From Thalassobaculaceae bacterium (GTDB lineage Bacteria; Pseudomonadota; Alphaproteobacteria; Thalassobaculales; Thalassobaculaceae), in contig JARGOG010000024.1 of NCBI GenBank assembly GCA_029212785.1, forward strand, positions 41-64,040: 64,000 bases of DNA, written 5' to 3'. This document shows positions 1 to 64,000 of this stretch, piece after piece. The notes beneath the pieces are model-generated. The model ran no database searches and had not been told where the DNA came from. It was given only the letters and a program-made list of their open reading frames with translations. Both the position numbers and the translations under genes were made by a program. The stretch's first letter is position 1; every line of letters begins with the position of its first letter.

Positions 1-2009
1 ATCTTGTCTATCTGGATGCCGCCCTGCCTGGCGGCCTCGCGCTGGCCAAGGTCCCGACCACCCTGGACAATCAGGCCGGCGGCGTGATGGCGGCTCTCGA
101 GGCCGCGGGGGTCGATACTGCCGCCCTCGACCAGATCGTTCACGGCACGACCACCACCACCAATGCCCTGCTGGAGCGCAAGGTCGCGCGCACCGGATTG
201 ATCACCACCCGCGGGTTCCGCGACGTGCTTGAGCTCGGACGACGCACGCGCCCGACCTCCTACGGCCTCACCGGCGGGTTCGAACCGCTGATCCCGCGTG
301 AGCTCCGCCTCGAGGTTGCCGAGCGCATGGATGCGGAAGGCGCGGTGCTGACGCCGCTGGACGAGGCCGCCGTCGACGCCGCCGCCGACGCTCTGAAGGC
401 GGCCGGATGCGAGGCGGTGGTCATCCATTTCCTGCACAGCTACGCCAACCCGTCCCACGAGCGCCGCGCCGCGGAGATCGTGCGCACCCGCTGGCCGGAG
501 GCGGAGGTCACCGCCGGCCACGCGATTCTAAGCGAGTTCCGCGAATATGAACGCGGCACCACCGCCGCCGTGAACGCCACAGTGCAACCGGTGCTGCGCC
601 GGTATCTGAAGCGCCTGACCGATCGCCTCGGAGCGGGCGGCTATGCCCGCACACTTCTGGTCATGCAGGGCAACGGCGGTACCATCTCGGCCGAGCGGGC
701 GGCGGATCACGCGGTGAACACCGTCATGTCAGGCCCCGCCTCCGGCGTCATGGCGGCCGCCTATACCGCGCGGGCTTCCGGCTTTGCCAACGTGCTGACC
801 TACGACATGGGCGGCACCAGCTCGGATGTCGGCCTGATCATCGACGGCATCCCGAGCATCCACAGCGAGCTCGACCTCGAATACGGCATGCCGATCCATG
901 TGCCGATGGTCGACGTCCACACCATCGGCGCCGGCGGTGGATCGATCGCCTCGGTCGATGCGTCCGGCCTGCTGCGGGTCGGCCCCGAAAGCGCCGGGGC
1001 CAGTCCGGGACCGATCTGCTATGCCCGCGGCGGCACCCGGCCGACGATCACCGACGCCAACCTGGTGCTCGGCCGCCTGGATCCCGACCGGCTGCTGTCG
1101 GTCGACAATCCGGTCTCGCTCGACGACGTGCGCACTCGGATCGCCGATAGCATCGGCACCCCACTTGGCCTTACGCCCGATGAGGCGGCCGCCGCGATCC
1201 TGCGGGTGGCCAATGACCGGATGGCCGGCGCGATCCGCATGGTCTCGCTCGCCAAAGGCCACGACCCCCGTGATTTCGTCCTATTCGCCTTCGGTGGCGC
1301 CGGGCCGCTGCACGCAACGGCCCTCGCCCGCGAGTTGGCGGTGCCGACCGTCGTCGTCCCGGCGCGCCCTGGAATCACCAATGCCATCGGCTGCGCCGTC
1401 GCCGACCTGCGCCACGATTTCGTCAACACGCTGAACACGCCCCTGGAGGCGCTCGACATCGCTCAGGTGCATGACCTGTTCGCTGAGCAGGAAGCCGAGG
1501 GTCGAGCGCTGCTGGAAGCGGAAGATGTCGCCCTTGCGAGCGTCGAGATCCGCCGCAGCGTCGACATGCAGTTTCTCGGGCAGTCGCATATTTTGCAGGT
1601 GCCGCTCGAGGCCGCCGCGCCGAGCCTGGACGATCTCGGCCGACGGTTCGCCGCCGCCTATTGGGAACGGTTCGCCGTCGACCTGCCGGAGATCCGGCCG
1701 GTTCTCGTCAATCTCCACACCGCGGTGCTCGGACACCGCCCGGCGATCCCGCTCGCCCAGTTGGCGGCGTCCGAGACCCGTGCGGCAACCCTCGACGGTG
1801 CCCGGGAGTCCCTCCGCGATGTCTGGTTCGAGGGTACGGGCTGGTGCACTACGCCGATCTACCGGCGCGAGACCCTGCCCGAGGGAGCTACGTTCGACGG
1901 GCCGGCCATCGTTGCCCAGTTCGACTCCACCACCGTCATTGAACCCGGCCAGTCGGCAAAGCTCGACGAATTCGGCAACCTTCTGGTTTCCGTCGCGTTG
2001 TCCTGGTGA
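1..2009 (+). CDS. hyuA: Hydantoinase/oxoprolinase A-subunit family protein (HyuA-like); 5' end lies outside the window
   Basis: Frame 3 is open from nt 3, with no stop before the listed Met at 84, so the gene starts upstream. The product carries HyuA-type motifs (LTYDMGGTSSDVGLI, VHTIGAGGGSIA). A HyuB-type partner follows at 2465. Confidence 0.9.
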   Translation, partial: LVYLDAALPGGLALAKVPTTLDNQAGGVMAALEAAGVDTAALDQIVHGTTTTTNALLERKVARTGLITTRGFRDVLELGRRTRPTSYGLTGGFEPLIPRELRLEVAERMDAEGAVLTPLDEAAVDAAADALKAAGCEAVVIHFLHSYANPSHERRAAEIVRTRWPEAEVTAGHAILSEFREYERGTTAAVNATVQPVLRRYLKRLTDRLGAGGYARTLLVMQGNGGTISAERAADHAVNTVMSGPASGVMAAAYTARASGFANVLTYDMGGTSSDVGLIIDGIPSIHSELDLEYGMPIHVPMVDVHTIGAGGGSIASVDASGLLRVGPESAGASPGPICYARGGTRPTITDANLVLGRLDPDRLLSVDNPVSLDDVRTRIADSIGTPLGLTPDEAAAAILRVANDRMAGAIRMVSLAKGHDPRDFVLFAFGGAGPLHATALARELAVPTVVVPARPGITNAIGCAVADLRHDFVNTLNTPLEALDIAQVHDLFAEQEAEGRALLEAEDVALASVEIRRSVDMQFLGQSHILQVPLEAAAPSLDDLGRRFAAAYWERFAVDLPEIRPVLVNLHTAVLGHRPAIPLAQLAASETRAATLDGARESLRDVWFEGTGWCTTPIYRRETLPEGATFDGPAIVAQFDSTTVIEPGQSAKLDEFGNLLVSVALSW

Positions 2010-2035
2010 TTGCGATCAATTGTGAGGCAGCCGTC

Positions 2036-2449
2036 ATGACAATGTCCAACCGCCGCTCCCCCTTCCGGACTCCGGCCCAGTCCCTGGTCCCCGATCGGTT
2101 CCCAACCCTGTTCGTCGCCGCCGTCGTCGGTGTTGCCCTGTTCGGCATGGCGCTCGCCAGCGCCGGCGCCCATGCCACCGCGAAGACCCCGCAGGAGGAG
2201 GTCTATCTGGACTACCAGATCGGTCTCCAAGCCGTAGCGAAGTGCCGCGACGAAACCCTGTCGATGGAGCAGAACGCGCGGATCGGCGCACGCATCGACG
2301 CCCTGACCGGCGAGGCCGTCGGCGCAGGTCGCCGGCTTTTCCTGATCGAGGATGCCAAAGAGATCATCAACATCGAGGGCTGCGACTCCGCCGTGGTGCA
2401 GCAAGGCCTCGCCGCCTACGATGCCAACCTCGCCTCCGCCGCGAAGTGA
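2036..2449 (+). CDS. Small hypothetical exported protein wedged between hyuA and hyuB
   Basis: ATG 2036 is preceded by GAGG at 2024-2027. An alternative GTG at 2006 overlaps the hyuA stop as GTGA. Third codon positions are strongly G/C-biased. The signal-peptide-like stretch FPTLFVAAVVGVALFGMALASAGAHA is followed by a ~100-aa soluble part with 2 Cys. No family recognised. Confidence 0.55.
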   Translation: MTMSNRRSPFRTPAQSLVPDRFPTLFVAAVVGVALFGMALASAGAHATAKTPQEEVYLDYQIGLQAVAKCRDETLSMEQNARIGARIDALTGEAVGAGRRLFLIEDAKEIINIEGCDSAVVQQGLAAYDANLASAAK

Positions 2450-2464
2450 CCCCATGAGGTTCCG

Positions 2465-4138
2465 ATGACCGGACCAGCCGCGCTCTCATCCGATCCGCTT
2501 GCGGCGATCGACCCGATCACGCTGACGGTCATCCAGAACGGCCTGCAGCAGGTCTGCAACGAGATGGACCTGGCGTTTTCCCGCGCCGCCTTCTCGCCGG
2601 TGATCAGCGAGACCCATGACCGCTCCGATGGCATCTATCACCGCGACGGCGGCGCCCTGATCGCCCAGGGCGAGGACGGGCTGCCGGTCTTCGTCGGCAC
2701 CATGCAGGATTGTTGCGCGACGGTGATCGGGCGTGCCCGCGGTCTGAAGCCGGGCGACGTCTATATCGTCAACGACCCCTATCTCGGCGGCACCCACCTG
2801 ATGGACGTGAAGTTCGTCAAACCGTTCTTCTATAAGGGGGAGCTGTTCTGCTGGTTGGCCAATACCGGGCACTGGCCGGATACCGGCGGCGCGGTCCCCG
2901 GCGGCTTCTCCGCCAGCGCCACCGAGGTCGAGCAGGAGGGGCTGCGCCTGCCGCCGGTGAAGCTCTACAAGGCCGGGGTGATCGACGAGGAGATCCTCGC
3001 GATCATCAATTCCAATATCCGCATCGCCGATCAGAGGATCGGCGACATCAAGGCCCAGGCCGCCGCCCTCACCGTGGGCGAACGGCGCCTGACCCTGCTG
3101 CTCGACCGCTACGGCGCCGATACCGTCGACCGGGCGATCGCCGAGATGCGGGTGCGCGCCGCCCAGCAGATGCGCGCCAAGATCGCTGCCATCCCCGACG
3201 GGGTCTACGAAAGCACCGCCATCGTCGACAGCGATGGCGTGGTGAACGAACCGCTGACCATCAAACTGACCCTGACCATCAGGGGCGAGGAGGCGCATTT
3301 CGATTTCGCCGGCTCGTCGCCGCCCTGCCAGGGGCCGATGAACAGCGTGATCGCCACGACCCGCTCCTCAGTCTATCTGGCGATGAAGCACATCTATCCC
3401 GACGTTGCGATCAATGCCGGCACCTTCGAGCCGCTGATTGTTGCCGATCCGGACGGCACCTTCCTCTATGCGAAATATCCGCGTCCGGTCTCCGGTTGCG
3501 CGGCGGAAGTCAGCCAGCGCATCGCCGAAGCGGTTTTCGCGGCGATGACGAAGGCGGTGCCGGACCTCCTGTTCGCCGCCCCCGCCGGCACCAGCGGCAA
3601 CTTCTCTCTCGGTGGTACCGATCCCAAGACCGGTCGCGGCTATGTCTGTTACCTGATCTCCGGCGGCGGCTATGGCGGCCATGCGGGCGGCGACGGCATC
3701 TCGAACGGCTGCTCCACCATCGGCATCTCCAAGACCACCCCGATCGAGGTGGTCGAGCAGCGCTATCCGATCCTGTACGAGGAATACGCCCTGCGCGAAG
3801 GCTCCGGCGGGGCCGGAGAGCACCGCGGCGGCTTCGGCGTACGCTACAAGGTGCGCCTGCGCCGGGGCACCGCCCGGGCCAGTTTCGTGATGGATCACGG
3901 CCGCGTCGGGCCGCAGGGCGCGCTCGGCGGCGCCGACGGCGCGCCGAACACCGTGCTGGTGGAGCGCGGCGGCGAGAGCTACACGCCGCTGCACCTGTCG
4001 AAGGAGCAGGGCATCGCCATCACGCAAGGCGACGCGATCACGGTGGAGACCCCTGGTGGCGGCGGCTACGGCGACCCGTCGTTGCGCGACCCCGCCTTGG
4101 CCGAGCGGGATCGGTTGCGAGGGTACTATCCGGGATAG
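2465..4138 (+). CDS. hyuB: Hydantoinase B/oxoprolinase family protein (HyuB-like)
   Basis: 557-aa product with HyuB-type motifs (VNDPYLGGTHLMD, ETPGGGGYGDP). It pairs with the HyuA-like gene upstream. Confidence 0.9.
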   Translation: MTGPAALSSDPLAAIDPITLTVIQNGLQQVCNEMDLAFSRAAFSPVISETHDRSDGIYHRDGGALIAQGEDGLPVFVGTMQDCCATVIGRARGLKPGDVYIVNDPYLGGTHLMDVKFVKPFFYKGELFCWLANTGHWPDTGGAVPGGFSASATEVEQEGLRLPPVKLYKAGVIDEEILAIINSNIRIADQRIGDIKAQAAALTVGERRLTLLLDRYGADTVDRAIAEMRVRAAQQMRAKIAAIPDGVYESTAIVDSDGVVNEPLTIKLTLTIRGEEAHFDFAGSSPPCQGPMNSVIATTRSSVYLAMKHIYPDVAINAGTFEPLIVADPDGTFLYAKYPRPVSGCAAEVSQRIAEAVFAAMTKAVPDLLFAAPAGTSGNFSLGGTDPKTGRGYVCYLISGGGYGGHAGGDGISNGCSTIGISKTTPIEVVEQRYPILYEEYALREGSGGAGEHRGGFGVRYKVRLRRGTARASFVMDHGRVGPQGALGGADGAPNTVLVERGGESYTPLHLSKEQGIAITQGDAITVETPGGGGYGDPSLRDPALAERDRLRGYYPG

Positions 4139-4147
4139 ACCGGCTGC

Positions 4148-4474
4148 CTATTCGGTGAAGGTGTATTCGCCCAACTCGCAGAGATCGAGACTGTGGTCAT
4201 CCACGACATCACCGTCGGAAAACACGCCTCGGATGTCGTAGATGCAGGTGGTCAGGCCATCCGCGATCGACACCGTGACCTCATAACCCGGGGCAAGGTA
4301 ACTGCCGCCATCCAGCAGGTTCTCTTCCCAGTGCTCGCTGCTGGCCGGCGACACGTAGAAGCCGACGAGATCCGCACTGCTGTCGTTGATGAGAAGGAAC
4401 TCAAGATCCTCCGCCGCCGCTGGCATGGCGATCGCGAAGGTAAAAAAAGCCGCAATGACAGCGAGCTTCCGCAT
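4148..4474 (-). CDS. Small hypothetical periplasmic protein
   Basis: I trimmed the listed ORF 4148..4552 to the internal ATG (cat at 4472-4474). This gives MRKLAVIAAFFTFAIAMPAAA, a classic signal peptide, and an acidic ~85-aa mature part with 2 Cys. No family named. Confidence 0.6.
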   Translation of the reverse strand: MRKLAVIAAFFTFAIAMPAAAEDLEFLLINDSSADLVGFYVSPASSEHWEENLLDGGSYLAPGYEVTVSIADGLTTCIYDIRGVFSDGDVVDDHSLDLCELGEYTFTE

Positions 4475-4620
4475 GGAAATTCCCCAAATACGTCCGCTTA
4501 GCCGCGGATCCACACCGCCATGACGGTACGCCGGTTCGTCGCTGTCCGACAACTGATGTTTGGCACCGGTTCGTCGGATTTCCGGCGCAGCACCGATATG
4601 ACAATCGGGTCGCGAATCTG

Positions 4621-5904
4621 TTGTACTGCAACGATCGCAGCAGCATCGGAGCGGAGCCCGTCATGCCGGAACCGCGCCCCCCTCAAAGCCCAGGGTCCCA
4701 GCCCGAACGCCAGGTCTCCCAGGAGACATTGAACCGGCTGCTGTCACTGGTGATCCCACACCTGACGCCGGGCGAACCGATCCTTGTCTATGTGCTGCAC
4801 CAGTGGCGGCGCTTCGGCCATTTGGTGATCGAGCCGCAGATGCTCGCCACCCTCTACGGCGACCGCTACAGACGCATGGTGATCGTCACCGGCAACCTCG
4901 ACCTGCCGGGCTCGAACCGGGCGCTAGTCGAGTGCCTGGACGACCGCTTCGTCATCGTCGAGACCGACTTCCGCGACGTGCTGTCCCTCGGCACCACCGA
5001 TGGCGGGCTGATCGACATGAAGCACCTGCATTGGCTGGCGATGTCGGCGCGCACGCTGATCGTCGAGTGCTGGCGCGCGGTGGTCGCCGGCAGGCGCCCG
5101 CATCTGCTGGCGATGTCGGAGGGGCTGCGCGCGCGCGGCGCTGCACGCCTGGCCGAGCACGGGATCGACCCGGCCGCGCCGGTCGCCCTTTTCCATACCC
5201 GCACGATGGCCTATCTGCCGGACGAGGGGCATCATGGTCATCGCACCGCGGAAATCGGCAGCTACGACGGCGCGCTGCGGCGGATCCTGGATGCCGGGTA
5301 TCAGGTGCTGCGGCTCGGCGAACCGGGCCTGGAGACCTGGGAGCGGGCGCCCGACGGCTATCTCAGCTTGCCCGATGTCTTCCCCGGCGAACGGTGGATC
5401 GATCTCTATGCCTGCGCCATCTGCCGGTTCATGACGGCGCAGAATTCCGGGCCGATCTGGGTGGCCGCCGCTTTCGGCAACACGTCGTTGAGGACCAACA
5501 CCCCGTTCGAGCATCTGAACCTGCCCTATAACGACGACCTGTCGCTGTTCAAACGCTACCGCCGGGCCGGCGCGGATCGCTTCCTGACATATCGCGAGAT
5601 TCTCGACGCGCGCCTGCCCGGCACTTTCCGCGACGCCGACTTCGCCGAACTCGGGATCGAATTGGTGGAAAACACGCCCGACGAGGTCGATGCCGCCACC
5701 GCCGAGTTCCTGACCAAGCTGGACGGCACCTGGAAGCCGGACCCGGACAAGCACGAGCGGTTCCGCGCCCTCGGCCGCGATTACGAGGCGGCCATCGGCA
5801 CGGAAGGGCGCTTTGTCTCGGAAGCGCTCGATTTCTACGGCTACGGCCACCCCTTCGGTTGGGTCGCGCGCGGGACATTGGGCCTGGAGGGGTTCCTGGA
5901 CTGA
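4621..5904 (+). CDS. Hypothetical soluble protein; possibly a TIGR04372-like putative glycosyltransferase (uncertain recollection)
   Basis: 427-aa ORF with TTG start at 4621 (alternative ATG at 4663) and coding-like G/C third positions. I could not place a firm catalytic motif. Confidence 0.55.
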   Translation: MYCNDRSSIGAEPVMPEPRPPQSPGSQPERQVSQETLNRLLSLVIPHLTPGEPILVYVLHQWRRFGHLVIEPQMLATLYGDRYRRMVIVTGNLDLPGSNRALVECLDDRFVIVETDFRDVLSLGTTDGGLIDMKHLHWLAMSARTLIVECWRAVVAGRRPHLLAMSEGLRARGAARLAEHGIDPAAPVALFHTRTMAYLPDEGHHGHRTAEIGSYDGALRRILDAGYQVLRLGEPGLETWERAPDGYLSLPDVFPGERWIDLYACAICRFMTAQNSGPIWVAAAFGNTSLRTNTPFEHLNLPYNDDLSLFKRYRRAGADRFLTYREILDARLPGTFRDADFAELGIELVENTPDEVDAATAEFLTKLDGTWKPDPDKHERFRALGRDYEAAIGTEGRFVSEALDFYGYGHPFGWVARGTLGLEGFLD

Positions 5905-5980
5905 TCGGCGCCGCGAACGGGCAACTTCACGCTACTTCCCGGACTTGATCCGGGATCCAGCTTTGGACGCCGTCGCTCGG

Positions 5981-6010
5981 TCCTGGATCGGCCCATCGGG
6001 CCGTCCAGGA
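5981..6010. repeat. GC-rich inverted repeat in the convergent intergenic gap; possible bidirectional terminator
   Basis: tcctgga-t-cggccc-atc-gggccg-tccagga forms a 7+6 bp stem with one bulged nt. It sits between the stop of 4621..5904 (+) and the stop of 6044..7210 (-). No clean downstream T-tract on either strand. Confidence 0.35.
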
Positions 6011-6043
6011 AATCGAAAAGAGGGGGCCGAAGAGCCCTAGGCC

Positions 6044-7210
6044 TCACGCCCGTTTCAGCCGGTCCTCGACAAGTTGCGCCCAGAAGCTCGCCCCATGCGG
6101 CAGGGCGGCGTCGTTGAAGTCGTAATCCGGGTGATGGACGCCGGCGGTGTCGCCGTTGCCGGCCCAGATATAGGCGCCCGGGCGCTGGTTCAGCATGTAT
6201 GAGAAGTCCTCCGCCCCCATCACCGGCTTCGGCGCCCGGTCGACCCGGTCGGCGCCGGCCATCCGCTCGGCCACATCGGCGGCGATGCCGGCCTGCTCCG
6301 GGTTGTTGATCGTCGCCGGATAGCCCTTGATGTAGTTCAGCTCGGCCTTCGCCCCGAAGGTGGCGCAGATTCCGTCCATGATCCGGGTGATGCGCTCCGG
6401 CAGACTGCTCTGCACCGCCGGATCGAACACCCGACAGGTGCCGCGCAGCACCATGTCGTCCGGAACCACGTTGAAGGCATGGCCGGCATGGAACTGGGTG
6501 ACCGAGATCACCAGCGCCTTCTGGGCATCGAGGTTGCGCGACGTGATCGACTGCAGCGCCATCACCATATGGGCGCCGACCAGCACCGGATCGACCCCGT
6601 GATGCGGCATCGCCCCGTGCGAGCCCCTGCCCTGGATGTTGATTTCGAAATTGTCGCGCGCCGCCATCATCGGGCCCGGCGAGACGGCGAAGCTGCCGAT
6701 CGGAATGCCCGGAATGTTGTGCATGCCGAACACGGTGTCGCAGGGGAAGCGGTCGAACATGCCTTCCTTGACCATCAGATCCCCGCCGCCCTTGCCCTCT
6801 TCGGCCGGTTGGAAGATGAAATGGACGGTCCCGTCAAAATTCCCGGTCTCCGCCAGATATTTCGCGGCACCCAGCAGCATGGTGGTGTGCCCGTCATGGC
6901 CGCAGGCATGCATCACCCCGTCATTGACCGAGCGGTGCGGACGCTCACCCTCGCCGCGCTCCAGGATCGGCAGCGCGTCCATGTCGGCGCGCAGGCCGAT
7001 GGTGCGCCCCGACGACCCGGACTTCAGCACGCCGACCAGGCCGGTTCCGGCGATGCCGCGATGCACCTCGATGCCGAAGGACTCGAGCTTGGCCGCGACG
7101 ACGTCGCTGGTGCGATGCTCCTCGAAGCCGAGCTCCGGATGGGTGTGCAGATCGTGCCGCCACGCGGTCATCTCGTCGTGGAATTCGGCGATGCGGTTGA
7201 CGATGGGCAT
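6044..7210 (-). CDS. M20 family amidohydrolase (aminoacylase/hippurate hydrolase type)
   Basis: M20D-type motifs MHACGHDGH and FIFQPAEEG, with DMDALP upstream. Length 388 aa. Confidence 0.9.
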   Translation of the reverse strand: MPIVNRIAEFHDEMTAWRHDLHTHPELGFEEHRTSDVVAAKLESFGIEVHRGIAGTGLVGVLKSGSSGRTIGLRADMDALPILERGEGERPHRSVNDGVMHACGHDGHTTMLLGAAKYLAETGNFDGTVHFIFQPAEEGKGGGDLMVKEGMFDRFPCDTVFGMHNIPGIPIGSFAVSPGPMMAARDNFEINIQGRGSHGAMPHHGVDPVLVGAHMVMALQSITSRNLDAQKALVISVTQFHAGHAFNVVPDDMVLRGTCRVFDPAVQSSLPERITRIMDGICATFGAKAELNYIKGYPATINNPEQAGIAADVAERMAGADRVDRAPKPVMGAEDFSYMLNQRPGAYIWAGNGDTAGVHHPDYDFNDAALPHGASFWAQLVEDRLKRA

Positions 7211-7225
7211 GGGGCTCTCCTCCGC

Positions 7226-8386
7226 TCAGGCCTTGGCGAGCTGCTGCTCGACCAGGGTCGACCAGTAGCTGGCGCCATGGGTGAGCGCCTCGTCATTGAA
7301 GTCGTATTCAGGGTGATGGACCGAGGCCCCGGGGCCATTGCCCATCAGGATGTAGGATCCGGGCACCGCCTGCATCATCGCCGCGAAATCCTCGGACCCC
7401 ATCAGCGGGGCGGTGTCGTCGATCACCCGTCCGTCGCCAGCCACCGTGCGGGCGGCACTCAGCGCGTGCTCGGTCGCGTCCTCGGCATTGACCGTCACCG
7501 GGAAGACCGACTTGTAGTCCACCGTCGCCGTCGCCCCGTGGGCGGCACAGATCCCGTCGACGACCCGGCGGAACTTCTCCTCCAGTTCGCCGTGGATCTC
7601 CATGTTCAGGGTCCGGCAGGTACCGCGCAGGACGACGCTGTCCGGGATGACGTTGAACGCCTCGCCGGCATGGAACTCGGTCACCGAGACGACCAGGGCG
7701 TCCTGGGCGCTGACCGTCCGGCTGACCAGGGTCTGCAGCGCGATGATCACATTTGAGCCCACGATCACCGGATCGATTCCCTGATGCGGCATGGCGGCGT
7801 GGGCGCCGCGGCCCTGGATCGTGACCTCGAAGGTATCGCCGGCGGCCATGATCGGGCCCGGGCGGATCGAAAACTCGCCGACCGGCAGGTTCGGCATGTT
7901 GTGCATGCCGTAGACCCGATCGCAGGGGAAGCGGTCGAACAGGCCGTCATCCAGCATGCTGAACGCCCCGCCAAGCCCTTCCTCGGCCGGCTGGAAGATG
8001 AACTGGACGGTGCCGTCGAAATTCCGCGTCTCGGCCAGATACTTCGCCGCGCCCAGCAGCATGGTGGTGTGGCCGTCATGACCGCAGGCGTGCATGACAC
8101 CGTCGCTACCGGAGGCGTAGTCCTTGCCGGTGCGCTCGACGATGGGCAGCGCATCCATGTCGGCGCGCAGCCCAATGCGCCGCGTGCCGTTGCCCGCCTT
8201 CAACACTCCGACCACGCCGGTTCTGCCGATACCCTTGTGCACCTCGATACCCCATTCCGCCAACTTCTCGGCGACGATCTCGCTGGTGCGCCGCTCCTGG
8301 AAGCCGAGCTCGGGATTTGCGTGGAAATCGCGGCGCCACTCGGTCATCTCGCCGTGAAAGTCCGCGATACGATTGATGATCGCCAT
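7226..8386 (-). CDS. M20 family amidohydrolase, tandem paralogue of 6044..7210
   Basis: Same motifs (MHACGHDGH, FIFQPAEEG) and collinear with its neighbour. I trimmed to the ATG at 8384-8386 (MAIINRIADFH), which matches the neighbour's N-terminus MPIVNRIAEFH. Confidence 0.9.
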   Translation of the reverse strand: MAIINRIADFHGEMTEWRRDFHANPELGFQERRTSEIVAEKLAEWGIEVHKGIGRTGVVGVLKAGNGTRRIGLRADMDALPIVERTGKDYASGSDGVMHACGHDGHTTMLLGAAKYLAETRNFDGTVQFIFQPAEEGLGGAFSMLDDGLFDRFPCDRVYGMHNMPNLPVGEFSIRPGPIMAAGDTFEVTIQGRGAHAAMPHQGIDPVIVGSNVIIALQTLVSRTVSAQDALVVSVTEFHAGEAFNVIPDSVVLRGTCRTLNMEIHGELEEKFRRVVDGICAAHGATATVDYKSVFPVTVNAEDATEHALSAARTVAGDGRVIDDTAPLMGSEDFAAMMQAVPGSYILMGNGPGASVHHPEYDFNDEALTHGASYWSTLVEQQLAKA

Positions 8387-8471
8387 GTCAGGAAGGTGCT
8401 CCGGTTGATCAACGACGGGTTCACGAGTATCGAGCCCCATCGGCAAGCACGCAAGAGAGGGGCACGCAGAA

Positions 8472-9032
8472 ATGCCGCCCGCCAGATCCCACCCACCCGA
8501 GGCCCCGACGATCGAGGCCGGCCGCCTGCGACTGAGGGCTTTCACTCCCGACGACAGACCGGCCTATGCCGCCATGCGGGCCGACCCGGACGTGGTGCGC
8601 TATCTCGTGGGTGGTGAAGCGTTGATCGCCTTTGCCGACGAAATCGCAGTCTCGCGCATCAACGCCTTCCGCGAGGCATGGAGATCCGGGTTCGGAGTCT
8701 GGGCGGTGGAGGAAACGGCGAGCGGCCGCTTCCTCGGCCAAGTGGGCCTCGAGCAGTTGGAGCAGGCGGCGGATGTGGAGGTGCTGTACGCCTTCGCCCG
8801 CCATGCCTGGGGACGAGGTTATGCGCGGGAGGCCACCCGCGCCGCCCTTGCCTTCGCGTTCGACGACGCCCGGCTGCCGCGCGTCGTCGCCTTCGTGGTG
8901 CCGCAGAACACCGCCTCCTCGCGGGTGCTGGAGGCGGTCGGCTTCCGGTCGATCGGCGCGACCACCTACAACGATTTTCCGGTGCTCGGCTACGCGATCA
9001 CCGCCGAGGAATGGACTGCCGCACGAGGCTAG
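8472..9032 (+). CDS. GNAT family N-acetyltransferase (RimJ/RimL-like)
   Basis: 186 aa. Typical pattern FGVWAVEE..GRFLGQVGL and acetyl-CoA loop region ARHAWGRGYAREA. Confidence 0.85.
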   Translation: MPPARSHPPEAPTIEAGRLRLRAFTPDDRPAYAAMRADPDVVRYLVGGEALIAFADEIAVSRINAFREAWRSGFGVWAVEETASGRFLGQVGLEQLEQAADVEVLYAFARHAWGRGYAREATRAALAFAFDDARLPRVVAFVVPQNTASSRVLEAVGFRSIGATTYNDFPVLGYAITAEEWTAARG

Positions 9033-9673
9033 TGGGTCAGGGCGAACTTGTCCGCATGGCCGAGCACGCCGGTCACCAGGATTTCGACGCCGATGGCGAT
9101 CAGCAACAGGCCGAAGATCCGCTCGAAAACCAGAATGCCGCTCTTGCCAAGGAACCGGACGAGAAACCCGGCACAAACCAGAATCAACCAGCTCAGCCCG
9201 ACAACGATGGCAAGGATCAGGATGACCTTAGCCTCATGCAGCACGCTGGCGGACTGATGACCTTCAAGCAGCATCTGGGTGATCGCCCCGGCGCCACCGA
9301 GCAGCGGGACGCCCATGGGCGAAACGCCGACACGCACCGCCGAAGCGCCCGCGTCGGCCTCGACATCCTCTTCGCTTGGCACGCGCTTGTCCGACATCAT
9401 CGAGAGACCCGTCAGGGCGATGATCAGGCCGCCGGCGATCTGAAAGGACGGCAGCGACGTCCCCAACGTGCTGATGATCGCCTCGCCAAACAAATAGGCT
9501 AGGCTCAGGATCACGAACGCCGTGACGCTCCCCACCGTGGCGCACACTATCCGACCGCGAAACGTCATGCCCGACGTCAGGGAGACGAATATCGGCGCGA
9601 CGACGATGGGCGCCATGAGCGCGAAGAGACTGACGCCGAACTGGGCGTGGCTCGGCCAATCGAAATCGGTCAT
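9029..9673 (-). CDS. MarC family (UPF0056) integral membrane protein
   Basis: 214-aa polytopic hydrophobic protein with MarC-like N-terminus (FALMAPIVVAPIFVSLT). Its start overlaps the dgoA stop by 4 nt (ATGA). Confidence 0.8.
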   Translation of the reverse strand: MTDFDWPSHAQFGVSLFALMAPIVVAPIFVSLTSGMTFRGRIVCATVGSVTAFVILSLAYLFGEAIISTLGTSLPSFQIAGGLIIALTGLSMMSDKRVPSEEDVEADAGASAVRVGVSPMGVPLLGGAGAITQMLLEGHQSASVLHEAKVILILAIVVGLSWLILVCAGFLVRFLGKSGILVFERIFGLLLIAIGVEILVTGVLGHADKFALTH

Positions 9674-10326
9674 GGCGTTAAGGATCCTATTCCGGTCTGG
9701 GCGGACAGTTCAGCCCATCTAGTTTGAAATTGTTCAGCATTTTTCGCAACTGTCGGAGCATCGTCACCAGGTTTGTACAGTGCCGAACCGAGACCGAAAC
9801 CACTGGCGCCGGCGGCGACATAGGCCGCCATCGTGTCCGGCGCAATCCCGCCGACGGGCAGGATCGGAACTTCCCTCGGCAGCACCGCGCGCAGGGCCTT
9901 CAGCACTTTCGGGGGCGCCGCTTCGGCGGGGAACAGTTTCAGCGCGTCGGCGCCGGCGCGCAGCATCGCGAAAGCCTCGCCGGGCGTCGCAAACCCCGGA
10001 ATGGCGATCGCCCCCAGCGCCTTTGCCCGCGCGACCACGGCGCCGTCAGCATGGGGCATGACGATCAGGCGGCCGCCGGCGGTAACGACCTCGTCGACGC
10101 TGTCCGGCTCGATCACCGTGCCGGCGCCGACCAGTATACGGTCGCCCACCGCCGCCGCCAGTCGCGCGATGCTCTCGATCGGCCGTGGCGAATTGAGCGG
10201 AACTTCCACGATGGCGAAGCCCGCTGCATCCAAGGCCTCAGCAATGCCGACGACGTCATCGGGCCCGACTCCCCGCAGGATCGCGACCAGCGGACAGCGG
10301 TCGAGAAAGCCCCTCAGATCGGTCAC
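9670..10326 (-). CDS. dgoA: 2-dehydro-3-deoxy-6-phosphogalactonate aldolase
   Basis: LVAILRGVGPDDVVGIAEALDAAGFAIVEVPLNSP and a later KLFPA segment are typical of DgoA/KDPG-type aldolases. GTG start overlaps the dgoK stop (GTGA). Confidence 0.85.
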   Translation of the reverse strand: MTDLRGFLDRCPLVAILRGVGPDDVVGIAEALDAAGFAIVEVPLNSPRPIESIARLAAAVGDRILVGAGTVIEPDSVDEVVTAGGRLIVMPHADGAVVARAKALGAIAIPGFATPGEAFAMLRAGADALKLFPAEAAPPKVLKALRAVLPREVPILPVGGIAPDTMAAYVAAGASGFGLGSALYKPGDDAPTVAKNAEQFQTRWAELSAQTGIGSLTP

Positions 10327-11234
10327 CTGCTCTTACCCCGTCGCAAACTGTCGGCGATCAGAAAAAGCCCGCATGCCGCCGCCCCCTGAGCGACCGCCAT
10401 CGCCGAATGGCCGAGGGCCTCCAGGGCACGTCGGTAGAGTTCGACCAATTCGTCCTCGCCGATGAGGTAGACCGCATCGCTCGGCTCCGCCGCACGGATC
10501 TCATGGCCGATGACGAGGCCCGACAGGAAGGCACCGGCCGAGTCCGGCGACAGGTCGTTGAACAGGCCCGCCGCCCGAACGCCGAACAGGTGATGGAGAA
10601 ACCCACCCGACGCGCCGGAGCGCGCCACGCCGGCAAGGAACGCGGAATCGTCCCAGGCCGCATGCTCGATTCCACGACCGAGGATGCTGTGCCGCCGCAG
10701 CACATCGAACACTTCACCCGTCATGTGGGTCGCGAACCGGGTCACCTGGCGCGCCTCGACCGTGGCCCATTTGGAGTGCGTGCCCGGCAGACAGAGCGTT
10801 GCCCCAGTGGTGCCGAGCAGGTCGATGGCGCCAAGGATCTGGACCTCCTCGCCACGCATCACGTCGGGCACTCCGTCATCGCCGTGAACCGACAGCCCTG
10901 GGGTCAGATGGACCACGCGCCCCCGCTTCAGCGCCAGCGGCACGAGAGCGTCCGCGATGGTGTCGACCGAGGCCGGGCAGGAAAGATACGGCGTCTCAAG
11001 CCAGCCCTGACGGCTGCCGATCATACCCGCGAGCACCACCGGCACATCCGGCGCCGCATCAAGCCAATCGCCGGCAAGTTCCTCGAACGCCTCCTCGAAT
11101 TCACCGTCGTCGATGACCAGGATTCCCGCCTGGGCCTTCCGGCCTTCCAGAATCTCTCCGTCCACGCCGAAGCGGTACACGCGAAAAGAGGACGTGCCCC
11201 AGTCGACACCGATGGCGGTCGTATCCTCGCTCAT
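10323..11234 (-). CDS. dgoK: 2-dehydro-3-deoxygalactonokinase
   Basis: IGVDWGTSSFRVY N-terminal motif. I chose the ATG at 11232-11234 (MSEDTTAIGVDWGTS), which overlaps the upstream gene's stop as ATGA. The listed start 11279 is a possible alternative. Confidence 0.85.
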   Translation of the reverse strand: MSEDTTAIGVDWGTSSFRVYRFGVDGEILEGRKAQAGILVIDDGEFEEAFEELAGDWLDAAPDVPVVLAGMIGSRQGWLETPYLSCPASVDTIADALVPLALKRGRVVHLTPGLSVHGDDGVPDVMRGEEVQILGAIDLLGTTGATLCLPGTHSKWATVEARQVTRFATHMTGEVFDVLRRHSILGRGIEHAAWDDSAFLAGVARSGASGGFLHHLFGVRAAGLFNDLSPDSAGAFLSGLVIGHEIRAAEPSDAVYLIGEDELVELYRRALEALGHSAMAVAQGAAACGLFLIADSLRRGKSR

Positions 11235-11911
11235 CGGCGTGGCGGATCGCCAAAGGGGGTCAGGCATATGTGCCGCCATGCCAGATCCCGCGCTTCGAAC
11301 CAGGCCGCCATGTCGGGGGGCAGTTCCGGCATCGCGCTCGGGTCAGCGAAGTCGATCCACAATAGATACCCATAGATCACCGTATCGGCGAAGCCCGGCG
11401 CGTCACCGGAAAAGAACGGCCCGCGCTCCAGCCTGGTGGCGATCCGACCGACGGTGAAGGCCAGATCGAGCTCGGTCGCGGAGCGGTGCGCGACCAACTC
11501 GGCGAACGTCATCTGATAGCGATCTTCTCGGCTGCTGCGGAAATAGTCTCGGTCCTCGGGGCAGAGACGATCGATGAACCAGGGCGCGATCACCTTGCCG
11601 GCCCGGCTGCCCAGTTCCTGCTCGATCGCCGCCAGACCGAATTGCTTGTCCTCGTCGACGAAGACCGGACGCGTTTCCTGGAGCGCATCGAGATGACGGA
11701 CAATGGACGCGGAGTCGGTGAACCGATCGTCGCCGTCCACCATCGCCGGACAGGTCCGCGACCCGGTCTCGGCCGCCAGCCGGTCGACATCGGCAAACCG
11801 CATCGGCACGCGCGGGCAATCCATCCCCTTGAGCGCAAGCGCGATTCGGACCCGGTAGCCGATCGGGCTCGGGCACAGATTGTCGGCGCCAAGGCGCTCG
11901 TAAAGGATCAT
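11231..11911 (-). CDS. Glutathione S-transferase-like protein
   Basis: Real start taken as MILYERL (cat at 11909-11911). Thioredoxin-like N-terminal part (SPIGYRVRIALALKG...CPAMVDGD) plus a helical C-terminal part. The listed 511-aa ORF is a spurious upstream extension in another frame of the neighbouring gene. Confidence 0.7.
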   Translation of the reverse strand: MILYERLGADNLCPSPIGYRVRIALALKGMDCPRVPMRFADVDRLAAETGSRTCPAMVDGDDRFTDSASIVRHLDALQETRPVFVDEDKQFGLAAIEQELGSRAGKVIAPWFIDRLCPEDRDYFRSSREDRYQMTFAELVAHRSATELDLAFTVGRIATRLERGPFFSGDAPGFADTVIYGYLLWIDFADPSAMPELPPDMAAWFEARDLAWRHICLTPFGDPPRR

Positions 11912-12951
11912 GGATCCGCTCCCACCCGTACCAGCGCCTTTCCGGCGTTCTGCCCGGAGAGCAGCCGGATCAACGCGTCTGCGGCATTGTCGAGGCCGAC
12001 GGCAACGTCCTCGCGATACCGTATCTGTCCGGCACGATACCAGCCTGTGAGTTTTTCGACGATAGCGCCGTATCGGTCGTAATGATCGAGGATCAGGAAC
12101 CCTTCCATCCGTGCCCGCTTGACCAGCAACTGGCGGTTCGGACGCGGCCCTATCGGCAACGGGAAGGACGGCATGCCGATGGTGCCGCAGATGGCGATCC
12201 GGGCACCGACATTGATGCGCTCCAGCACGGCGTCGAACTGTGCCGCACCGACGCTGTCGAAGAAGCAATCGACCCCATCCGGCACCGCCCTGTCGAGGGC
12301 CGGGCCGATATCCTCGGCGGCCTTGTAATCGATCGCGGCGTCGAAGCCGAACTCCTCGAGACAGGCTTTCACCTTGTCCGGGCCGCCGGTCACGCCGACC
12401 GCCCGCGCGCCCAACGCCTTGGCGATCTGGCCGACCATGCACCCGACCGACCCGGCGGCAGTGGTCACGACCACCGTCTCCCCCGCCTTCACCGCGCAGA
12501 CATCGACCAGCCCGACATAGGCCGTCGCGCCGTTCACCCCTAGGACATGCAGGGCGGTGGATATCGGCGCGAGCGCCGGGTCGACCACCCGGTCGATGTC
12601 GCTGCCGTCGGAAACGGCGAAGCGGCGCCATCCCTGCCGACCCTGGACGATGGTTCCGACCGGGTAGCCCGGATGACGGGATTCGACCACCTCGCCGACC
12701 GTGAACCCGGTCATCGGCGCGCCGATCGGCACCGGTTCGCTGTAGTTCGGGGCATCGGCAATCCACCCGCGCATGGCAGGTTCGAGAGACAGCCAGATCA
12801 CTCGGATCAGAAACTGCCCATCGGCGACCCGCGGCATCTCCGCATCGACCGGTTCGAACAGGTCCGCACGCACCGCCGGGTCCGGCCGGCCGCGCAGCAC
12901 CACGTGCTGATTCTCATCGCTCAATGCCGCTTCCCCCAGCTTGACACCCAT
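11908..12951 (-). CDS. NADP-dependent oxidoreductase, medium-chain dehydrogenase/reductase family (alkenal/one reductase-like)
   Basis: 347 aa. Nucleotide-binding segment TTAAGSVGCMVGQIAKALGA. Overall pattern resembles YncB/PTGR-type MDRs. Confidence 0.85.
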   Translation of the reverse strand: MGVKLGEAALSDENQHVVLRGRPDPAVRADLFEPVDAEMPRVADGQFLIRVIWLSLEPAMRGWIADAPNYSEPVPIGAPMTGFTVGEVVESRHPGYPVGTIVQGRQGWRRFAVSDGSDIDRVVDPALAPISTALHVLGVNGATAYVGLVDVCAVKAGETVVVTTAAGSVGCMVGQIAKALGARAVGVTGGPDKVKACLEEFGFDAAIDYKAAEDIGPALDRAVPDGVDCFFDSVGAAQFDAVLERINVGARIAICGTIGMPSFPLPIGPRPNRQLLVKRARMEGFLILDHYDRYGAIVEKLTGWYRAGQIRYREDVAVGLDNAADALIRLLSGQNAGKALVRVGADP

Positions 12952-13062
12952 AGGACCGCTTGCGACGCTCGCGCCTACAATTCGATCGCTGCCGGCTCGT
13001 TGGCCGAAGCCCTCGATTCAACCACATCGTGAACTCACGGGATATACCAGGGGGAAACCACC

Positions 13063-13908
13063 ATGAAGCTGCTGCGCTACGGCCCCAGCGGGCAGGAGAA
13101 GCCGGGCGTGCTCGACGCCGCCGGCGGGATCCGAGACCTTTCCGGTATCGTCGACGACATCTCGTCGGTCTCGATCGCCGCAGGCGTGCTCGACAAGCTG
13201 GCCGGCACCGATATCGAGAGCCTGCCGAAGGTTTCCGGCAGCCCGCGCATCGGCGCCTGTGTCGGCGCCCCGGGCAAGGTCGTCTGTATCGGTCTGAACT
13301 ATTCCGACCACGCCGCCGAGACCGGTGCCCAGCCGCCGAAGGAGCCGATCGTCTTCATGAAGGCGACCAGTGCCGTGCAGGGCCCGAACGACACCGTGCG
13401 GATGCCGCGAAACTCGAAGAAGTCCGACTGGGAAGTCGAACTCGGTGTGATCATCGGCAAGGCCGCCAAGTACGTGAGCGAGGCCGACGCGCTCTCCCAT
13501 GTCGCCGGCTACTGCGTCGCCAACGACGTGTCGGAGCGCGAGTTCCAGGCCGAGCGCGGCGGCCAGTGGACCAAGGGCAAGTCCTGCGACACCTTCGGCC
13601 CGATCGGCCCGTGGCTGGTGACGTCCGACGAGGTCTCCGATCCGCAGGCGCTCGACATGTTCCTGGATGTGAACGGCAAGCGCTTTCAGACCGGCAACAC
13701 CAAGACCATGATCTTCTCGGTCGCCCACATCATCCACTATGTCAGCCAGATGTTCTCTCTGCTGCCGGGCGACGTGATCATGACCGGCACCCCTCCGGGC
13801 GTCGGCCTCGGCGTCAAGCCGGAGCCGGTGTTCCTGAAGGACGGCGACGAAATGTATCTGGGCATCACCGGCCTTGGTGAGCAGCGCCAGAAAGTCGTGG
13901 CTGACTGA
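13063..13908 (+). CDS. Fumarylacetoacetate hydrolase (FAH) family protein, short form
   Basis: 281 aa with FAH motifs (DWEVELGVIIGK, VANDVSEREFQ, KGKSCDTFGPIGPW, MTGTPPGVG). Confidence 0.9.
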   Translation: MKLLRYGPSGQEKPGVLDAAGGIRDLSGIVDDISSVSIAAGVLDKLAGTDIESLPKVSGSPRIGACVGAPGKVVCIGLNYSDHAAETGAQPPKEPIVFMKATSAVQGPNDTVRMPRNSKKSDWEVELGVIIGKAAKYVSEADALSHVAGYCVANDVSEREFQAERGGQWTKGKSCDTFGPIGPWLVTSDEVSDPQALDMFLDVNGKRFQTGNTKTMIFSVAHIIHYVSQMFSLLPGDVIMTGTPPGVGLGVKPEPVFLKDGDEMYLGITGLGEQRQKVVAD

Positions 13909-13910
13909 CC

Positions 13911-15089
13911 ATGCCGAACCTCGACCTGACGGTCGACATCGTATTGCCCCAGGACCGCGCGCAAGCGGTCCTGGTCGGCCGTGTCTGGCGCCCGGAAGTG
14001 GGTGGCCCGGCGCTGGTCGTGCTGCGGGGCGACGATGTTGTCGACATCTCCTCGACAGCTCCGACCTGCTCGGAGCTGATGAACGGCGACGATCCGCTGG
14101 GCGTCGCCACGGCCGCGGCGGGCGAGACCGTGAGCACGGTCGCCGAGATTCTCGCGAATACGCCGACCGACGACCGCGACGGCTCCAAACCCTGGTTCCT
14201 CAGCCCGATCGACCTGCAGGCGGTGAAGGCCTGCGGCGTCACTTTTGCCGAAAGCATGATCGAGCGGGTGATCGAGGAGCAGGCCAAGGGCGATGCCTCG
14301 GCCGCTGACAAGATCCGTCAGGAGATCGCCGAAAAGATCGGTGCCGACCTGTCGAAGATCACCCCGGGCTCGGACGAAGCGGAAGCTTTGAAGGCCGCGT
14401 TGATCGAGCGGGGCATGTGGTCGCAATACCTCGAGGTCGGCATCGGCCCTTATGCCGAGGTCTTCACCAAGGCGCCGCCGATGTCGTCGGTCGGTGTCGG
14501 CGCCGATGTCGGACTGCATCCGATCTCCAGTTGGAACAATCCGGAACCGGAAATCACGCTGGTGGTCAGCGCGGCGGGCCGTATCGTCGGCGCCATGCTG
14601 GGCAATGACGTGAATCTGCGCGATGTCGAGGGCCGCAGCGCCCTGCTGCTCGGCAAGGCCAAGGACAACAACGGCTCGGCCGCGGTCGGCCCGTTCGTCC
14701 GGCTGTTCGACGATGCCTTCACCCTGGATGACGTGCGGTCGGCCGAGCTCGCCCTGCGGGTCGAGGGGAAGGACCAGTTCGTCCTCGACGGCCACTCGTC
14801 GATGCGCAAGATCAGCCGCGACGTGGCCGACCTGGTGTCCCAGACGATCGGCCCGACCCACCAGTACCCCGACGGCGTGGTACTGATGACCGGAACCCTG
14901 TTCGCCCCGACCAAGGATCGCGGCGCGCCGGGACAGGGCTTCACCCATGCCGATGGCGACATCGTGTCGATCTCGACGCCGCGGCTCGGCACCCTGATCA
15001 ACCGGGTCGGACGCAGTGACGCCATCGCGCCCTGGACCTTCGGCACCGGCGCACTCATGCGCAACCTCGCCAAGCGCGGGCTGATCTAA
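13911..15089 (+). CDS. FAH family protein, long (~390 aa) form
   Basis: C-terminal FAH fold motifs (NNPEPEITLVV, LGNDVNLRDVEGRS, KAKDNNGSAAVGPF, VLMTGT). Starts 3 nt after the previous FAH gene. Confidence 0.8.
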   Translation: MPNLDLTVDIVLPQDRAQAVLVGRVWRPEVGGPALVVLRGDDVVDISSTAPTCSELMNGDDPLGVATAAAGETVSTVAEILANTPTDDRDGSKPWFLSPIDLQAVKACGVTFAESMIERVIEEQAKGDASAADKIRQEIAEKIGADLSKITPGSDEAEALKAALIERGMWSQYLEVGIGPYAEVFTKAPPMSSVGVGADVGLHPISSWNNPEPEITLVVSAAGRIVGAMLGNDVNLRDVEGRSALLLGKAKDNNGSAAVGPFVRLFDDAFTLDDVRSAELALRVEGKDQFVLDGHSSMRKISRDVADLVSQTIGPTHQYPDGVVLMTGTLFAPTKDRGAPGQGFTHADGDIVSISTPRLGTLINRVGRSDAIAPWTFGTGALMRNLAKRGLI

Positions 15090-15112
15090 ACGGACTGATT
15101 GGGGAGCGGGCC

Positions 15113-15862
15113 ATGGTCGCCTACGATTTCACCGGACAGAGCGCCATCATCACCGGCGGCGCGCGCGGCATCGGCCTTGCCGTGGGAAAGCGGCTTTGCG
15201 ATGCCGGCGCGTCCGTCAGCCTGTGGGACTCCGATACCGCCAAATTGGCCGAGGTCGCGGCCCTGTTCCCAGAGGACCGGATCCACACCGCCACGGTGGA
15301 CGTCACCGACGACGCGGCGATCGACCGGGCCGCGGCCGAGGTCGAGCGGGAGTTCGGGCGGATCGATGTCCTGGTCGCCTCCGCCGGCATCACGGGACCG
15401 AACACCAAGACCTGGGAGTATCCGGTCGATGCCTGGCGTCGGGTGATCGACATCAACCTGACCGGCGTGTTCCTGTGCGACCGGGCGGTCGTGCCCTATA
15501 TGCGGTCCCGCAAGAAGGGGCGGATCATCAACATCGCCTCGATCGCCGGCAAGGAAGGCAATCCGAGCGCACCCGCCTATTCCGCCTCCAAGGCCGGCGT
15601 GATCGGCCTCACCAAGTCGCTCGGCAAGGAATTGGCGGACACGCCGATCACGGTGAACTGCATCACCCCGGCGGCGGTGAAGACCGATATCTTCGACCAG
15701 ATGACCCCCGAATTCATCGAGTTCATGCTCTCCAAGATCCCCATGGGCCGCTTCGGTCTGGTGGAGGAAATCGCCAATCTCGTCGCCTGGCTCGCCAGCG
15801 AGGATGCCTCCTTCTCCACCGGAGCCGTGTTCGACTGCTCCGGCGGTCGCGCCACCTACTGA
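15113..15862 (+). CDS. SDR family oxidoreductase (FabG-like)
   Basis: TGGARGIGLA cofactor motif, NIAS, catalytic YSASKAG. Confidence 0.9.
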   Translation: MVAYDFTGQSAIITGGARGIGLAVGKRLCDAGASVSLWDSDTAKLAEVAALFPEDRIHTATVDVTDDAAIDRAAAEVEREFGRIDVLVASAGITGPNTKTWEYPVDAWRRVIDINLTGVFLCDRAVVPYMRSRKKGRIINIASIAGKEGNPSAPAYSASKAGVIGLTKSLGKELADTPITVNCITPAAVKTDIFDQMTPEFIEFMLSKIPMGRFGLVEEIANLVAWLASEDASFSTGAVFDCSGGRATY

Positions 15863-15877
15863 CGGCCCGATCGGGGC

Positions 15878-16639
15878 ATGCGCGACACGCTCTACCCGGA
15901 CCTCGCCGGACGGACGGTATTCATCACCGGCGGGGCCTCGGGGATCGGTTCCGCGATCGTGACCCGGTTCTGCGCCCAGGGCGCCAATGTCGGCTTCGTC
16001 GACATCGCCGAACGCGAAGCCCAGGGACTGATCGAGACGATCAAGAAGGCCGGGCATCATCCGCCGGAATTCGTCGAGGGCGACGTGCGCGATCTGGAGG
16101 TGCTCGCCCGGTCGATCAAGGCGATCCGCAAGCGCTTCGGGCCGATCAGCATCCTGGTGAACAACGCCGCCAAGGACGACCGCCACACCTTGGAGCACAT
16201 CACCGCAGAGTATTGGGACGACCGGTTCAGCCTGCTGGTTCGTCCGATGTTCTTCGCCGCCCAGGCTGTGGTCGCCGACATGCGCACCCGCGCCGGCGGC
16301 TCCATCATCAATCTCGGGGCGGCCGACCGGCCGCTGCAGAGCAGTCGCGCCGCCTACGACGCCGCCAAGGCCGCCGTGCACGGGCTCACCAAGGCGCTGT
16401 CCCATGAACTCGGCAAGCATGCGATCCGGGTCAACACGGTGGCGCCCGGCTGGGTCCTGACCGACCGGCAACGCGAGCTCTGGCTGACCGAGAACGCGGC
16501 CGAGGAACTGAAGACCCGCCAAGCGATGCGCCGCGAAATCACGCCGGAGGATGTGGCCAACGCCGTCGTGTTCCTGGCCTCGCTGGACGCCGAGATGATC
16601 AGTGGCCAGGAGATCGTCGTCGACGGCGGCTACCGATAG
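15878..16639 (+). CDS. SDR family oxidoreductase
   Basis: TGGASGIGSA cofactor motif, NNAA, catalytic YDAAKAA. Confidence 0.9.
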   Translation: MRDTLYPDLAGRTVFITGGASGIGSAIVTRFCAQGANVGFVDIAEREAQGLIETIKKAGHHPPEFVEGDVRDLEVLARSIKAIRKRFGPISILVNNAAKDDRHTLEHITAEYWDDRFSLLVRPMFFAAQAVVADMRTRAGGSIINLGAADRPLQSSRAAYDAAKAAVHGLTKALSHELGKHAIRVNTVAPGWVLTDRQRELWLTENAAEELKTRQAMRREITPEDVANAVVFLASLDAEMISGQEIVVDGGYR

Positions 16640-16836
16640 GGGGTTCTGCCCTCGCACCTGAACGTCTTCCCGGCCCCCGCGCCGGGACCGAGGGTGCAGC
16701 GCGTCGGAGCTATGCGGATCGCTTTCCAGCGCTCCAACACGCCGGCGTCTAAGTCCCGGCGCAAAGCTGGGAAGACGGCTGGGGCGTTGGTTCCGTCTCC
16801 CACTCCCCGGAACAGGACCGGGGAACGTGGGGAGGC

Positions 16837-18075
16837 TTACTCCGCCGGCAGGGTGGCCGGTTTGCGGCGGCCGAAGCCGAGGGTCCAGTCCACCTCGTTT
16901 CCGATATCCGGCGTCGCCGGCACCAGCCGCGCCAGGACCAGGCTGACGCCTGCCATCACGGCGCCGACCAGGAACACCGCCGCCGGCGAGACCAGCCACA
17001 GCAGCCCGAAGGTCACCGGAATGAACACGGCGGCGATGTGGTTGATGGTAAAGGACACCCCGGCGGTCGGCGCGATCTCCGCCGGATCGGCGATCTTCTG
17101 GAAATAAGTCTTCATGGCGATCGCGATGGCGAAGAACGCGTGGTCGATCACGTAAAGGGTGCCCGCCACCCAGACATTGGTCACGAATGCGTAGGTGGTG
17201 AACACCAGGACCAGCCCAACATACTCGAAGGTCAGCGCATTGCGTTCGCCGAACCGCACGATCAGACGGCCGATCTTCGGCGCCAGCAGCATATTGATAG
17301 CGCCGTTGATGAAGAACAGGGCCGCGACCTCATGCACCTCGTAGCCGAACCGCTCGACCATCAGGAATCCGGCGAAGACGGTGAAGATCTGCCGCCGCGC
17401 GCCGCCCATGAAGGTAAGTGCGTAGTACAGCCAGTAGCGCCGGCGCAGGATCAGCTTCTTGTGCTGCGGCACGCCCTCGCGGAACGCCGGATAGGCGATG
17501 AACAGGAAGGCGAGCACCACCAGCGTCAGACAGCCGGCAATCAGGAAGACCGTGGTGAAAGAGAGGTTGAAAGTATCCCACCCGACGAAGATCAGGCCGT
17601 AGGCGACGAGCTGGGCACCGGCGCCGACGGCGATGATCTTGCCCATGCTGGCCGCCGCCGTCGCCTTGGGCAGCCACTGCAGCGACAGCGATTGGGCCGC
17701 GGTCTCATAGTAGTGGAAGCCGACCGACATCACGAAGGTGGTCAGGTAGAACCCCCAGATCGTCGGGAAGTATCCCGTCACCGCAACGCCGATGCCGAGA
17801 CACAGTAGCGACAGATACGCCAGCGTCTGCTCGCGCATGAACAGCAGCAGATAAACCGCCAGGAACGACAGGAAGCCCGGAATCTCGCGGATCGACTGCT
17901 GGATGCCGATTTCCCTGCCGGTGAAAGCGAGTTCGTGCACCGCGAAATTGTTCATCAGGTTCCACCAGGCAGCGAACGACAGCTGCATGGCGGCGGCCAT
18001 GATCATCAGCATCACCGCCGGCGAGCGCCATCCGGTGGCGGCCTTGGGATCGGCGGAGCTGGACACGTACGACAT
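16837..18075 (-). CDS. MFS transporter
   Basis: 412-aa polytopic protein with about 12 hydrophobic segments in two halves. Divergent from the AraC regulator. Confidence 0.8.
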   Translation of the reverse strand: MSYVSSSADPKAATGWRSPAVMLMIMAAAMQLSFAAWWNLMNNFAVHELAFTGREIGIQQSIREIPGFLSFLAVYLLLFMREQTLAYLSLLCLGIGVAVTGYFPTIWGFYLTTFVMSVGFHYYETAAQSLSLQWLPKATAAASMGKIIAVGAGAQLVAYGLIFVGWDTFNLSFTTVFLIAGCLTLVVLAFLFIAYPAFREGVPQHKKLILRRRYWLYYALTFMGGARRQIFTVFAGFLMVERFGYEVHEVAALFFINGAINMLLAPKIGRLIVRFGERNALTFEYVGLVLVFTTYAFVTNVWVAGTLYVIDHAFFAIAIAMKTYFQKIADPAEIAPTAGVSFTINHIAAVFIPVTFGLLWLVSPAAVFLVGAVMAGVSLVLARLVPATPDIGNEVDWTLGFGRRKPATLPAE

Positions 18076-18168
18076 GGCGGAACTCGGAACAAAGTGGGGA
18101 GAACGGGTCGGCGAGAATTCCTACTACCCCCGGGGCGCCACTACGTGTTAGCGGTATATCGTCAAAGA

Positions 18169-18966
18169 ATGTGGACGACTCGCCAATTGATCCATCCTTC
18201 GCTCTACGCCTCGCCGCATGACGAGGACCCAGCCCCGGTCGTGGCATTCGCCGGCGAGGCCGATAAGGACGACCGGGGATCGGCGCACAGCCATGTCCGC
18301 CATCAGCTGTTCCATCTGGTCTCCGGCTCGGTCACCGTCGAGACCGAGATGGGCAGCTTCGTCGTACCGCCGGAGCGCGCCCTCTGGATGCCGTCCGATG
18401 TGATGCACGCGACCCGGTATCATCAAAGAACCTCGCTGCGGTTTCTGTATTTCCGGCCGGAAGTGGTGCGCGACGCGCCCCGCGCGCCGTCTGTCATCCG
18501 GATCTCGCCGCTTCTGCGCGAACTGATTCTCGCCTTCATGGCCTATCCGCGCGACGCGGAGAACGCGGGTCCCGCCGCCCGCATCGCGTCGGTCATCCTC
18601 GACCAGATCGCCACCGAACCGGCGGCGCCTCTGCACCTGCCGATGCCCGTCTCCGATCGACTGCGGCGCGCGGTCACCGACCTGGCCGCCGACCCCGCCA
18701 ACGCGGTCAGCCTGGAGAACGTCGCCCGACGGGCAGCGCTGTCGCAACGTTCGTTCGAACGGCATTTTCGGGCGGAGACCGGGCTCAGCTACCGCGCCTG
18801 GCTGCGCCAGGCCCGGCTCATGAAAGCAGTCGAGTGGCTGTCCTTCGGAGAGTCGGTCGGCGACATCGCCCATCGCCTCGGCTACGAGGGGACGAGCGCC
18901 TTCGTCGCCAGTTTCCGCAAGGCTTTCGGCGTCACGCCGGGGCGCTACTTCGCCGACGCGGCGTGA
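18169..18966 (+). CDS. AraC family transcriptional regulator with N-terminal cupin-like domain
   Basis: Trimmed to ATG 18169 (MWTTRQL); the listed start 17935 would overlap the MFS gene. C-terminal HTH region: SLENVARRAALSQRSFERHFRAETGLSYRAWLRQARL...GYEGTSAFVASFRKAFGVTP. Confidence 0.85.
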   Translation: MWTTRQLIHPSLYASPHDEDPAPVVAFAGEADKDDRGSAHSHVRHQLFHLVSGSVTVETEMGSFVVPPERALWMPSDVMHATRYHQRTSLRFLYFRPEVVRDAPRAPSVIRISPLLRELILAFMAYPRDAENAGPAARIASVILDQIATEPAAPLHLPMPVSDRLRRAVTDLAADPANAVSLENVARRAALSQRSFERHFRAETGLSYRAWLRQARLMKAVEWLSFGESVGDIAHRLGYEGTSAFVASFRKAFGVTPGRYFADAA

Positions 18967-19066
18967 CCACCGGCGCGGGATCAGAAGGGGAGGTTTCCCC
19001 GTGTTACACTCAACACCGGGAAGCGTCGGATCTCCCAGTGGTGCTGTCCATCCAGCGAGGCGCGTG

Positions 19067-19474
19067 ATGAGCCAGGAAGCGGCGGTCGTGTTTGCCAACG
19101 AGGCGTTCTACCTCGCCTTCGCCACGCGTGATCTCAAAAGCATGGAGGAGATCTGGTCGCGAGATGCGCCGATCACCTGCGTGCACCCGGGATGGCGCCC
19201 CCTGATCGGCCGCGACGAGGTCATGGAAAGCTGGGCGACCATTCTTGGCAATCCGGCCGCGCCCGCTGTCGAGTTCCGCAATGCCCGCGCCTTCCTATAT
19301 GGCGACGTCGCCTGCGTGCTCGGCTACGAGGTCATCCAGGAAGACGTGCTGGCCGCCTCCAACACCTTCGTCAAGGAGGGCGTCAGTTGGCGGCTGGTCC
19401 ATCACCATGCGTCGCCGGTCGTCAACCGCCCTGAGTTCCCTGATACCTCCCCACCCCGCGGTCCGCTGATGTAA
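19067..19474 (+). CDS. SnoaL-like / NTF2-fold family protein
   Basis: Trimmed to ATG 19067 (MSQEAAVVFANEAFYLAF). ~135 aa with a pattern typical of DUF4440/SnoaL-like proteins (W..D....CVHPG...L.G...V..SW). Confidence 0.65.
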   Translation: MSQEAAVVFANEAFYLAFATRDLKSMEEIWSRDAPITCVHPGWRPLIGRDEVMESWATILGNPAAPAVEFRNARAFLYGDVACVLGYEVIQEDVLAASNTFVKEGVSWRLVHHHASPVVNRPEFPDTSPPRGPLM

Positions 19475-19524
19475 TCCCTGTCCAGGGCGGGAAGACCACC
19501 TCGAACACCCCCCCGGAAACAAAA

Positions 19525-19550
19525 GAGGCGGACAGTTTCCTGTCCGCCTC
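19525..19550 (-). terminator. Rho-independent terminator for the OmpA-family gene; possibly bidirectional
   Basis: Perfect 11-bp stem gaggcggacag / ctgtccgcctc with loop tttc. On the minus strand it is followed by TTTTGTTTCC and lies 41 nt downstream of the stop at 19591. It is also 51 nt after the plus-strand stop at 19474. Confidence 0.75.
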
Positions 19551-19590
19551 TCGTTCTGTGTCACCGACCGAGGGTCGGATCGGATCCCGA

Positions 19591-20460
19591 TTACTTGCGG
19601 ATCTCGATCTTCACCCGGCGGTTCTTCGGCTCTTTCACACCATCCGGCGTGACGACCTTGTTGTTCTTCTCACCGAACGCTTCGGTCGCCAGGGACGGTC
19701 CGCCGGCACCCAGCAGCCCCTTCAACTCGGCAGCCACGGCATCGGCACGACGCTGGGACAGAGCCTGGTTGTAGGCCTCGGAACCCGAACGGTCCGCATA
19801 GCCCGACACCGTCACCGTCGACGCGCTCATGTCGTCGGAGGCGTTGGCGGCATCGATCAGTGTCGACAGGGTCTGCGGCGTGATCGTGCTGCTGTCGAAG
19901 TCGAAGTACACGGTGAAGTTGGCGAAGGTCACCGGCGGTGCGGCGGCCGCCGGGGCGGCAGCAACGGCGGCTTCCATGGCCTCAAGGGCCGGCCAGAAAC
20001 GGTCACGGCACCAAGCAATGTCAGCCGGCTGGAAATTCTCTTCGGCTTCCTGCATCCAGCAATCGAACATGGCCTGGCCACGGGCCGAAGCCTCCGGAAC
20101 CTTGCCGGCGGCACCCGCTTCCAGGGCGGCTACCAGACGACGATGCGCCTCGGACAGGGCACCCTTGTGCTCCGCCGGGATCACACGGGCGTCGAGCGCC
20201 TCCGGGCCCGGAGGCGTGCCTTCCGCCGACGCGATGGCGCGCGCCGCGAACACGTCAGAGTCCACGTAGTCACCTTCGGCGAACTCCATCTCGGAAAGCG
20301 CCAGATATTCCTGGTACAGCGCCTTGCTGAATGCGTCCCCCTTCGGCGTGAGGCCGCGGGCGCTGTCCAACTGGAAGCCCGCACAGGCTGCCAAACTCAT
20401 CATCGCCGCGGCGGCGATCAGAGGCTTGGCTCCCCCCAAAATCTTGTGAAGCATATTCAT
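19591..20460 (-). CDS. OmpA family lipoprotein (peptidoglycan-binding C-terminal domain)
   Basis: Lipobox-like LAAC after a hydrophobic leader. C-terminal OmpA motif: GYADRSGSEAYNQALSQRRADAVAAEL...NRRVKIEI. Confidence 0.85.
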   Translation of the reverse strand: MNMLHKILGGAKPLIAAAAMMSLAACAGFQLDSARGLTPKGDAFSKALYQEYLALSEMEFAEGDYVDSDVFAARAIASAEGTPPGPEALDARVIPAEHKGALSEAHRRLVAALEAGAAGKVPEASARGQAMFDCWMQEAEENFQPADIAWCRDRFWPALEAMEAAVAAAPAAAAPPVTFANFTVYFDFDSSTITPQTLSTLIDAANASDDMSASTVTVSGYADRSGSEAYNQALSQRRADAVAAELKGLLGAGGPSLATEAFGEKNNKVVTPDGVKEPKNRRVKIEIRK

Positions 20461-20718
20461 CTCCTTTTCGTGTTCCTCGCGCCTCGTCTAAGGCAGCGCC
20501 ACCGAAAGGGTCGACCCCGCCCCCCGGTCCTACTGTTCAGACGCGTCCGCGGAGCCGGGTTCTCCGGCTCCAACTACAGACATTTCAACACTTTCGCCAT
20601 GGAACGCAAGGAAAACCCGGATTCCATATTGGGATCATGCAGTTGTCATCTCTGTCGACCCGGCAAACACACAAGAACCGGCACCGACATGCAATAGGCC
20701 GTTTATCGGCGCCAAAAG

Positions 20719-20838
20719 TCAGGCGAACCCGGTTGCCAGTGCGAACATGACCGAGAAGATCATGGCGGCAAAGGCGAAGCCGGCGATTGTCGGCCACAGT
20801 CCGAACTCTTTGCTGTCGTCCTGAGTATCGGGTGTCAT
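20719..20838 (-). CDS. Candidate 39-aa single-pass membrane protein just downstream of the TRAP permease (absent from the ORF track)
   Basis: My translation of the minus strand gives MTPDTQDDSKEFGLWPTIAGFAFAAMIFSVMFALATGFA*. The ATG (cat at 20836-20838) is preceded by GAGAAGGAGA with a 7-nt spacer and lies 25 nt after the permease stop (20864). Confidence 0.45.
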   Translation of the reverse strand: MTPDTQDDSKEFGLWPTIAGFAFAAMIFSVMFALATGFA

Positions 20839-20863
20839 CACGCAGTCTCCTTCTCGATACCGG

Positions 20864-22849
20864 TCAGCCAAGCGCCTGTGGGAGCCAGAGCGCGATCTCG
20901 GGGAACATCATCACCAGGATCAGGCCGATGATCTGCAGGCCGATGAACGGAATGACCGCGGCGAAAATCTCCTGCAGCTCGATGTCCGGCGGCGCCACCG
21001 ACTTCAGCCAGAAGCAGGCCGGACCGAATGGCGGCGACAGGAAGTAGATCTGCATGTTCATCACGAACAACACGCCGAACCACACCGCCGCCCATTCCGG
21101 ATCGAGGCCAAGTTCGGGCGCCATGTCGACGACCACGGGAGCGAAGATCGGCACCGTGATGAACACGATCGCGATCCACTCCATGAACGTCCCCAGCACC
21201 ACCAGGATGGCCATCATCACCAGGATGATGCCGATCGCCGGAAGATCCAGGCCGGAGAACAGGCTGCGCATGAACTCGCCGCCACCGACCAAGTTGTAGA
21301 TGCCGACGAAGCTCACCGCGCCCAGGATCAGCCAGACGATCGTGCCGACCGTGGCCATGGTCTGGGTCAGGGCTTCCTGCAGCATGCTCCAGTTGAAGCG
21401 CATGCGCACCGCCGCAACGACGATGGAACCGAACACGCCGACACCGGCGGCTTCGGTCACGCTGGCGATACCGCCATAGATCGAGCCCATGACGCAGGCG
21501 ATAAGCAGGATCGAGAGCCCGACAGCGACACTGCGGTTCGAGGAGAGCTTCTGCTCGACGTCGCCGCGCTCGGCCACTTCGGACGCAGTCGGCGCCAGGC
21601 TCGGGTTCAGATAGCAGCGGACCAGCACGAAGATGATGTAGAAGGACGCTAGCAGCAGGCCCGGCAGAGCGCCGGCCATGAACAGGTCGCCGATCGAGAC
21701 CTGAGCCGACAGACCGTACACGATCATGATGATCGATGGTGGGATCAGCGTCGCCAGCGAGCCGCCGGCGCAGATCGTGCCGATCGACAGTTTGCGGTCA
21801 TATCCGAGACGCAGCATCTGCGGTAGCGCGACCAGGCCCAGCATGACGATCTCGCCACCCATGATGCCCGACATCGCGGCCATGATGACCGCCACGATGA
21901 CGGTCTGGACCGCGACGCCGCCGCGCAGATTGCCGGCGAAGATCGACATGGCGTCGAACAGGTCCTCGGCGATGCCCGCCTTTTCCAGGATCGAGGCCAT
22001 CAGCACGAACAGCGGCACCGCCACCAGCGGGTAGGATTCCAGCAGCCCGAAGGCGTTGGTCGAGACTAGGTACAGGCCCTTGGGGCCGAAGAACAGCAGC
22101 GCGCAGACGATCGAGATGATCAGCGTCACGACACCGAGCGGCATGCCGGTCATCATCAGCAGCAGCAGAGCGGCGACGATGCCGACGCTGACCGTGCCGA
22201 TGTCATAGGACCGGATGTTGATGAGTTGGCGCAGGTCGAACGTCTCGGCGATTGTGGTCGAGGCGGAATCGGCCCATTCCGAAAGGATGAAGCCTTCCCA
22301 GTAGTGGCCGATCAGCAGCAGAGCCAGACGGGCGATGAGGATCACCGAAACCGCGACTATCGCGAGACGGGCGATCGGATTGACCAGGTGCCGGTAAAAG
22401 TTCGACAGAAGTTGCAGCAGATAGACGGTCGCGCCGAGGAACAGCGCGGTTTTGAGCATCAGCGGCTCGGGTGAATTGAAGGCGCTGCCAGCGCGCTCGA
22501 CATTGCTGATCGCATCCAGGGCCCGGCCCATCGTGTCGTTGGTCAGCAGGAACAGCGCAATGACACCGACGATGAGGGCGAACAGATCCAACCGCCATTT
22601 CGTGCGATCGGAGGCCATCAGGTAGAAGACTGTGATGCCGATGTGCCGGTTCTTCAACGTCACGTAGCCGGCCGACAACATCCAGGCGGTGGCGCAGAAC
22701 ACCATGACCATCTCGAACGCCCATTGGGTCGGCGAGTGGAAAGCGTAGCGCGAGATCACCTCGTACAGCGTGATCACGCCGCATAGGAAATACAGTTGCG
22801 CGACCGCAAGGCCAGTGAACTGGCTAAACTTGTTGATAGCTGAATTCAT
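20864..22849 (-). CDS. TRAP transporter fused small/large permease (DctQ-DctM fusion)
   Basis: ~660-aa highly hydrophobic protein: a DctQ-like N-terminal ~180 aa followed by a DctM-like body. Trimmed to ATG 22847-22849 (MNSAINKF). Adjacent to the TRAP substrate-binding protein. Confidence 0.9.
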   Translation of the reverse strand: MNSAINKFSQFTGLAVAQLYFLCGVITLYEVISRYAFHSPTQWAFEMVMVFCATAWMLSAGYVTLKNRHIGITVFYLMASDRTKWRLDLFALIVGVIALFLLTNDTMGRALDAISNVERAGSAFNSPEPLMLKTALFLGATVYLLQLLSNFYRHLVNPIARLAIVAVSVILIARLALLLIGHYWEGFILSEWADSASTTIAETFDLRQLINIRSYDIGTVSVGIVAALLLLMMTGMPLGVVTLIISIVCALLFFGPKGLYLVSTNAFGLLESYPLVAVPLFVLMASILEKAGIAEDLFDAMSIFAGNLRGGVAVQTVIVAVIMAAMSGIMGGEIVMLGLVALPQMLRLGYDRKLSIGTICAGGSLATLIPPSIIMIVYGLSAQVSIGDLFMAGALPGLLLASFYIIFVLVRCYLNPSLAPTASEVAERGDVEQKLSSNRSVAVGLSILLIACVMGSIYGGIASVTEAAGVGVFGSIVVAAVRMRFNWSMLQEALTQTMATVGTIVWLILGAVSFVGIYNLVGGGEFMRSLFSGLDLPAIGIILVMMAILVVLGTFMEWIAIVFITVPIFAPVVVDMAPELGLDPEWAAVWFGVLFVMNMQIYFLSPPFGPACFWLKSVAPPDIELQEIFAAVIPFIGLQIIGLILVMMFPEIALWLPQALG

Positions 22850-22968
22850 CGTACCGCTTTCCGGGCCTCGGGGCGCACGCACATGAAAAAAAATCAGGCG
22901 ACGTCGTGTCGCCTGGGCATAGAGCGATCCGAGGCCCTGGTCGGGCCCCGGATCGTCCGTGTCTCAGA

Positions 22969-24000
22969 TCAGTCGTCGAGCAGACCGATCCGCTTCATGT
23001 ATGCCAGGTGCGCGTCCAGCGCCTCGCGCGCCAACGGCGACTTGGAGGCCGCGCTCTCCCAGGCCTCCACGGCGATCTCACGGAACTTCTGCCGGTCTTC
23101 CTTCGACCAGTCGACGATCGTGATATCACCCTTCGCCTTATGCTCGGCGACGAGGTCGCGGTCCTGCAGGTCGGCCTGACGCAGCATGGTGACGTAGGCC
23201 GCATTGTACCAGACGTCGAGGATGGTGCGCTCGGCTTCCGTCATGCCCTCCCAGACGTCCTTGTTCATGATGAACTGCAGGACGGCCATGGAGTGGATGC
23301 CCGGATAGATCGGGAACTTGGCGACCTTGTGCATGCCGGACGCTTCGTTGTTCACGAAGGCCGAAGCATCGGCGGCGTCGACGATGCCCTTATCCAGCGA
23401 GGTGTAGACCTCGGAGAACGGGATTGACACCGGCGAGGCGCCCGCCAGGCGGAACACGTCAGCCGCCAGGCCTTCCGGAGAGCGGATCTTGATGCCCTTG
23501 AGATCTTCCACGCCCTTGATCGGCACGGTCGAGACCAGAGCTTCCTTGGTGTACGGGCCACAGCCGATCACATGGATCGAGTCCGGCCAGTGCTTGTCGT
23601 AGATTTTCTGCAGCACTTCCTTGCCGCCACCCTCGTGGCAGAAGTCGCGGACCTGATGCGGCGTGTCGTAACCGGCGATCAGATCGCCGATGATGCCGAA
23701 AGCCGGGTCGCGACCGGCGAAGTAGGAAACGGCGTTCAGATCGCCATCGAGAATACCGTTGGCGACGGCGTCGACCGTCTCGCGGTGCGGAACGACGGAC
23801 TTGGTCGGCAGAACCTCGACCTCGATGCTGCCGCCGCTCATGATGCCGACCTTCTGCTGCCAGCCGTCTGTCATGAAGCGGTGCGCCCAGTCGCCCGGGC
23901 TCGAGCTTGCCTGAAGTTTCAGGGTGCGGGCGTCGGCATCGCCGATCGCAAACGCACTAATGGTGATCGCCGCAAGCGCGACGGCCAGTGTTTTCCGCAT
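22969..24000 (-). CDS. TRAP transporter substrate-binding protein (DctP superfamily, mannitol/chloroaromatic-type subfamily)
   Basis: Signal peptide MRKTLAVALAAITISAFAIGDADA. 343 aa with a pattern typical of TRAP SBPs. Sits upstream of the fused permease. Confidence 0.85.
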   Translation of the reverse strand: MRKTLAVALAAITISAFAIGDADARTLKLQASSSPGDWAHRFMTDGWQQKVGIMSGGSIEVEVLPTKSVVPHRETVDAVANGILDGDLNAVSYFAGRDPAFGIIGDLIAGYDTPHQVRDFCHEGGGKEVLQKIYDKHWPDSIHVIGCGPYTKEALVSTVPIKGVEDLKGIKIRSPEGLAADVFRLAGASPVSIPFSEVYTSLDKGIVDAADASAFVNNEASGMHKVAKFPIYPGIHSMAVLQFIMNKDVWEGMTEAERTILDVWYNAAYVTMLRQADLQDRDLVAEHKAKGDITIVDWSKEDRQKFREIAVEAWESAASKSPLAREALDAHLAYMKRIGLLDD

Positions 24001-24134
24001 CGTTTCCTCCCTCGTGCGGTATGTGGAAATCCCTGTTGTCAGGGTTTGGCGTTCTTATGATTGAGGCGCGAGTGTCACAACGCGGTGACGAAGATGTCAA
24101 CAATGCAAGATTGGCACACTCGCGCTTTCGGGGA

Positions 24135-24680
24135 TCATGTCTTGTTTTTGGCCGCATCCCTTGGCTGAATGTGACGCACGGCGAAACCGCCGCCGGGAGT
24201 CGGCACCAGCGCCTTAATCGCCCTGCCGCCAAAAGTCTGATCCACCAGCTCGTTCAGCGCGGCATCGCCGCCACCATACGGCGCCACCAGATCGATCAGC
24301 CAGGGGATGTCGCCGCCGTCCCACTCGTTCGGCCGCAGCCGGTTCTGCCCCTGAAGCAGGCGCTTCTCCACCTCCTCGGTCACCATCGCCCAGGAGGCGT
24401 AGACGACCGGAGCCGCCCCACGCTCCGTGCGGCGACGCCAGATCCGGACCTGACGCTTGGTCAGCGGCGGCAGGACCAGCCACTCGAGATCCGACAGGAA
24501 TATGTGGCGATGGGTCGGGGACTGGCCCATCAGCGAGACAATCTGTCCCAGCAGGCGGGTCATATCGTCGCGCGGCGCGTCAGCGGCCGGCGGCGGTGCA
24601 CCCGCAGGGGCCTCGCGCTCCGGCGTAGCCCCCTCTCCCTCGGCTCCATTGGTTCCGAACACCGTATCGTCGCTCATCAT
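24135..24680 (-). CDS. RTX toxin-activating lysine-acyltransferase family protein (HlyC/CyaC-like)
   Basis: Trimmed to MMSDDTVF (cat cat at 24675-24680). The core LLGQIVSLMGQSPTHRHIFLSDLEWLVLPPL...PVVYASWAMVTEEVEKRLL...WDGGDIPWLIDLVAPYGG matches the HlyC family pattern as I know it. The listed 329-aa ORF is an extension across the Usp gene. Confidence 0.8.
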   Translation of the reverse strand: MMSDDTVFGTNGAEGEGATPEREAPAGAPPPAADAPRDDMTRLLGQIVSLMGQSPTHRHIFLSDLEWLVLPPLTKRQVRIWRRRTERGAAPVVYASWAMVTEEVEKRLLQGQNRLRPNEWDGGDIPWLIDLVAPYGGGDAALNELVDQTFGGRAIKALVPTPGGGFAVRHIQPRDAAKNKT

Positions 24681-24751
24681 CCCCCCTGAGCTTATTTTTC
24701 CGGGTCCCGGGCCCCGGATATCACACCGGGGCCGGGCCTGCGGACCGCGAA

Positions 24752-25567
24752 TCAGTGCGCGAAGATCACCGGCATCGTCGCATCGGCGATGATGTCGCTG
24801 GTCGCACCGCCGAAGATCATCTGGCGCAGCCGGCTCTGGGTGTAGGCCCCCTTGACCAGGAGATCGACCCCCTCGGCCTCGGCAACCTCCAGCACATCCA
24901 TGCCCGGACCACGCATCGAGCGTTTGCCCGTCGCGATCGTCGCATCGACGCCGTGCATCTTGAGGTAGTCGACCAGGGCCGTCCCGTCGGGACCCGGCAC
25001 CGACCAGCCGTCGATCTCGATCACGATGGCCTTGTCCGCCGAACGGATCGCCGGCAGGGCCTGGCCGATCAGCCGCGCGGTCTCCGTGCTGCGGTTCCAG
25101 GCGATCGCGACGGTGCCGCCGCATGCCCGGGTCCAGCCGACGGGCACCAGCGTTACCGTGCGTCCGCCCTCGAACAATGCGGTTTCGAACACCGCCCGCC
25201 AGTCGGTCTCCTCGCTCTTGCCGACGATGGTCGTGTCGAACAGCCGGGCAGCTTCGCCGATACCGAAACGCGCCCGCAGCGGCTCGTCACTGAGGTCGAC
25301 CAGCGCCCCGTCGTCGCCGAGGGCATCGATGCGCACCCGCATGGCGGCCAGCGCCTCCTCGGCCTCACGGGCGAGATCCGGGCCCTTGTCGGCATAGTCG
25401 ATGATGCCGACGCCCATGGGGTCGACCAGCGGGCTCTCCACAGGTCTCGGATAGAAAGTGGCCCGCACGCGTCCGCCCGATCGCTTGGCGAACAAGACGG
25501 CGGCCTCCAGCGGGGCACGATCGACCCCGTCGCGGCCGAACGGCAGAAAAAAGGACTTCATCTGCAT
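24752..25567 (-). CDS. Universal stress protein, tandem UspA domains
   Basis: 271 aa. C-terminal Usp motif LLVKGAYTQSRLRQMIFGGATSDIIADATMPVIFAH. Confidence 0.85.
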   Translation of the reverse strand: MQMKSFFLPFGRDGVDRAPLEAAVLFAKRSGGRVRATFYPRPVESPLVDPMGVGIIDYADKGPDLAREAEEALAAMRVRIDALGDDGALVDLSDEPLRARFGIGEAARLFDTTIVGKSEETDWRAVFETALFEGGRTVTLVPVGWTRACGGTVAIAWNRSTETARLIGQALPAIRSADKAIVIEIDGWSVPGPDGTALVDYLKMHGVDATIATGKRSMRGPGMDVLEVAEAEGVDLLVKGAYTQSRLRQMIFGGATSDIIADATMPVIFAH

Positions 25568-25653
25568 TCTCCCTCGGTGTGGCCGTGCTTGTCGCCGGCG
25601 GTCCCGATGTCATGATACCGGAAACCTTCCCGTCAAGGCACCGGATTGGAATT

Positions 25654-27087
25654 ATGGCCGATATTCGCATCGACAATACACTCGTCGTGACCATGGACGA
25701 TGATCGTCGCGTGCTGGAAACGGCCAGTGTCGCCATTTCCGGATCGAGAATCACCGCAATCGGTCCGCGCGACCAGATCGCCCGCGATTTTCCGGCGGAA
25801 ACCGTGATCGACGGTACCCGCAAGGCGCTGATGCCGGGATTCGTCGACGTTCACGCCCATGCCGGTCACGGGCTGATCAAGACCCTGGGCGTCGCCTTCG
25901 ACGGGGAATGGGAGCGGGCCTGCCATACCGCCTACACCGTGGCGTCCGACACCGCGTTCTGGGCGGCGGAGGCCGCGTTGTCGGCGGTAGAGCGCATCCG
26001 CTGCGGCACGACGACAGGCGTGTCCTATCTCGGTGGCGGCGACGACGTGATGCGCACAGACGAGACGATCTATGCCGATGCCCATTGTCGTGAGATCCAG
26101 CGGATCGGCACCCGCTCGGTGGTTGCGGTCGGCATCAACCGACCACCCTTCCCAAAGACCTATGCCAACATTGAAGACGGCGGGTATCGCGAGCACCCGG
26201 TTTCCTTCGACACGCAACTCTCCGCCTGTGAAGCGGTGGTCCGGGCCTGGGACGGCGGCGCGGGCGGCCAGGTGAAGATCGCCGTCAGCTTCCCGGTGCA
26301 CCATCGCGGCTCACCCCAGGACGCCGTCCTCGCCGAAATACGCGACCAGGCGCGGGCGACCCGCGAACTGACCAGACGCCACGGCGTGATTTTCACCCAG
26401 GATGGCCACCGCCAGGGCAGCATCCGCCTCGCCCACGAGATATTTGGCCTGCTTGGCCCGGATGCGCTGATGAGCCATTCGGTCGATCTGGACGCCGAGG
26501 AGATCCGCCTGGTCGCCGAGACCGGCACGAAGATCGCCCACAACCCGTCGGCCAACCGCTCGATCACCGGCCGCTGCCCGGTGCCGGAACTGATCGAGGC
26601 GGGGGCCGTGGTCGGCCTCGGTTCCGACGGAACCGCACCGGACCGGGGCTACGACATGTTCCGCCACATGTTCCAGGCGATGCATTACCACCGCCGCCAT
26701 TTCCGCGACCCGTCGGTCTTGCCCGCGGGCAAGGTGCTGGAGATGGCGACGATCGACGGCGCCAGGACGCTGGGCATGGACACCGAAATCGGCTCGATCG
26801 AGGTCGGCAAGCAGGCCGACCTGATTCTCGTCGACCTGTTCAAGCCGCACATGGTGCCGATGACCATGCCGCTCTACCGACTGGCCTGTTTCGCCAACGG
26901 CGCCGATGTGGACTCCACCATCGTCGCCGGCCGGATCCTGATGCAGGGACGCAAACTGGTCGGAATCGATGAGGACGCGGTGCTGTGGGAGGCGGAGCGC
27001 CAGGCGGCGCTGATGGTCGAACGGGCGGGCCTCAAGGAGCTGGAACGGATTCCGGAGCGATTCTGGGGCGTGGCGCGGGGCGGGTAG
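25654..27087 (+). CDS. Amidohydrolase family protein (aminohydrolase/deaminase/chlorohydrolase subgroup)
   Basis: Trimmed to ATG 25654 (MADIRIDNTLVVTMDD). Metal-binding GFVDVHAHAGHG, later HSV and GSDG motifs typical of the MtaD/TrzA/AtzB-like subgroup. Confidence 0.85.
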   Translation: MADIRIDNTLVVTMDDDRRVLETASVAISGSRITAIGPRDQIARDFPAETVIDGTRKALMPGFVDVHAHAGHGLIKTLGVAFDGEWERACHTAYTVASDTAFWAAEAALSAVERIRCGTTTGVSYLGGGDDVMRTDETIYADAHCREIQRIGTRSVVAVGINRPPFPKTYANIEDGGYREHPVSFDTQLSACEAVVRAWDGGAGGQVKIAVSFPVHHRGSPQDAVLAEIRDQARATRELTRRHGVIFTQDGHRQGSIRLAHEIFGLLGPDALMSHSVDLDAEEIRLVAETGTKIAHNPSANRSITGRCPVPELIEAGAVVGLGSDGTAPDRGYDMFRHMFQAMHYHRRHFRDPSVLPAGKVLEMATIDGARTLGMDTEIGSIEVGKQADLILVDLFKPHMVPMTMPLYRLACFANGADVDSTIVAGRILMQGRKLVGIDEDAVLWEAERQAALMVERAGLKELERIPERFWGVARGG

Positions 27088-27108
27088 CGCCGCCGATACC
27101 GTCCCGCG

Positions 27109-28071
27109 TCAGAACCACCATTCGTCGGAGAAGTCCGTCCGGTTGATGTCGACCACCACATATTGGGCGTAACGGGTGTAGAATTCCGCGGAATCGAACC
27201 GCACCTCCGTACCCGTCTGAGTCACCGAAACCGGCGTGAACCCCACATCGATGCGATCGCCTTCCTCCGGATTGAAATCGGCGAAGGTGATGTTGTGCGG
27301 GTACCGCCACGGCGTCGACGCCAGAGTGTCGGCCCCGGAGCCGCCGACGACCGTCACGTTCGTCACGCCATTGGCCTGGTCGTCGAAAACGAAGAGGTCA
27401 TCACCACGGTTGCCGTAGAAAACGCTGTTGGACGGGCTAAAGTCGGAGTCGACATCGATCGTATCGTTGTCCTGCCCCCCAAAGACCGTGCTCTCACCGC
27501 CTCCGACGACGATGGAGTCGGCGCCGTGGTTACCGTAGATCAGGTCGTTTCCGTTGCCCCCGAAGATCGTGTCGACCCCCTGCCGCAGGACCCCGTCGGC
27601 ACCGGCGGGGCCGTCGTTCTGCCCGCCATAGATCGTATCGTTGCCGGCGCCGCCGTTCAGCAGGTCGAGCCCCTGATTGCCGTAGATCACGTCGTCGCTG
27701 GAGCCACCGGTGAGCGTGTCACCGCCCTCAAAGCCGCGAAGCCGGGCCGTGTTCCGGGATGTCACCCAGTTCAGCGACAGGCTGTCATCGCTCGACGCCC
27801 CCTGGGCGTAGTAAGTGCCGAACGGAAGCCGGCCCTCCGCCGAACCGAATTGGATGTAATGCTCCCAGCCGGTGGCGAATTCGCCCCGCGCAACCGCCGC
27901 GGCCACATCGGAATGGCTCTCAAGATAGAGGCTCTCGGTGTACTGCCGGGCGCTACGCCCCTCGTAGAGGCCGCTGCTGAGCCAATGGGAATAGGCATCC
28001 ACCCCGGCCTGGGCCACGTCGAGGTTATAGGCGAGATACCAGTCCTCATCGAACTCGGTTGGCGTAGACAT
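27109..28071 (-). CDS. Calcium-binding RTX-repeat protein (RTX-1), putative T1SS substrate
   Basis: Nonapeptide repeats (GGDTLTGGSSDDVIYGNQGLDLLNGGAGNDTIYGGQND...GGNGNDLIYGNHGAD). C-terminal FVF...DFNPEEGDRIDV motif. Terminus ends acidic plus hydrophobic (SDEWWF). Confidence 0.85.
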   Translation of the reverse strand: MSTPTEFDEDWYLAYNLDVAQAGVDAYSHWLSSGLYEGRSARQYTESLYLESHSDVAAAVARGEFATGWEHYIQFGSAEGRLPFGTYYAQGASSDDSLSLNWVTSRNTARLRGFEGGDTLTGGSSDDVIYGNQGLDLLNGGAGNDTIYGGQNDGPAGADGVLRQGVDTIFGGNGNDLIYGNHGADSIVVGGGESTVFGGQDNDTIDVDSDFSPSNSVFYGNRGDDLFVFDDQANGVTNVTVVGGSGADTLASTPWRYPHNITFADFNPEEGDRIDVGFTPVSVTQTGTEVRFDSAEFYTRYAQYVVVDINRTDFSDEWWF

Positions 28072-28226
28072 TTAGAAACCCCAATATTTTCCGCCCTTAC
28101 GTTGCAGTTAACGGTGCGTTAGCGAATCTTCAATACTCTGTCGGTACCGTCTCTATCGAATCTGCTCCCCTCCGGCTGGCAACGCGCTATAAGATCACCG
28201 ATGGGGTTGTTCCGGAGAGCAAGGGA

Positions 28227-28583
28227 ATGTTCGGGAAAGCCAAGACCAAACAGGGATCTGCAGCGGGCAAGACGGCCGGTAAATCGGACGTCAAGCTCGG
28301 CAGCGCCATTTTCGGCGAAGAGGAACTCGAGGTCCGCGAGTTGCACATCAAGGGCATTCGTATCCCGAATCCCGGTGAAGGCAACATCATCGCGGGCCAG
28401 AAATTCCATTTCCTTCTGAAGCTGGGCGAAGGTGAAAACGCGCCGGTGATCAAGATCGAAGCCCATGCGCTCGCCGCCTCCGAGAAGGAGGTGATCGGCA
28501 AATTCTCTGACATGGACGATGACGAAAAGCGCCTGATCGCCCTGCACATGAAAGCGCTGCGTCAGTCAGGCGCCGTCGTTTGA
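28227..28583 (+). CDS. Hypothetical 118-aa protein
   Basis: ATG start, coding-like codon pattern, Lys-rich N-terminus (MFGKAKTKQGSAAGKTAGKSDVK). No family recognised. Divergent from RTX-1. Confidence 0.5.
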   Translation: MFGKAKTKQGSAAGKTAGKSDVKLGSAIFGEEELEVRELHIKGIRIPNPGEGNIIAGQKFHFLLKLGEGENAPVIKIEAHALAASEKEVIGKFSDMDDDEKRLIALHMKALRQSGAVV

Positions 28584-28591
28584 CCTGCCGC

Positions 28592-30148
28592 TCAGAAGTC
28601 GGTCGCCACGCCCCCTTCTGATATCCGACGGTCGACGAAGGCATCCAGTTCCTCGCGGATTCCCGGATCCATTGCCGGAGCCTCGTACTCGGCCAGCAGG
28701 CGCTTGACCAGTCCGTTGGCGCGGGTGAGGGCGTCGGGCGATCCTGCCTCTTCCCATGTCTCGAAGTTCCGCCAGTCCGAGACCATCGGCGCGAAGAACG
28801 CCGTCCGGTAACGCTCCTGGGTATGGGAGGTACCGAAGAAATGGCCCCCCGGCCCGACCTCGCGCACGGCATCCAGGGCCAGTGACCCGTCATTCACCGT
28901 AAGCGGGTCGATGAAGGCGCCGACCATGGCGATCATGTCGGCATCCATCACCATCTTCTCGAACGACGCGGTCAACCCGCCCTCCATCCAGCCGCAACCG
29001 TGCATCAGCAGGTTCACGCCCCCGGTGAAGGCGCCCCAGAGTGAGAACGCACTCTCCCAGGCGGCCTGGGCGTCGGGGACGTTGGCGGCGTTCACGTTGG
29101 AGGAGCGATAGGGCAGATTGTAGCGCCGGGCCAGTTGGCCGCCAGCGACAGCCGCCTGCATGTATTCCGGCGTGCCGAAGGCCGGCGCCCCCGATTTCAT
29201 GTCCACATTCGACGTGAACCCGCCATAGACCACCGGCGCTCCCGGCTTCACCACCTGCGAAAAGGCGATCCCCGCCAGCGCCTCGGCATTCTGCTGAGCG
29301 AGCGCCCCGGCGATGGTGACCGGCGCCATGGCGCCCGCCAGCGTGAACGGGGTGATCACGGTCACCTGGCCGCTCTCCGCCAGCGCGATCACGCCCTCCA
29401 GCATCGGCGTATCGAAGCGCAGGGGCGAACTGGCGTTGATCACCGAAAACAGACTCGGTTCACGCAACAGGGTTCCACGATCCACCCCGCGGGCGATTCG
29501 CACGATCTCGATCCCGTCCTCGATCCGCTGCCGTCCAAGGGAATAGGCGTGGGGGATCTTGTCGGTCAGCACAACCATGTCCCGAAGCGCTTCCAGGTGG
29601 CGGATCGAGGCGTGGACATCCACCGGCTCGACCGGATAGCCACCGAGCGCATGCATGACATTCAGGGACTGGGAAAGCTTCAGCAGGTTCCGGTAATCGA
29701 CCCGGTTGCCGACCCGCCGACCGCCGTCAAGGTCGCTGACATTCGGCGCGCTGGCGACCGAGCAGATCACAATCTCCTCGCCGCCGAAGCCGACCGACCG
29801 GCCCGGTGTGCGTGAATGGACGTTGAATGCCGGTGGCGCCGTGCCGACAAGCTCCATGACCAACGCCCGATCGAAGCGAACCCGCTCGCCCTCGACGCTG
29901 GCGCCGGCCGCGACCAGCCGATCGCGGGCATCCTCCAGCAGGAAGTCGATGCCGACCTCCTCCAGGATCGTCAGCGACACCTGATGCACCGCCTCCAATG
30001 CGTCGTCGCAGAGAATTCGGGCCGGCGTCCCTCGGTGGAGCAACCGTCGCCAGGCCGGCTGCCCCAGTCGGGCGGGCGGCGATCGGCGCCCCGCGCCACG
30101 ACCTCGGCGCCCCCGTCCAGCCGTGTCTTCATCCTGCGATGCCGACAT
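28592..30148 (-). CDS. Trimethylamine methyltransferase (MttB) family protein, non-pyrrolysine type
   Basis: Trimmed to ATG 30146-30148 (MSASQDEDTAGRGRRGRGAGRR), preceded by AGGAGGG. Arg-rich N-terminus, then LSDDALEAVH-like ILCDDALEAVHQVSLTILEEVGIDF, as in MttB-superfamily proteins. 518 aa. Confidence 0.85.
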   Translation of the reverse strand: MSASQDEDTAGRGRRGRGAGRRSPPARLGQPAWRRLLHRGTPARILCDDALEAVHQVSLTILEEVGIDFLLEDARDRLVAAGASVEGERVRFDRALVMELVGTAPPAFNVHSRTPGRSVGFGGEEIVICSVASAPNVSDLDGGRRVGNRVDYRNLLKLSQSLNVMHALGGYPVEPVDVHASIRHLEALRDMVVLTDKIPHAYSLGRQRIEDGIEIVRIARGVDRGTLLREPSLFSVINASSPLRFDTPMLEGVIALAESGQVTVITPFTLAGAMAPVTIAGALAQQNAEALAGIAFSQVVKPGAPVVYGGFTSNVDMKSGAPAFGTPEYMQAAVAGGQLARRYNLPYRSSNVNAANVPDAQAAWESAFSLWGAFTGGVNLLMHGCGWMEGGLTASFEKMVMDADMIAMVGAFIDPLTVNDGSLALDAVREVGPGGHFFGTSHTQERYRTAFFAPMVSDWRNFETWEEAGSPDALTRANGLVKRLLAEYEAPAMDPGIREELDAFVDRRISEGGVATDF

Positions 30149-30282
30149 GCGCCCTCCTGTTCGTATGCGCGAACCTTGCCTTCGCCCGAAGCCCCGGTCG
30201 AGGAGAAAGCACCGAGCCGATCCCCTCTTGACTTCCAGACCCGCGGACGCCCGAGTCAGCCGGAAGAAAATGGAGCCACCCC

Positions 30283-32295
30283 ATGTCGACCACCGCCCCG
30301 AAGCCGTCTTCGAACATCGCAACACTCGCCGCCGATCTGCAGGCGGTGGGGATCTCGATCGATGCGGCGACGCTGACCGCGAAACTGGCGCGGGTCGCGG
30401 CAAGCCCACCGACCTATCCGGCCCGCGCCTGGCACCGGCTGATCGCCACCGAACTGCCCGACGCGCTGGCCGACCGGATGGACGCGGCGGCGCACGCACT
30501 TCGCCCCGCCGATGACATCTCCGACCCGTCGCGGCTGGACCGCCTACGGAAGGCGCTGAACGAGGCCGGCGTCGACGGCTTCATCCTGCCGCGCGCCGAC
30601 GAGCATATGGGCGAGTATATTCCCGCCCCGGCCGAACGCCTTTCCTGGCTGACCGGCTTCACCGGCTCCGCCGGCGTTGTGCTCGTCCTGCCCGACGTTG
30701 CCGTGATCTTCGTGGATGGACGCTACACTCTGCAGGTGGCGCAGCAGGTCGACACCGACCGATGGACAGTCGAGCATCTGGTGCGCACGCCAGCGGCCGA
30801 CTACGTGCGCAATCATCTCGCTGGGCGGCGTCTCGGGTTCGATCCGAAACTACATTCGATCAACGCGGCGAAGCGGCTGGCTGATGCCGCCGCGGCGGCG
30901 GGCGGCGCTCTGGTGGCGCTCGACGGCAATCCGATCGACGCGCTGTGGGAAAGCCGCCCGGCGCCGCCGCTCGGACCGGTGCAGGTTCTGCCCCCGCACC
31001 TCACTGGGCTCGACAGTGCCGCAAAACGCGAGCGGATCGCCGCCGAACTGGCCAAGCAGGGTGTCGACGCGACGGTGCTGAACCAACCTGAATCGATCGC
31101 CTGGCTGCTCAACCTACGGGGTGCGGACGTCCCCTACACGCCGCTGCCGCTCGCCTACGCGACCGTCGATCGGACCGGTCTGGTCGAGCTGTTCCTCGAT
31201 GAGGAGAAATGTCCGCCCGAGGTTCGGACCGCGCTCGGCAACGGCATCAATCTGCGGCCGTTCGAGGCGGTCGGCGAAGCGCTCGATACCCTGGGGGCGG
31301 AAGGCAAAACGGTTGCCGTGGATCCGGACGCCGCGACGGAATGGATGCGTGGACGCCTGGAAGCCGCCGGTGCTGTCGTAAAGCTGGACGGCGATCCGTG
31401 TATCCTGCCCCGCGCCCGTAAGAATGCGGTGGAACTTGCCGGTACCCGCGCCGCCCATACCCGCGACGCCGCAGCGATGACCCGCTTCCTGAAATGGATC
31501 GACGACACGGGCACGGCGACCACGGAGCTTGGCGCGTCCGACGCGCTGGAGGGTTTTCGCGCCGAGATCGCGGACTGGCGGGGACCGAGCTTCCCGTCGA
31601 TCTCCGGGGCCGGGCCGGACGGCGCGATCGTCCACTACCGGGTCACGAAGGAGACCGATCGACCGCTACAGGACGGCTCGCTCTATCTGATCGACAGCGG
31701 TGCTCAATACCTGGACGGCACCACCGACATCACCCGAACGATCGCCATCGGCACTCCCAGTCAGGAGATGCGGGAGCGCTTCACCCTGGTGCTGAAGGGC
31801 CATATCGCTATCGCCACCGCGCGCTTCCCCGTCGGCACCACCGGCGGACAGATCGACGCGCTGGCGCGGCAGTACCTCTGGAAGGCCGGCTTGGACTTCG
31901 ATCACGGCACCGGTCACGGGGTTGGCGTTTTCCTTGGTGTCCACGAAGGGCCGCAGCGGATCTCCAGCGCCGGCCGGGTGCCGATCGAAGCGAGCATGAT
32001 CCTCTCCAACGAGCCCGGCTACTACAAGCCGGGCGGGTACGGTATCCGCATCGAGAACCTGCTGATCGCCGTGGAGGCGCCGCCACAGGAGGACAATGGC
32101 CGCGCCATGCTGTCCTTCGAGACCATTACCTTCGCGCCAATTGATCTGCGCCTGGTCGAGCCGGCCCTGATGACGACGGACGAGATCGCCTGGCTCGACG
32201 GCTATCACCGCGACGTACGCGCCAGGGTTTCCCCGGCGCTCGACGGCGCACACAGGGCCTGGCTGGAGCAGGCGACAGCGCCGCTCGCCGGATAG
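30283..32295 (+). CDS. pepP: Xaa-Pro aminopeptidase (M24B, aminopeptidase P)
   Basis: M24 motifs HGTGHGVGVFLGVHEGP, NEPGYY and GIRIENL. ATG 30283 has GGAG 7 nt upstream and the extension looks coding. Alternative shorter start at 30478 (MDAAAHAL) would give ~605 aa. Confidence 0.9.
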   Translation: MSTTAPKPSSNIATLAADLQAVGISIDAATLTAKLARVAASPPTYPARAWHRLIATELPDALADRMDAAAHALRPADDISDPSRLDRLRKALNEAGVDGFILPRADEHMGEYIPAPAERLSWLTGFTGSAGVVLVLPDVAVIFVDGRYTLQVAQQVDTDRWTVEHLVRTPAADYVRNHLAGRRLGFDPKLHSINAAKRLADAAAAAGGALVALDGNPIDALWESRPAPPLGPVQVLPPHLTGLDSAAKRERIAAELAKQGVDATVLNQPESIAWLLNLRGADVPYTPLPLAYATVDRTGLVELFLDEEKCPPEVRTALGNGINLRPFEAVGEALDTLGAEGKTVAVDPDAATEWMRGRLEAAGAVVKLDGDPCILPRARKNAVELAGTRAAHTRDAAAMTRFLKWIDDTGTATTELGASDALEGFRAEIADWRGPSFPSISGAGPDGAIVHYRVTKETDRPLQDGSLYLIDSGAQYLDGTTDITRTIAIGTPSQEMRERFTLVLKGHIAIATARFPVGTTGGQIDALARQYLWKAGLDFDHGTGHGVGVFLGVHEGPQRISSAGRVPIEASMILSNEPGYYKPGGYGIRIENLLIAVEAPPQEDNGRAMLSFETITFAPIDLRLVEPALMTTDEIAWLDGYHRDVRARVSPALDGAHRAWLEQATAPLAG

Positions 32296-32298
32296 GGG

Positions 32299-32790
32299 TC
32301 AGTCCTTGCGCCGGTCGCGCTTGCTGCCGATCGGCACGTCCTGGCGGCGTCGGTCCGGGCCGACATAGGACTGGTTCATGATGAACTCGCGTCGGTCGCT
32401 CAACACGATGTCGATGCGTTTGCGCAAGGCCGCCAGGGTAATCGGCTTGGCCATCAGCAGATTCACCCCGGCATCCCGCGCCGCCCGCACCGAGCTCCGG
32501 TCGGCACTGCCGGTGACGAGGATGACCGGCACGTAGGGATTGGCGGACTCAACGTCGGTGCGAACATGGCGCACGAAGGTCACGCCATCCATCGGCACCA
32601 TGACCATGTCGCAGATGATCACGTCGGCCGAATAGCTGCGCATCACCCGCAACGCCGATTCGCCGTCCACTGCTTCCTTGATCTGATTGATGCCGATCTC
32701 TTCCAGGAAGGCGGCAGTCAGCAATCTGCTGGCCGGGTCATCCTCGACGATCAGAACCTTCAGCTCGCCATACTCGTCCTGCTGGGACAT
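32299..32790 (-). CDS. Single-domain response regulator (CheY-like receiver with basic C-terminal tail)
   Basis: LKVLIVEDDP...ADVIICDMVMVPMDG...LVTGS...LMAKP receiver pattern. Tail: YVGPDRRRQDVPIGSKRDRRKD. Confidence 0.9.
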   Translation of the reverse strand: MSQQDEYGELKVLIVEDDPASRLLTAAFLEEIGINQIKEAVDGESALRVMRSYSADVIICDMVMVPMDGVTFVRHVRTDVESANPYVPVILVTGSADRSSVRAARDAGVNLLMAKPITLAALRKRIDIVLSDRREFIMNQSYVGPDRRRQDVPIGSKRDRRKD

Positions 32791-32806
32791 CCGATACTCT
32801 CCACCC

Positions 32807-35800
32807 TCAATCCTTGGCCGCCGCCTCGAACTCGGCGATCACGGCCGGAGCCTCTTCCCGGGTCGCGTCGACCGCCGCCCGCAGGTCGGGCAAATGCGCC
32901 GTCACCGCCGCAATCCCTCCCTCGGCCCGCTGAAGACGGACCGCCGTCTTCTCCAATAGGACAGCGCCGAAATTGGCAGCCAGTCCTTTGATCGTATGGG
33001 CGATTCGCCCGACCGCCTCAAGGTCGCCCTGATCGACGGCCGCCTCGAGCAACGCGATCTGACGGGCCGCCTCCTGGGGCACCAGAGCGATCATCTCAAC
33101 GGCTCTGGCCGGCGGCAGAGTGCCCACCGCCGCCCGGACGCGGGCACGATCGAAAACCAACGCAACCGGGGGCGCCCTCTCGGCGCCAACAGCGCCCTCC
33201 CGCGGGGCCGTAGCACGGCTCTTGCCCGACGCCCAGAGGATCGTTCGGTTGAGCGCTTCCCAGTCGACCGGCTTCAACAGCACGTCGTCCAGTCCGGCAT
33301 CAAGATAAGTGGCCCGATGTTCGGGAACCGCGTCGGCCGTCAACGCGATGATCGGCATCTCGGCCTTCTCACCCCCCATCGCCCTGATCTCCGCCGTCGC
33401 GTCCGTACCGTCCATCACCGGCATCTGCATATCCATCAGAACCAGGTCGTAGGTACGGCGGCGGACCGCCTTCACAGCCTCCGCGCCGTCCGGCACTTCA
33501 TCGATGCGGTGACCGGCCTTGGCCAGCATGCGGGAGACCAGCATCCGGTTCACGTCGTTGTCTTCGGCCAGGAGAATGTGGATCGGCCGGGCCGGTTCCC
33601 CCGGGACGGCGTCGGCGGGCTCGATCTCCGGGGCGGCGGTTGGATGCATGACGACACAGAACGTGAAGGTCGCGCCGGCGCCGGGCGCGCTGTCGACCTT
33701 GATCCAACCCTCCATGCCCTCGACCAGCCGCTTGCAGATCGACAGGCCGAGGCCGGTACCGCCGAACCGGCGCGACGTGTTCGCCGGCCCCTGCTCGAAC
33801 GCGGCGAAGAGCTGTCCCTGAACGTCGTCGGGGATGCCGATGCCCGAATCCGTCACCGAGCCGACGATCTCGACCCGCTCATCCTGGCTCTCGCCGACGG
33901 AGAGCGATACCGACACAGATCCTTCGTTGGTGAACTTCAGACCGTTGGACACGAGGTTCGACAGGATCTGTTTGAGGCGCAGAGGATCGCCGAGCAACCA
34001 GCCTGGAACCGCATCATCCGCCCCTCCCAGAAGCTCAAGTCCTTTTGACGCGGCGGAGATCTGGAACAGCCGCATCACATCGTCGAGAACGCTGCGCGGC
34101 GAGAATGGGATTTCCTCGAGCTGGACCTTGCCCGCCTCGAGCTTCGAGTAATCGAGGATGTCGTTCAGCAACGCCAGCAAGGTGTCGGCGGAATCCCTCA
34201 TGATGTCGATGAAACCGCTCTGGTCGGCATCGAGATCGGTGCGGGACAGCAGTTCGATCATCCCCAGCAGGCCGGTCATCGGCGTGCGCAGTTCGTGACT
34301 CATCATCGCCAGGAAACGGGATTTGGCGGCGCCTCCCTCCTCGGCGCGGCGGCGTGCCTCGTCGATCTCGTCGGCGAGCTTTCTGAGCGACTGGGTCTGT
34401 TCGGCCAGCGTGTCCCTCGCCGATCGCAGGGCTTCCTCCGCCTGTATCCGCTCGGTGATGTCGGAGCGCATGCCGACCACCCCGCCCTCGCGCGTCCGGT
34501 TCTCGCTGACGAGGTAGGTCCGGCCATCCGACAGGAGCTGCTCGACGGACGTCTCCGGGGGGTTCAGATGCTGATGGATACGCCTGGATATCCACTCTTC
34601 CTCGCGGCCCACCGCCTCGGGAAAATGGCCATGGGCGATCGAGTATCTGACCAGCCGCTCGAAGGTCCAGGCCTCGTCGATCGCCTCCTGGGGCAGGTCG
34701 TAGAGTTCCTTGTATTTTGCGTTCGACAGGATCAGGCGGTCTTCACTGTCGAACAGGGCGAAGCCTTCCGACATCGTCTCGATGGCTTCGACCAGCCGGT
34801 TCTGGGTCGTCGCCACCAATTCTTGTGCCCGGCGCTCGGACGTGACGTCGCGCCACATCGAGAGATAGCCGCCATTCCACATCGGCCGGCCAATCACCCA
34901 GAAGACGTCGGACCCTTCGCGCCGCCATTCGAACTGCACGGATTCCCGCCCGCGGATGGCCCGGAACATCCGTTTGATACCGACATCCGTCGACGGCAGA
35001 CGGCGGATCGCATCCTTTGCCACCCCAACCAGCGACCGACCCGGCTTCAGATCGTCGGCGGAGAGTTTGACCAGCGACTCGAACGCCCGGTTCCAGGCGA
35101 CGAGGTGGTTATCCCGGTCGAAGGCGATCAGCGGGTTCGGCATGGTGTCGAGGATGGCCTGCAGCACCGTGGAGGTGGCGGCGAGCGAGAGTTCCGCCTG
35201 CTTGCGCCGGGTGATGTCGACCCGTGTCGTGATCGTCAGACCGGTCTTGCTGTAGTTCTCCTTGACCATGTACCAGCTCCCGTCAGGGACCTGGCGTTCC
35301 GGGATCGGCGACTGGTCGCGGCGTGCTTCGAGCCGGCGCTGGACGTAGTCGTCCCGCTCGCCCTCCGTCATCGAGGGGTCCCGCGCCAGGCTGTAGCGGA
35401 GCAGGTCCTCGAAATCGTGGCCGACGATGTCATCGCGCTCACGCAGGAACGGATACATCTCGAAGAACCGCCGATTGCCGAAGACGAACCTGTCGTCGCT
35501 ATCATAGATCGACAGCGCCTCGTCCATGGTATCGACCGCTTCCCGCAGGACCTCGGCAACCCGCGGATTTGCTTCAGCCTCGGTTTCGCCGGGGTACATG
35601 ACGACCCAGTGCGCGCCGATGACCGCACCGTCGTCGGCGCGGGTAGGCCGGCACCAGATCGGCACGCGGCCATCATCGAGGAAAATCCGGCCGGCCTCGC
35701 CCTTGAGCGCAGCGTCGAACGCCCGTCGGACGTCAGCAGAGCCGGCGAATGTGTCGATCGAGACACTCTCGGCGCGGTGGCCAGAAAGATCAAAAGTCAG

Positions 35801-35908
35801 TTCGGCCGCCGGATTCCATGAGATCGCTATACCGCTTCGGTCAAAAGCGACGATCGCCTGATTCAATCCCCGGACAATCCCGGTCAAATGGTCGGCAGGT
35901 CCTGTCAT
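32807..35908 (-). CDS. Hybrid sensor histidine kinase (multiple PAS, HisKA, HATPase, receiver, Hpt)
   Basis: H-box FLAMMSHELRTPMTG, G2 box GTGLGLSICKRLVE, receiver ILLAEDNDVNRML...DLVLMDMQMPVMDG, Hpt HTIKGLAANFGA. The N-terminal ~500 aa contains repeated PAS-like units. Confidence 0.9.
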   Translation of the reverse strand: MTGPADHLTGIVRGLNQAIVAFDRSGIAISWNPAAELTFDLSGHRAESVSIDTFAGSADVRRAFDAALKGEAGRIFLDDGRVPIWCRPTRADDGAVIGAHWVVMYPGETEAEANPRVAEVLREAVDTMDEALSIYDSDDRFVFGNRRFFEMYPFLRERDDIVGHDFEDLLRYSLARDPSMTEGERDDYVQRRLEARRDQSPIPERQVPDGSWYMVKENYSKTGLTITTRVDITRRKQAELSLAATSTVLQAILDTMPNPLIAFDRDNHLVAWNRAFESLVKLSADDLKPGRSLVGVAKDAIRRLPSTDVGIKRMFRAIRGRESVQFEWRREGSDVFWVIGRPMWNGGYLSMWRDVTSERRAQELVATTQNRLVEAIETMSEGFALFDSEDRLILSNAKYKELYDLPQEAIDEAWTFERLVRYSIAHGHFPEAVGREEEWISRRIHQHLNPPETSVEQLLSDGRTYLVSENRTREGGVVGMRSDITERIQAEEALRSARDTLAEQTQSLRKLADEIDEARRRAEEGGAAKSRFLAMMSHELRTPMTGLLGMIELLSRTDLDADQSGFIDIMRDSADTLLALLNDILDYSKLEAGKVQLEEIPFSPRSVLDDVMRLFQISAASKGLELLGGADDAVPGWLLGDPLRLKQILSNLVSNGLKFTNEGSVSVSLSVGESQDERVEIVGSVTDSGIGIPDDVQGQLFAAFEQGPANTSRRFGGTGLGLSICKRLVEGMEGWIKVDSAPGAGATFTFCVVMHPTAAPEIEPADAVPGEPARPIHILLAEDNDVNRMLVSRMLAKAGHRIDEVPDGAEAVKAVRRRTYDLVLMDMQMPVMDGTDATAEIRAMGGEKAEMPIIALTADAVPEHRATYLDAGLDDVLLKPVDWEALNRTILWASGKSRATAPREGAVGAERAPPVALVFDRARVRAAVGTLPPARAVEMIALVPQEAARQIALLEAAVDQGDLEAVGRIAHTIKGLAANFGAVLLEKTAVRLQRAEGGIAAVTAHLPDLRAAVDATREEAPAVIAEFEAAAKD

Positions 35909-36037
35909 GCCCCCGCACTGGAATACTACTCGGCAGCCCGAGAAGCTGTCTCCCCGGACCGCCAGTCTAGAGCATTTTCCGTCCGCGCGGAGTCGTCGAG
36001 ATGAGTGATGTCAGAGCATCCACTCAGACATGCACGC

Positions 36038-36796
36038 CTAGATAATCTCGAAATTCGACGTCGACAACTCGGACGTGCTGACACCGACAAGCGTGACGGT
36101 GTTGTTCGATCCGAGCGTGATAACCGCGTTTCCACCGGAATCCGCCGTTGCCGCCAGAGCCGCCGATGCCGACGTGATGCTGCTGCTGTTCACGCCGGAC
36201 TGGATCTGGATCACATCCTCGCTCGTGCTGAAATTGAGAATCTGATCGACCGAGGAATCCGACAGAAAGACGAACTTGTCCGCCCCGCCGCCGCCATCCA
36301 TCGTGTCGTTTCCGAAGGCACCGATGATCGAGTCCGCGTCGAGGTTGCCATAAATCAGGTCGTTGCCGATCCCGCCGCTCAGCGTGTCGGCCCCTTGTCC
36401 GCCATAGACGGTATCGTCGCTGCTTCCCGCGAGAATCACGTCGGCGCCCTGGTTGCCGTAGATCAGGTCGTTCTCGCTCTCGGCGATGATCTGATCGTCG
36501 CCGAGATTTCCGAAGATCGAGTCCGCCCCGACCCCACCATAAATTATGTCATTGCCTTGGCCGCCAAAGACAAAATCATCGCCGTTACCCGCCGATAGAC
36601 GGTCATCGCCCTGATTTCCATAAAGGATATCATCGTCGGTGCTGGCGTAGATCTGGTCGTTGCCGGTTCCTCCGGACAGGGTATCGTTGGCGCCGAGAGC
36701 TGAAATCGTGTCGTTGCCAGCGCCCCCCACGATGAAGTCCGCCGAGTTCGTACCCAGCAGCAACTCGTTACTGGAATCCCCGCCAATCGAAGCCAT
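36038..36796 (-). CDS. Small acidic calcium-binding RTX-repeat protein (RTX-2), putative T1SS substrate
   Basis: Nearly all RTX nonapeptides (GGAGNDTIS, GGTGNDQIY, GGQGNDIIYGGVGADSIFG...). C-terminal ADKFVF...ILNFSTSEDVIQI motif. Terminus is SNFEII. ATG 36794-36796 has GGGAGG 6 nt upstream; the listed GTG at 36802 is the alternative. Confidence 0.85.
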   Translation of the reverse strand: MASIGGDSSNELLLGTNSADFIVGGAGNDTISALGANDTLSGGTGNDQIYASTDDDILYGNQGDDRLSAGNGDDFVFGGQGNDIIYGGVGADSIFGNLGDDQIIAESENDLIYGNQGADVILAGSSDDTVYGGQGADTLSGGIGNDLIYGNLDADSIIGAFGNDTMDGGGGADKFVFLSDSSVDQILNFSTSEDVIQIQSGVNSSSITSASAALAATADSGGNAVITLGSNNTVTLVGVSTSELSTSNFEII

Positions 36797-36864
36797 GACC
36801 ACCCTCCCACATTCTCAACTACGAAGAGCGTACTCCGACAGCAGGCGCCGCTGCAAACATCCGA

Positions 36865-38151
36865 CTAAAGGCTCCAGTACCGCCTGTCCGCCGGAAGCTC
36901 CGACGGCTTGAGAGCGGACTTCACGTCGATCAGGAGGCCGCCGGACCGCAGGCGGGTGCCGAGACGGCGCGCGCCGCCCTCCAGAAACGCGCGGTGCGGG
37001 CTCGCCAGAATCAGCGCGTCGAGATCGACCAGGCTGTCCGCGCCGACAAGGTCGATGCCGAGCAACCGTCGGGCCACGGCGGTATCGACCAGGGGATCGG
37101 CGACGAGCATCTTCGCGCCCAGCACCGACAGGCCAGTGACGATGGGCGGCACCTGGCTGTTCCGCGGGTCGGAGACGTTCTCCTTGAACGCGACCCCCAT
37201 GACCCCGATGCGGGCACCCGCGACGGCCGTGCCGCCGGCTCCCAGCAAGGTCACCGTCTTCTGCACCACCCTTTCGGACATGGTGTCGTTCAGCCGGCGC
37301 GCGGCGCGGATCAGCTCCGGGTAGTAGCCATGGGCTTCGGCCTTGGCGATGAGATAGTAGGGGTCGACGCCGATGCAGTGGCCACCGACCAGACCCGGCG
37401 TGTACGGCGCGAAATTCCACTTGCTGCGGGCGGCGGCAAGCACGTCCTCGGTCCGCAGACCGAGGCGGTCGTAGATCTGGGCCAGCTCGTTCATCAGGGC
37501 GATGTTCACGTCGCGCTGGATGTTCTCCGTGATCTTCGACGCCTCAGCCACCCGGATCGACGGCGCGGCGTGCAGGCCCGCTGGCACGATCCCGGCATAA
37601 AGCGCCATGACCCGCGCCAGAGTTTCCGCGTCCTGACCGGAGACCACCTTCACCACATCGCCGAGTCCGTGGGTGGTGTCTCCCGGATTGATCCGCTCCG
37701 GGGAGTAACCGAGCTTGAAATCCGCCCCGACGACGAGACCGGAAGCCTCGGCGACGATCGGCCCCACGATCTCCTCCGTCGCCCCCGGGTGAACCGTGCA
37801 CTCGACGACGACCAGACCGCCCGGTCGGATGGCGCCGCCGACAATCCTCGCGGCATCGGCGAGCGGGCCGAGATCCGGCCGGCGGCTGTCGTCGATCGGT
37901 GTCGGCACGGCGACGATGAAGACCTGGGCCTCCGCGAGCTCACGGGCGTCCGAGGAGAAGCGCAGGCCGGCGAGAAGATCGATCATCCCGCCTTCCGGGT
38001 CGTTGCGGTCGATACCCTTGGCGAGATCCGTTATCCGCGCCGCGTCGATGTCGAAACCGATGACCGCACGACCGGCGCCGGCGAAGGCGAGCGCCAAAGG
38101 CAGGCCGACATAGCCGAGGCCGAGGATCGCGACGGTGCTGTCGTCGCTCAT
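36865..38151 (-). CDS. Nucleotide-sugar 6-dehydrogenase (UDP-glucose/GDP-mannose dehydrogenase family, TviB/WbpO-like)
   Basis: N-terminal VAILGLGYVGLPLALAF Rossmann motif. Catalytic-Cys segment LVGGHCIGVDPYY. Later GVAFKENVSDPRNS. Confidence 0.9.
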   Translation of the reverse strand: MSDDSTVAILGLGYVGLPLALAFAGAGRAVIGFDIDAARITDLAKGIDRNDPEGGMIDLLAGLRFSSDARELAEAQVFIVAVPTPIDDSRRPDLGPLADAARIVGGAIRPGGLVVVECTVHPGATEEIVGPIVAEASGLVVGADFKLGYSPERINPGDTTHGLGDVVKVVSGQDAETLARVMALYAGIVPAGLHAAPSIRVAEASKITENIQRDVNIALMNELAQIYDRLGLRTEDVLAAARSKWNFAPYTPGLVGGHCIGVDPYYLIAKAEAHGYYPELIRAARRLNDTMSERVVQKTVTLLGAGGTAVAGARIGVMGVAFKENVSDPRNSQVPPIVTGLSVLGAKMLVADPLVDTAVARRLLGIDLVGADSLVDLDALILASPHRAFLEGGARRLGTRLRSGGLLIDVKSALKPSELPADRRYWSL

Positions 38152-39002
38152 CGCATTTCCTCCCGCGCGAAGTCTCGCAGCGCCGTCGCCGTGTCCCGCG
38201 GCGCGAAACCCAGGGCCGAAGCGGCGGCGATGTCGATGGTGTACGGCGCCTTGTCCGGCGGGCCTTCCTCCACCGTAGCCGCCAAGCCGCTTCCCTCGGC
38301 CAGGCAGGCCACCACATCGCGCACCCGAACAGCGTCGCGGCTGGCGACCGGGACGGCGGCAAACCCGTCCGGCAGCGCCGTCAGCGCATGCGCGGCGAAG
38401 GCGGCCACGTCCTGGACATGGACCACATTGTTGAAGGCCGCGTCGGCATTGGAGATTCGGACTGTCTCGCCGCGCCGGAGTTTGCCAAGCACTTGCACCG
38501 GCCAGTTGCGCGCGGCACCGCCGCCGATCACCGCCGGCAGGCGGATCGCCAGCGACCGACCACCCCGCTCGGCCACCGCCCGCTCTCCCAGGAGCTTCGA
38601 CAGGCCGTAGGCTACCGGATCCACCACGGGCGTGTCCGGTGTGACGGCCGTCCCGGAGATGGTGCCGTGGATCGAGAGGCTGGAGAGATAGATGAACACG
38701 CTGACATCGGCCGCGGCGAGACGCGCGGTGGCCACGGCATTGTCGCGGATCAGGCTGGCGGCCGGCACCGCATTCGGAGCGCCGGTCGGCGGCGAGGTAG
38801 CGGCCGCGTGCACGATCGCGTCCAGGCGGCCCGGAAGCGGATCGTCGCCGGCCAGATCGCCCCGCCAGGTCTCGCCGTCGGCCAGATCGTCCGGCAGCGG
38901 CGAGGCCCGATGATGGGCGACCACGTCATAGCCCTCGGCCCTGAGCCACCTGGCGATCGCACGGCCGGAAAAGCCCGCCGCCCCGGTGACCAGGACCCGC
39001 AT
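38148..39002 (-). CDS. NAD-dependent epimerase/dehydratase (extended SDR)
   Basis: MRVLVTGAAGFSG, catalytic YGLSK. ATGA overlap with the downstream dehydrogenase gene. Confidence 0.85.
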   Translation of the reverse strand: MRVLVTGAAGFSGRAIARWLRAEGYDVVAHHRASPLPDDLADGETWRGDLAGDDPLPGRLDAIVHAAATSPPTGAPNAVPAASLIRDNAVATARLAAADVSVFIYLSSLSIHGTISGTAVTPDTPVVDPVAYGLSKLLGERAVAERGGRSLAIRLPAVIGGGAARNWPVQVLGKLRRGETVRISNADAAFNNVVHVQDVAAFAAHALTALPDGFAAVPVASRDAVRVRDVVACLAEGSGLAATVEEGPPDKAPYTIDIAAASALGFAPRDTATALRDFAREEMR

Positions 39003-39005
39003 GGA

Positions 39006-39926
39006 CTACGTGCGGACCGTGGCGAGGATGCGCTCGGTCGACAGGCCGTGGGCCGCCAGGATGTCCTCGTGGCTGCCATAGCAGTGCACGAACTCGTCCT
39101 TCAGGGTGAAGGTGTGGAGATCGCATTCCGCGCGGATGTCCCAGGCGATCTGCTTGGTCTGCGGCGCCAGACCACCCTGCGGCGCGTGCTCCTCGACCAC
39201 GATCACCCGCTTATGGCGGCGCAGCAGATTGGCGATGCCCTCGGTGTCGAGCGGCTTCAAGGTGTGGCAGACCGCGAGCGAGACCGAGTTGCCGTCGGCG
39301 GTCAGCGCGTCGGCGACCTCGGCGGCCATCTTGGTCACCACCCCGTAGGACAGCACCGCCACGTCCTCGCCCTTGCGCAGGTAGCGCAGCTTGCCGAACT
39401 CCCACGGATCGCTGTCCGGGCCGGTCAGGGTCGGTTCGCCCGCCTTGCCGAAGCGGAAATAGACCGGTCCGCCGCCCTCACGATTGACCAGCCACTTGGT
39501 AGCCTCGGTCGCCTCGACCGGGTCGCAGGGCGCGATGATCGACATGTTCGGGATGGCGCCGGCGATGGCGATATCCTCCTGGGCGTAGTGCGTTCCGCCC
39601 AGGGTCGAGTAGATGACGCCACCACCGATGCCGACCACCGTCACCGGCAGATTCTGGTAGCCCAGATCATCGCGCACCATCTCGAACGGCCGGTACAGCG
39701 AGAAGGTGGCGATGGTGTAGGCGAAGGGCCGCATGCCCTTCAGCGCCAGACCGGCGCAGATGCCGATCATCGCCTGCTCGGCGACGCCGACGTTGATGAA
39801 GCGCTCGGGGAACTCCTCGCGGAACTTGCCCATGGAGCCGGCCGGCGAGATATCGGCGACCACGATGTGGATGCGCGGGTCGTCCTTGGCGAGATCGTAA
39901 AGGACTTCGGCGAAGGTGTTCCTCAC
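39006..39926 (-). CDS. Transketolase, C-terminal (pyrimidine-binding) subunit of a split enzyme
   Basis: 306 aa. FINVGVAEQAMIGICAGLAL and a later GGTHYAQEDIA pattern typical of split-transketolase B subunits. 4-nt overlap with the N-terminal subunit gene. Confidence 0.9.
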   Translation of the reverse strand: MRNTFAEVLYDLAKDDPRIHIVVADISPAGSMGKFREEFPERFINVGVAEQAMIGICAGLALKGMRPFAYTIATFSLYRPFEMVRDDLGYQNLPVTVVGIGGGVIYSTLGGTHYAQEDIAIAGAIPNMSIIAPCDPVEATEATKWLVNREGGGPVYFRFGKAGEPTLTGPDSDPWEFGKLRYLRKGEDVAVLSYGVVTKMAAEVADALTADGNSVSLAVCHTLKPLDTEGIANLLRRHKRVIVVEEHAPQGGLAPQTKQIAWDIRAECDLHTFTLKDEFVHCYGSHEDILAAHGLSTERILATVRT

Positions 39927-40756
39927 GACGCGATCTCCTTCAGCTCGGCCAGGGCCTGCTTGTATTCGTCCGGACTCGGCGAGCGGTAGTGCCAGATCGG
40001 CACGTTCTCCATATAGGAGACGCCCTTGCCCTTGGTGGTGCGGCCGATCAGGCAGAACGGCTTGCCGCCCTTGCGGCTGGCGACCGCGCTGTATACCGCA
40101 TCGGCATCATGGCCGTTGACGATCACCGTCTCCCAGCCGAACGCCTCGAGCTTCTCGTCCAGCGGATAGAAGCTCGGATGGGTCTCCGACGTGCGGCCGA
40201 GCGACTGGAAGTCATTATTGTCGATCAGCGCGACCAGGTTGGTAAGTCCGAGGGTGGAGGCCATCATGAAGGCCTCCCAGGTCGACCCCTCCTGCACCTC
40301 GCCGTCTGACAGCACGCAGTAGACCGCCCCCGCATCCGCGGCCCCGCCGGCCTTGTTGCGCTCGGCGACCGCCATGCCCACCGCCATCGCCATGCCGTGG
40401 CCGAGCGAGCCGGTCGACGCCTCGATGCCGGGATTGCCGTAGTCCGGATGGGCTCCGAGAATGCCGTGCGGCGTGCAGTACTCGTCCAGGTGCTTCTTCT
40501 CCAGGACGCCCCGGTCCTCCAGGATCACGTACTGCGCCATGCAGCCATGGCCCTTGGACATCAGGAACGTGTCCTGGCCGTCCGGGCGCATCAGGCCGTG
40601 ATAGCAGGTATCCGTCAGTTCCATGCAGGAGAACGCCCCGGCGGCATGGAGCGCGCTGACGTTCTGCGAGATGTCCAGGATCCGCTTGCGGTACTTCATG
40701 CAGCGCTTGCGGGAGTCCGTGGGATCGAAACTGTTGTGTCCGGGCTTGGCCGTCAT
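39923..40756 (-). CDS. Transketolase, N-terminal (ThDP-binding) subunit of a split enzyme
   Basis: 277 aa. GHGCMAQY, GSLGHGMAMAVGMA and the ThDP motif VLSDGEVQEGSTWEA...LIDNND. Confidence 0.9.
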   Translation of the reverse strand: MTAKPGHNSFDPTDSRKRCMKYRKRILDISQNVSALHAAGAFSCMELTDTCYHGLMRPDGQDTFLMSKGHGCMAQYVILEDRGVLEKKHLDEYCTPHGILGAHPDYGNPGIEASTGSLGHGMAMAVGMAVAERNKAGGAADAGAVYCVLSDGEVQEGSTWEAFMMASTLGLTNLVALIDNNDFQSLGRTSETHPSFYPLDEKLEAFGWETVIVNGHDADAVYSAVASRKGGKPFCLIGRTTKGKGVSYMENVPIWHYRSPSPDEYKQALAELKEIAS

Positions 40757-40775
40757 ATGCCTTGGTCTCCGGCTG

Positions 40776-41438
40776 TCAGGAAATGAGCGTCCAGTTGTAG
40801 TCGCCGGTGTAACCGGCTTCCTCGAAGATCGCGACCCACTCGTGCGGGTAGCCGTGGGTATAGGCCGTCAACACCCAGTCGAGGAAGAGGTCGCGCGCCT
40901 CTTCGGTGCGGTAGCTGTCGACCTGGACATAGGCCTTGCCATCCTTGGTCACCCGCATGATCTCCTGCAGCGCCGTGATCAGTTCCGGCTTCTTCAGGTT
41001 GTGCAACGTATTGAGCGAGATGACCGCGTCGAAACTATTGTCCGGGAACGGCAACCTGACCGCAGATCCCAGGTGCAGCCGGCCGATCGCCTCCGGCTCG
41101 CAATGCTTGAGCGCGTATTCCGAGACATCCAGGCCGAACGCCTCCAGTCCCGGGCAGGCGATCATGAAGTCCTTCACCAGGAAGCCTTTGGCGGCGCCGA
41201 CATCCAGCACCCGCATGCCCGGCTCCAGGCCGAAATGCTCGATCATGTCCTTGGCGACCGGGACCCAGCGTCCGTCGTAGCGGTATCCGCCATAACCGTA
41301 TTCACGCGGGCCGTCGAAATAGGTCTCGCCGTATTCCCGGCTGATGCGGATGTGCTCGTCGGTCTTGGCGTGCTCGCGCGCTTTCACGTTGCGCTTCGGC
41401 TTCGGCAGCGCGTCGAGCAGATTGATCTCGCGACCCAT
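40776..41438 (-). CDS. Class I SAM-dependent methyltransferase
   Basis: Motif I VLDVGAAKGFLV, later FDAVISLNTLHN. 220 aa. Confidence 0.85.
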   Translation of the reverse strand: MGREINLLDALPKPKRNVKAREHAKTDEHIRISREYGETYFDGPREYGYGGYRYDGRWVPVAKDMIEHFGLEPGMRVLDVGAAKGFLVKDFMIACPGLEAFGLDVSEYALKHCEPEAIGRLHLGSAVRLPFPDNSFDAVISLNTLHNLKKPELITALQEIMRVTKDGKAYVQVDSYRTEEARDLFLDWVLTAYTHGYPHEWVAIFEEAGYTGDYNWTLIS

Positions 41439-41441
41439 GAG

Positions 41442-42323
41442 TCAGCCTCCGGTGGCTTGGCGGTGGACCTTGGCCAGGCCCTCGGCAAGGGGGGTATAGC
41501 GGAAATCGGGGAAGGCGTGAAAGGTGGCCGACGGGTTGAACGGCCGATAGCCGTTATGCGGCATCGCGCCGGAACGTGGCGTGCCCTTGATCATGATCCG
41601 AAGCGGGACATGACTGACCACCATCTCCGCCACCTCGCGGAACGAATGGACATCACCGGTCGCCCCGTTCAGCACACCGGTCGAGCGATGCATGACCATC
41701 AGCTTGATCAGTTCGCCCAGATCATCGACCAGAACGTGATCGCGCCGCTCCTCACCTTCGCCGAACAGGGTGATGTCCTTGCCGTCCATGGCCAAGCGAC
41801 GAAAGCGGTTCGGGCCGTAGCCGTTATGCGGGTCCGACGCGCCATAGACCAGGGTCGGACGCAGGATGCCGACCGGCACGCCACTCTCGTCCAGCAGCAT
41901 GCGCTCGCGTGCCAGATGCATCACCCCGTGCAGCCCCCCAGGCTCGGCGCAGTCGGTCTCGGCCAGCGGCTCCATCTTGTCCTTGTAGACCGCGTCCGAC
42001 GATATGTAGACGACATGGGCCACCGGCTGAGTCTTCAACGCCGCGACGACGGTGTTCATCATCGCGATGTTGCGCTCCAGCATTTCGCCGTTCTTGCACG
42101 GCGCTTCGGCGGAGACGACCACCAGCACGTCGTCGGCGCGCAGTTGCTCGGACAGAACAGCGGCGGCACCATCGGCCAGCAGATCTACCTGGGCCCGGCC
42201 GACCCGCTCAACCCGGCCGCCCGCCGCCTCGATCGCGTCCGCACCGGCACCGCCGACGAATCCGGCGCCGAGCACGACAGTGCAGGGCGGCAGGGCGGGT
42301 TTGGCGAGGCGATGGTCAAGCAT
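41442..42323 (-). CDS. Extended-SDR-like protein (epimerase/dehydratase fold) apparently lacking the YxxxK dyad
   Basis: Rossmann VVLGAGFVGGA and the SS..VY segment are present. At the position where the three sibling SDRs here have YGLSK/YALSK/YNKFK, this protein reads HGVMH (GGLHGVMHLARE). Confidence 0.75.
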   Translation of the reverse strand: MLDHRLAKPALPPCTVVLGAGFVGGAGADAIEAAGGRVERVGRAQVDLLADGAAAVLSEQLRADDVLVVVSAEAPCKNGEMLERNIAMMNTVVAALKTQPVAHVVYISSDAVYKDKMEPLAETDCAEPGGLHGVMHLARERMLLDESGVPVGILRPTLVYGASDPHNGYGPNRFRRLAMDGKDITLFGEGEERRDHVLVDDLGELIKLMVMHRSTGVLNGATGDVHSFREVAEMVVSHVPLRIMIKGTPRSGAMPHNGYRPFNPSATFHAFPDFRYTPLAEGLAKVHRQATGG

Positions 42324-42333
42324 GGCGATACTC

Positions 42334-43665
42334 CTAGTCCCGGGTGATCCCGAGGGTGATGTAGTCGAGACCAGCCGCCAGCGCGGCTTTCTCGTCGAGG
42401 ACCCGGTAAGGGTCGAGCACGACGGATCCGCGCATGGTGGCGGCGATGTCCTTCGGATCGAGCGCCTTATATGGGCTCCACGGCGTCATGATGCAGAGCA
42501 CGTCGGCCCCCGCCACCGCCGTCATCGGTCCGTCCGCCGCCGCGACCGCGACCGGCGCGGCGGACGCCGGGACCACCGGATCGTGGACCACGATGTCGAC
42601 ACCACCGAGCTCCGACAACAGGGCGAGCGAGGGCGAGTTCTTGGTCGAGTGGGTGTCCTGCTTGTAAGCGAGCCCGAGAACGGCCACCCGCGCCGCCGGG
42701 TTGGCGTCCAGCACCCGGGCCTTGAGCGTGCGCGCGGCCCAGCCCTTGCGCCAGGCGGAGTTCTCGACCCATGCCTTCACGATGCCGGTGTCGGTCTTAT
42801 GCGCCGCCCCCAGGCGCATCACCGTGGCGAGGTCGCGCTCCAGGTTGCCTCCGGCGAGTCCGAGCCCGGGAGCGAGGTAGCTGTACGCGCCGATCCGTCG
42901 GTCGAGCTTCAGGGCCGGCGCGATCTCCGACCAGTCGGCCCCGACATGCTCGCAGAGCTCGGCCATGGTGTTGGCCACACCAACCGAGGCGACGAGGCAC
43001 ATGTTGATCGAGATCTTGGCCAACTCCGCGCTCTCGTAGCGCATCGGCAGGATGGGGCAGCCGAACGCCTCGAGGTATGTGCGGAACGGCACCGGCAGCA
43101 CAGCTTCAGGATCGGCGCAGCCGACGATATAGCGCTCCGGCTCCAACGCGCGGTGCAAGGCAATGCCGAAGACCAAGGTCTCCACCTGATAATGCAGCGG
43201 GCCGCGCACGCCGACCTTGCCCTGGTCGATTCCGCGGGTGAAGCCCGGTGGCACCTGGCTCAGGATGACCAGAGTCGCATCGTCGCGCAGCGCCGGGGCA
43301 ACCACCGCCAGCAGACGTTCGACCGCAGAGAGGTCGCTGGCACCGGTGTCGTCGGTGGGCACGTCCGGCGCGAGGTAGACCACGTCGGCCCGTGCCAGAT
43401 CTCTGGTCTCCTCGGTGACGGTGATGCGGTGCCGGTTGGTGGCGAAGGTCTCGGCGAGATCGGGCTCGGAGACCGGCAGTTCCACCCCTTGCAGCCGTCC
43501 GACCAACTCCTTGCCACGCAGACGGGCGATCAGATCGACATCCGGATCGAACAGGATCGTGTCAAACCCCTTGGCCGCCGCCGCCGTACCGGAGACGAGG
43601 CCAAGATGAGTCATGCCGCAATAGGCAATGACGGGGCTGGGCTCGATGGAAGCGGCAGGGGTCAT
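42334..43665 (-). CDS. UDP-glucose/GDP-mannose dehydrogenase family protein, apparently Cys-less variant
   Basis: Family-typical DRRIGAYSYLAPGLGLAGGNLERDL and VLGLAYKQDTHSTKNSP segments. The GG-C-x-x-KD catalytic segment reads GGNLERD, so Asn replaces Cys. Confidence 0.8.
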   Translation of the reverse strand: MTPAASIEPSPVIAYCGMTHLGLVSGTAAAAKGFDTILFDPDVDLIARLRGKELVGRLQGVELPVSEPDLAETFATNRHRITVTEETRDLARADVVYLAPDVPTDDTGASDLSAVERLLAVVAPALRDDATLVILSQVPPGFTRGIDQGKVGVRGPLHYQVETLVFGIALHRALEPERYIVGCADPEAVLPVPFRTYLEAFGCPILPMRYESAELAKISINMCLVASVGVANTMAELCEHVGADWSEIAPALKLDRRIGAYSYLAPGLGLAGGNLERDLATVMRLGAAHKTDTGIVKAWVENSAWRKGWAARTLKARVLDANPAARVAVLGLAYKQDTHSTKNSPSLALLSELGGVDIVVHDPVVPASAAPVAVAAADGPMTAVAGADVLCIMTPWSPYKALDPKDIAATMRGSVVLDPYRVLDEKAALAAGLDYITLGITRD

Positions 43666-44606
43666 GCGGGTGCTCCGAACCGGTCATAGGCCTGACGCGC
43701 GAGGCCGCGCAAGGTGCGGTTCAGCCAGAGATCATTATCGATTTCCGAACCGGATCCGGTCTCGCAGAGCCGGCGGAAATGGGCGTACTCGGCTTCCCAG
43801 GTCGGGTCGGCCTGGACCAGGGTCACCGACTCCTCCGGCGGTCGGCCGGACGGCAGGACGCGGGTCCGCCTGGTGAAGGTGCTCGGCCCCCATTTGCACA
43901 GGGACTCGATATGGGCGGTCCCGTTCTCGGCCAGCACGTCGCAGGTGAAATGGTTGCGCCAGGACAGCAGCGTCATCTCGAGCTGCACGGTCGGACCGCT
44001 CTCGGGATCGGCGGCGATCATCACCTGATCGAAGGCCCTGTTCTCGTGCCGCCGCGCCACCCGGGTCTCGAATTCCCAGTTGCCCGCGTCGGGGATCCAG
44101 AACTTCAGCGTGTCGAGCAGGTGCGAGCCAAGGTCTGGCAGAACGCCGGCCTCCTGGTCGCGCCAGGCGCTGTCGCGCACCAGCCGCGCCGTTCCGTTGC
44201 CGTAGAACATGCGTAGGCTGTAGATCCGGCCGAGTTCGCCCGAGTGGATCAGGTCGCGCATCCGAACGTAATGCGGCTCGAACCGGTGATTATACGCGGT
44301 GACGCAGACCGCTCCGGTGGAGCGCGCCACCTCGGACAGCTCCTCCAGCACCCAGTCGTCCTCGGCCACCAGCGGCTTTTCGACCAGCACGTGCTTGCCC
44401 GCCCCGAGAAGGGTCTTCAGCAGTGCCGGCTTCGGCGCATCCGGCGTGCAGACGATGGCCGCATCAAATGCGTGGAAGGCGACCTCGGAGAGGTCCTTGT
44501 AGTCGGCTTCATTGGAGATCGGATCGACCACGGCGACACAGTCCGCGCCGGCGACAGCCTTGCGCTTGTGCCCCTGCACTCCGTAGCCGATGACGATGAC
44601 CCGCAT
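43662..44606 (-). CDS. Gfo/Idh/MocA family oxidoreductase
   Basis: MRVIVIGYGVQG Rossmann start, VLVEKP motif, 314 aa. Confidence 0.85.
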   Translation of the reverse strand: MRVIVIGYGVQGHKRKAVAGADCVAVVDPISNEADYKDLSEVAFHAFDAAIVCTPDAPKPALLKTLLGAGKHVLVEKPLVAEDDWVLEELSEVARSTGAVCVTAYNHRFEPHYVRMRDLIHSGELGRIYSLRMFYGNGTARLVRDSAWRDQEAGVLPDLGSHLLDTLKFWIPDAGNWEFETRVARRHENRAFDQVMIAADPESGPTVQLEMTLLSWRNHFTCDVLAENGTAHIESLCKWGPSTFTRRTRVLPSGRPPEESVTLVQADPTWEAEYAHFRRLCETGSGSEIDNDLWLNRTLRGLARQAYDRFGAPA

Positions 44607-44630
44607 GATTCGGTTCCTGTCTAGATAGGC

Positions 44631-46172
44631 TCAGTCCTGGAACCGGGCGCGCCGCTCGTAGGTCTCGATCTTCTTCAGCACCATCGCCGGCTCGACCGGG
44701 ATATTGCCGTCCATCTCGCACTCCGCCGCCGCCGCCATGGCGCCCAGGATCGAGGCGACCACTTCATCGCCGGTCGCCTTCAACACCAGGGTCGCATAGG
44801 ACAGCAACGCGTCGCCGGAGCCGACCGCGTCGATCACATGGTCGGCGAAGCTGTCGAGACCGAAGAAGGTGCGCAGCTCGCCGCCACCCTCTCGGAAGGT
44901 CATCGATCCGCGCGAACCGAGCTTGAGGATCAGCACCTTGCACTTCGCCTCCTCGAACAGGCGGGTGCCCAAAGGCCGGATCACCGTGTCCTGATCGCCC
45001 AGCGAGAACCGGGCTTCCTTCTCGTTCGGCGTGATCAGGTCGAAGCCGCCGAAATCGAGGATGTTGCCCCAGCGGCTGGCGACCTGACTGTCCGCCACCT
45101 TGAAGGTGTCTTCCGGGATCGCGTTGGTCAGAATCGGAATGCTCTCGCCACTGAATATGCCGTGGCGGAAATCGCTGAACACCACCGCGTCGGACGGCGT
45201 CTCCTTGATCGCGCGAACGATGCGCTTGGTGATCTGCTCGGAGATGCCGCGGTTATCGAGCGTATCGATCTTCAGCATCCGATAGCCGCCGGCGACGATC
45301 GCGTTCTTGTTGATGGTCGGGCGGGTGTCGTCGACGATGTCGTTCAGGTGGATGCCGGACTTGGCGATGTCGTCGCGCACGAATTTCGCCAGCGCATCCT
45401 TGCCCAGAACGGTGGTGAAGGTGACATCCGCCCCCGCCGCTTCCAGGTGCTTGGCGACGATGCCGGCGCCGCCGACATAGTCCCGCTTGCCTTCGTAGCG
45501 CACGCTCAAAGTCGGGGTCTTGCCGCTGGCGCCGATCATCGAGGTGATGGTGAGCGAGTCGACGATGGTGTCGCCGATCACGTGAACCTTCATCCCCTTC
45601 ACGGCCTTCAGCGCGTTCTTCAGATCGTCGAAGGTCCGCTTCTCCCCCTCAAGCAGGTTCATCAGCTTCTCGACGGCGATGTCCGGCGGTCCGGACTCGA
45701 TGATCGCCGAGGACGAGTAGACGATGTCGCCGGGAGTGAAGATCACCTCGCCGCCATAGCTCTCGACAGCGGCCTTTTCCTCGGCCGTACGCGGGTGCAG
45801 CCCGCCACGCTGGTACTCGTAGCCCTTCACGAAATAGTCGGGCTTGATCGTCAGGATGTTCTCGATCGGCGTCGGGTTCGGATCGATGGTGACGTAGTCG
45901 ACCGTCTCCAGGGCGGCCAGATTCAGCGCCCGCAGGTTCTCCGGCACGAAGGGCCGATGGTCGGCCTTCTTCACATGGGTGTCCGCGGTCACACCGACGA
46001 CCAGCTTCGCCCCTTTGGAACGGGCATAGACCAGGTGGCGGATATGTCCCGGATGCACCAGATCGAAGGTGCCGTGGCACATCACGATCTTCTCGTCGCG
46101 CGGCGGATCGCCGAGCAACTCCGCCAATTCGGCCGCGGTCTTGATTTTATGCTTATAGGCGTCGTCGATCAC
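44631..46172 (-). CDS. Bifunctional sugar-1-phosphate nucleotidyltransferase (cytidylyltransferase fold) / PfkB-family sugar kinase; HldE-like with inverted domain order
   Basis: N-terminal HIGH-type motif VMCHGTFDLVHPGHIRHL (RfaE domain II-like). C-terminal ribokinase-like domain with VHVIGDTIVD and DAVGSGDA (RfaE domain I-like). Confidence 0.85.
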   Translation of the reverse strand: MIDDAYKHKIKTAAELAELLGDPPRDEKIVMCHGTFDLVHPGHIRHLVYARSKGAKLVVGVTADTHVKKADHRPFVPENLRALNLAALETVDYVTIDPNPTPIENILTIKPDYFVKGYEYQRGGLHPRTAEEKAAVESYGGEVIFTPGDIVYSSSAIIESGPPDIAVEKLMNLLEGEKRTFDDLKNALKAVKGMKVHVIGDTIVDSLTITSMIGASGKTPTLSVRYEGKRDYVGGAGIVAKHLEAAGADVTFTTVLGKDALAKFVRDDIAKSGIHLNDIVDDTRPTINKNAIVAGGYRMLKIDTLDNRGISEQITKRIVRAIKETPSDAVVFSDFRHGIFSGESIPILTNAIPEDTFKVADSQVASRWGNILDFGGFDLITPNEKEARFSLGDQDTVIRPLGTRLFEEAKCKVLILKLGSRGSMTFREGGGELRTFFGLDSFADHVIDAVGSGDALLSYATLVLKATGDEVVASILGAMAAAAECEMDGNIPVEPAMVLKKIETYERRARFQD

Positions 46173-46183
46173 CGCGCCGCTCC

Positions 46184-47200
46184 TTATGCCGTCGCGTTCT
46201 TCTTATCGTCACCCAGATAGTCGAACCACGTCTTGGTCGCCTGGGCGATGCTATCGGGTGTCCAAAGCGGCGCCTCGCGCCAATAGTCGAGCTGCGCCAG
46301 CATACGGCCCACCCCTTCCTCGAAAGAGACTTCCTGCTTCCATCCCAGATCGCGGGTGATCTTGGAGATGTCGGCGAAGGTGCAGTCCGGCTCGCCCGGC
46401 CGCTTGGGGATGTTGACGTACTCGCTCTCGAGCAGGCCGACCAGCTTGTTGACCGACTGCGGATCCCCCGCACCCAGGTTCCAGATCTCGCCCACCTTGT
46501 CGGTCTCCGCCGCCGCCAGAAAGGCGCGGGCGACGTCGGTGACGAACAGGAAGTCGCGACTCTGGGTGCCGTCGCCGACCACGGTGAGCGGCTGGCCGGC
46601 GATCTTTTGGCGCAGGAAAACGCCGAATACCGCCCCGTAGGCGCCCGAGGTGCGTGAACGGGTGCCATAGGCATTGAAGATGCGCACCGAGTTGACCGGC
46701 AGGCCGTAGACCTTGTGCCAATGGAAGGCCGCCTGCTCGCCCTGATATTTCGAGAGCGCGTAAGGATGCTCCGGCATGATCGGGTGGTCTTCGCGGGTCG
46801 GCACGTCGGCGAGGCCGTAGCAGGACGACGAGGCGGCGTAGACGAATCTCTTCACTCCCGCCGTCCGCGCCGCGTCCAGCACGCAGGCGGTGCCCTGCGC
46901 ATTGACCGACATGTACTCCAGCGGCCGTTCGATCGACGGCACGATGTCGCCGATACCGGCGAAGTGGACCACCGTCTTGGCGCCGACAAAGGCCGCGTCG
47001 TCGGGCTTGATGTCGCGAATGTCGCGGAAGTCGCGGATCAGGTCCTGGTTCTCGCCGTGATGGGCAAGGTTGAGCTCGCGCCCACCGGTCAGGTTGTCGA
47101 TCGCCCGCACCCGGTAGCCCCGCTCCAGCATGAGATCGACCATGTGGGAGCCGATGAAACCGGCGCCGCCGGTGACGATGGCATAGGGCTTGTCGGTCAT
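46184..47200 (-). CDS. NAD-dependent epimerase/dehydratase (extended SDR)
   Basis: Trimmed to ATG 47198-47200 (MTDKPYAIVTGGAGFIGSH). Catalytic YALSK. The listed longer ORF overlaps the transaldolase gene. Confidence 0.9.
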   Translation of the reverse strand: MTDKPYAIVTGGAGFIGSHMVDLMLERGYRVRAIDNLTGGRELNLAHHGENQDLIRDFRDIRDIKPDDAAFVGAKTVVHFAGIGDIVPSIERPLEYMSVNAQGTACVLDAARTAGVKRFVYAASSSCYGLADVPTREDHPIMPEHPYALSKYQGEQAAFHWHKVYGLPVNSVRIFNAYGTRSRTSGAYGAVFGVFLRQKIAGQPLTVVGDGTQSRDFLFVTDVARAFLAAAETDKVGEIWNLGAGDPQSVNKLVGLLESEYVNIPKRPGEPDCTFADISKITRDLGWKQEVSFEEGVGRMLAQLDYWREAPLWTPDSIAQATKTWFDYLGDDKKNATA

Positions 47201-47217
47201 GGCGCGCGTCCGTGCGG

Positions 47218-47946
47218 TCAGGTGGCGATGGTGAAGCCGGCGGCCGAGGCATCGCCTTCGAACATCTTCACCGTCTCCAGACTGAACTGGTCGAGATCCT
47301 TGCCGAGGCCGCCAAGCTTGCCCAGCAGGTCGTTGGTCACGGTGATGATGTGACAGCCCATCTCGTCGGCCTGCACGATGTTCAGCAGCTCGCGCGGGCT
47401 GGCCCAGAGCAGTTCCGCCTTCGGATGGTCCTTGAGGATCGCCAGGCATTCCTTCATGAGCGGGATCGGGTCGCGGCCGGTATCGGCGATGCGGCCGGCG
47501 AAGACCGAGATGATCGCCGGGGTCGCCGGGTCGAGCGCATCGGCGATCGCTTTCACCTGGCCCGGGGTCATGATCGCGGTGATGTTCAGCACCACGCCGT
47601 CCTTGGACAGGGTCGAGATCGGCTCGCCCATGAAGGTGCCCTTGGTGTTGGTCACCGGAATCTTCACATTGACGTTCGGACCCCAGCTGCCGATCACCCT
47701 GGCCTGGGCAATCATCGACGCCGCGTCATCGGCGAAGACCTCGAAGGAGACCGGCTTGTCGGTGATTGCCGAGAGCACCTGCTTGGCGAAAGCGGCATAG
47801 TCGGTCACGCCGGCCTTGCGCATGAGCGTCGGGTTGGTGGTCAGCCCCTGGATATAGGGCTTCGCCGCCATCGTTTTCATACCCTCGAGATCGGCGCCAT
47901 CGGCGAAGATCTTGATCTTGAGGTCGTCGACAGAACTCACGCTCAT
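47218..47946 (-). CDS. Transaldolase family protein (short TalC/FSA-like type)
   Basis: Trimmed to ATG 47944-47946 (MSVSSVDDLKIKIFADGAD). GLTTNPTLM and Schiff-base lysine context NVNVKIPVT. Confidence 0.85.
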   Translation of the reverse strand: MSVSSVDDLKIKIFADGADLEGMKTMAAKPYIQGLTTNPTLMRKAGVTDYAAFAKQVLSAITDKPVSFEVFADDAASMIAQARVIGSWGPNVNVKIPVTNTKGTFMGEPISTLSKDGVVLNITAIMTPGQVKAIADALDPATPAIISVFAGRIADTGRDPIPLMKECLAILKDHPKAELLWASPRELLNIVQADEMGCHIITVTNDLLGKLGGLGKDLDQFSLETVKMFEGDASAAGFTIAT

Positions 47947-48016
47947 GCTGTCCTCCAGCGGGTCCGGGCGTAGGCGACGCCCATCGAATTGTGACGCGCG
48001 ATCGCGCCGAGCCAAA

Positions 48017-48559
48017 TTATGCGCTCTCTCGCGCTACGATCAGACGGGCCGCCTCCGCGACGTCGGAGACCGTGAAATCGGGGACTTCACGTTCCGGTTC
48101 GGCGTAACCGCGTTCGATCAGAATCGTCGTGCAGCCCGCCGCCCGGCCGGCACCGATGTCGCGCCAGCGATCCCCGATCATGTAACTCGCCTGGAGGTCG
48201 AGGTCGAGGTCGCGCGCTGCGTCGAGCAGCATTCCGGGCGCCGGCTTGCGGCAACCGCAGCCTGCTCCCGAGTCGTGGGGACAGATCCGGATATCATCAA
48301 GGGGCATGTCGGCACCGAGCCTGGCGTGCATCGCCTCCATCGTGGCCGAATCGACGTTCCCGCGGGCCAGTTCCGGCTGGTTCGTCGTCAGGACGGTGAC
48401 GAACCCGGCGGCCTTCAGGGCCCGGACCGCGTCCGGCGCCTCTGCAAGGATCTCGAAATCGTCCAACTTGAGCGCCGCATAGGGTTTGCCGTCCCGGACA
48501 TCGGTGCGGACCAGGACGCCATCACGGTCGAGGAACACGGCCTTGCGCTTCGTCGTCAC
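48017..48559 (-). CDS. gmhB: D-glycero-D-manno-heptose 1,7-bisphosphate phosphatase-like HAD-IIIA phosphatase
   Basis: AVFLDRDGVL, TNQ, zinc-finger-like insert CPHDSGAGCGCRKPAPGML, and GDRWRD. Confidence 0.85.
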   Translation of the reverse strand: MTTKRKAVFLDRDGVLVRTDVRDGKPYAALKLDDFEILAEAPDAVRALKAAGFVTVLTTNQPELARGNVDSATMEAMHARLGADMPLDDIRICPHDSGAGCGCRKPAPGMLLDAARDLDLDLQASYMIGDRWRDIGAGRAAGCTTILIERGYAEPEREVPDFTVSDVAEAARLIVARESA

Positions 48560-48583
48560 GCCCTTTTCCTCGCACCCCTGCCC

Positions 48584-49186
48584 TCAAGCGCGGGCGAGGC
48601 CCTCCCATTTGTTGGCCTTGGCCATCAGGTTCGGATGACAGACCAGGCCGTGCCAGATCACCGCCTGGAAAGCTTCGGAATGCGGCGTGATGTGGTTGGC
48701 ATCCACCACCGGCACGACCATCACATGATCGCCGACCTGCTTGGTATAGCCGCCGTCGCGGCCGACGACGCCGAGGATCTTCAGGCCGTGCTGCTTGGCG
48801 TATTCCAGCGCCAGCACGAGATTGGGGCTGACATTGCGCTCGCGCGAGCCACCGCCGACGGAGAACACCAGAACCGCATCGTTGGCACCGGCTTTGGAAA
48901 CTTCGAGCCAGCCGGCGAACACGCTCTCCCAGCCCTCGTCGTTGGTCCGGGCGGTCAACTCGGCCACATTGTCGGTCGGCGCATAGGCCTCGATGGCGCA
49001 GAGTTTGCGGAAGTCGTTCACCGCGTGGCCGCAGTTCGCCGCCGAGCCGCCGACGCCGAGAATGAACAGCCGCCCGCCCCGTGCCCGCAGATCGACGAGG
49101 GCCGCGACCATCGCCTCCATTTCGGCAGGGTCGAGGCTGCGGCAGATCTCCGCCGCCTGGGCGAGATAGGTCTCGGCGTGGGACAT
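48584..49186 (-). CDS. gmhA: SIS-domain phosphoheptose isomerase-like protein
   Basis: RLFILGVGGSAANCGHAVNDF and VFSVGGGS SIS motifs. 200 aa. Adjacent to gmhB. Confidence 0.8.
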   Translation of the reverse strand: MSHAETYLAQAAEICRSLDPAEMEAMVAALVDLRARGGRLFILGVGGSAANCGHAVNDFRKLCAIEAYAPTDNVAELTARTNDEGWESVFAGWLEVSKAGANDAVLVFSVGGGSRERNVSPNLVLALEYAKQHGLKILGVVGRDGGYTKQVGDHVMVVPVVDANHITPHSEAFQAVIWHGLVCHPNLMAKANKWEGLARA

Positions 49187-49226
49187 TGCGCGGGTCTCCT
49201 GGAGGCGGAACGCGGCGGCCTGCCGA

Positions 49227-50243
49227 TCAGGCGGCAGTCAGCTTCTGCATGGTCTTGACGTTGAAATAGCGATCGTCCGACATCGAGTTCGGCAGCTTGC
49301 CATCGCGGAACGCCGTGACCAGGCCGCGCACCGCGTCCTCGACCGTCAGCTGCGGCGCGAAGCCGACCGTGTTGCGGATCTTGTCCGAGTTGACGTGGTA
49401 GGAGCGGATATCGTCGGTCGGCGTGGTGACGATGTCGATCGGCGCCTTCTCCGGCATTTCCTCCTCGACGACCTTCTTTACGACATTGGCGATCTCGGAG
49501 ATCGCCATATTCTGGTAGCCGGCGTTGAAGGTCTGGCCATTGATCTTGTCGGCATCGTAGCCCAGCAGTTCGACATAGAGCCGGCAGACGTCTTCGACAT
49601 GGATGTTCGGGCGCAGCTGGCTACCGCCGAACACGGTGATCTTGCCATTGTTGACCGCGTGGTTGGTCAGGATGTTGACCGACAGGTCGAGACGCATGCG
49701 GGGCGCATAGCCGCAGACCGTCGCCGGGCGGATGGTCACCGCGACGAAATCGTCGTCATTGTGCTTCCACAGCAGCGGCTCGCACATGCCCTTGAACTTA
49801 TTGTAGTCGGTCAGCGGGACCAGCGGATGGTCCTCGGTGACGTCGGGGGCATCGGACACGCCGTAGACCGAGCTGGTCGACGCGTAGACGAAGCGCTTCA
49901 CGCCGGCCTTCTTGGCGGCGACGACCATCGGTTCGAAACAGTCGTAGTTGATCGACTTCGACAGGTTCGGATCGAGCACGAAGGACGGGTCGTTGGAAAT
50001 GCAGGCGAGGTGGATCACCGCATCGCAGCCGGCCACCGCCCGCGCGAAGGACTCGGTATCGCGCAGGTCGCCCTTGACCGAATGCAGCTTCGGATTAGCC
50101 AGCGGCAGGTTGTCGTCGCCGAAATACTGGATGTCGAAGACAACGACCTCGTAGCCCGCATCGAGGAGCTTCGGTGTCAGCATGGAGCCGACATAGCCGG
50201 CGCCGCCGGTCACGAGAACGCGCTTGATGGTCTTTTCGGTCAT
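49227..50243 (-). CDS. NAD-dependent epimerase/dehydratase (extended SDR)
   Basis: Trimmed to ATG 50241-50243 (MTEKTIKRVLVTGGAGYVGS). Catalytic YNKFK. Confidence 0.9.
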   Translation of the reverse strand: MTEKTIKRVLVTGGAGYVGSMLTPKLLDAGYEVVVFDIQYFGDDNLPLANPKLHSVKGDLRDTESFARAVAGCDAVIHLACISNDPSFVLDPNLSKSINYDCFEPMVVAAKKAGVKRFVYASTSSVYGVSDAPDVTEDHPLVPLTDYNKFKGMCEPLLWKHNDDDFVAVTIRPATVCGYAPRMRLDLSVNILTNHAVNNGKITVFGGSQLRPNIHVEDVCRLYVELLGYDADKINGQTFNAGYQNMAISEIANVVKKVVEEEMPEKAPIDIVTTPTDDIRSYHVNSDKIRNTVGFAPQLTVEDAVRGLVTAFRDGKLPNSMSDDRYFNVKTMQKLTAA

Positions 50244-50397
50244 GGATCGATCCTGCCCAACCTTGGCTGAAAGTGTCTCGTCATAGGCGCCCCGCCGCCG
50301 ACGGTGCACATGCCGCGCGGCGGCTGCGCGCGGTATAGCCGATGAGGCGCAGTGCGGCAAGGATCGGCCGACACATCCGCCGCAGGCCGGAAAGCGC

Positions 50398-50862
50398 TCA
50401 GGTGAAGCTGTCCACGCCCTCTATCGGCGGCAGCAGAGCCCGGTCGATCACGCGCGGCGCCTTCTCCAGGGCGTCGTTCATCAGCAGCAGATCCTCGGCC
50501 GACTGCACGCCGGCCTCGTCCTCGACCACCAGGGTCTCGTAGATGAAGTGCATGGCGCCGCCGGCGGCCAGCAACTGGTCGAAGATCTCGCGACGCTTCT
50601 GCGCACTGTCCGGCAGCATGAACAGACTACACATGACGATGCCCTCGATCTGATCGAGATCCCGCAGCATGGCGTAGAGCTGCACGAAACAGCCGTCGAA
50701 GAAATACTCGCCGCGCGACAGCCGGAACACCTTGCCCTTGCCGCGGACATAGTCGCGCATGATCAGGTTCTGCGACGTCGCCGGGATGCGCAGGCCCTTG
50801 AACGCCTGGTGGGTGACGTAACCCTGCAGGCCTTCCCGGTTGGTGGCGGTGCGATCAGCCAT
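50398..50862 (-). CDS. Hypothetical protein of carbohydrate clusters; resembles what NCBI names a sporadic carbohydrate cluster protein, LIC12192 family (recollection, unverified)
   Basis: 154-aa soluble product with coding-like codon bias. 8-nt overlap with the upstream oxygenase-like gene. Confidence 0.6.
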   Translation of the reverse strand: MADRTATNREGLQGYVTHQAFKGLRIPATSQNLIMRDYVRGKGKVFRLSRGEYFFDGCFVQLYAMLRDLDQIEGIVMCSLFMLPDSAQKRREIFDQLLAAGGAMHFIYETLVVEDEAGVQSAEDLLLMNDALEKAPRVIDRALLPPIEGVDSFT

Positions 50863-51679
50863 CGAAGCCCTCCGGCTCCTTGTAGTTCATGCCGACCCGG
50901 CTCAGCACCTTCGGCGTGATCGGTGTGTAGAACCGGCCGAGGCACTTCTCTTCGCTGGTATAGGGCGTGAACAGGCCGGTCAGGCGGCAGTTGAAGGACC
51001 AGCGCGTCTCCGGCGTCACATTCATGATGTTGCCGTGCAGGAGCAACGGCGAGAACACCAGGACCTTCCCGTAGGGCACCGCGATCCAGCGGAAGTCGTC
51101 CTTGAACTCCTCGAACAGGTCGAAATCTCGGCCGCCGTTCGGCAGGTTGCTCATCTTACCGCGCACGGTGCGGTTCGCCTCCGGCGGCAGGATGAACATC
51201 GCCTTGGTGTCGTAGACATCGACGATGGGCATCCACTGCACGACCTCGAACGGGGTCTCCGCCGACCAGGGGTCGGCATGCACCGGCAGCACCGAGGTCG
51301 GGTCGTTCGGCATCTGGATCGACAGGTTGACCTTGTTCTGCATCGCCAGCTCGTTGCCAACGACGGCGTCAACCGCCGACCGGGCGAGCGAGAGGAAGGT
51401 CGGTCGCGCCCAGGCGTTGTTGTTGAGCTGCTGGAAGACATGCAGGCGGAGCGCGTTGACGTCCTCGACCGCCACCTTCTCGTGGATCGCGTTCAGGAAA
51501 ACGCCGTCATCCTCCGGCGGGCCGCAGCCGATATGCGCGCAGGCGATCTTTACGATCTCGCGGCGGAAGGCGTCGAGCCGGGCTTTGTCATCGACGTCGA
51601 CGACCACATAGCCCTGGTCCAGGAACTCGCGGGAGAGCTGAGTCTCACGCTCGTCGGTGAAGCTCTCGATCAGGGCCAT
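50855..51679 (-). CDS. Putative Fe(II)/2-oxoglutarate-dependent oxygenase (PhyH-like)
   Basis: Candidate facial triad: HxD in LPVHADPW, distal His in LLLHGN, and a basic residue in TRWSFNCR. 274 aa. Confidence 0.6.
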   Translation of the reverse strand: MALIESFTDERETQLSREFLDQGYVVVDVDDKARLDAFRREIVKIACAHIGCGPPEDDGVFLNAIHEKVAVEDVNALRLHVFQQLNNNAWARPTFLSLARSAVDAVVGNELAMQNKVNLSIQMPNDPTSVLPVHADPWSAETPFEVVQWMPIVDVYDTKAMFILPPEANRTVRGKMSNLPNGGRDFDLFEEFKDDFRWIAVPYGKVLVFSPLLLHGNIMNVTPETRWSFNCRLTGLFTPYTSEEKCLGRFYTPITPKVLSRVGMNYKEPEGFDG

Positions 51680-51756
51680 TGCCTGTCTCCATGACCATCA
51701 GCTGCGAACATCAACTGCCGCGGGGTCTAGCGCGTCCCGGACGCCCGGCCAAGGGC

Positions 51757-53220
51757 TCAGTTCGCGCGAAACCCGATTGCACGATCGGTCGCGTCAGCCA
51801 CCACGTTTGACCAATCGCCACCCTTCTGACGCAGCACTGTCAGCGACGGATACCACGGCACCGTCTCGCCCTCGGCGAACCAGAACCACAGCGGATCACG
51901 CTGCATCAACACCAGCCCGGGCACGCCGAGCGCCCCGGCCAGATGCGCTGCCACGCTCGATATAGTGACGATCCTGTCGAATGCAGCAATCTGCGCCGTC
52001 AAATCATCAAGCGCGTCGCGAATATCTTCGGCCGGGTTGTCGACCGGCACCGGAAGCCCGCGCGCCCGCAGCTCGGCGATCTCCTCCGGGTCCGGGTCAT
52101 ATTGCAGGCTGACGACAGTGCCACCCAGGGCGGACATCACCGGAGCCAACATCTCCAACGGGATCGACTTACGCCCGCCGGTGCGCCGGTTCCCGCTGCG
52201 CCAGCAGAGCCCGGTATAGGGTCCGGGTCCAAGAGCCGCCAGGCGCTCGCGCCAGGACGTCACACGCTCCGGGTCCGGTATCAGATAGGGTGCCGACGGC
52301 GCGTATCCGGGCCTGCCGGGGCCGAAGAGCACGGGCAGCCGCGGTAACGCGCTCTGCGCCGCCGCGCCCCTGACCAGAGCGGCGGCCGGAGGATCACTCC
52401 GCGCGACGACGGTGATATCCGGGAACGATCGCCCGAACAGCGGCACGAGCCGGGGATCAGCCTCCAGCATGACGGGGCCACCGGCCCGCAGCACCGCCGT
52501 CGAAACTAGACCCGCGAAAAGGATCTCGTCGCCGACCCCGAACTGAGCGGTCAATGCCAGATGGCCACCGGCGATCGGCTCCCCGTTCCACAACGGCGCG
52601 TCGATCAGATGTGCCCGGGCGTCCGGATCGGGATCGCGCCAGCGCGCGTCGTAATCGTCGTAGCCGGACCAGTTCCGTCGGGCGAGCCGCATCCAGCCCC
52701 GGGCGTAGCGGGCGCGGGTTTCGGTCGGATCGCGGGCAATCACATCGTCCAGCCGCGCTTCGGCGTCCTCCCGCCGACCGAGCTCGATTTCGCTCAGTGC
52801 CAGGTTCACCGAAGCGTCGACATCGCTCGGGTCGGCCGCTGCGGCCCGCGCGAACAACTCCCGCGCGACGGCGGCGCGGCCCTGTTTCTGCAGGCGCCCT
52901 CCCATCATCTTGGTGGGAAGCGCGCGACCGGGGTCCACACAGGCCAGCCACGACCAGCGCGGATCTTCCAGGACCGGTGACAGTCCAGCCGCGAGGTCCA
53001 GGACGGCCGCGGCCGCCGGTGCGATGGCCAGGGCCCGCCGCACGGCGATCAGGGCGTCGTGGCCGCCCTTGATCTGGGCCCGTGCAAGGTTCGCCCAAAC
53101 CCGCATGTCTTCGGGATGCAGGTCAGCGACCGACGCCAGTGCCTCCATCGCCGTCTTCCAGTCGCCGGCGGCAATGGCCGCCCGCGCCCGGGCTTCCAAC
53201 GTCGCCAGCGCGGTGCTCAT
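51757..53220 (-). CDS. TPR-repeat protein fused to a GT9-like (heptosyltransferase-fold) glycosyltransferase domain (copy 1)
   Basis: N-terminal ~200 aa of TPR-like helices. The C-terminal half carries GT9-like motifs (QFGVGDEILF; RIVTISSVAAHLAGALGVPGLVL). Confidence 0.8.
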   Translation of the reverse strand: MSTALATLEARARAAIAAGDWKTAMEALASVADLHPEDMRVWANLARAQIKGGHDALIAVRRALAIAPAAAAVLDLAAGLSPVLEDPRWSWLACVDPGRALPTKMMGGRLQKQGRAAVARELFARAAAADPSDVDASVNLALSEIELGRREDAEARLDDVIARDPTETRARYARGWMRLARRNWSGYDDYDARWRDPDPDARAHLIDAPLWNGEPIAGGHLALTAQFGVGDEILFAGLVSTAVLRAGGPVMLEADPRLVPLFGRSFPDITVVARSDPPAAALVRGAAAQSALPRLPVLFGPGRPGYAPSAPYLIPDPERVTSWRERLAALGPGPYTGLCWRSGNRRTGGRKSIPLEMLAPVMSALGGTVVSLQYDPDPEEIAELRARGLPVPVDNPAEDIRDALDDLTAQIAAFDRIVTISSVAAHLAGALGVPGLVLMQRDPLWFWFAEGETVPWYPSLTVLRQKGGDWSNVVADATDRAIGFRAN

Positions 53221-54521
53221 TCCACCGTCGGCCGTGTACCGGGCACCGGCGTTTCCGGTGGCGCGCCGGGAAAGCCGTCAGCCTGCGCCGTGGAGGCGAA
53301 ACTCGGCAGGTTCCGCGTCCTCACCCGGTCGATCAGCTCCAGGTGCTGCGGAAGGCAGACCGTCTCCAGATCATAGGTCTTGACCGCGAAGTCGCGCGCG
53401 GCGGCGCCCAGCCGGGCTCGACGGGCCGGATCGTCGAGCAGGTCGCAGATCCGCGCGCACAACGCCTGGTGGTCAAAGAAGTCGACCAGAACCCCGGTCT
53501 CGTCGTCGACGATGGCCTCCTTCAACGGCGGCGTATTGGACGCGACGATCGTGCAGCCGACCGACATGGATTCCAACAATGACCAGGACAGGACGAACGG
53601 GAAGGTCAGGTACATGTGCACGCGGCTGACCTGAAGAATCTGCAGATAGTGCGAGTACGGCACACGGCCCATGAAATGCACTCTGTCCGGGTCGAAGCTG
53701 ACCTCCGCCTGCATCTTTTCACGCCAACTCGGATAGTCGGAAGGCTTCGAGCCGTAGCTGGTATCGTCGCCACCGACGACGACGATCTGAGCATGCGGGC
53801 GCGCCTTCTGAATCAGCGGCAGCGCCTTCATGAACACGTCGAAGCCGCGATACCGTTCCAGATTCCGCGCGAGATAGGTCACCACCTCGTCATTTCGGGT
53901 CAGTACGGTGCCGTCCGGCATCGGGACCTGAACGGCGGCATTGGGCACGCAGACATTGGTCCGCACGCCGTCATGGATGATCGAGGTTCTTGACTGATAG
54001 GCGGCCGGGATCTGCTGCCATTGGAACCGTGTCGGCGTGATGTTCCAATCAGCCTCTTCCATCGACATGAGGAGATGGACATTCCGCATCCGCGTTCGAC
54101 AAAGCCGGTCGATATCGACCTCTTCACCGCCGAAGCCGACATCCGCGCCGGTGCCGTGATAGTAATACTCGGCGAAGTTCAGAACCGGAACATCCGGGTA
54201 CACGTCCTTCAGAAACAGACCTTCGCCCCAGCCCGAATGCACGCAGATGATATCGGGAACGAAGCCTTCCTCCTTCAGGCCGAGGCAGCTTCTAACAACC
54301 GCCTGACCGTACAACAGGTGTTCGTCGAGATTGCGCACATAGCGATGGGAGTCGGTTCGCGGCTCGCGCTGCAGGTCGTATCGGACCTTGCGGACACCGG
54401 GGATCTCGAGCTTCGGCCGTCGGGTGACGAACACGACCTCATTCTTCGGATCTTTGGCCAGATACTGGATCAGATGCGCGTATTGCGCCGGCATGTTCTG
54501 ATGAACAAACAAGAATCGCAC
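53217..54521 (-). CDS. Glycosyltransferase family 4 (GT-B, group 1)
   Basis: MRFLFVHQN start. C-terminal E-x7-E region: SWSLLESMSVGCTIVASNTPPLKEAI. Confidence 0.9.
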   Translation of the reverse strand: MRFLFVHQNMPAQYAHLIQYLAKDPKNEVVFVTRRPKLEIPGVRKVRYDLQREPRTDSHRYVRNLDEHLLYGQAVVRSCLGLKEEGFVPDIICVHSGWGEGLFLKDVYPDVPVLNFAEYYYHGTGADVGFGGEEVDIDRLCRTRMRNVHLLMSMEEADWNITPTRFQWQQIPAAYQSRTSIIHDGVRTNVCVPNAAVQVPMPDGTVLTRNDEVVTYLARNLERYRGFDVFMKALPLIQKARPHAQIVVVGGDDTSYGSKPSDYPSWREKMQAEVSFDPDRVHFMGRVPYSHYLQILQVSRVHMYLTFPFVLSWSLLESMSVGCTIVASNTPPLKEAIVDDETGVLVDFFDHQALCARICDLLDDPARRARLGAAARDFAVKTYDLETVCLPQHLELIDRVRTRNLPSFASTAQADGFPGAPPETPVPGTRPTVE

Positions 54522-54607
54522 GTCGCGCGCTCCGCATTCCCTGGATACCGGGGGGTTGCTTACAACCTAGCCCCTAGCGATGCAAACGGCAGAGCGGTTG
54601 GCGGTCC

Positions 54608-55888
54608 TCAAGACTTGTGGTCCGCCAATAATTCATCCCGCCACGCCGTGAGCCTGTCGACAATACGCGGCATGAAATCGTCCCATTCCTCGACCAGCTC
54701 GCGACGTTCCAAGCGCGTGTTCGGATACCAGCCGGTGGTCGCTCCGTTCTGCCCCCAGCGCCAGTCGGCGACCCAGTGAAGCAGCACCCAGCACGGTCGG
54801 TCCAGCGCCCCGGCAATATGCGCGACCGCGCTGTCGACCGTAATCACCAGATCAAGCTGGTCGATCAACCCCGCCGTATCGGCGAAATCATCGATATGGT
54901 CGCTGAGGCTGACGACGCGCGCATCCTGCTCGGCGTCCGCCGCGCCCTGACCGACCTGCAACGTGTAGAAGTCGATACCTTCGACATCGAAGAGCATTGC
55001 CATGGCGCTGAAGGGGCAGCTGCGCTGCTGATCGCGCTGGTGATTCGGGTTGCCGGCCCAACATACGCCAACCCGGGGCCGTCCTGGCGATACCGGAAGC
55101 CGGAACGGGTGCTCCGGTGGGTCGATATATCGACCCGGCGCCGGGAGCGACTCGGCGCGGGTTCCGAACCTGAACGGCAGGCTCATGATCATTTCGGCGG
55201 CATCCGCCATATTCGGTTTGATCCGGGTGACGGCATGCTTGACGCCTCGGGCCGCTCCGAGCAGTCGGGCGAGCGGCGGGGTGCAATAGACGATCACCTC
55301 GATCCCCGCCCGGCTCAGATCCGCCGCGTACCGCACGAACTGCACCGCGTCTCCCGCCCCCTGCTCGATCACGCAGACTACCGAAGAAGCGGATGACGGA
55401 TCGCCGTCCCACGCCGCCACGCCGTGATTGCCCAATTCCTCGAGCGCCTTCCAACGTGACCAGCGGCGCTCGTAAACCGCGAGCCCCTCCTCGTAGTTGC
55501 CGACAGTCAGAAGCTGCAACGCCGCAGCGACATCGATTCCGAAGTCGTTCGGCCGTGCGATCTGCGCCCGGCGGAACAGCTTGAGCGCCACTTCGTGGTT
55601 CCCGCGCATCCGGTTGGTGTTGCCGTGGTTGACCAGAAGCTCGGCCGACCCCGGCTCGATCAGCGCAACCAGTCTCATGTAATGGAGGGCACCGGTCACA
55701 TCGCCCAGGCGCGCCGACACCATCGCATGCTGATTCCAACCGCGCGGATCCATCGGCCGCGCGGATATAACCTTCCGCGCCCAGGCTTTCGCCAAGGTCA
55801 GCTTGCCGGACTCGATCAGTTGGGGGATGAGACGCAGCGCCTGATCGTAATCAAGGTCTCTTGAGGGAGAATCAGGTGTTTCCGCCAT
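54608..55888 (-). CDS. TPR-repeat / GT9-like glycosyltransferase fusion (copy 2)
   Basis: Trimmed to ATG 55886-55888 (MAETPDSPSRDLDYDQ), 4 nt after the upstream stop. GT9-like motifs EQGAGDAVQF and LVITVDSAVAHIAGALDRPCWVLL. Confidence 0.8.
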   Translation of the reverse strand: MAETPDSPSRDLDYDQALRLIPQLIESGKLTLAKAWARKVISARPMDPRGWNQHAMVSARLGDVTGALHYMRLVALIEPGSAELLVNHGNTNRMRGNHEVALKLFRRAQIARPNDFGIDVAAALQLLTVGNYEEGLAVYERRWSRWKALEELGNHGVAAWDGDPSSASSVVCVIEQGAGDAVQFVRYAADLSRAGIEVIVYCTPPLARLLGAARGVKHAVTRIKPNMADAAEMIMSLPFRFGTRAESLPAPGRYIDPPEHPFRLPVSPGRPRVGVCWAGNPNHQRDQQRSCPFSAMAMLFDVEGIDFYTLQVGQGAADAEQDARVVSLSDHIDDFADTAGLIDQLDLVITVDSAVAHIAGALDRPCWVLLHWVADWRWGQNGATTGWYPNTRLERRELVEEWDDFMPRIVDRLTAWRDELLADHKS

Positions 55889-55892
55889 CGGT

Positions 55893-56867
55893 CTATCTGG
55901 TGATTTCTCGAGTCCAGAATGACACCACGTCGCGCTCCATGCGCTCCAGCGTATAGTGCGAGGCCGTTTCAAGGCCGTGACGGACCTTGGAGTCGCCGCC
56001 ATCACCATCGAAGGCACGGATCGCCGCCGCCAGTCCGTCGGCCGCCGCGAACCAGTCCTCGGCACCGCACCAGATCCCGTTGTCTTCGGTCGCGTAGGAT
56101 CGGCCGCCGTCGCCCATGAAACCGACAACAATACAGCCGCTCGCCATCGCCTCGATCGGCGGCAGTCCGAATCCCTCCAACCGGCTCATGGCCAGAAACA
56201 CCGCGCTCTCCGCGAGAATCTCGGCGGTCTCGCCTTCGGTCATCCCGTCGATGACCACCACGGGCACGTCGGCGAGCTGCGGATGCGTTCGCTGAAATGT
56301 CTCTACGATGAAGTTGGCTTCAATGCGCATCTTGCGCGGCATCAGTGCGATCTGGCGCTTTTTCTGCGCCGGACGGAACCGGGTGTGATCAATGCCGTTG
56401 TGGATAATCGGCACATCCGCGACCTGGAATGTCCGCTTGATGTAATCGGCGATCACTTCGCTGCAACTGAACACGCCATGCAGACCGCGGTCCTCGAAGC
56501 TCTTCCGGGGGCCAAGGCCATGGTAGAGATAGAAATGGTTCTGGCAGAACATGAGGCGGCGGACGTCGAACCGCTCCAGCTTCTTCAACTGGTCGCCCCA
56601 CGGCTCCGGGATCACGAAGATGTCCCCGGCCTTCAAGGCAAACGACGGTCCTAGAACGTCGTAAGGGATATCCTCTTCGAAGAACGAATCCCTGTTGTTG
56701 TCGACCAGCACGATCCGCGCGTCGAACCCGTTGCGGTTCAGCATGGCCACATGATGGTGCGCAATGCGCACTCCGCCGAGCGGATAGCCGAAATGTTTCG
56801 ACAGATACAGGATACGGCGCCCGCGCCGTGCTGCCGCACCGGCCCCGGTTTCTGACATGGACATCAC
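55893..56867 (-). CDS. Glycosyltransferase, GT4-like (GT-B)
   Basis: C-terminal MSRLEGFGLPPIEAMASGCIVVG motif. 324 aa. Starts 4 nt after the HlyD stop. Confidence 0.8.
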   Translation of the reverse strand: MMSMSETGAGAAARRGRRILYLSKHFGYPLGGVRIAHHHVAMLNRNGFDARIVLVDNNRDSFFEEDIPYDVLGPSFALKAGDIFVIPEPWGDQLKKLERFDVRRLMFCQNHFYLYHGLGPRKSFEDRGLHGVFSCSEVIADYIKRTFQVADVPIIHNGIDHTRFRPAQKKRQIALMPRKMRIEANFIVETFQRTHPQLADVPVVVIDGMTEGETAEILAESAVFLAMSRLEGFGLPPIEAMASGCIVVGFMGDGGRSYATEDNGIWCGAEDWFAAADGLAAAIRAFDGDGGDSKVRHGLETASHYTLERMERDVVSFWTREITR

Positions 56868-56871
56868 GCGA

Positions 56872-58254
56872 TCAGGGCTCTCGTAGGGCTTTCTGGAAGC
56901 TGCGAATCAGCGGGTCCATCAGATAGGTCAACAGCGTACGCTCGCCAACTCCCAACAGGGCCATTGCCGGCATGCCCGAAACAAGATGCTGCCCTTCCAG
57001 GATGTGATCCAGGGAGTCCTTATTCAGACGGATGTCGACGCGATAATACGGCGATCCCTTGTCGGACTGGATCACATCCGGCGACACCTGGATCAGTTCG
57101 CCTTCGACCGGGTGGGTGAAGCGCTGGCTGAACGCCGTCAGCCGAACCGTCACCTTCAGATGCTCGATGTCCTTGGTGAGCGAATCGATATCCTTGGGGT
57201 TCACCCGAGCGATGACCACCAGTTCCTCATCGTCCGGAACGATTTCCATCAACACCTGGCCGCCGCTGATGACCGCCCCTTTGGTGTTCACGGCCAGCCG
57301 CAGAACACGTCCGCTCTCCGGCGCCCGGATGTCGAGTTGATCGAACATCTGCTCCGTCACCGGCAACTGCTGCCCGGATTCGCGGATTTGCCGGGCGACG
57401 GCATCCAACTGCGTCGCGACCTGGGCTTCCTGTTGCCGTCCAGACTGAAGGATGCGGATGTCCAACTCGCTCAAGCGCTGCCGCATGCCGGCGATGTCGC
57501 CGACGAGCATACTGCGCGAGCCCTTGAGGCTGGCCCTGGTTCGCTCCAATGCCCGTACGCGGGACAGCCGCTCAAGCCCCTTGGCGTAGAGTTCCTGTAC
57601 GTTCACCAGCTCTTCATCAATGAGCCGGATCTCCTCGTCGAGCGACGCCAGGCGTTCCTGCGATGCTCCAATCCCCGTCCTGGTCTGAGCCATGAGCTCA
57701 TGAATGAGTTCGACCTCCCCCCCGCGCGCCGCCATTCTGGACGCGAGCAGAGATTGCTCCGACTCGATCATTTCCATGATTGTGGGGTCATCCGCACGGT
57801 CGAGGATCTCCGGCGGGAGTTCCATGCTGTCCTCGCCCCTGCGCTCCGCCTCTAGGCGGGCCTGGGTAATGAGTCCCCCGAAATACCGCTTGCGCAGGAT
57901 CTCACGCTCCGCATTCCCGCGCGTCGGGTCAAGTACGATCAGCTTGTCCCCTTTGTGGACATGTTGACCTTCGCGCACGAGCAACTCTTTGATCATCCCT
58001 CCGGACGGGTGCTGGACGATGCGCGGCTCACGGTCGACCCGGATCGTACCCGCCGCAATCACGGAGCTCTGCAACGGCGCCAGGGCGGCGAAAGCGCCGA
58101 ACACGCCGAAAAACAAGAACATGATCGAATAGCCAAGCGCCATGCCCCGATGCCATTTCGGCACGGCGGAAGCAGCAATCGACTCGTACGGATCCAGGTC
58201 GATCAGCCCGCCCTGGCGTTTTGGCACCAATCCGCCCTGTTCAACGATGCTCAT
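56872..58254 (-). CDS. HlyD family type I secretion periplasmic adaptor
   Basis: One N-terminal TM segment, a long coiled-coil middle and a C-terminal beta domain. Family-typical VVSGMPAMALL-like LVSGMPAMALLGVGERTLLTYL. Its ATG overlaps the ABC gene stop (TGATG). Confidence 0.9.
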   Translation of the reverse strand: MSIVEQGGLVPKRQGGLIDLDPYESIAASAVPKWHRGMALGYSIMFLFFGVFGAFAALAPLQSSVIAAGTIRVDREPRIVQHPSGGMIKELLVREGQHVHKGDKLIVLDPTRGNAEREILRKRYFGGLITQARLEAERRGEDSMELPPEILDRADDPTIMEMIESEQSLLASRMAARGGEVELIHELMAQTRTGIGASQERLASLDEEIRLIDEELVNVQELYAKGLERLSRVRALERTRASLKGSRSMLVGDIAGMRQRLSELDIRILQSGRQQEAQVATQLDAVARQIRESGQQLPVTEQMFDQLDIRAPESGRVLRLAVNTKGAVISGGQVLMEIVPDDEELVVIARVNPKDIDSLTKDIEHLKVTVRLTAFSQRFTHPVEGELIQVSPDVIQSDKGSPYYRVDIRLNKDSLDHILEGQHLVSGMPAMALLGVGERTLLTYLMDPLIRSFQKALREP

Positions 58255-60011
58255 CAGCTTCTCCCGGCGATCTTCGGTTCCTGGTCGCGGGCGGCAACCT
58301 GCGGCTGGGGCTTCGTCGGCACCGGCGTAATCACGGAATCCCGCGGCGCGAACTTCTGAACCACACCGTCTCGCAGCACCAGGACCTTGTCGACATGCTG
58401 CAGGACGTTGATGCGATGGGCGATCAGGAACACACTCGTTCCCTGCTCCTTCATCGCGTGCAGCGTGTTCTTCAGCGCCTCCTCACCCTCGCTGTCGAGG
58501 TTTGAGTTCGGTTCGTCCAGAATCAGGACCAGCGGGTCGCGATACAGAGCCCGGGCAAGCGCGATACGCTGTCTCTGCCCTCCCGACATCAGCGTGCCGG
58601 CGTCACCGACCGGCGTATCGTACTCCTTCGGCATTTGCTGGATGATTTCGTGCAGTCCAGCGAGTTTCGCGGCACGGATGATCGCCTCGGCATCGGGATC
58701 TTCTTCCAGGCGGCTGATGTTGTCCCGCACCGTCCCGTCGAACAATTCGACACTCTGAGGCAGATATCCGAAATACCGGCCGAGATCCTCCGCCGGCCAG
58801 GAATAGACGTCGGTGCCATCCAGGCGGACGGCGCCGGCCGTAGGGCCGATCAGACCGACCATGATCGACGCCAGCGTGGTTTTGCCGGCCCCCGACGGGC
58901 CGATGACGCCAATAACCTCACCCGGCATGATCTCGAACGTGACATTGGAGAGGATCGGACGGCTCATTTTGTCCAGATCGTAGGTCACGCCCTCGATCGT
59001 CAAATGCCCCGTGGGCCGCGGCGGGACAACGGTCAGGCGCGGCTTCTCCGCGACCTCACTCAACGCCTTCTCGACACTGCGGTACGCGGCGCGGGCATCG
59101 AGCAGATTCCGGTAGCTGCCGATCAGCGATTCGAGCGGCATCAGTGCACGGCCGACCAAGATCACGGACCCCATGATGACGCCCGGCGACATCGTGCTGC
59201 CCGGCTGGATCATCTGGATCACCGCCACGGTCATGATGCCGATCTGGACCACCATGCGGCCCCATTTTGTGATGGCGCCGATGATGGCCGCCCGCCGAGA
59301 GGCCACACCAACGTGGTACCGGCCCTCTTCACTGTCGCTATACCACCGGCGGACGATGGTGGGCGTCATGCCCATCGCTTCGACCACTTCGGCGTTGCGC
59401 GCGGCCACATAGGCCAGTTTCGTCGCCGGCCTCAACGATTTTTCGGCCTTGGCAATCGGCGCCTTGGACCAGCGGTCGTTGACGATGGCGAGAGTGAACA
59501 GGAAAATGGCACCGATCAGCGCGACCACGCCGACCCAGAAGTTCAGCAGGAACAAGATTCCGCAGAACAGTGGGATCCAGGGGATATCCAGGACGTTGAA
59601 GATCGATTGGCTGGTCAGGAACGTCTTGACCTGATCGAAGCTTCCAAGCACCTGGGCCGAACGCTGTACACCGCGTTGCATCGACCTGGAGATCGACAGA
59701 TCCAGCAACCGCGCGCCGAGTTTTCGGTCCAGATAGTCGCCGACCTCGATCAGCGTGAAACTGCGCGCGATATCCACACCGGCTTGCACGCCGAAAGCTA
59801 TGAAGGCCATCGCGAAGAGCATGCCCAGTGTCGCCATGCTGTAACTCGACAGCACCTTGTCGAACACCGAGAACATGTAGATCGGCAGAGTCAGGATCAT
59901 GGAATTGACCACGAAACTGAACAGGAAGATGGCAACGAAGGCGCCCTTGCATGCCGAAAAGGCTTCATGCAGGGCGTCTTTACTCGCCACGTGTTTGCGC
60001 AAACCACTCAT
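58254..60011 (-). CDS. Type I secretion system permease/ATPase, PrtD/HasD class (no N-terminal C39/CLD domain)
   Basis: 585 aa; the TM domain begins within ~25 residues. Walker A GPSGAGKTT, signature LSGGQRQRIALARAL, Walker B LILDEPNSNLD. Confidence 0.9.
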   Translation of the reverse strand: MSGLRKHVASKDALHEAFSACKGAFVAIFLFSFVVNSMILTLPIYMFSVFDKVLSSYSMATLGMLFAMAFIAFGVQAGVDIARSFTLIEVGDYLDRKLGARLLDLSISRSMQRGVQRSAQVLGSFDQVKTFLTSQSIFNVLDIPWIPLFCGILFLLNFWVGVVALIGAIFLFTLAIVNDRWSKAPIAKAEKSLRPATKLAYVAARNAEVVEAMGMTPTIVRRWYSDSEEGRYHVGVASRRAAIIGAITKWGRMVVQIGIMTVAVIQMIQPGSTMSPGVIMGSVILVGRALMPLESLIGSYRNLLDARAAYRSVEKALSEVAEKPRLTVVPPRPTGHLTIEGVTYDLDKMSRPILSNVTFEIMPGEVIGVIGPSGAGKTTLASIMVGLIGPTAGAVRLDGTDVYSWPAEDLGRYFGYLPQSVELFDGTVRDNISRLEEDPDAEAIIRAAKLAGLHEIIQQMPKEYDTPVGDAGTLMSGGQRQRIALARALYRDPLVLILDEPNSNLDSEGEEALKNTLHAMKEQGTSVFLIAHRINVLQHVDKVLVLRDGVVQKFAPRDSVITPVPTKPQPQVAARDQEPKIAGRS

Positions 60012-60117
60012 CTACGTATCCATCGCTCGGGCCGCTTGGCTCCACAGATCGTGTTTCCCGTCAGCGTTTGACCGTCGGTTGACGATCCGCTAAAGCGGGG
60101 CATCCACAGCTTCTTAT

Positions 60118-60873
60118 GTGACATCAATGTCAAAGCAAGACCAGTGCGACAAACCGTTCAAGGTCTTCGTCGGGTATGACACACGCGAGGACATTGCCTA
60201 CCAAGTTTGTCGAAGTTCCATGCTGCGTCACACGTCGATCAGTCTCGATATTGAACCGATCGTTCAGGAAAATCTGCGCTCTCATGGCCTCTACTGGCGG
60301 GAACGCGACCCGCTAGCATCGACTGAGTTCACCTATACGCGGTTTCTTACACCCTACCTCGCTGGCTATCAAGGATGGGCTCTGTTTTGCGACTGCGACT
60401 TTTTGTGGCTCGGCGATGTCGCTCAACTCATTGAAAAAGCGGATCCTTCCAAGGCCGTCCTGTGTGTCCACCACGACCATCGCCCGGTCGAAGGGACGAA
60501 AATGGATGGCGCCGTGCAGACGAGCTACCCGCGCAAGAACTGGTCGAGCCTGATGCTGCTGAATTGTGGTCATCCAGCCGCCCGGCGGCTGACGCCCGAG
60601 ATCGTAAACACCGAATCGGGTGCCTACCTCCATCGCCTGCAATGGGCGGACGACAAAATCATCGGTGAAGTGTCGTCGACCTGGAACTGGCTGGAGGGCA
60701 GCATGCCGATGCCGGAGATCGGCACACCGAACGTCGTTCACTACACCCGTGGCGGCCCGTGGTTCGACGGCTGGCAGGACGTGGACTACGGCGATCTCTG
60801 GATCGCTGAGCGGGACCGCTATCTGGCGGAACAGAATACTGCCGCCGCTCTAGCTGTAACGAACCGACTGTAG
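60118..60873 (+). CDS. Putative GT-A fold glycosyltransferase with DxD motif (GT8-like)
   Basis: FKVFVGYDTREDIAYQV N-terminus and FCDCDFLW (DxD), which I recall from small GT8-like transferases. GTG 60118 or ATG 60127 start. Divergent from the T1SS genes. Confidence 0.6.
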   Translation: MTSMSKQDQCDKPFKVFVGYDTREDIAYQVCRSSMLRHTSISLDIEPIVQENLRSHGLYWRERDPLASTEFTYTRFLTPYLAGYQGWALFCDCDFLWLGDVAQLIEKADPSKAVLCVHHDHRPVEGTKMDGAVQTSYPRKNWSSLMLLNCGHPAARRLTPEIVNTESGAYLHRLQWADDKIIGEVSSTWNWLEGSMPMPEIGTPNVVHYTRGGPWFDGWQDVDYGDLWIAERDRYLAEQNTAAALAVTNRL

Positions 60874-60908
60874 CCTGCCCTTTTCTCTCTGAACGCCGGA
60901 GTGCACCT

Positions 60909-62129
60909 ATGAAGAAGGTCCTGATCATCGGCGGTGGTTTCGCCGGATGCGCCGCCGCCCACCAGATGTCCCTGATCGGCGGTTGGGAGATCGATCTGGT
61001 CGAGCGCGCGCCATTCCTCGGCGGCGGCGTCAAGACCCATTGGCGCGGAGGCCACCCGTTCACCTTCGGCCCGCGGCACTTCCTGACGCCGATGCCGGAG
61101 TTGTTCGACTACCTCAATGCGATCGTGCCCATGCGTAAGCTGGATCACGAGTTCATCACCTATATCGAGGCGGATCGGAACTACTATACCTTCCCGATCC
61201 ACAAGGACGACATTCCGCGCATGCCGGAGCGCGAGCAGATCGAGACCGAGCTCGCCAAGGCGCAGGAACTCAAAGGCTGGGGCGCCGCCAAGAACTTCGA
61301 GGAGTACTGGATCTCCTCGATCGGCGAGACGCTGTACGGCAAGATGGTCGACAAATATTCGCGCAAGATGTGGCAGGTCGAGAGCAACGCGATGCTCGAC
61401 GACTTCGGCTGGTCGCCGAAAGGCGTCGCCATCAAGGAAGGCCCGCGCGAGGGCTGGGATACGGCGATCAGCGCCTATCCGCTGGCGCCGGACGGATACG
61501 ACCACTATTTCGACGTCGCCACCGCCGACGTCAACGTCAAGCTGAAGACCGAGATCGAGGCATTCGACATGCCGAAGAAGCGGGTTCAGATCGCCGGCGA
61601 CTGGCACAGCTACGACGTCATCATCAATACCGTCTCACCGGACATGCTGCTGAACTACGCTTATGGCGAACTGCCGTATGTCGGGCGTGAGTTCATGACC
61701 ATCGTGCTGCCGATCGAGCATGCCTTCCCGGACAAGACCTACTTCACCTACTATGCCGGCGACGAGCCATATACCCGGATCGTCGAGTACAAGAAGTTCA
61801 CGCAGCACAAATCGCCGTCGACCCTGCTTGGCATCGAGATCCCGAGCCATAAGAACAAGCTCTATCCGCTACCCATCAAGAAGCACATCCAGAACGCCTA
61901 TCGCTACTTCGACGATCTGCCGAAAGGCGTGGTCTCGATGGGGCGGGCCGGCAGCTACAAGTACATCGACATCGACGATATCATCTGGCAGGCGATGAAG
62001 ATGGCCGAGCAGCTGAAGGACGGCGATCTCGACCACCCGGTCCCGGTCTACGGCGCCGACCAGTCGGCACCGAACCTGTTGACCAAGACCATGGTGGATG
62101 AGGGGATCGTGCCCAACGGCGTCGGCTGA
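60909..62129 (+). CDS. glf: UDP-galactopyranose mutase-like flavoenzyme (pyranose/furanose mutase)
   Basis: FAD motif VLIIGGGFAGCAAA...ERAPFLGG. Collinear with E. coli Glf as I remember it: GETLYGKMVDKYSRKMW vs GEDLYQALIKGYTEKQW, PYTRIVEYKKF vs PYTRIIEHKHF, GRAGSYKYIDIDD vs GRLAEYKYYDMHQ. GGAG 8 nt upstream of the ATG. Confidence 0.8.
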   Translation: MKKVLIIGGGFAGCAAAHQMSLIGGWEIDLVERAPFLGGGVKTHWRGGHPFTFGPRHFLTPMPELFDYLNAIVPMRKLDHEFITYIEADRNYYTFPIHKDDIPRMPEREQIETELAKAQELKGWGAAKNFEEYWISSIGETLYGKMVDKYSRKMWQVESNAMLDDFGWSPKGVAIKEGPREGWDTAISAYPLAPDGYDHYFDVATADVNVKLKTEIEAFDMPKKRVQIAGDWHSYDVIINTVSPDMLLNYAYGELPYVGREFMTIVLPIEHAFPDKTYFTYYAGDEPYTRIVEYKKFTQHKSPSTLLGIEIPSHKNKLYPLPIKKHIQNAYRYFDDLPKGVVSMGRAGSYKYIDIDDIIWQAMKMAEQLKDGDLDHPVPVYGADQSAPNLLTKTMVDEGIVPNGVG

Positions 62130-62145
62130 CGCATTGCCCGCGCGC

Positions 62146-64000: not shown

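Follow-up and report, generated by a model that had tools for sequence, protein, structure and literature searches.

A conserved cluster of type I secretion, TPR-glycosyltransferase, sugar and RTX genes that may glycosylate RTX proteins before export

Considering that a conserved pump, TPR-fused soluble glycosyltransferases, genes for unusual sugars and a small RTX protein are brought together in one cluster, it is probable that the RTX protein is glycosylated before export. The cluster lies in the window analyzed here (the whole 64,000-nucleotide stretch of a Thalassobaculaceae contig), and its gene content, fold assignments, synteny and neighbourhood associations are described below. Our preferred reading, held tentatively and at somewhat under an even chance, is that TPR-GT9 enzymes O-glycosylate RTX proteins in the cytoplasm and that the type I secretion system (T1SS) then exports them.

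The preliminary description reported a co-directional block of 23 genes with overlapping starts and stops. This was borne out by ORF listing combined with a GC3 filter: 23 consecutive minus-strand CDS run from 60011 to 36038, all six overlaps were seen (58254 [1 nt], 53217-53220, 50855-50862, 43662-43665, 39923-39926 and 38148-38151), and the widest intergenic gap is 154 nt (50243 to 50398). The ORFs of g4, g9, g12 and g13 carry spurious 5′ extensions, with likely starts at 55864, 50243, 47946 and 47200, respectively. The limit placed at 60011, by contrast, was wrong, as a GT8-like gene, a glf-like gene and a third TPR-GT gene past this point belong to the cluster; those of relatives reach further still, with an extra Gfo/Idh/MocA gene and another TPR protein. 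Downstream, the minus-strand run extends to a hybrid histidine kinase and a response regulator (32299-35908). Other genomes and metagenomes preserve the gene order, with proteins 37-70% identical, indicating that the arrangement is not due to chance. Pfam and NCBIfam profile searches on the block products confirmed every earlier family call for the 23 products and refined some of them. The pump is encoded by two genes:

58254-60011, minus strand: T1SS ABC permease/ATPase of the PrtD type, without a C39 or CLD domain (TIGR01842, 594.5 bits, cutoff 510; PF00005)
56872-58254, minus strand: HlyD-family T1SS periplasmic adaptor, overlapping the ABC stop codon by 1 nt (TIGR01843, 304.9 bits, cutoff 208.65)

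A hydropathy scan revealed five hydrophobic/membrane segments in the ABC protein and one N-terminal transmembrane segment in HlyD, and none in any other block product, upholding the claim that only the two T1SS components are membrane proteins. Weak signals in g6 and g22 were rejected as an Ala-rich TPR helix and a Rossmann strand, respectively. Apart from the ABC protein, no polytopic membrane protein was found by hydropathy in the block or in windows of about 20 kb around orthologous loci. The glycosyltransferases are as follows:

55893-56867, minus strand: g3, soluble GT-B glycosyltransferase, Glycos_transf_1/GT4-like (GT1; PF00534, 8.6e-10)
54608-55864, minus strand: g4, TPR domain fused to a GT9-like catalytic domain (PF01075, 25.9 bits, cutoff 22, plus TPR matches)
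53217-54521, minus strand: g5, soluble GT4, Glyco_trans_4_3 plus Glycos_transf_1 (PF12000, 2.5e-57)
51757-53220, minus strand: g6, second TPR-GT9-like protein (TPR families)
60127-60873, plus strand: conserved 248-aa protein with a DxD motif (DCDF), putative GT-A/GT8-like enzyme (faint PF01501 match, E = 0.19)
62146-63828, minus strand: third TPR-GT9-like protein, TPR560 orthogroup (TPR families)

Structural modeling refined the "TPR-GT9-like" call to TPR domains fused to a WaaF/WaaC/TibC-like catalytic domain. In the AlphaFold model of g4 (pLDDT 94.7), the catalytic domain alone best matched the GT9 heptosyltransferases WaaF (1psw) and WaaC (2h1h), at TMq 0.63, followed by TibC, a heptosyltransferase acting on proteins, while the full-length model resembled the TPR-GT protein glycosyltransferases SPY and OGT. 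The fold matches also include the TPR-containing capsule polymerase 8qoy; that TPR domains scaffold capsule polymerases too is a point against RTX glycosylation. g6 aligns to the g4 family via its catalytic domain, and the third TPR-GT carries the shared catalytic-domain motifs WGEQGIGDEIWF. A PDB search with the 248-aa protein gave no match; its orthologues occur in L002, L003, L006 and L089, and homologues adjoin TPR-GTs in about 20 contigs. Orthologues of g3 always immediately follow HlyD (L002, L003, L005, L006, L089, L157, L158); g5 is conserved in L002, L003, L005, L006, L089, L096 and L157, and g6 in L002, L005, L006 and L089.

Three features are consistent with a protein-directed glycosyltransferase: TPR domains joined to a GT-B domain, a fold like that of GT9 enzymes and TibC, and the presence of flagellin genes near distant relatives. 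FlmG-type TPR-GT-B enzymes modify flagellins (PMC7591256), and flagellin genes lie within 10 kb of distant family members in 11 loci, as would be expected if the cluster glycosylated flagellin or another non-RTX secreted protein and the T1SS and RTX protein were loosely linked cargo. We consider this the least probable of the explanations: the 64-kb window holds zero flagellar genes, none was found in orthologous loci L002-L006, L089 and L157, and the T1SS-GT1-TPR-GT9 operon structure with its start/stop overlaps is conserved. Moreover, the flagellin-linked members score nearly equally against g4, g6 and TPR560 (111-193 bits), showing that they are an outgroup and not orthologues.

The proposed acceptor and T1SS substrate is RTX-2, the product of the last gene of the block, and a second RTX protein is encoded outside it:

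36038-36802, minus strand: RTX-2 (g23), 254 aa, beta-roll plus C-terminal secretion domain (PF00353, 129.5 bits)
27109-28071, minus strand: RTX-1, 320 aa (PF00353, 62 bits)

RTX-2 is acidic (37 D+E versus 2 K+R), with 18.5% Ser/Thr, and its C-terminus, ending in GVSTSELSTSNFEII, matches RTX proteins of L005, L089, L092 and L157. RTX-1 lies 8 kb below the block, with unrelated metabolic genes between, and is a possible further substrate.

Comparison of neighbourhoods supports the view, from gene order, that T1SS, soluble glycosyltransferases and RTX proteins co-occur as a conserved unit. The ABC-HlyD-GT1-TPR-GT9 core is present at eight independent loci (the window, L002, L003/L088, L006, L005 [Azospirillum halopraeferens], L157, L089/L090 and L158), in the last of which the four genes form a unit of their own. 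In five loci (L005, L157, L092, L094, L096), a TPR560-type gene is directly upstream of a g23-like RTX gene, and the clusters of L005, L157 and L089 themselves contain g23-like genes sharing the C-terminal motif. In Azospirillum B510 and A. melinis, a TPR-GT is paired with giant Ca-binding proteins, and the B510 locus has a T1SS too. The sugar module, by contrast, varies, being replaced in A. halopraeferens by cytidylyltransferase-type genes (CTP_transf_3/NTP_transf_3). Several observations weigh against RTX glycosylation: in the broad TPR-GT9 family, RTX and flagellin neighbours are lacking at about 68 of 80 loci, g23-like proteins searched from the RTX side occur in unrelated contexts, 25 kb separate RTX-2 from the TPR560-type gene in the window, and a search for close RTX-2 orthologues found none.

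The sugar and tailoring genes comprise:

50855-51679, minus strand: g7, sporadic carbohydrate cluster 2OG-Fe(II) oxygenase (TIGR04324, 319 bits, cutoff 150)
50398-50862, minus strand: g8, LIC12192-family sporadic carbohydrate cluster protein (TIGR04323, 136 bits, cutoff 55)
49227-50243, minus strand: g9, NAD-dependent sugar epimerase/dehydratase (SDR; PF01370, 6.9e-39)
48584-49186, minus strand: SIS-domain ketose-phosphate isomerase, GmhA paralogue (PF13580; TIGR00441, 55 bits against a cutoff of 209)
48017-48559, minus strand: HAD-IIIA sugar-bisphosphate phosphatase, GmhB-like (NF006506, 126 bits against a cutoff of 178; TIGR01662 above its cutoff)
47218-47946, minus strand: g12, small transaldolase (TIGR02134, 338 bits, cutoff 282)
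46184-47200, minus strand: g13, NDP-sugar epimerase/dehydratase (SDR; PF01370, 4e-55)
44631-46172, minus strand: fused N-terminal HldC-like nucleotidyltransferase and C-terminal HldA-like sugar kinase (PF01467 plus PF00294)
43662-44606, minus strand: Gfo/Idh/MocA oxidoreductase (Pfam)
42334-43665, minus strand: NDP-sugar dehydrogenase (TIGR03026, 179 bits)
41442-42323, minus strand: SDR epimerase/reductase (PF01370, 4e-21)
40776-41438, minus strand: SAM-dependent methyltransferase (PF08241)
39006-40756, minus strand: split transketolase, N-terminal subunit 39923-40756 (PF00456) and C-terminal subunit 39006-39926 (PF02779, PF02780); NF004559
38148-39002, minus strand: RmlD-like SDR reductase (profile searches)
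36865-38151, minus strand: TviB-like NDP-N-acetylhexosamine 6-dehydrogenase, the last "UGDH-like" gene (NF011729, 361 bits; TIGR03026, 336 bits, cutoff 190)
60909-62129, plus strand: UDP-galactopyranose mutase-like flavoenzyme, Glf (PF03275, 3.8e-30; TIGR00031, 100.6 bits, under the cutoff of 303.75)

The "2OG-oxygenase-like" call for g7 was thus kept and made more precise, and g8, previously "unknown", gained a family. The nucleotidyltransferase-kinase scored 150 bits against the HldE equivalog cutoff of 521, has a domain order reversed relative to HldE, and best matched 5x9q and 4e84 (heptose 7-phosphate kinase) in the PDB. Judging from profile scores, the "GmhA", "GmhB" and nucleotidyltransferase-kinase genes are paralogues, not orthologues, of ADP-heptose enzymes. 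Because all three miss the equivalog cutoffs, the heptose proposed earlier is plausible but not established. With six to seven glycosyltransferases and three or more sugars, the glycan should be large and might not pass readily through a T1SS, a point against RTX glycosylation.

The 2OG oxygenase, methyltransferase, split transketolase and several SDRs resemble natural-product sugar pathways. Glycolipid exporters of the ABC/MFP type exist, and the DevB and HepA families are among the weaker NCBIfam matches. Even so, it is very unlikely that the T1SS exports a glycosylated non-protein product (such as a glycolipid or a glycosylated metabolite) built by soluble enzymes, with the RTX protein as a separate passenger: the ABC and MFP proteins exceed the curated cutoffs of the protein-secreting families TIGR01842 and TIGR01843, genes for aglycone or lipid biosynthesis are absent from the cluster, and RTX co-occurrence is conserved.

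The main rival of RTX glycosylation, a serious possibility with the odds clearly against it, is a surface or secreted polysaccharide, with the T1SS and small RTX protein in an accessory role. The acceptor for the TPR-GT9, GT4 and GT1 enzymes would then be lipid-linked or the lipid A-core, located on the membrane's inner face, with priming and flipping genes elsewhere or MsbA as the flippase. In Caulobacter, the T1SS-secreted surface protein RsaA is encoded beside the O-antigen glycan that anchors it. The GT9 fold is that of LPS-core heptosyltransferases, and LPS-core GT9 and GT4 enzymes, which are soluble or peripheral, do not depend on Wzx/Wzy or a priming transferase. TIGR04323 and TIGR04324 mark carbohydrate clusters, genes of the TviB-like, Glf and heptose types are commonly found in O-antigen and capsule loci, and the TPR-containing polymerase among the fold matches also fits. 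The gene mix further agrees with the Sinorhizobium meliloti exp cluster, in which PrtD/E-like ExpD1/ExpD2, the Ca-binding NodO-like ExpE1, glycosyltransferases and NDP-sugar genes direct synthesis of galactoglucan (EPS II); ExpD1/ExpD2 secrete ExpE1, and all three are required (PMC1403797). That cluster resembles the present one in its T1SS, small RTX protein, glycosyltransferases and sugar genes, yet its product is a polysaccharide. Rhizobia are known for MFP/TolC-dependent glucan production (PMC13438883).

As the preliminary description held for the block, lipid-carrier and export genes (priming transferase, flippase, polymerase, Wzm/Wzt, OPX/PCP) were found neither there nor within 10 kb in seven orthologous loci. 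This absence argues against a polysaccharide, but is weaker evidence than had been assumed, because LPS-core enzymes work without such genes and the exp cluster sets a precedent. Also at odds with a polysaccharide are the four-gene core alone in L158, the adjacent TPR560-RTX pair, and the protein substrates (flagellins) neighbouring distant relatives. Furthermore, the genera listed for 144 plasmid records that carry a homologue of g4 do not include Sinorhizobium, suggesting that the exp cluster probably lacks TPR-GT9 enzymes.

For RTX glycosylation, the conserved T1SS/GT/RTX unit and the TPR plus GT-B architecture lend partial support to the earlier proposal; what we infer is which protein serves as acceptor, which sugars are made, in what order the steps run and that glycosylation precedes export. 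In FlmG, the protein acceptor can be bound by the TPR domain, with the choice of donor falling to the GT-B domain (PMC7591256; 10.1101/2022.03.25.485807). The sugar module would supply several activated sugars: a heptose-like or higher sugar via the transaldolase, SIS isomerase, HAD phosphatase and HldC-HldA-like enzymes, as well as an N-acetylhexosaminuronic acid and galactofuranose, with tailoring by the SDRs, 2OG oxygenase, methyltransferase and transketolase. At least three TPR-GT9 fusions would bind the RTX protein, unfolded or partly folded, through their TPR domains and transfer sugar to its Ser/Thr residues through the GT9-like domain, and the soluble GT1, GT4 and GT8-like enzymes may then extend the glycan. 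The glycoprotein would leave by its C-terminal signal through the PrtD-type ABC protein, the HlyD adaptor and an unlinked TolC, and its beta-roll would fold with Ca2+ outside the cell. The novelty claimed earlier overlooked the glycosylated RTX proteins SwmA and oscillin (PMC3034196), and swmA lies on the same genomic island as a glycosyltransferase gene (PMC7522525). So far without experimental description is the combination that this cluster presents, namely a T1SS, TPR-GTs, an unusual-sugar module and a small RTX protein.

An ORF list combined with a codon-position GC filter placed 23 minus-strand genes in an unbroken row from 60011 down to 36038. All of the start/stop overlaps reported in the preliminary description were found, gaps did not exceed 154 nt, and the gene order that it had proposed was borne out by Pfam and NCBIfam scans; four ORFs of the block carried spurious 5′ extensions. 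The cluster extends past 60011 with three more genes upstream of the T1SS, and the minus-strand run goes on below the last gene of the block. The features are as follows.

60011 downwards (−): PrtD-type ABC transporter (g1), HlyD adaptor (g2), GT1/GT4-like glycosyltransferase (g3), TPR protein with a GT9-like domain (g4), GT4 glycosyltransferase (Glyco_trans_4_3; g5), TPR protein (g6)
50398–51679 (−): 2OG oxygenase (TIGR04324), then a small LIC12192-family protein (TIGR04323)
Next (−), first part of the sugar module: SDR, SIS isomerase (g10), HAD-IIIA phosphatase (g11), transaldolase (g12), SDR, fused nucleotidyltransferase-kinase (g14)
Next (−), second part of the sugar module: Gfo/Idh/MocA oxidoreductase, NDP-sugar dehydrogenase, SDR, methyltransferase, split transketolase, RmlD-like SDR, TviB-like dehydrogenase
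36038–36802 (−): last gene of the block, a 254-aa RTX protein (g23, or RTX-2; PF00353, 129.5 bits)
32299–35908 (−): hybrid histidine kinase and single-domain response regulator
27109–28071: second RTX protein (RTX-1), 8 kb further downstream, past unrelated metabolic genes
60127–60873 (+): conserved 248-aa DxD protein, with a faint GT8 match (E = 0.19) as its sole family match and no PDB match
60909–62129 (+): UDP-galactopyranose mutase-like protein (Glf)
62146–63828: third TPR glycosyltransferase (TPR560), about 150 N-terminal residues short compared with its 710–715-aa orthologues

The TPR560 gene has a TTG start with an in-frame stop upstream of it, and it may be truncated or frameshifted. 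In relatives, the upstream genes continue with a Gfo/Idh/MocA gene and an additional TPR protein. When the window's Glf protein was looked up to reach sequence past 64000, a Logan contig of 2.6 kb was all that came back, and the upstream TPR gene of a related locus (L002), a 118-aa fragment of which was used as a query for homologues, gave zero matches. The hybrid histidine kinase, which contains three PAS_7 domains together with HisKA, HATPase, REC and Hpt domains, and the response regulator may regulate the cluster. In promoter and terminator scans, the counts did not differ from those in shuffled sequence, and the remainder of the window holds ordinary metabolism genes.

The ABC transporter g1 belongs to the PrtD subfamily without an N-terminal C39/CLD domain, scoring 594.5 bits against TIGR01842 (cutoff, 510) and staying under the cutoffs of the HlyB and LssB models. 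Its gene overlaps by 1 nt that of the HlyD-family adaptor g2 (TIGR01843, 304.9 bits; cutoff, 208.65). No TolC-like outer membrane factor was found among the window CDS scanned; such factors are often unlinked, and the absence of a linked gene is compatible with a functional T1SS. The acidic protein g23 contains six stretches of RTX nonapeptide repeats, and these repeats together with a C-terminal secretion signal make it a putative T1SS substrate. The C-terminal motif of g23 (...GVSTSELSTSNFEII) is common to the RTX proteins linked to related clusters (...GVSTLDLDDFQF, ...GVTTLDLTDFEFS and ...GVSTVDANDFEF; consensus ...GV(S/T)xxDLxDFxF in the L005, L157, L092 and L096 triplets described below), and because they have this motif in common all of these proteins belong to one family of small proteins composed solely of a beta-roll and a secretion signal. 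Ser/Thr occupied repeat positions 7 and 9 at fractions of 0.48 and 0.23 in the cluster-linked RTX proteins, a sample too small to build on, versus 0.36 and 0.13 in a general set. The RTX-side search yielded no close RTX-2 orthologue, the best match being 55% identical on a 1-kb contig, and its three contexts were mixed, one being a Nisaea GT2–methyltransferase–RTX–T1SS operon and two unrelated. The GT–RTX–T1SS operon of Nisaea acidiphila (CP102480.1; L154, 5883–14113), a member of the same bacterial family, differs from the window cluster: genes for a 306-aa HAD-like protein, a 764-aa GT2 enzyme and a methyltransferase accompany those for a T1SS ABC, HlyD and a 326-aa RTX protein with 40% identity to g23. 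The N terminus of RTX-1 has a motif of the form YL..Y.DVA.AV..G.F.SG.EHY..FG..EGR, which is also present in an AMIN-domain protein beside the Azospirillum halopraeferens cluster (L005, 1384–2481; phmmer E = 8e-7).

We then consider the TPR glycosyltransferases g4, g6 and TPR560. A homologue search with g4 gave 977 matches, mostly annotated as 'tetratricopeptide repeat(-containing glycosyltransferase family) protein', and identified orthologues at 60–70% identity, one of them from a Thalassobaculaceae MAG. In the AlphaFold model of g4 (37 sequences; pLDDT 94.7), nine TPR helices are followed by a compact two-lobed Rossmann-like GT-B domain; a hydropathy scan revealed zero TM segments, and the match to PF01075 (Glyco_transf_9) was marginal, at 25.9 bits over a short stretch (cutoff, 22). 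The full-length model retrieved SPINDLY and OGT with poor superposition (TM ~0.3–0.38; rmsd >12 Å). When the catalytic domain was modelled alone (pLDDT 94.6), the best Foldseek matches were WaaF (1psw) and WaaC (2h1h; TMq 0.63, E = 1e-7), followed by a Veillonella GT9 enzyme and TibC (4rb4/4rap; TMq about 0.5). Since the isolated domain best matches GT9 heptosyltransferases and not GT41, membership of GT41 (OGT/SPINDLY) was rejected, and 'TPR-GT9-like', the label assigned earlier, proved right. g6 and TPR560 are without a Pfam GT9 match, yet align with g4; sequence-only PDB searches of g4 and g6 returned TPR proteins only. Each of the three orthogroups is kept across related clusters. The likeness to TibC/AAH (BAHT) and the Waa GT9 enzymes comprises the catalytic-domain fold, the marginal PF01075 match and a co-encoded heptose-type activation pathway, which is suggestive of ADP-heptose as the donor. 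Sequence identity of g4 to GT9/TibC structures is only 13–16%, Waa and TibC enzymes are without the N-terminal TPR fusion found in g4, and no autotransporter substrate is encoded in the window. The substrate of TibC and AAH, glycosylated while still in the cytoplasm, is a secreted protein.

Comparison with loci from other genomes and metagenomes (L numbers) revealed how far the arrangement is conserved. The full order from the T1SS to the nucleotidyltransferase-kinase is kept in a Thalassobaculaceae MAG (L002), in JGI contigs L003, L004 and L088, and in L006, a more distant contig whose g4 is 37% identical. In A. halopraeferens (L005) and metagenome contig L157, ABC–HlyD–GT1–TPR-GT9 is kept, as are a divergent pair of GT4_3 and g6-type TPR-GT genes and a run of genes for a Gfo/Idh/MocA protein, a TPR560-type TPR-GT, an RTX protein (511 or 526 aa) and a further TPR protein; the heptose-like module is replaced in L005 by NTP_transf_3 and CTP_transf_3 genes, which lie upstream. 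L089/L090 combine the T1SS, GT1, g4-, g6- and TPR560-type GTs, Glf and the 248-aa protein with a 559-aa RTX protein. In L158 (4178–9664), ABC–HlyD–GT1–TPR-GT9 forms a minimal stand-alone four-gene operon, beyond which the 19.6-kb locus has no GT, sugar or RTX gene.

Metagenomes scanned with TPR560 by itself gave no matches, whereas an alignment of its orthogroup, used as the query, recovered its closest relatives in L088, L089/L090, L091–L093, L094 and L096. A g23-like RTX gene adjoins the TPR-GT gene in every one of these loci but L088, which is a direct orthologue of the window arrangement. The RTX gene directly follows the TPR560-type gene in L005, L157, L092, L094 and L096, and all of these but L094 have a Gfo/Idh/MocA gene ahead of the pair, giving the following Gfo/Idh/MocA–TPR560–RTX triplets.

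L005, 13839–18968
L157, 13779–19113
L092, 2878–8294
L096, 1790–5930

On plasmid pAB510f of Azospirillum sp. B510 (L007; record 194245–219978), a TPR-GT occurs with a 2751-aa Ca-binding protein, a GT4 enzyme, a SEL1 protein and a T1SS made up of HlyD and a C39-type ABC, alongside a SIS-domain protein, more TPR proteins and a GDP-fucose synthase; a TPR-GT is likewise paired with a Ca-binding protein of >2600 aa in A. melinis. Judged by its gene content, L007 is a second cluster type joining a TPR-GT to a candidate T1SS substrate. The association is one-directional: RTX or T1SS genes occur in only ~4 of the 80 loci of the broad TPR-GT9 family, and the contexts reached from the RTX side were mixed. 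Large paralogous expansion of the family is seen on Azospirillum chromids (e.g. NZ_CP007794.1 and NZ_CP032322.1), with 11–12 TPR-GT9-like genes per replicon. Homologues of the 248-aa DxD protein of the window (60127–60873) form a conserved pair with a directly adjoining TPR-GT9-like gene in ~20 short marine metagenome contigs (L102, L118, L123, L127, L132, L136 and L138–L150), in none of which were T1SS, RTX or flagellin genes detected.

Neither the block nor the upstream genes gave a Pfam or NCBIfam match to a priming transferase, flippase, polymerase, Wzm/Wzt or PCP/OPX protein. By hydropathy scan, real membrane segments in the block are confined to the ABC and HlyD proteins, and no polytopic protein other than the T1SS ABC occurs in the window between 24000 and 64000 or in L002, L003, L005, L006, L088 and L089 (loci of ~21 kb around the orthologous clusters, which in L089 reach 13.8 kb past the T1SS on its upstream side). 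The preliminary description, which had proposed protein glycosylation, had taken polysaccharide export or priming genes nearby as evidence against it; none were found in the window and orthologous loci, which cover ~6–14 kb on the upstream side of the T1SS and, in the closest relatives, up to ~6 kb past the point matching 64000. Their absence is nevertheless weaker evidence than it had assumed, because LPS-core enzymes of the GT9 and GT4 families, themselves soluble or peripheral, also work without Wzx/Wzy. The same consideration favours the main rival explanation, a polysaccharide or LPS-type glycan product with the T1SS and RTX protein in an accessory role, and TPR domains are also found in capsule polymerases. 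Alike in composition is the Sinorhizobium meliloti exp cluster, which makes EPS II and encodes a PrtD/PrtE-like ABC and MFP together with a small, secreted Ca-binding protein resembling NodO, GTs and nucleotide-sugar genes (PMC1403797). The likeness between exp (wga–wge, ExpD1/ExpD2, ExpE1) and the window cluster is one of composition only, a similar mix of genes in one cluster, and in neither is a classical Wzx/Wzy route evident (PMC1403797). By contrast, the exp product is a polysaccharide, unlike the glycoprotein proposed here, and the exp sugar pathway is of the dTDP-glucose/rhamnose type instead of heptose-like. The exp cluster is also apparently without the TPR-GT9 fusion enzymes of the window cluster, since Sinorhizobium is not one of the listed genera whose plasmids carry a g4 homologue, an indirect argument against the rival. 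Further points against it are the minimal four-gene operon of L158, the conserved TPR560–RTX gene pair and the flagellin genes beside distant TPR-GT relatives. We regard a polysaccharide product as a serious possibility, with a likelihood well short of even.

Flagellin genes, searched for with a profile built from initial matches, lie ≤10 kb from TPR-GT9-like genes in 11 loci (8 of the 80 loci sampled from genomes and 3 of the 66 sampled from metagenomes). Because the flagellin-linked TPR-GTs score about equally against g4, g6 and TPR560, they form an outgroup to these three. Given that TPR-GT9-like genes occur by RTX and by flagellin genes, the family recurs beside secreted structural proteins of two repeat-rich classes, and RTX proteins and flagellins alike exit the cell unfolded via narrow channels. 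The experimental model for such enzymes is the FlmG class of Caulobacter and Brevundimonas, whose TPR domain binds flagellin while the GT-B domain determines the donor; glycosylation takes place in the cytoplasm before export via a narrow channel (PMC7591256; 10.1101/2022.03.25.485807), as is proposed for the window cluster. FlmG and g4 are likened by architecture only, both being soluble with an N-terminal TPR and a C-terminal GT-B domain, and the distant relatives of g4, g6 and TPR560 adjoin flagellin genes, as with the clients of the FlmG class. They differ in their neighbours (flagellins and the flagellar T3SS for FlmG versus T1SS and RTX for the window TPR-GTs), in the number of TPR-GT paralogues per cluster (one versus three to five) and in the donor pathway (pseudaminic/legionaminic acid versus heptose-like). 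Flagellin glycosylation was rejected as the function of this locus and is most improbable: neither the window nor the orthologous loci contain flagellar or Pse/Leg genes, and flagellin neighbours are found only for distant family members.

The sugar module had been described as containing GmhA and GmhB. These and the HldE-like protein are paralogues that fall far under the equivalog cutoffs, with 55 versus 209 bits for g10 (TIGR00441-type), 126 versus 178 for g11 and 150 versus 521 for g14 (NCBIfam), and a true ADP-L-glycero-D-manno-heptose pathway (GmhA, HldE, GmhB) was rejected for this reason. Being paralogues, g10, g11 and g14 may act on another ketose phosphate. The nearest solved relatives of the g14 fusion protein are HldC- and HldA-type heptose enzymes, and the combination of this fusion with a transaldolase, an SIS isomerase and an HAD phosphatase points to a heptose-like or higher sugar, the same enzyme logic yielding an NDP-octose in lincomycin biosynthesis. 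The module also points to N-acetylhexosaminuronic acid and galactofuranose, heavily tailored; we infer all of these identities from the enzymes encoded. The adjacent TIGR04323 (LIC12192 family) and TIGR04324 2OG-Fe(II) oxygenase genes overlap by 8 nt and both products score over cutoff; this 'sporadic carbohydrate cluster' pair is of uncharacterised chemistry, and the cluster could help assign its function.

The reading that we propose, to which we give slightly less than an even chance, is secretion-coupled glycosylation of RTX proteins. The TPR-GT9 enzymes would recognise small NodO-like RTX proteins and O-glycosylate them in the cytoplasm with an oligosaccharide of heptose- or octose-derived and other unusual sugars, the glycan would be lengthened by soluble GT1, GT4 and GT8-like enzymes, and the PrtD-type T1SS of the same operon would export the glycosylated RTX product. 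Within this reading, and with the two taken together held no more firmly, a single widespread family of protein glycosyltransferases would serve two classes of client, RTX proteins and flagellins. Conserved synteny supports the proposed RTX glycosylation by the cluster. Flagellins, autotransporters and glycocins are established cases of proteins glycosylated in the cytoplasm before they are exported. A large glycan may be compatible with passage through the T1SS, since the multi-gene cytoplasmic pathway of the Pseudomonas aeruginosa a-type flagellin island puts sizeable O-glycans on proteins that cross a narrow export channel. Export of a glycoconjugate other than a protein is a further alternative, and an unlikely one. 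The Caulobacter rsaA–rsaDE locus resembles the window cluster in that genes for glycan biosynthesis are linked to those for a T1SS and for the surface protein that is its substrate; the glycan there is the O-antigen of LPS, whose synthesis uses a lipid carrier and membrane components, and RsaA itself is not known to be glycosylated.

The preliminary description knew of no T1SS-coupled RTX glycosylation system. Glycosylated RTX proteins as such are known: SwmA of Synechococcus and oscillin of Phormidium are reported to be glycosylated and surface-exposed (PMC3034196; PMC2943079), and swmA lies on the same genomic island as a glycosyltransferase (PMC7522525). They resemble the proposed RTX-2 product in being glycosylated RTX proteins, with the machinery and its relation to a T1SS undefined in those papers, and no RTX neighbours were found in the cyanobacterial TPR-GT9 loci examined. 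What stands of the novelty is the machinery, as our literature search, of incomplete coverage, returned no dedicated glycosylation machinery coupled to a T1SS and no RTX-linked TPR-GT9 enzymes.

If the product is a polysaccharide, the cluster would offer a second, more tractable case of the poorly understood T1SS-dependent EPS route represented by S. meliloti EPS II. T1SS substrates are usually thought to be exported unfolded and unmodified apart from toxin acylation. If RTX glycosylation is the true function, it would bring to RTX biology a further level of post-translational modification, explain how SwmA, oscillin and like proteins could gain sugars, and test the glycan load tolerated by the T1SS channel. 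The modular enzymes and replaceable sugar module may be of use in the glyco-engineering of secreted proteins, and the logic of FlmG, in which the TPR domain reads the acceptor and the GT-B domain reads the donor, would have been carried to a second secretion route.

Follow-up and report, generated by a model that had tools for sequence, protein, structure and literature searches.

A putative transaldolase-containing sugar-nucleotide cassette in a Thalassobaculaceae bacterium with parallels to lincomycin octose biosynthesis

Why should a transaldolase be encoded directly beside relatives of the heptose-activating enzymes, and which sugar would such a gene set produce? The question is raised by a 64,000-nucleotide stretch of DNA from a Thalassobaculaceae bacterium (hereafter the window), in which genes for a SIS isomerase, a HAD-IIIA phosphatase, a short transaldolase (Tal), an extended SDR and a nucleotidyltransferase-PfkB kinase fusion follow one another on the minus strand. 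On balance, our comparison favors the view that the window holds a type A member (i.e., one with the nucleotidyltransferase-PfkB fusion) of an uncharacterised but widespread sugar-nucleotide cassette whose first committed step, on an octose-type route, would fall to the transaldolase.

Core genes and the surrounding array

All five core genes were found where a preliminary description of the window had placed them, and with the features it had assigned (Table 1): the GmhA-like isomerase, the phosphatase with a GmhB Cys-rich insert, the short transaldolase with the lysine context NVKIPVT, and the fusion, in which cytidylyltransferase-like and PfkB domains were recognized. The extended SDR, for which no coordinates had been given, was located as SDR2. 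In the fusion protein an N-terminal nucleotidyltransferase domain covers residues 26-159 and is followed by the C-terminal kinase at 189-496; the isomerase has the C-terminal sequence TPHSEAFQAVIWH. SDR2, kept at 64-74% identity in most type A loci, lacks the Asp-Glu dehydratase dyad, which makes a role as an epimerase or oxidoreductase the more likely one. A longer open reading frame at 46251-47252, which is read in a different frame and matches no family, is thus spurious. The core genes sit inside a co-directional array spanning 23 kb, where intergenic gaps from SDR1 through the TviB-like gene range from -4 to +70 nt and the stop of the Gfo/Idh/MocA gene overlaps the start of the following gene by 4 nt. 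SDR1 is placed between Tal and SDR2 in most relatives.

Table 1. Features of the core genes and of the co-directional genes around them
Feature	Coordinates	Strand	Remarks
Type I secretion ABC protein	58254-60011	-	upstream
HlyD-type membrane fusion protein	56872-58254	-	upstream
GT1	55893-56867	-	upstream
TPR-like protein	about 54608-55900	-	upstream
GT4	53217-54521	-	upstream
TPR protein	51757-53220	-	upstream
2OG-Fe(II) oxygenase	50855-51679	-	'Sporadic carbohydrate cluster' pair; TIGR04324
LIC12192-family protein	50398-50862	-	'Sporadic carbohydrate cluster' pair; TIGR04323
Extended SDR (SDR1)	49227-50243	-	338 aa
Predicted SIS-domain ketose-phosphate isomerase, distant GmhA paralogue	48584-49186	-	Pfam SIS_2; best NCBIfam match GmhA
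Predicted HAD-IIIA phosphatase, GmhB-like paralogue	48017-48559	-	DxD motif (DRDG); GmhB-type Zn loop CPHDSGAGCGC
Transaldolase (Tal), predicted to be dedicated	47218-47946	-	242 aa; TIGR02134 'staph-type' short Tal
Extended SDR (SDR2)	46184-47200	-	338 aa, start MTDKPYAIVTGGAGFIGSH; YxxxK is YALSK
Predicted sugar-1-phosphate nucleotidyltransferase fused to PfkB sugar-phosphate kinase	44631-46172	-	HxGH (HPGH) N-terminal; DAVGSGDA C-terminal
Gfo/Idh/MocA oxidoreductase	43662-44606	-	EKP motif
UDP-glucose/GDP-mannose-dehydrogenase-family (UGDH-like) protein	42334-43665	-	no catalytic Cys; AGGNLERD replaces GGxC
SDR3, atypical Epimerase-family protein	41442-42323	-	
Class I SAM methyltransferase	40776-41438	-	in 25 of 32 type A loci
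Split ThDP enzyme	39006-40756	-	transketolase-like N subunit 39923-40756; C subunit 39006-39926
RmlD-like SDR	38148-39002	-	distal array end
TviB-like NDP-sugar 6-dehydrogenase	36865-38151	-	distal array end; catalytic Cys kept

Conservation of the cassette and status of the transaldolase

The best 80 of 592 genome stretches with relatives of the window Tal were kept, all at least 60% identical, and the comparison drew on those 50 loci, spread over more than 10 phyla, in which 6 kb or more of sequence lay to either side (well-flanked loci). SIS and/or HAD genes lay beside Tal in 43 of these 50 loci, and both in 37. An activation module was likewise present in 43, being either the nucleotidyltransferase-PfkB fusion (32 loci) or, in what we term type B, a GHMP kinase with an NTP_transferase (11 loci); the two modules are non-homologous to each other and never occurred together (0/50), and seven well-flanked loci held no recognisable kinase/nucleotidyltransferase module. 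The core-gene adjacency, which recurs in dozens of genomes across more than 10 phyla, is far beyond chance. Every one of the 32 type A loci encodes a Gfo protein and all but one the UGDH-like protein (31/32); among the 11 type B loci, 7 lack the pair. The catalytic Cys is missing from every one of 48 UGDH-like orthologues, its position being taken by Asn in type A (40/40) and Thr in type B (8/8), whereas TviB-like controls retain it. A partner so altered cannot, judging from these residues, be an ordinary uronic-acid-forming dehydrogenase.

The proposal that the embedded transaldolase is no ordinary central-metabolism gene is borne out by the comparison: within the Tal-SIS-HAD group its conservation is the highest, it travels with kinase and nucleotidyltransferase, and in some relatives it is physically fused to a partner, as HAD-Tal (P0280, P0363, P0366, P0376, P0379), Tal-SIS (P0370) or SIS-Tal (P0377). 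Although the public annotation, 'transaldolase, pentose-phosphate shunt', would suit a housekeeping enzyme encoded by chance in a polysaccharide locus, such a coincidence is very improbable and is contradicted by the comparative data, namely the retention of the Tal-SIS-HAD linkage over more than 10 phyla, the fusions, and the overlap of HAD and Tal reading frames in relatives' gene calls. Aligned with Thermoplasma TacTal (3s0c) and T. maritima Tal (1vpx), the window protein has the complete catalytic set D16, N38, E69, K95, T123, F149 and R152, which is invariant in 18 relatives. The Tal sequence itself bears no mark of anything unusual, a point against the octose-type route. We also consider it most doubtful that Tal is a fructose-6-phosphate-aldolase-type enzyme (FSA) acting on free dihydroxyacetone: there are weak matches to FSA models (TIGR00875, 90 against a cut-off of 246), but Glu69 and Phe149 of the window protein stand where FSA carries Gln and Tyr, and the protein scores above the cut-off of the transaldolase model TIGR02134 (337.7 bits against 282). 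This model is also met by the short Staphylococcus aureus-type Tal, presumed to be the pentose-phosphate enzyme and about 48% identical to the window Tal; cassette transaldolases (sampled from many phyla at no less than 60% identity to the window Tal) differ from it in almost always adjoining SIS and HAD genes. A homologue in Streptomyces sp. 3211 has a different, non-cassette gene context.

Relationship to heptose activation

For each activation enzyme, the closest relatives that have been characterised belong to heptose pathways. With the ADP-L-glycero-beta-D-manno-heptose pathway (GmhA, HldE, GmhB, HldD) the window shares the folds of isomerase, kinase, phosphatase and nucleotidyltransferase, the fusion of kinase and nucleotidyltransferase, and the GmhB-type Zn loop. 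Yet each component falls well under its curated cut-off: 55 against 209 for the isomerase (GmhA, TIGR00441), 126 against 178 and 88.9 against 149.6 for the phosphatase (GmhB models NF006506 and TIGR00213), and 122 against 345 and 104 against 181 for the kinase and nucleotidyltransferase domains (HldE). Moreover, the domain order of the fusion is the reverse of that in HldE, no window SDR attains the HldD equivalog score, and transaldolase is an obligatory neighbour in the cassette. The isomerase has Asp at the position of GmhA's Glu, and its family signature, HAVNDFRK, recurs in SIS proteins as far apart as those of Alphaproteobacteria, Lawsonia and Mycobacterium, which are 50-60% identical; identity to a GmhA-like SIS protein is just 25-32%. 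Type B stands in a similar relation to the GDP-D-glycero-alpha-D-manno-heptose pathway of capsules and S-layer glycans (GmhA, HddA, GmhB, HddC), whose GHMP kinase/NTP_transferase module is lacking in the window: HddA and HddC are best or near-best matches, but at 186 against 600 and 90 against 300 (with GmhA at 49 against 209), the best curated match of the nucleotidyltransferase is MurU rather than HddC, and type B loci without exception carry Tal together with SIS and HAD of the cassette type. Such scores mark the activation enzymes as paralogues, rather than equivalogs, of their heptose counterparts. It is the conserved linkage, the fusions, the sub-cut-off activation enzymes, the isomerase signature and the Cys-less UGDH-like partner that lead us to infer that Tal is a dedicated pathway enzyme.

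A real rival to the octose-type route, weakened and in our judgment the less probable, though of appreciable weight, is that Tal, with the split transketolase where present, raises sedoheptulose 7-phosphate from hexose phosphates, and that the isomerase, kinase, phosphatase and nucleotidyltransferase make up a divergent route to an ADP-heptose that undergoes later tailoring. Transaldolase and transketolase together convert two fructose 6-phosphates to sedoheptulose 7-phosphate and xylulose 5-phosphate, and both are in the window; the catalytic set of Tal is canonical and its model includes the staphylococcal enzyme; the top characterised relatives of the four activation enzymes are GmhA, HldE, GmhB and HddA; and at one locus (L062) the cassette HAD-Tal adjoins further GmhB- and GmhA-like proteins. 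These points are countered by the scores far under the heptose equivalog cut-offs, the separate clade of the isomerase, and the occurrence in several lineages of Tal fused with SIS or HAD. The split transketolase, furthermore, occurs in just 15 of the 32 type A loci, is missing throughout type B, and in at least six other loci is replaced by an E1 alpha/beta-type ThDP enzyme, incapable of the pentose-phosphate reaction, a distribution that marks the split enzyme as a predicted accessory module. A Tal is not known from any canonical LPS, capsule or S-layer heptose locus, and mycobacteria, which are among the cassette carriers, are known for a housekeeping tal in the tkt-tal-zwf operon.

The lincosamide parallel and a proposed route

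The likeness to lincomycin octose biosynthesis claimed in the preliminary description proved stronger than stated. In the lincosamide pathway (Streptomyces lincolnensis / S. caelestis), LmbR transaldolase, LmbN isomerase, LmbP kinase, LmbK phosphatase and LmbO guanylyltransferase are followed by LmbM epimerase, LmbL dehydrogenase and LmbZ/CcbZ oxidoreductase; compared by function, the cassette has the same five core activities, contiguous and with transaldolase first, and the same additions of an epimerase-type SDR, a dehydrogenase-family protein and an NAD(P) oxidoreductase. The sister type B cassette shares the kinase (GHMP) and nucleotidyltransferase (NTP_transferase) families of LmbP and LmbO and adds epimerase, dehydrogenase-like and Gfo/Idh/MocA partners, and in the window a Gfo and dehydrogenase-like pair lies directly downstream. 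Type B loci L074 and L089 encode an epimerase-SDR, UGDH-like protein, short-chain SDR, Gfo, GHMP kinase, NTP_transferase, SIS, HAD and Tal, and the actinobacterial loci L090 and L091 SIS, SDR, HAD, Tal, GHMP and NTP. By listed function, these type B and actinobacterial loci match LmbM/L/Z/P/O/N/K/R (PMC4351081, Table 2; PMC12945683, Table 1), and in the lmb cluster, too, the genes adjoin one another, in the order lmbR-S-O-P-Z-N-M-L (PMC7014725). The published descriptions of LmbL and LmbZ go no further than 'dehydrogenase' and 'NAD(P)-dependent oxidoreductase'; LmbL is probably a UGDH-family protein and LmbZ a Gfo-family one. The window differs from the lincosamide pathway in that its PfkB kinase, behind a cytidylyltransferase-like domain, and that domain itself are of other families than LmbP and LmbO, in having no aminotransferase, in its extra SDRs, methyltransferase and ThDP enzyme, and in a context of glycosyltransferases and type I secretion genes rather than an antibiotic cluster.

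Family assignments allow a complete route to be proposed. Tal would transfer a C3 dihydroxyacetone unit from fructose 6-phosphate or sedoheptulose 7-phosphate to an aldose phosphate, most likely a pentose 5-phosphate, giving octulose 8-phosphate as with LmbR. Such chemistry is established for ribose 5-phosphate with either donor, and other transaldolases are also capable of it (PMC5854111, PMC7014725). Another acceptor (e.g., hexose 6-phosphate, arabinose 5-phosphate or a deoxy or amino aldose phosphate) would make the same dedicated cassette yield a C9 or differently configured C8 sugar; transaldolases and transketolases take varied aldose phosphates (PMC5854111) and tailoring gene sets vary widely among cassette types, but nothing positive points to any particular alternative, the sole characterised precedent for the gene set uses ribose 5-phosphate, and we hold this outcome to be unlikely. 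Along the octose-type route, the cassette-specific isomerase would convert the ketose phosphate to an aldose phosphate, the PfkB domain would phosphorylate O-1, the HAD-IIIA phosphatase would take off the terminal phosphate, and the nucleotidyltransferase domain would form the NDP-sugar, which by analogy with HldE-type chemistry is probably the beta-anomer linked to ADP or CDP, unlike the alpha-anomer and GDP of the lincosamides. The Gfo/Idh/MocA and Cys-less dehydrogenase-like proteins would then act on the side chain, where they might carry out a 6,8-dehydration of the LmbZ/LmbL kind, and three SDRs, the methyltransferase and the ThDP enzyme would tailor the sugar further. The product is most likely an NDP-activated octose-type sugar, by analogy with the lincosamide precedent. 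That a cassette built like the lincomycin eight-carbon pathway occurs in more than 10 bacterial phyla suggests that many bacteria make uncharacterised large surface sugars.

In the window, the upstream genes (51757-60011) probably use or export the cassette product, and their TPR and glycosyltransferase proteins may transfer the sugar to a surface or secreted acceptor. The TIGR04324/TIGR04323 pair is a set of lineage-specific accessories, found among the loci compared only in those of the Thalassobaculum lineage and in L077.

The minus-strand gene array of the window

Third-position G+C picks out, in a window of 62-69% G+C, a single long minus-strand gene array that runs from about 60011 to 36865, within which the intergenic spacing from SDR1 to the array end ranges from -4 to +70 nt. 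All genes named in the preliminary description were found at the coordinates it had assigned to them, and the extended SDR that it had placed among them without coordinates is indeed present, as SDR2. A 333-aa open reading frame at 46251-47252 (minus strand) was considered for this gene and rejected as spurious, as it lies in another frame, overlaps the real SDR and matches no family; long spurious frames of this kind are typical of high-G+C DNA. Scanning either end of the array for promoters and terminators yielded none, and the sequencing runs found to contain the region are DNA runs, with no RNA run among them. The remainder of the window carries general metabolism genes, with neither a further tal nor any gene of the pentose-phosphate pathway among them. 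A near-identical locus is present in a Thalassobaculaceae metagenome-assembled genome (GCA_040218035.1), and the closest homologues of the window transaldolase bear the names Thalassobaculum or Thalassobaculaceae. Looked up by exact match, the window transaldolase gave no record, and the SIS protein led to this metagenome-assembled genome.

Coordinates of the array genes, in transcription order, and of three further genes of the window
Feature	Position	Strand	Remark
Type I secretion ABC protein	58254-60011	-	first in transcription order
HlyD-type membrane fusion protein	56872-58254	-	
GT1	55893-56867	-	
TPR-like protein	about 54608-55900	-	
GT4	53217-54521	-	
TPR protein	51757-53220	-	
2OG-Fe(II) oxygenase TIGR04324	50855-51679	-	
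LIC12192-family protein TIGR04323	50398-50862	-	
SDR1	49227-50243	-	
SIS (GmhA-like isomerase)	48584-49186	-	
HAD-IIIA (GmhB-like phosphatase)	48017-48559	-	
Transaldolase	47218-47946	-	
SDR2	46184-47200	-	
NT-PfkB fusion (nucleotidyltransferase-kinase)	44631-46172	-	
Gfo/Idh/MocA	43662-44606	-	
UGDH-like protein	42334-43665	-	
SDR3	41442-42323	-	
Methyltransferase	40776-41438	-	
Split transketolase-like subunits	39923-40756 and 39006-39926	-	
RmlD-like SDR	38148-39002	-	
TviB-like dehydrogenase	36865-38151	-	last in array
RTX-repeat protein	27109-28071	-	320 aa; about 9 kb downstream of array
MttB-family protein	28592-30499	-	trimethylamine methyltransferase-like
UDP-galactopyranose mutase (Glf)	60909-62129	+	divergent from array

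The transaldolase and its linked partners

The window transaldolase scores 337.7 bits with TIGR02134 against a cut-off of 281.95, and 145 with Pfam TAL_FSA against 27. In an alignment with the solved transaldolases of Thermoplasma (TacTal) and T. maritima, residues D16, N38, E69, K95, T123, F149 and R152 fall on the conserved catalytic motifs, and they are invariant among 18 relatives; the catalytic roles of these residues are known from work on TacTal and TalB. Together, the model score, the alignment and the invariance identify a genuine transaldolase. An FSA-type aldolase was ruled out, as the marks of that family, Gln for the catalytic Glu and Tyr for Phe, are absent (the motifs read VSFEVF and SVFAGR) and the FSA model TIGR00875 reaches 90 against a cut-off of 246. 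A member of the same transaldolase subfamily, 50% identical to that of the window, occurs in a non-cassette setting on the Streptomyces sp. 3211 plasmid p3211-1 (L088, 12468-16427). Its neighbours there are a D-arabinono-1,4-lactone oxidase on one side and a hexitol phosphatase (HxpB) on the other, with an adjoining MFS transporter and transposases around.

Scanning one genome per species with an alignment of the transaldolase relatives gave 592 confirmed stretches. The best 80 of these, each at least 60% identical, come from Alpha-, Beta- and Gammaproteobacteria, Acidobacteriota, Nitrospirota, Elusimicrobia, Cyanobacteria, Chloroflexota, Planctomycetota, Bacteroidota, Myxococcota and Gemmatimonadota. 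The fetched loci were searched by tblastn with the window proteins and with those of a second cassette type, and counts were taken from the 50 loci that retain at least 6 kb on each side. Cassette-type SIS and/or HAD proteins are present in 43 of these loci, and both in 37. An activation module likewise accompanies the transaldolase in 43 of the 50, either as an NT-PfkB fusion like that of the window (type A; 32 loci) or as a GHMP kinase with an NTP_transferase (type B; 11 loci), and the two never occur together. Type A loci also carry the Gfo/Idh/MocA protein (32/32), the UGDH-like protein (31/32), the methyltransferase (25/32) and the split transketolase (15/32). The neighbour-joining tree of the transaldolases is a star-like radiation in which types A and B are interleaved, at a resolution too poor to date module swaps.

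The physical association extends to the polypeptide itself. Gene calls of relatives place the HAD and transaldolase reading frames in an overlap of a few bases, and searches of all representatives and of a word index recovered single HAD-transaldolase polypeptides (P0280, P0363, P0366, P0376 and P0379), a transaldolase-SIS fusion carrying the SIS motif HAVNDFRK (P0370) and a SIS-transaldolase fusion (P0377), spread over several distinct sequence clusters. Conservation, alternative partners and fusions together show that the isomerase and the phosphatase have the transaldolase as a working partner, and that it is not a stray gene of central metabolism. The earlier proposal that it is a dedicated member of the pathway is thus borne out by the linkage in 43 of 50 loci and by the SIS and HAD fusions. 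In two further relatives, P0398 and P0487, the transaldolase is instead preceded by about 190 aa that form an unrelated domain, GIY-YIG-like by eye.

Activation enzymes and candidate products

The enzymes surrounding the transaldolase resemble those of heptose activation and fall short of the curated models for them. The window SIS scores 55 with the GmhA model TIGR00441 (cut-off 209.45) and at most 38 with other GmhA models (cut-offs of at least 265). In its signature, HAVNDFRK, an Asp aligns with a Glu of solved GmhA structures that is catalytic and binds zinc; across 68 cassette SIS proteins, conservation of this Asp is at least 97%. Compared between Alphaproteobacteria, Lawsonia and Mycobacterium, the cassette SIS proteins all have HAVNDFRK and share 50-60% identity, as against only 25-32% with a GmhA-like SIS; judged from these comparisons, they are a family of their own. 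The HAD protein has the DxD motif (DRDG), and the GmhB-type Cys-rich insert noticed at the outset is recognizable as the zinc loop CPHDSGAGCGC (CxHx6CxC), with scores of 126 and 88.9 against GmhB cut-offs of 178 and 149.6. The NT-PfkB protein has its nucleotidyltransferase at residues 26-159 and its kinase at 189-496, whereas HldE of the ADP-heptose pathway has an N-terminal kinase and a C-terminal adenylyltransferase; it scores 150.5 against 521 with the HldE model NF008454, 122 against 345 with TIGR02198 (kinase) and 104 against 181.5 with TIGR02199 (nucleotidyltransferase). Type B enzymes behave likewise (HddA 186 against 600, HddC 90 against 300, GmhA 49 against 209 and GmhB 117 against 178). 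By these curated thresholds, the isomerase, kinase and nucleotidyltransferase count as paralogues and not as equivalogs of their heptose counterparts, and the phosphatase, with its GmhB-type zinc loop, is probably a paralogue as well. Among solved structures the nearest are an ordinary GmhA, GmhB, HldA-type kinase and short transaldolase, with no cassette-type protein among them.

A different precedent is provided by lincosamide biosynthesis, in which LmbR is the transaldolase, LmbN an isomerase, LmbP a kinase, LmbK a phosphatase, LmbO a nucleotidyltransferase, LmbM an epimerase, LmbL a dehydrogenase and LmbZ an NAD(P) oxidoreductase (PMC4351081 Table 2; PMC12945683 Table 1). The genes are contiguous in S. 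lincolnensis, in the order lmbR-S-O-P-Z-N-M-L (PMC7014725), and LmbR joins ribose 5-phosphate to a C3 unit of fructose 6-phosphate or sedoheptulose 7-phosphate (S7P) to give octulose 8-phosphate (PMC7014725, PMC5854111). Compared by these listed functions, the Lmb set and the type B cassettes match function for function. In a type B locus of one Methylococcales genome the Pfam order is epimerase-SDR, UGDH-family, short-chain SDR, Gfo/Idh/MocA, GHMP kinase, NTP_transferase, SIS, HAD and transaldolase, and the annotation of Lawsonia intracellularis plasmid 3 lists the same gene set; an actinobacterial version, in Mycobacterium sp. 4858 and Rugosimonospora africana, has the order GT2, methyltransferase, SIS, SDR, HAD, transaldolase, methyltransferase, GHMP kinase, NTP_transferase. 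LmbP belongs to the GHMP kinases and LmbO to the NTP_transferases, LmbL to the UGDH family and LmbZ to the Gfo/Idh/MocA family. The kinase and nucleotidyltransferase families of LmbP and LmbO are present in the type B relatives but not in the window, where PfkB and CTP_transf_like domains are found instead. The type A cassette of the window keeps the transaldolase-SIS-HAD core and the Gfo/Idh/MocA and UGDH-like pair and has the HldE-like reversed fusion in place of the GHMP/NTP_transferase pair, a split that mirrors the two known solutions of heptose activation, HldE and HddA/HddC. The lincomycin-like logic proposed in the preliminary description holds at the level of functions, with transaldolase, isomerase, anomeric kinase, phosphatase and nucleotidyltransferase all lying within 44631-49186 and the set kept in 43 of 50 loci. 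Our literature search retrieved no description of a transaldolase-GmhA-GmhB-type cassette outside the lincosamides; what is new here is that logic of the Lmb type serves a glycoconjugate locus and is combined with a reversed fusion resembling HldE, and the cassette is widespread.

The type B cassette of Lawsonia intracellularis, a pig pathogen, is plasmid-borne (L089; NC_008014.1, 8937-33638). The two hypothetical proteins that flank it, each of about 1,090 aa, are paralogues with 40% identity to one another. The Mycobacterium sp. 4858 and Rugosimonospora cassettes (L090 and L091) each adjoin a protein of about 1,070-1,090 aa; these are homologous to one another and different from the Lawsonia pair.

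The window also holds candidate tailoring genes beside the transaldolase module, namely SDRs, the Gfo/Idh/MocA protein and the UGDH-family protein, and these are conserved. NDP-sugar 6-dehydrogenases need the catalytic Cys of a GGxC motif for the second oxidation. The UGDH-like protein of the window reads AGGNLERD, without this Cys, and among the orthologues examined all 40 of type A have Asn there and all 8 of type B have Thr; the TIGR03026 score of the window protein is 179.2 against a cut-off of 189.8. TviB-like paralogues of the same loci, that of the window included, retain GGHC. The UGDH-like partner, lacking the catalytic Cys, therefore cannot carry out the two-step oxidation to a uronic acid. 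The absence of this Cys would fit a non-canonical role, for example in side-chain dehydration of the LmbL/LmbZ kind.

Taking these features together, we lean towards an octose-type, Lmb-like sugar as the product. That the cassette instead makes a modified heptose, with the transaldolase supplying S7P, is a less likely reading. The window transaldolase shares about 48% identity with the staphylococcal-type enzyme and has nothing in its sequence to set it apart, as a supply role would allow, and in principle a transaldolase and a transketolase could convert hexose phosphates to S7P. A cyanobacterial hybrid locus (L062, Cyanobacteria bacterium LVE1205-1, 9373-14483) is also compatible with this reading: after its cassette-type HAD and transaldolase come a reversed NT-PfkB fusion, a second HAD that scores above the cut-off of the GmhB subfamily, and a SIS closer to GmhA, giving two phosphatases and no cassette-type SIS. 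However, transketolase is optional, being missing from type B and replaced by E1 alpha/beta-type ThDP subunits in at least six type A loci, which points to transfer of a C2 unit onto the sugar and not to pentose-phosphate flux. The paralogous standing of the activation enzymes and the fusions that bind the transaldolase to the pathway also argue against S7P supply, and to our knowledge canonical heptose loci contain no transaldolase. Use of another non-standard acceptor by the transaldolase seems quite improbable.

A more ambitious extension of the octose reading, which we regard as unlikely, is that the cassette family represents a widespread route to cell-surface sugars of C8 and larger outside antibiotic biosynthesis. 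Type A would then yield the first ADP- or CDP-activated beta-octose, the ThDP module (transketolase- or E1-type) would add C2, so that a C10-class sugar, branched or extended, results, and TPR-glycosyltransferases would attach this product to a polymer of the cell surface or to a protein exported by type I secretion. Bradyrhizose, the O-antigen sugar of photosynthetic Bradyrhizobium, is a C10 sugar for which an 11-gene cluster of sugar enzymes has been implicated (PMC4743980). A link to it was not supported, as the peptides DAFLPYK and DMSLRTYF, taken from published gdh primers, occur in no cassette SDR, and a search seeded with the transaldolase of a Bradyrhizobium metagenome-assembled genome returned no photosynthetic strain. 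Erwiniose, caryophyllose and yersiniose were set aside as models because they follow a different logic, in which YerE-type ThDP enzymes act on a CDP-3,6-dideoxy-4-keto-hexose (PMC9306805).

Implications and surroundings of the cassette

If the cassette makes NDP-octose-type sugars, chemistry known hitherto from lincosamide antibiotics would be one that environmental bacteria commonly use to build envelope glycans, as would some host-associated ones, such as Lawsonia intracellularis and Mycobacterium spp. New nucleotide sugars would be predicted, and a function would be gained for genes that carry no more than generic labels in the public annotation sampled ('transaldolase, pentose-phosphate shunt', 'SIS domain-containing protein', 'HAD-IIIA family hydrolase' and 'galactokinase'), the first and last of these being among the generic public labels of the Lawsonia copy. 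A transaldolase adjoining a HAVNDFRK SIS and a Cys-less UGDH-like protein would then serve as a sequence signature for such pathways. Four or five soluble enzymes, assayed by LC-MS, would put this reading of the cassette to a direct test.

Among the loci compared, the genes ahead of the cassette for type I secretion, for two glycosyltransferases and for TPR proteins are confined to the Thalassobaculum lineage. With the RTX-repeat protein downstream, this context suggests that a type-I-secreted protein is glycosylated or anchored, or that the glycan is exported. The TIGR04324 and TIGR04323 genes, which overlap by 8 nt and belong to Haft's 'sporadic carbohydrate cluster' families, occur as a pair, among the fetched loci, in the Thalassobaculum lineage and L077 only. 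The gene for UDP-galactopyranose mutase beside the array hints at galactofuranose in the same glycan. The MttB-family protein, a very strong Pfam match (648 bits), bears no relation to the cassette.
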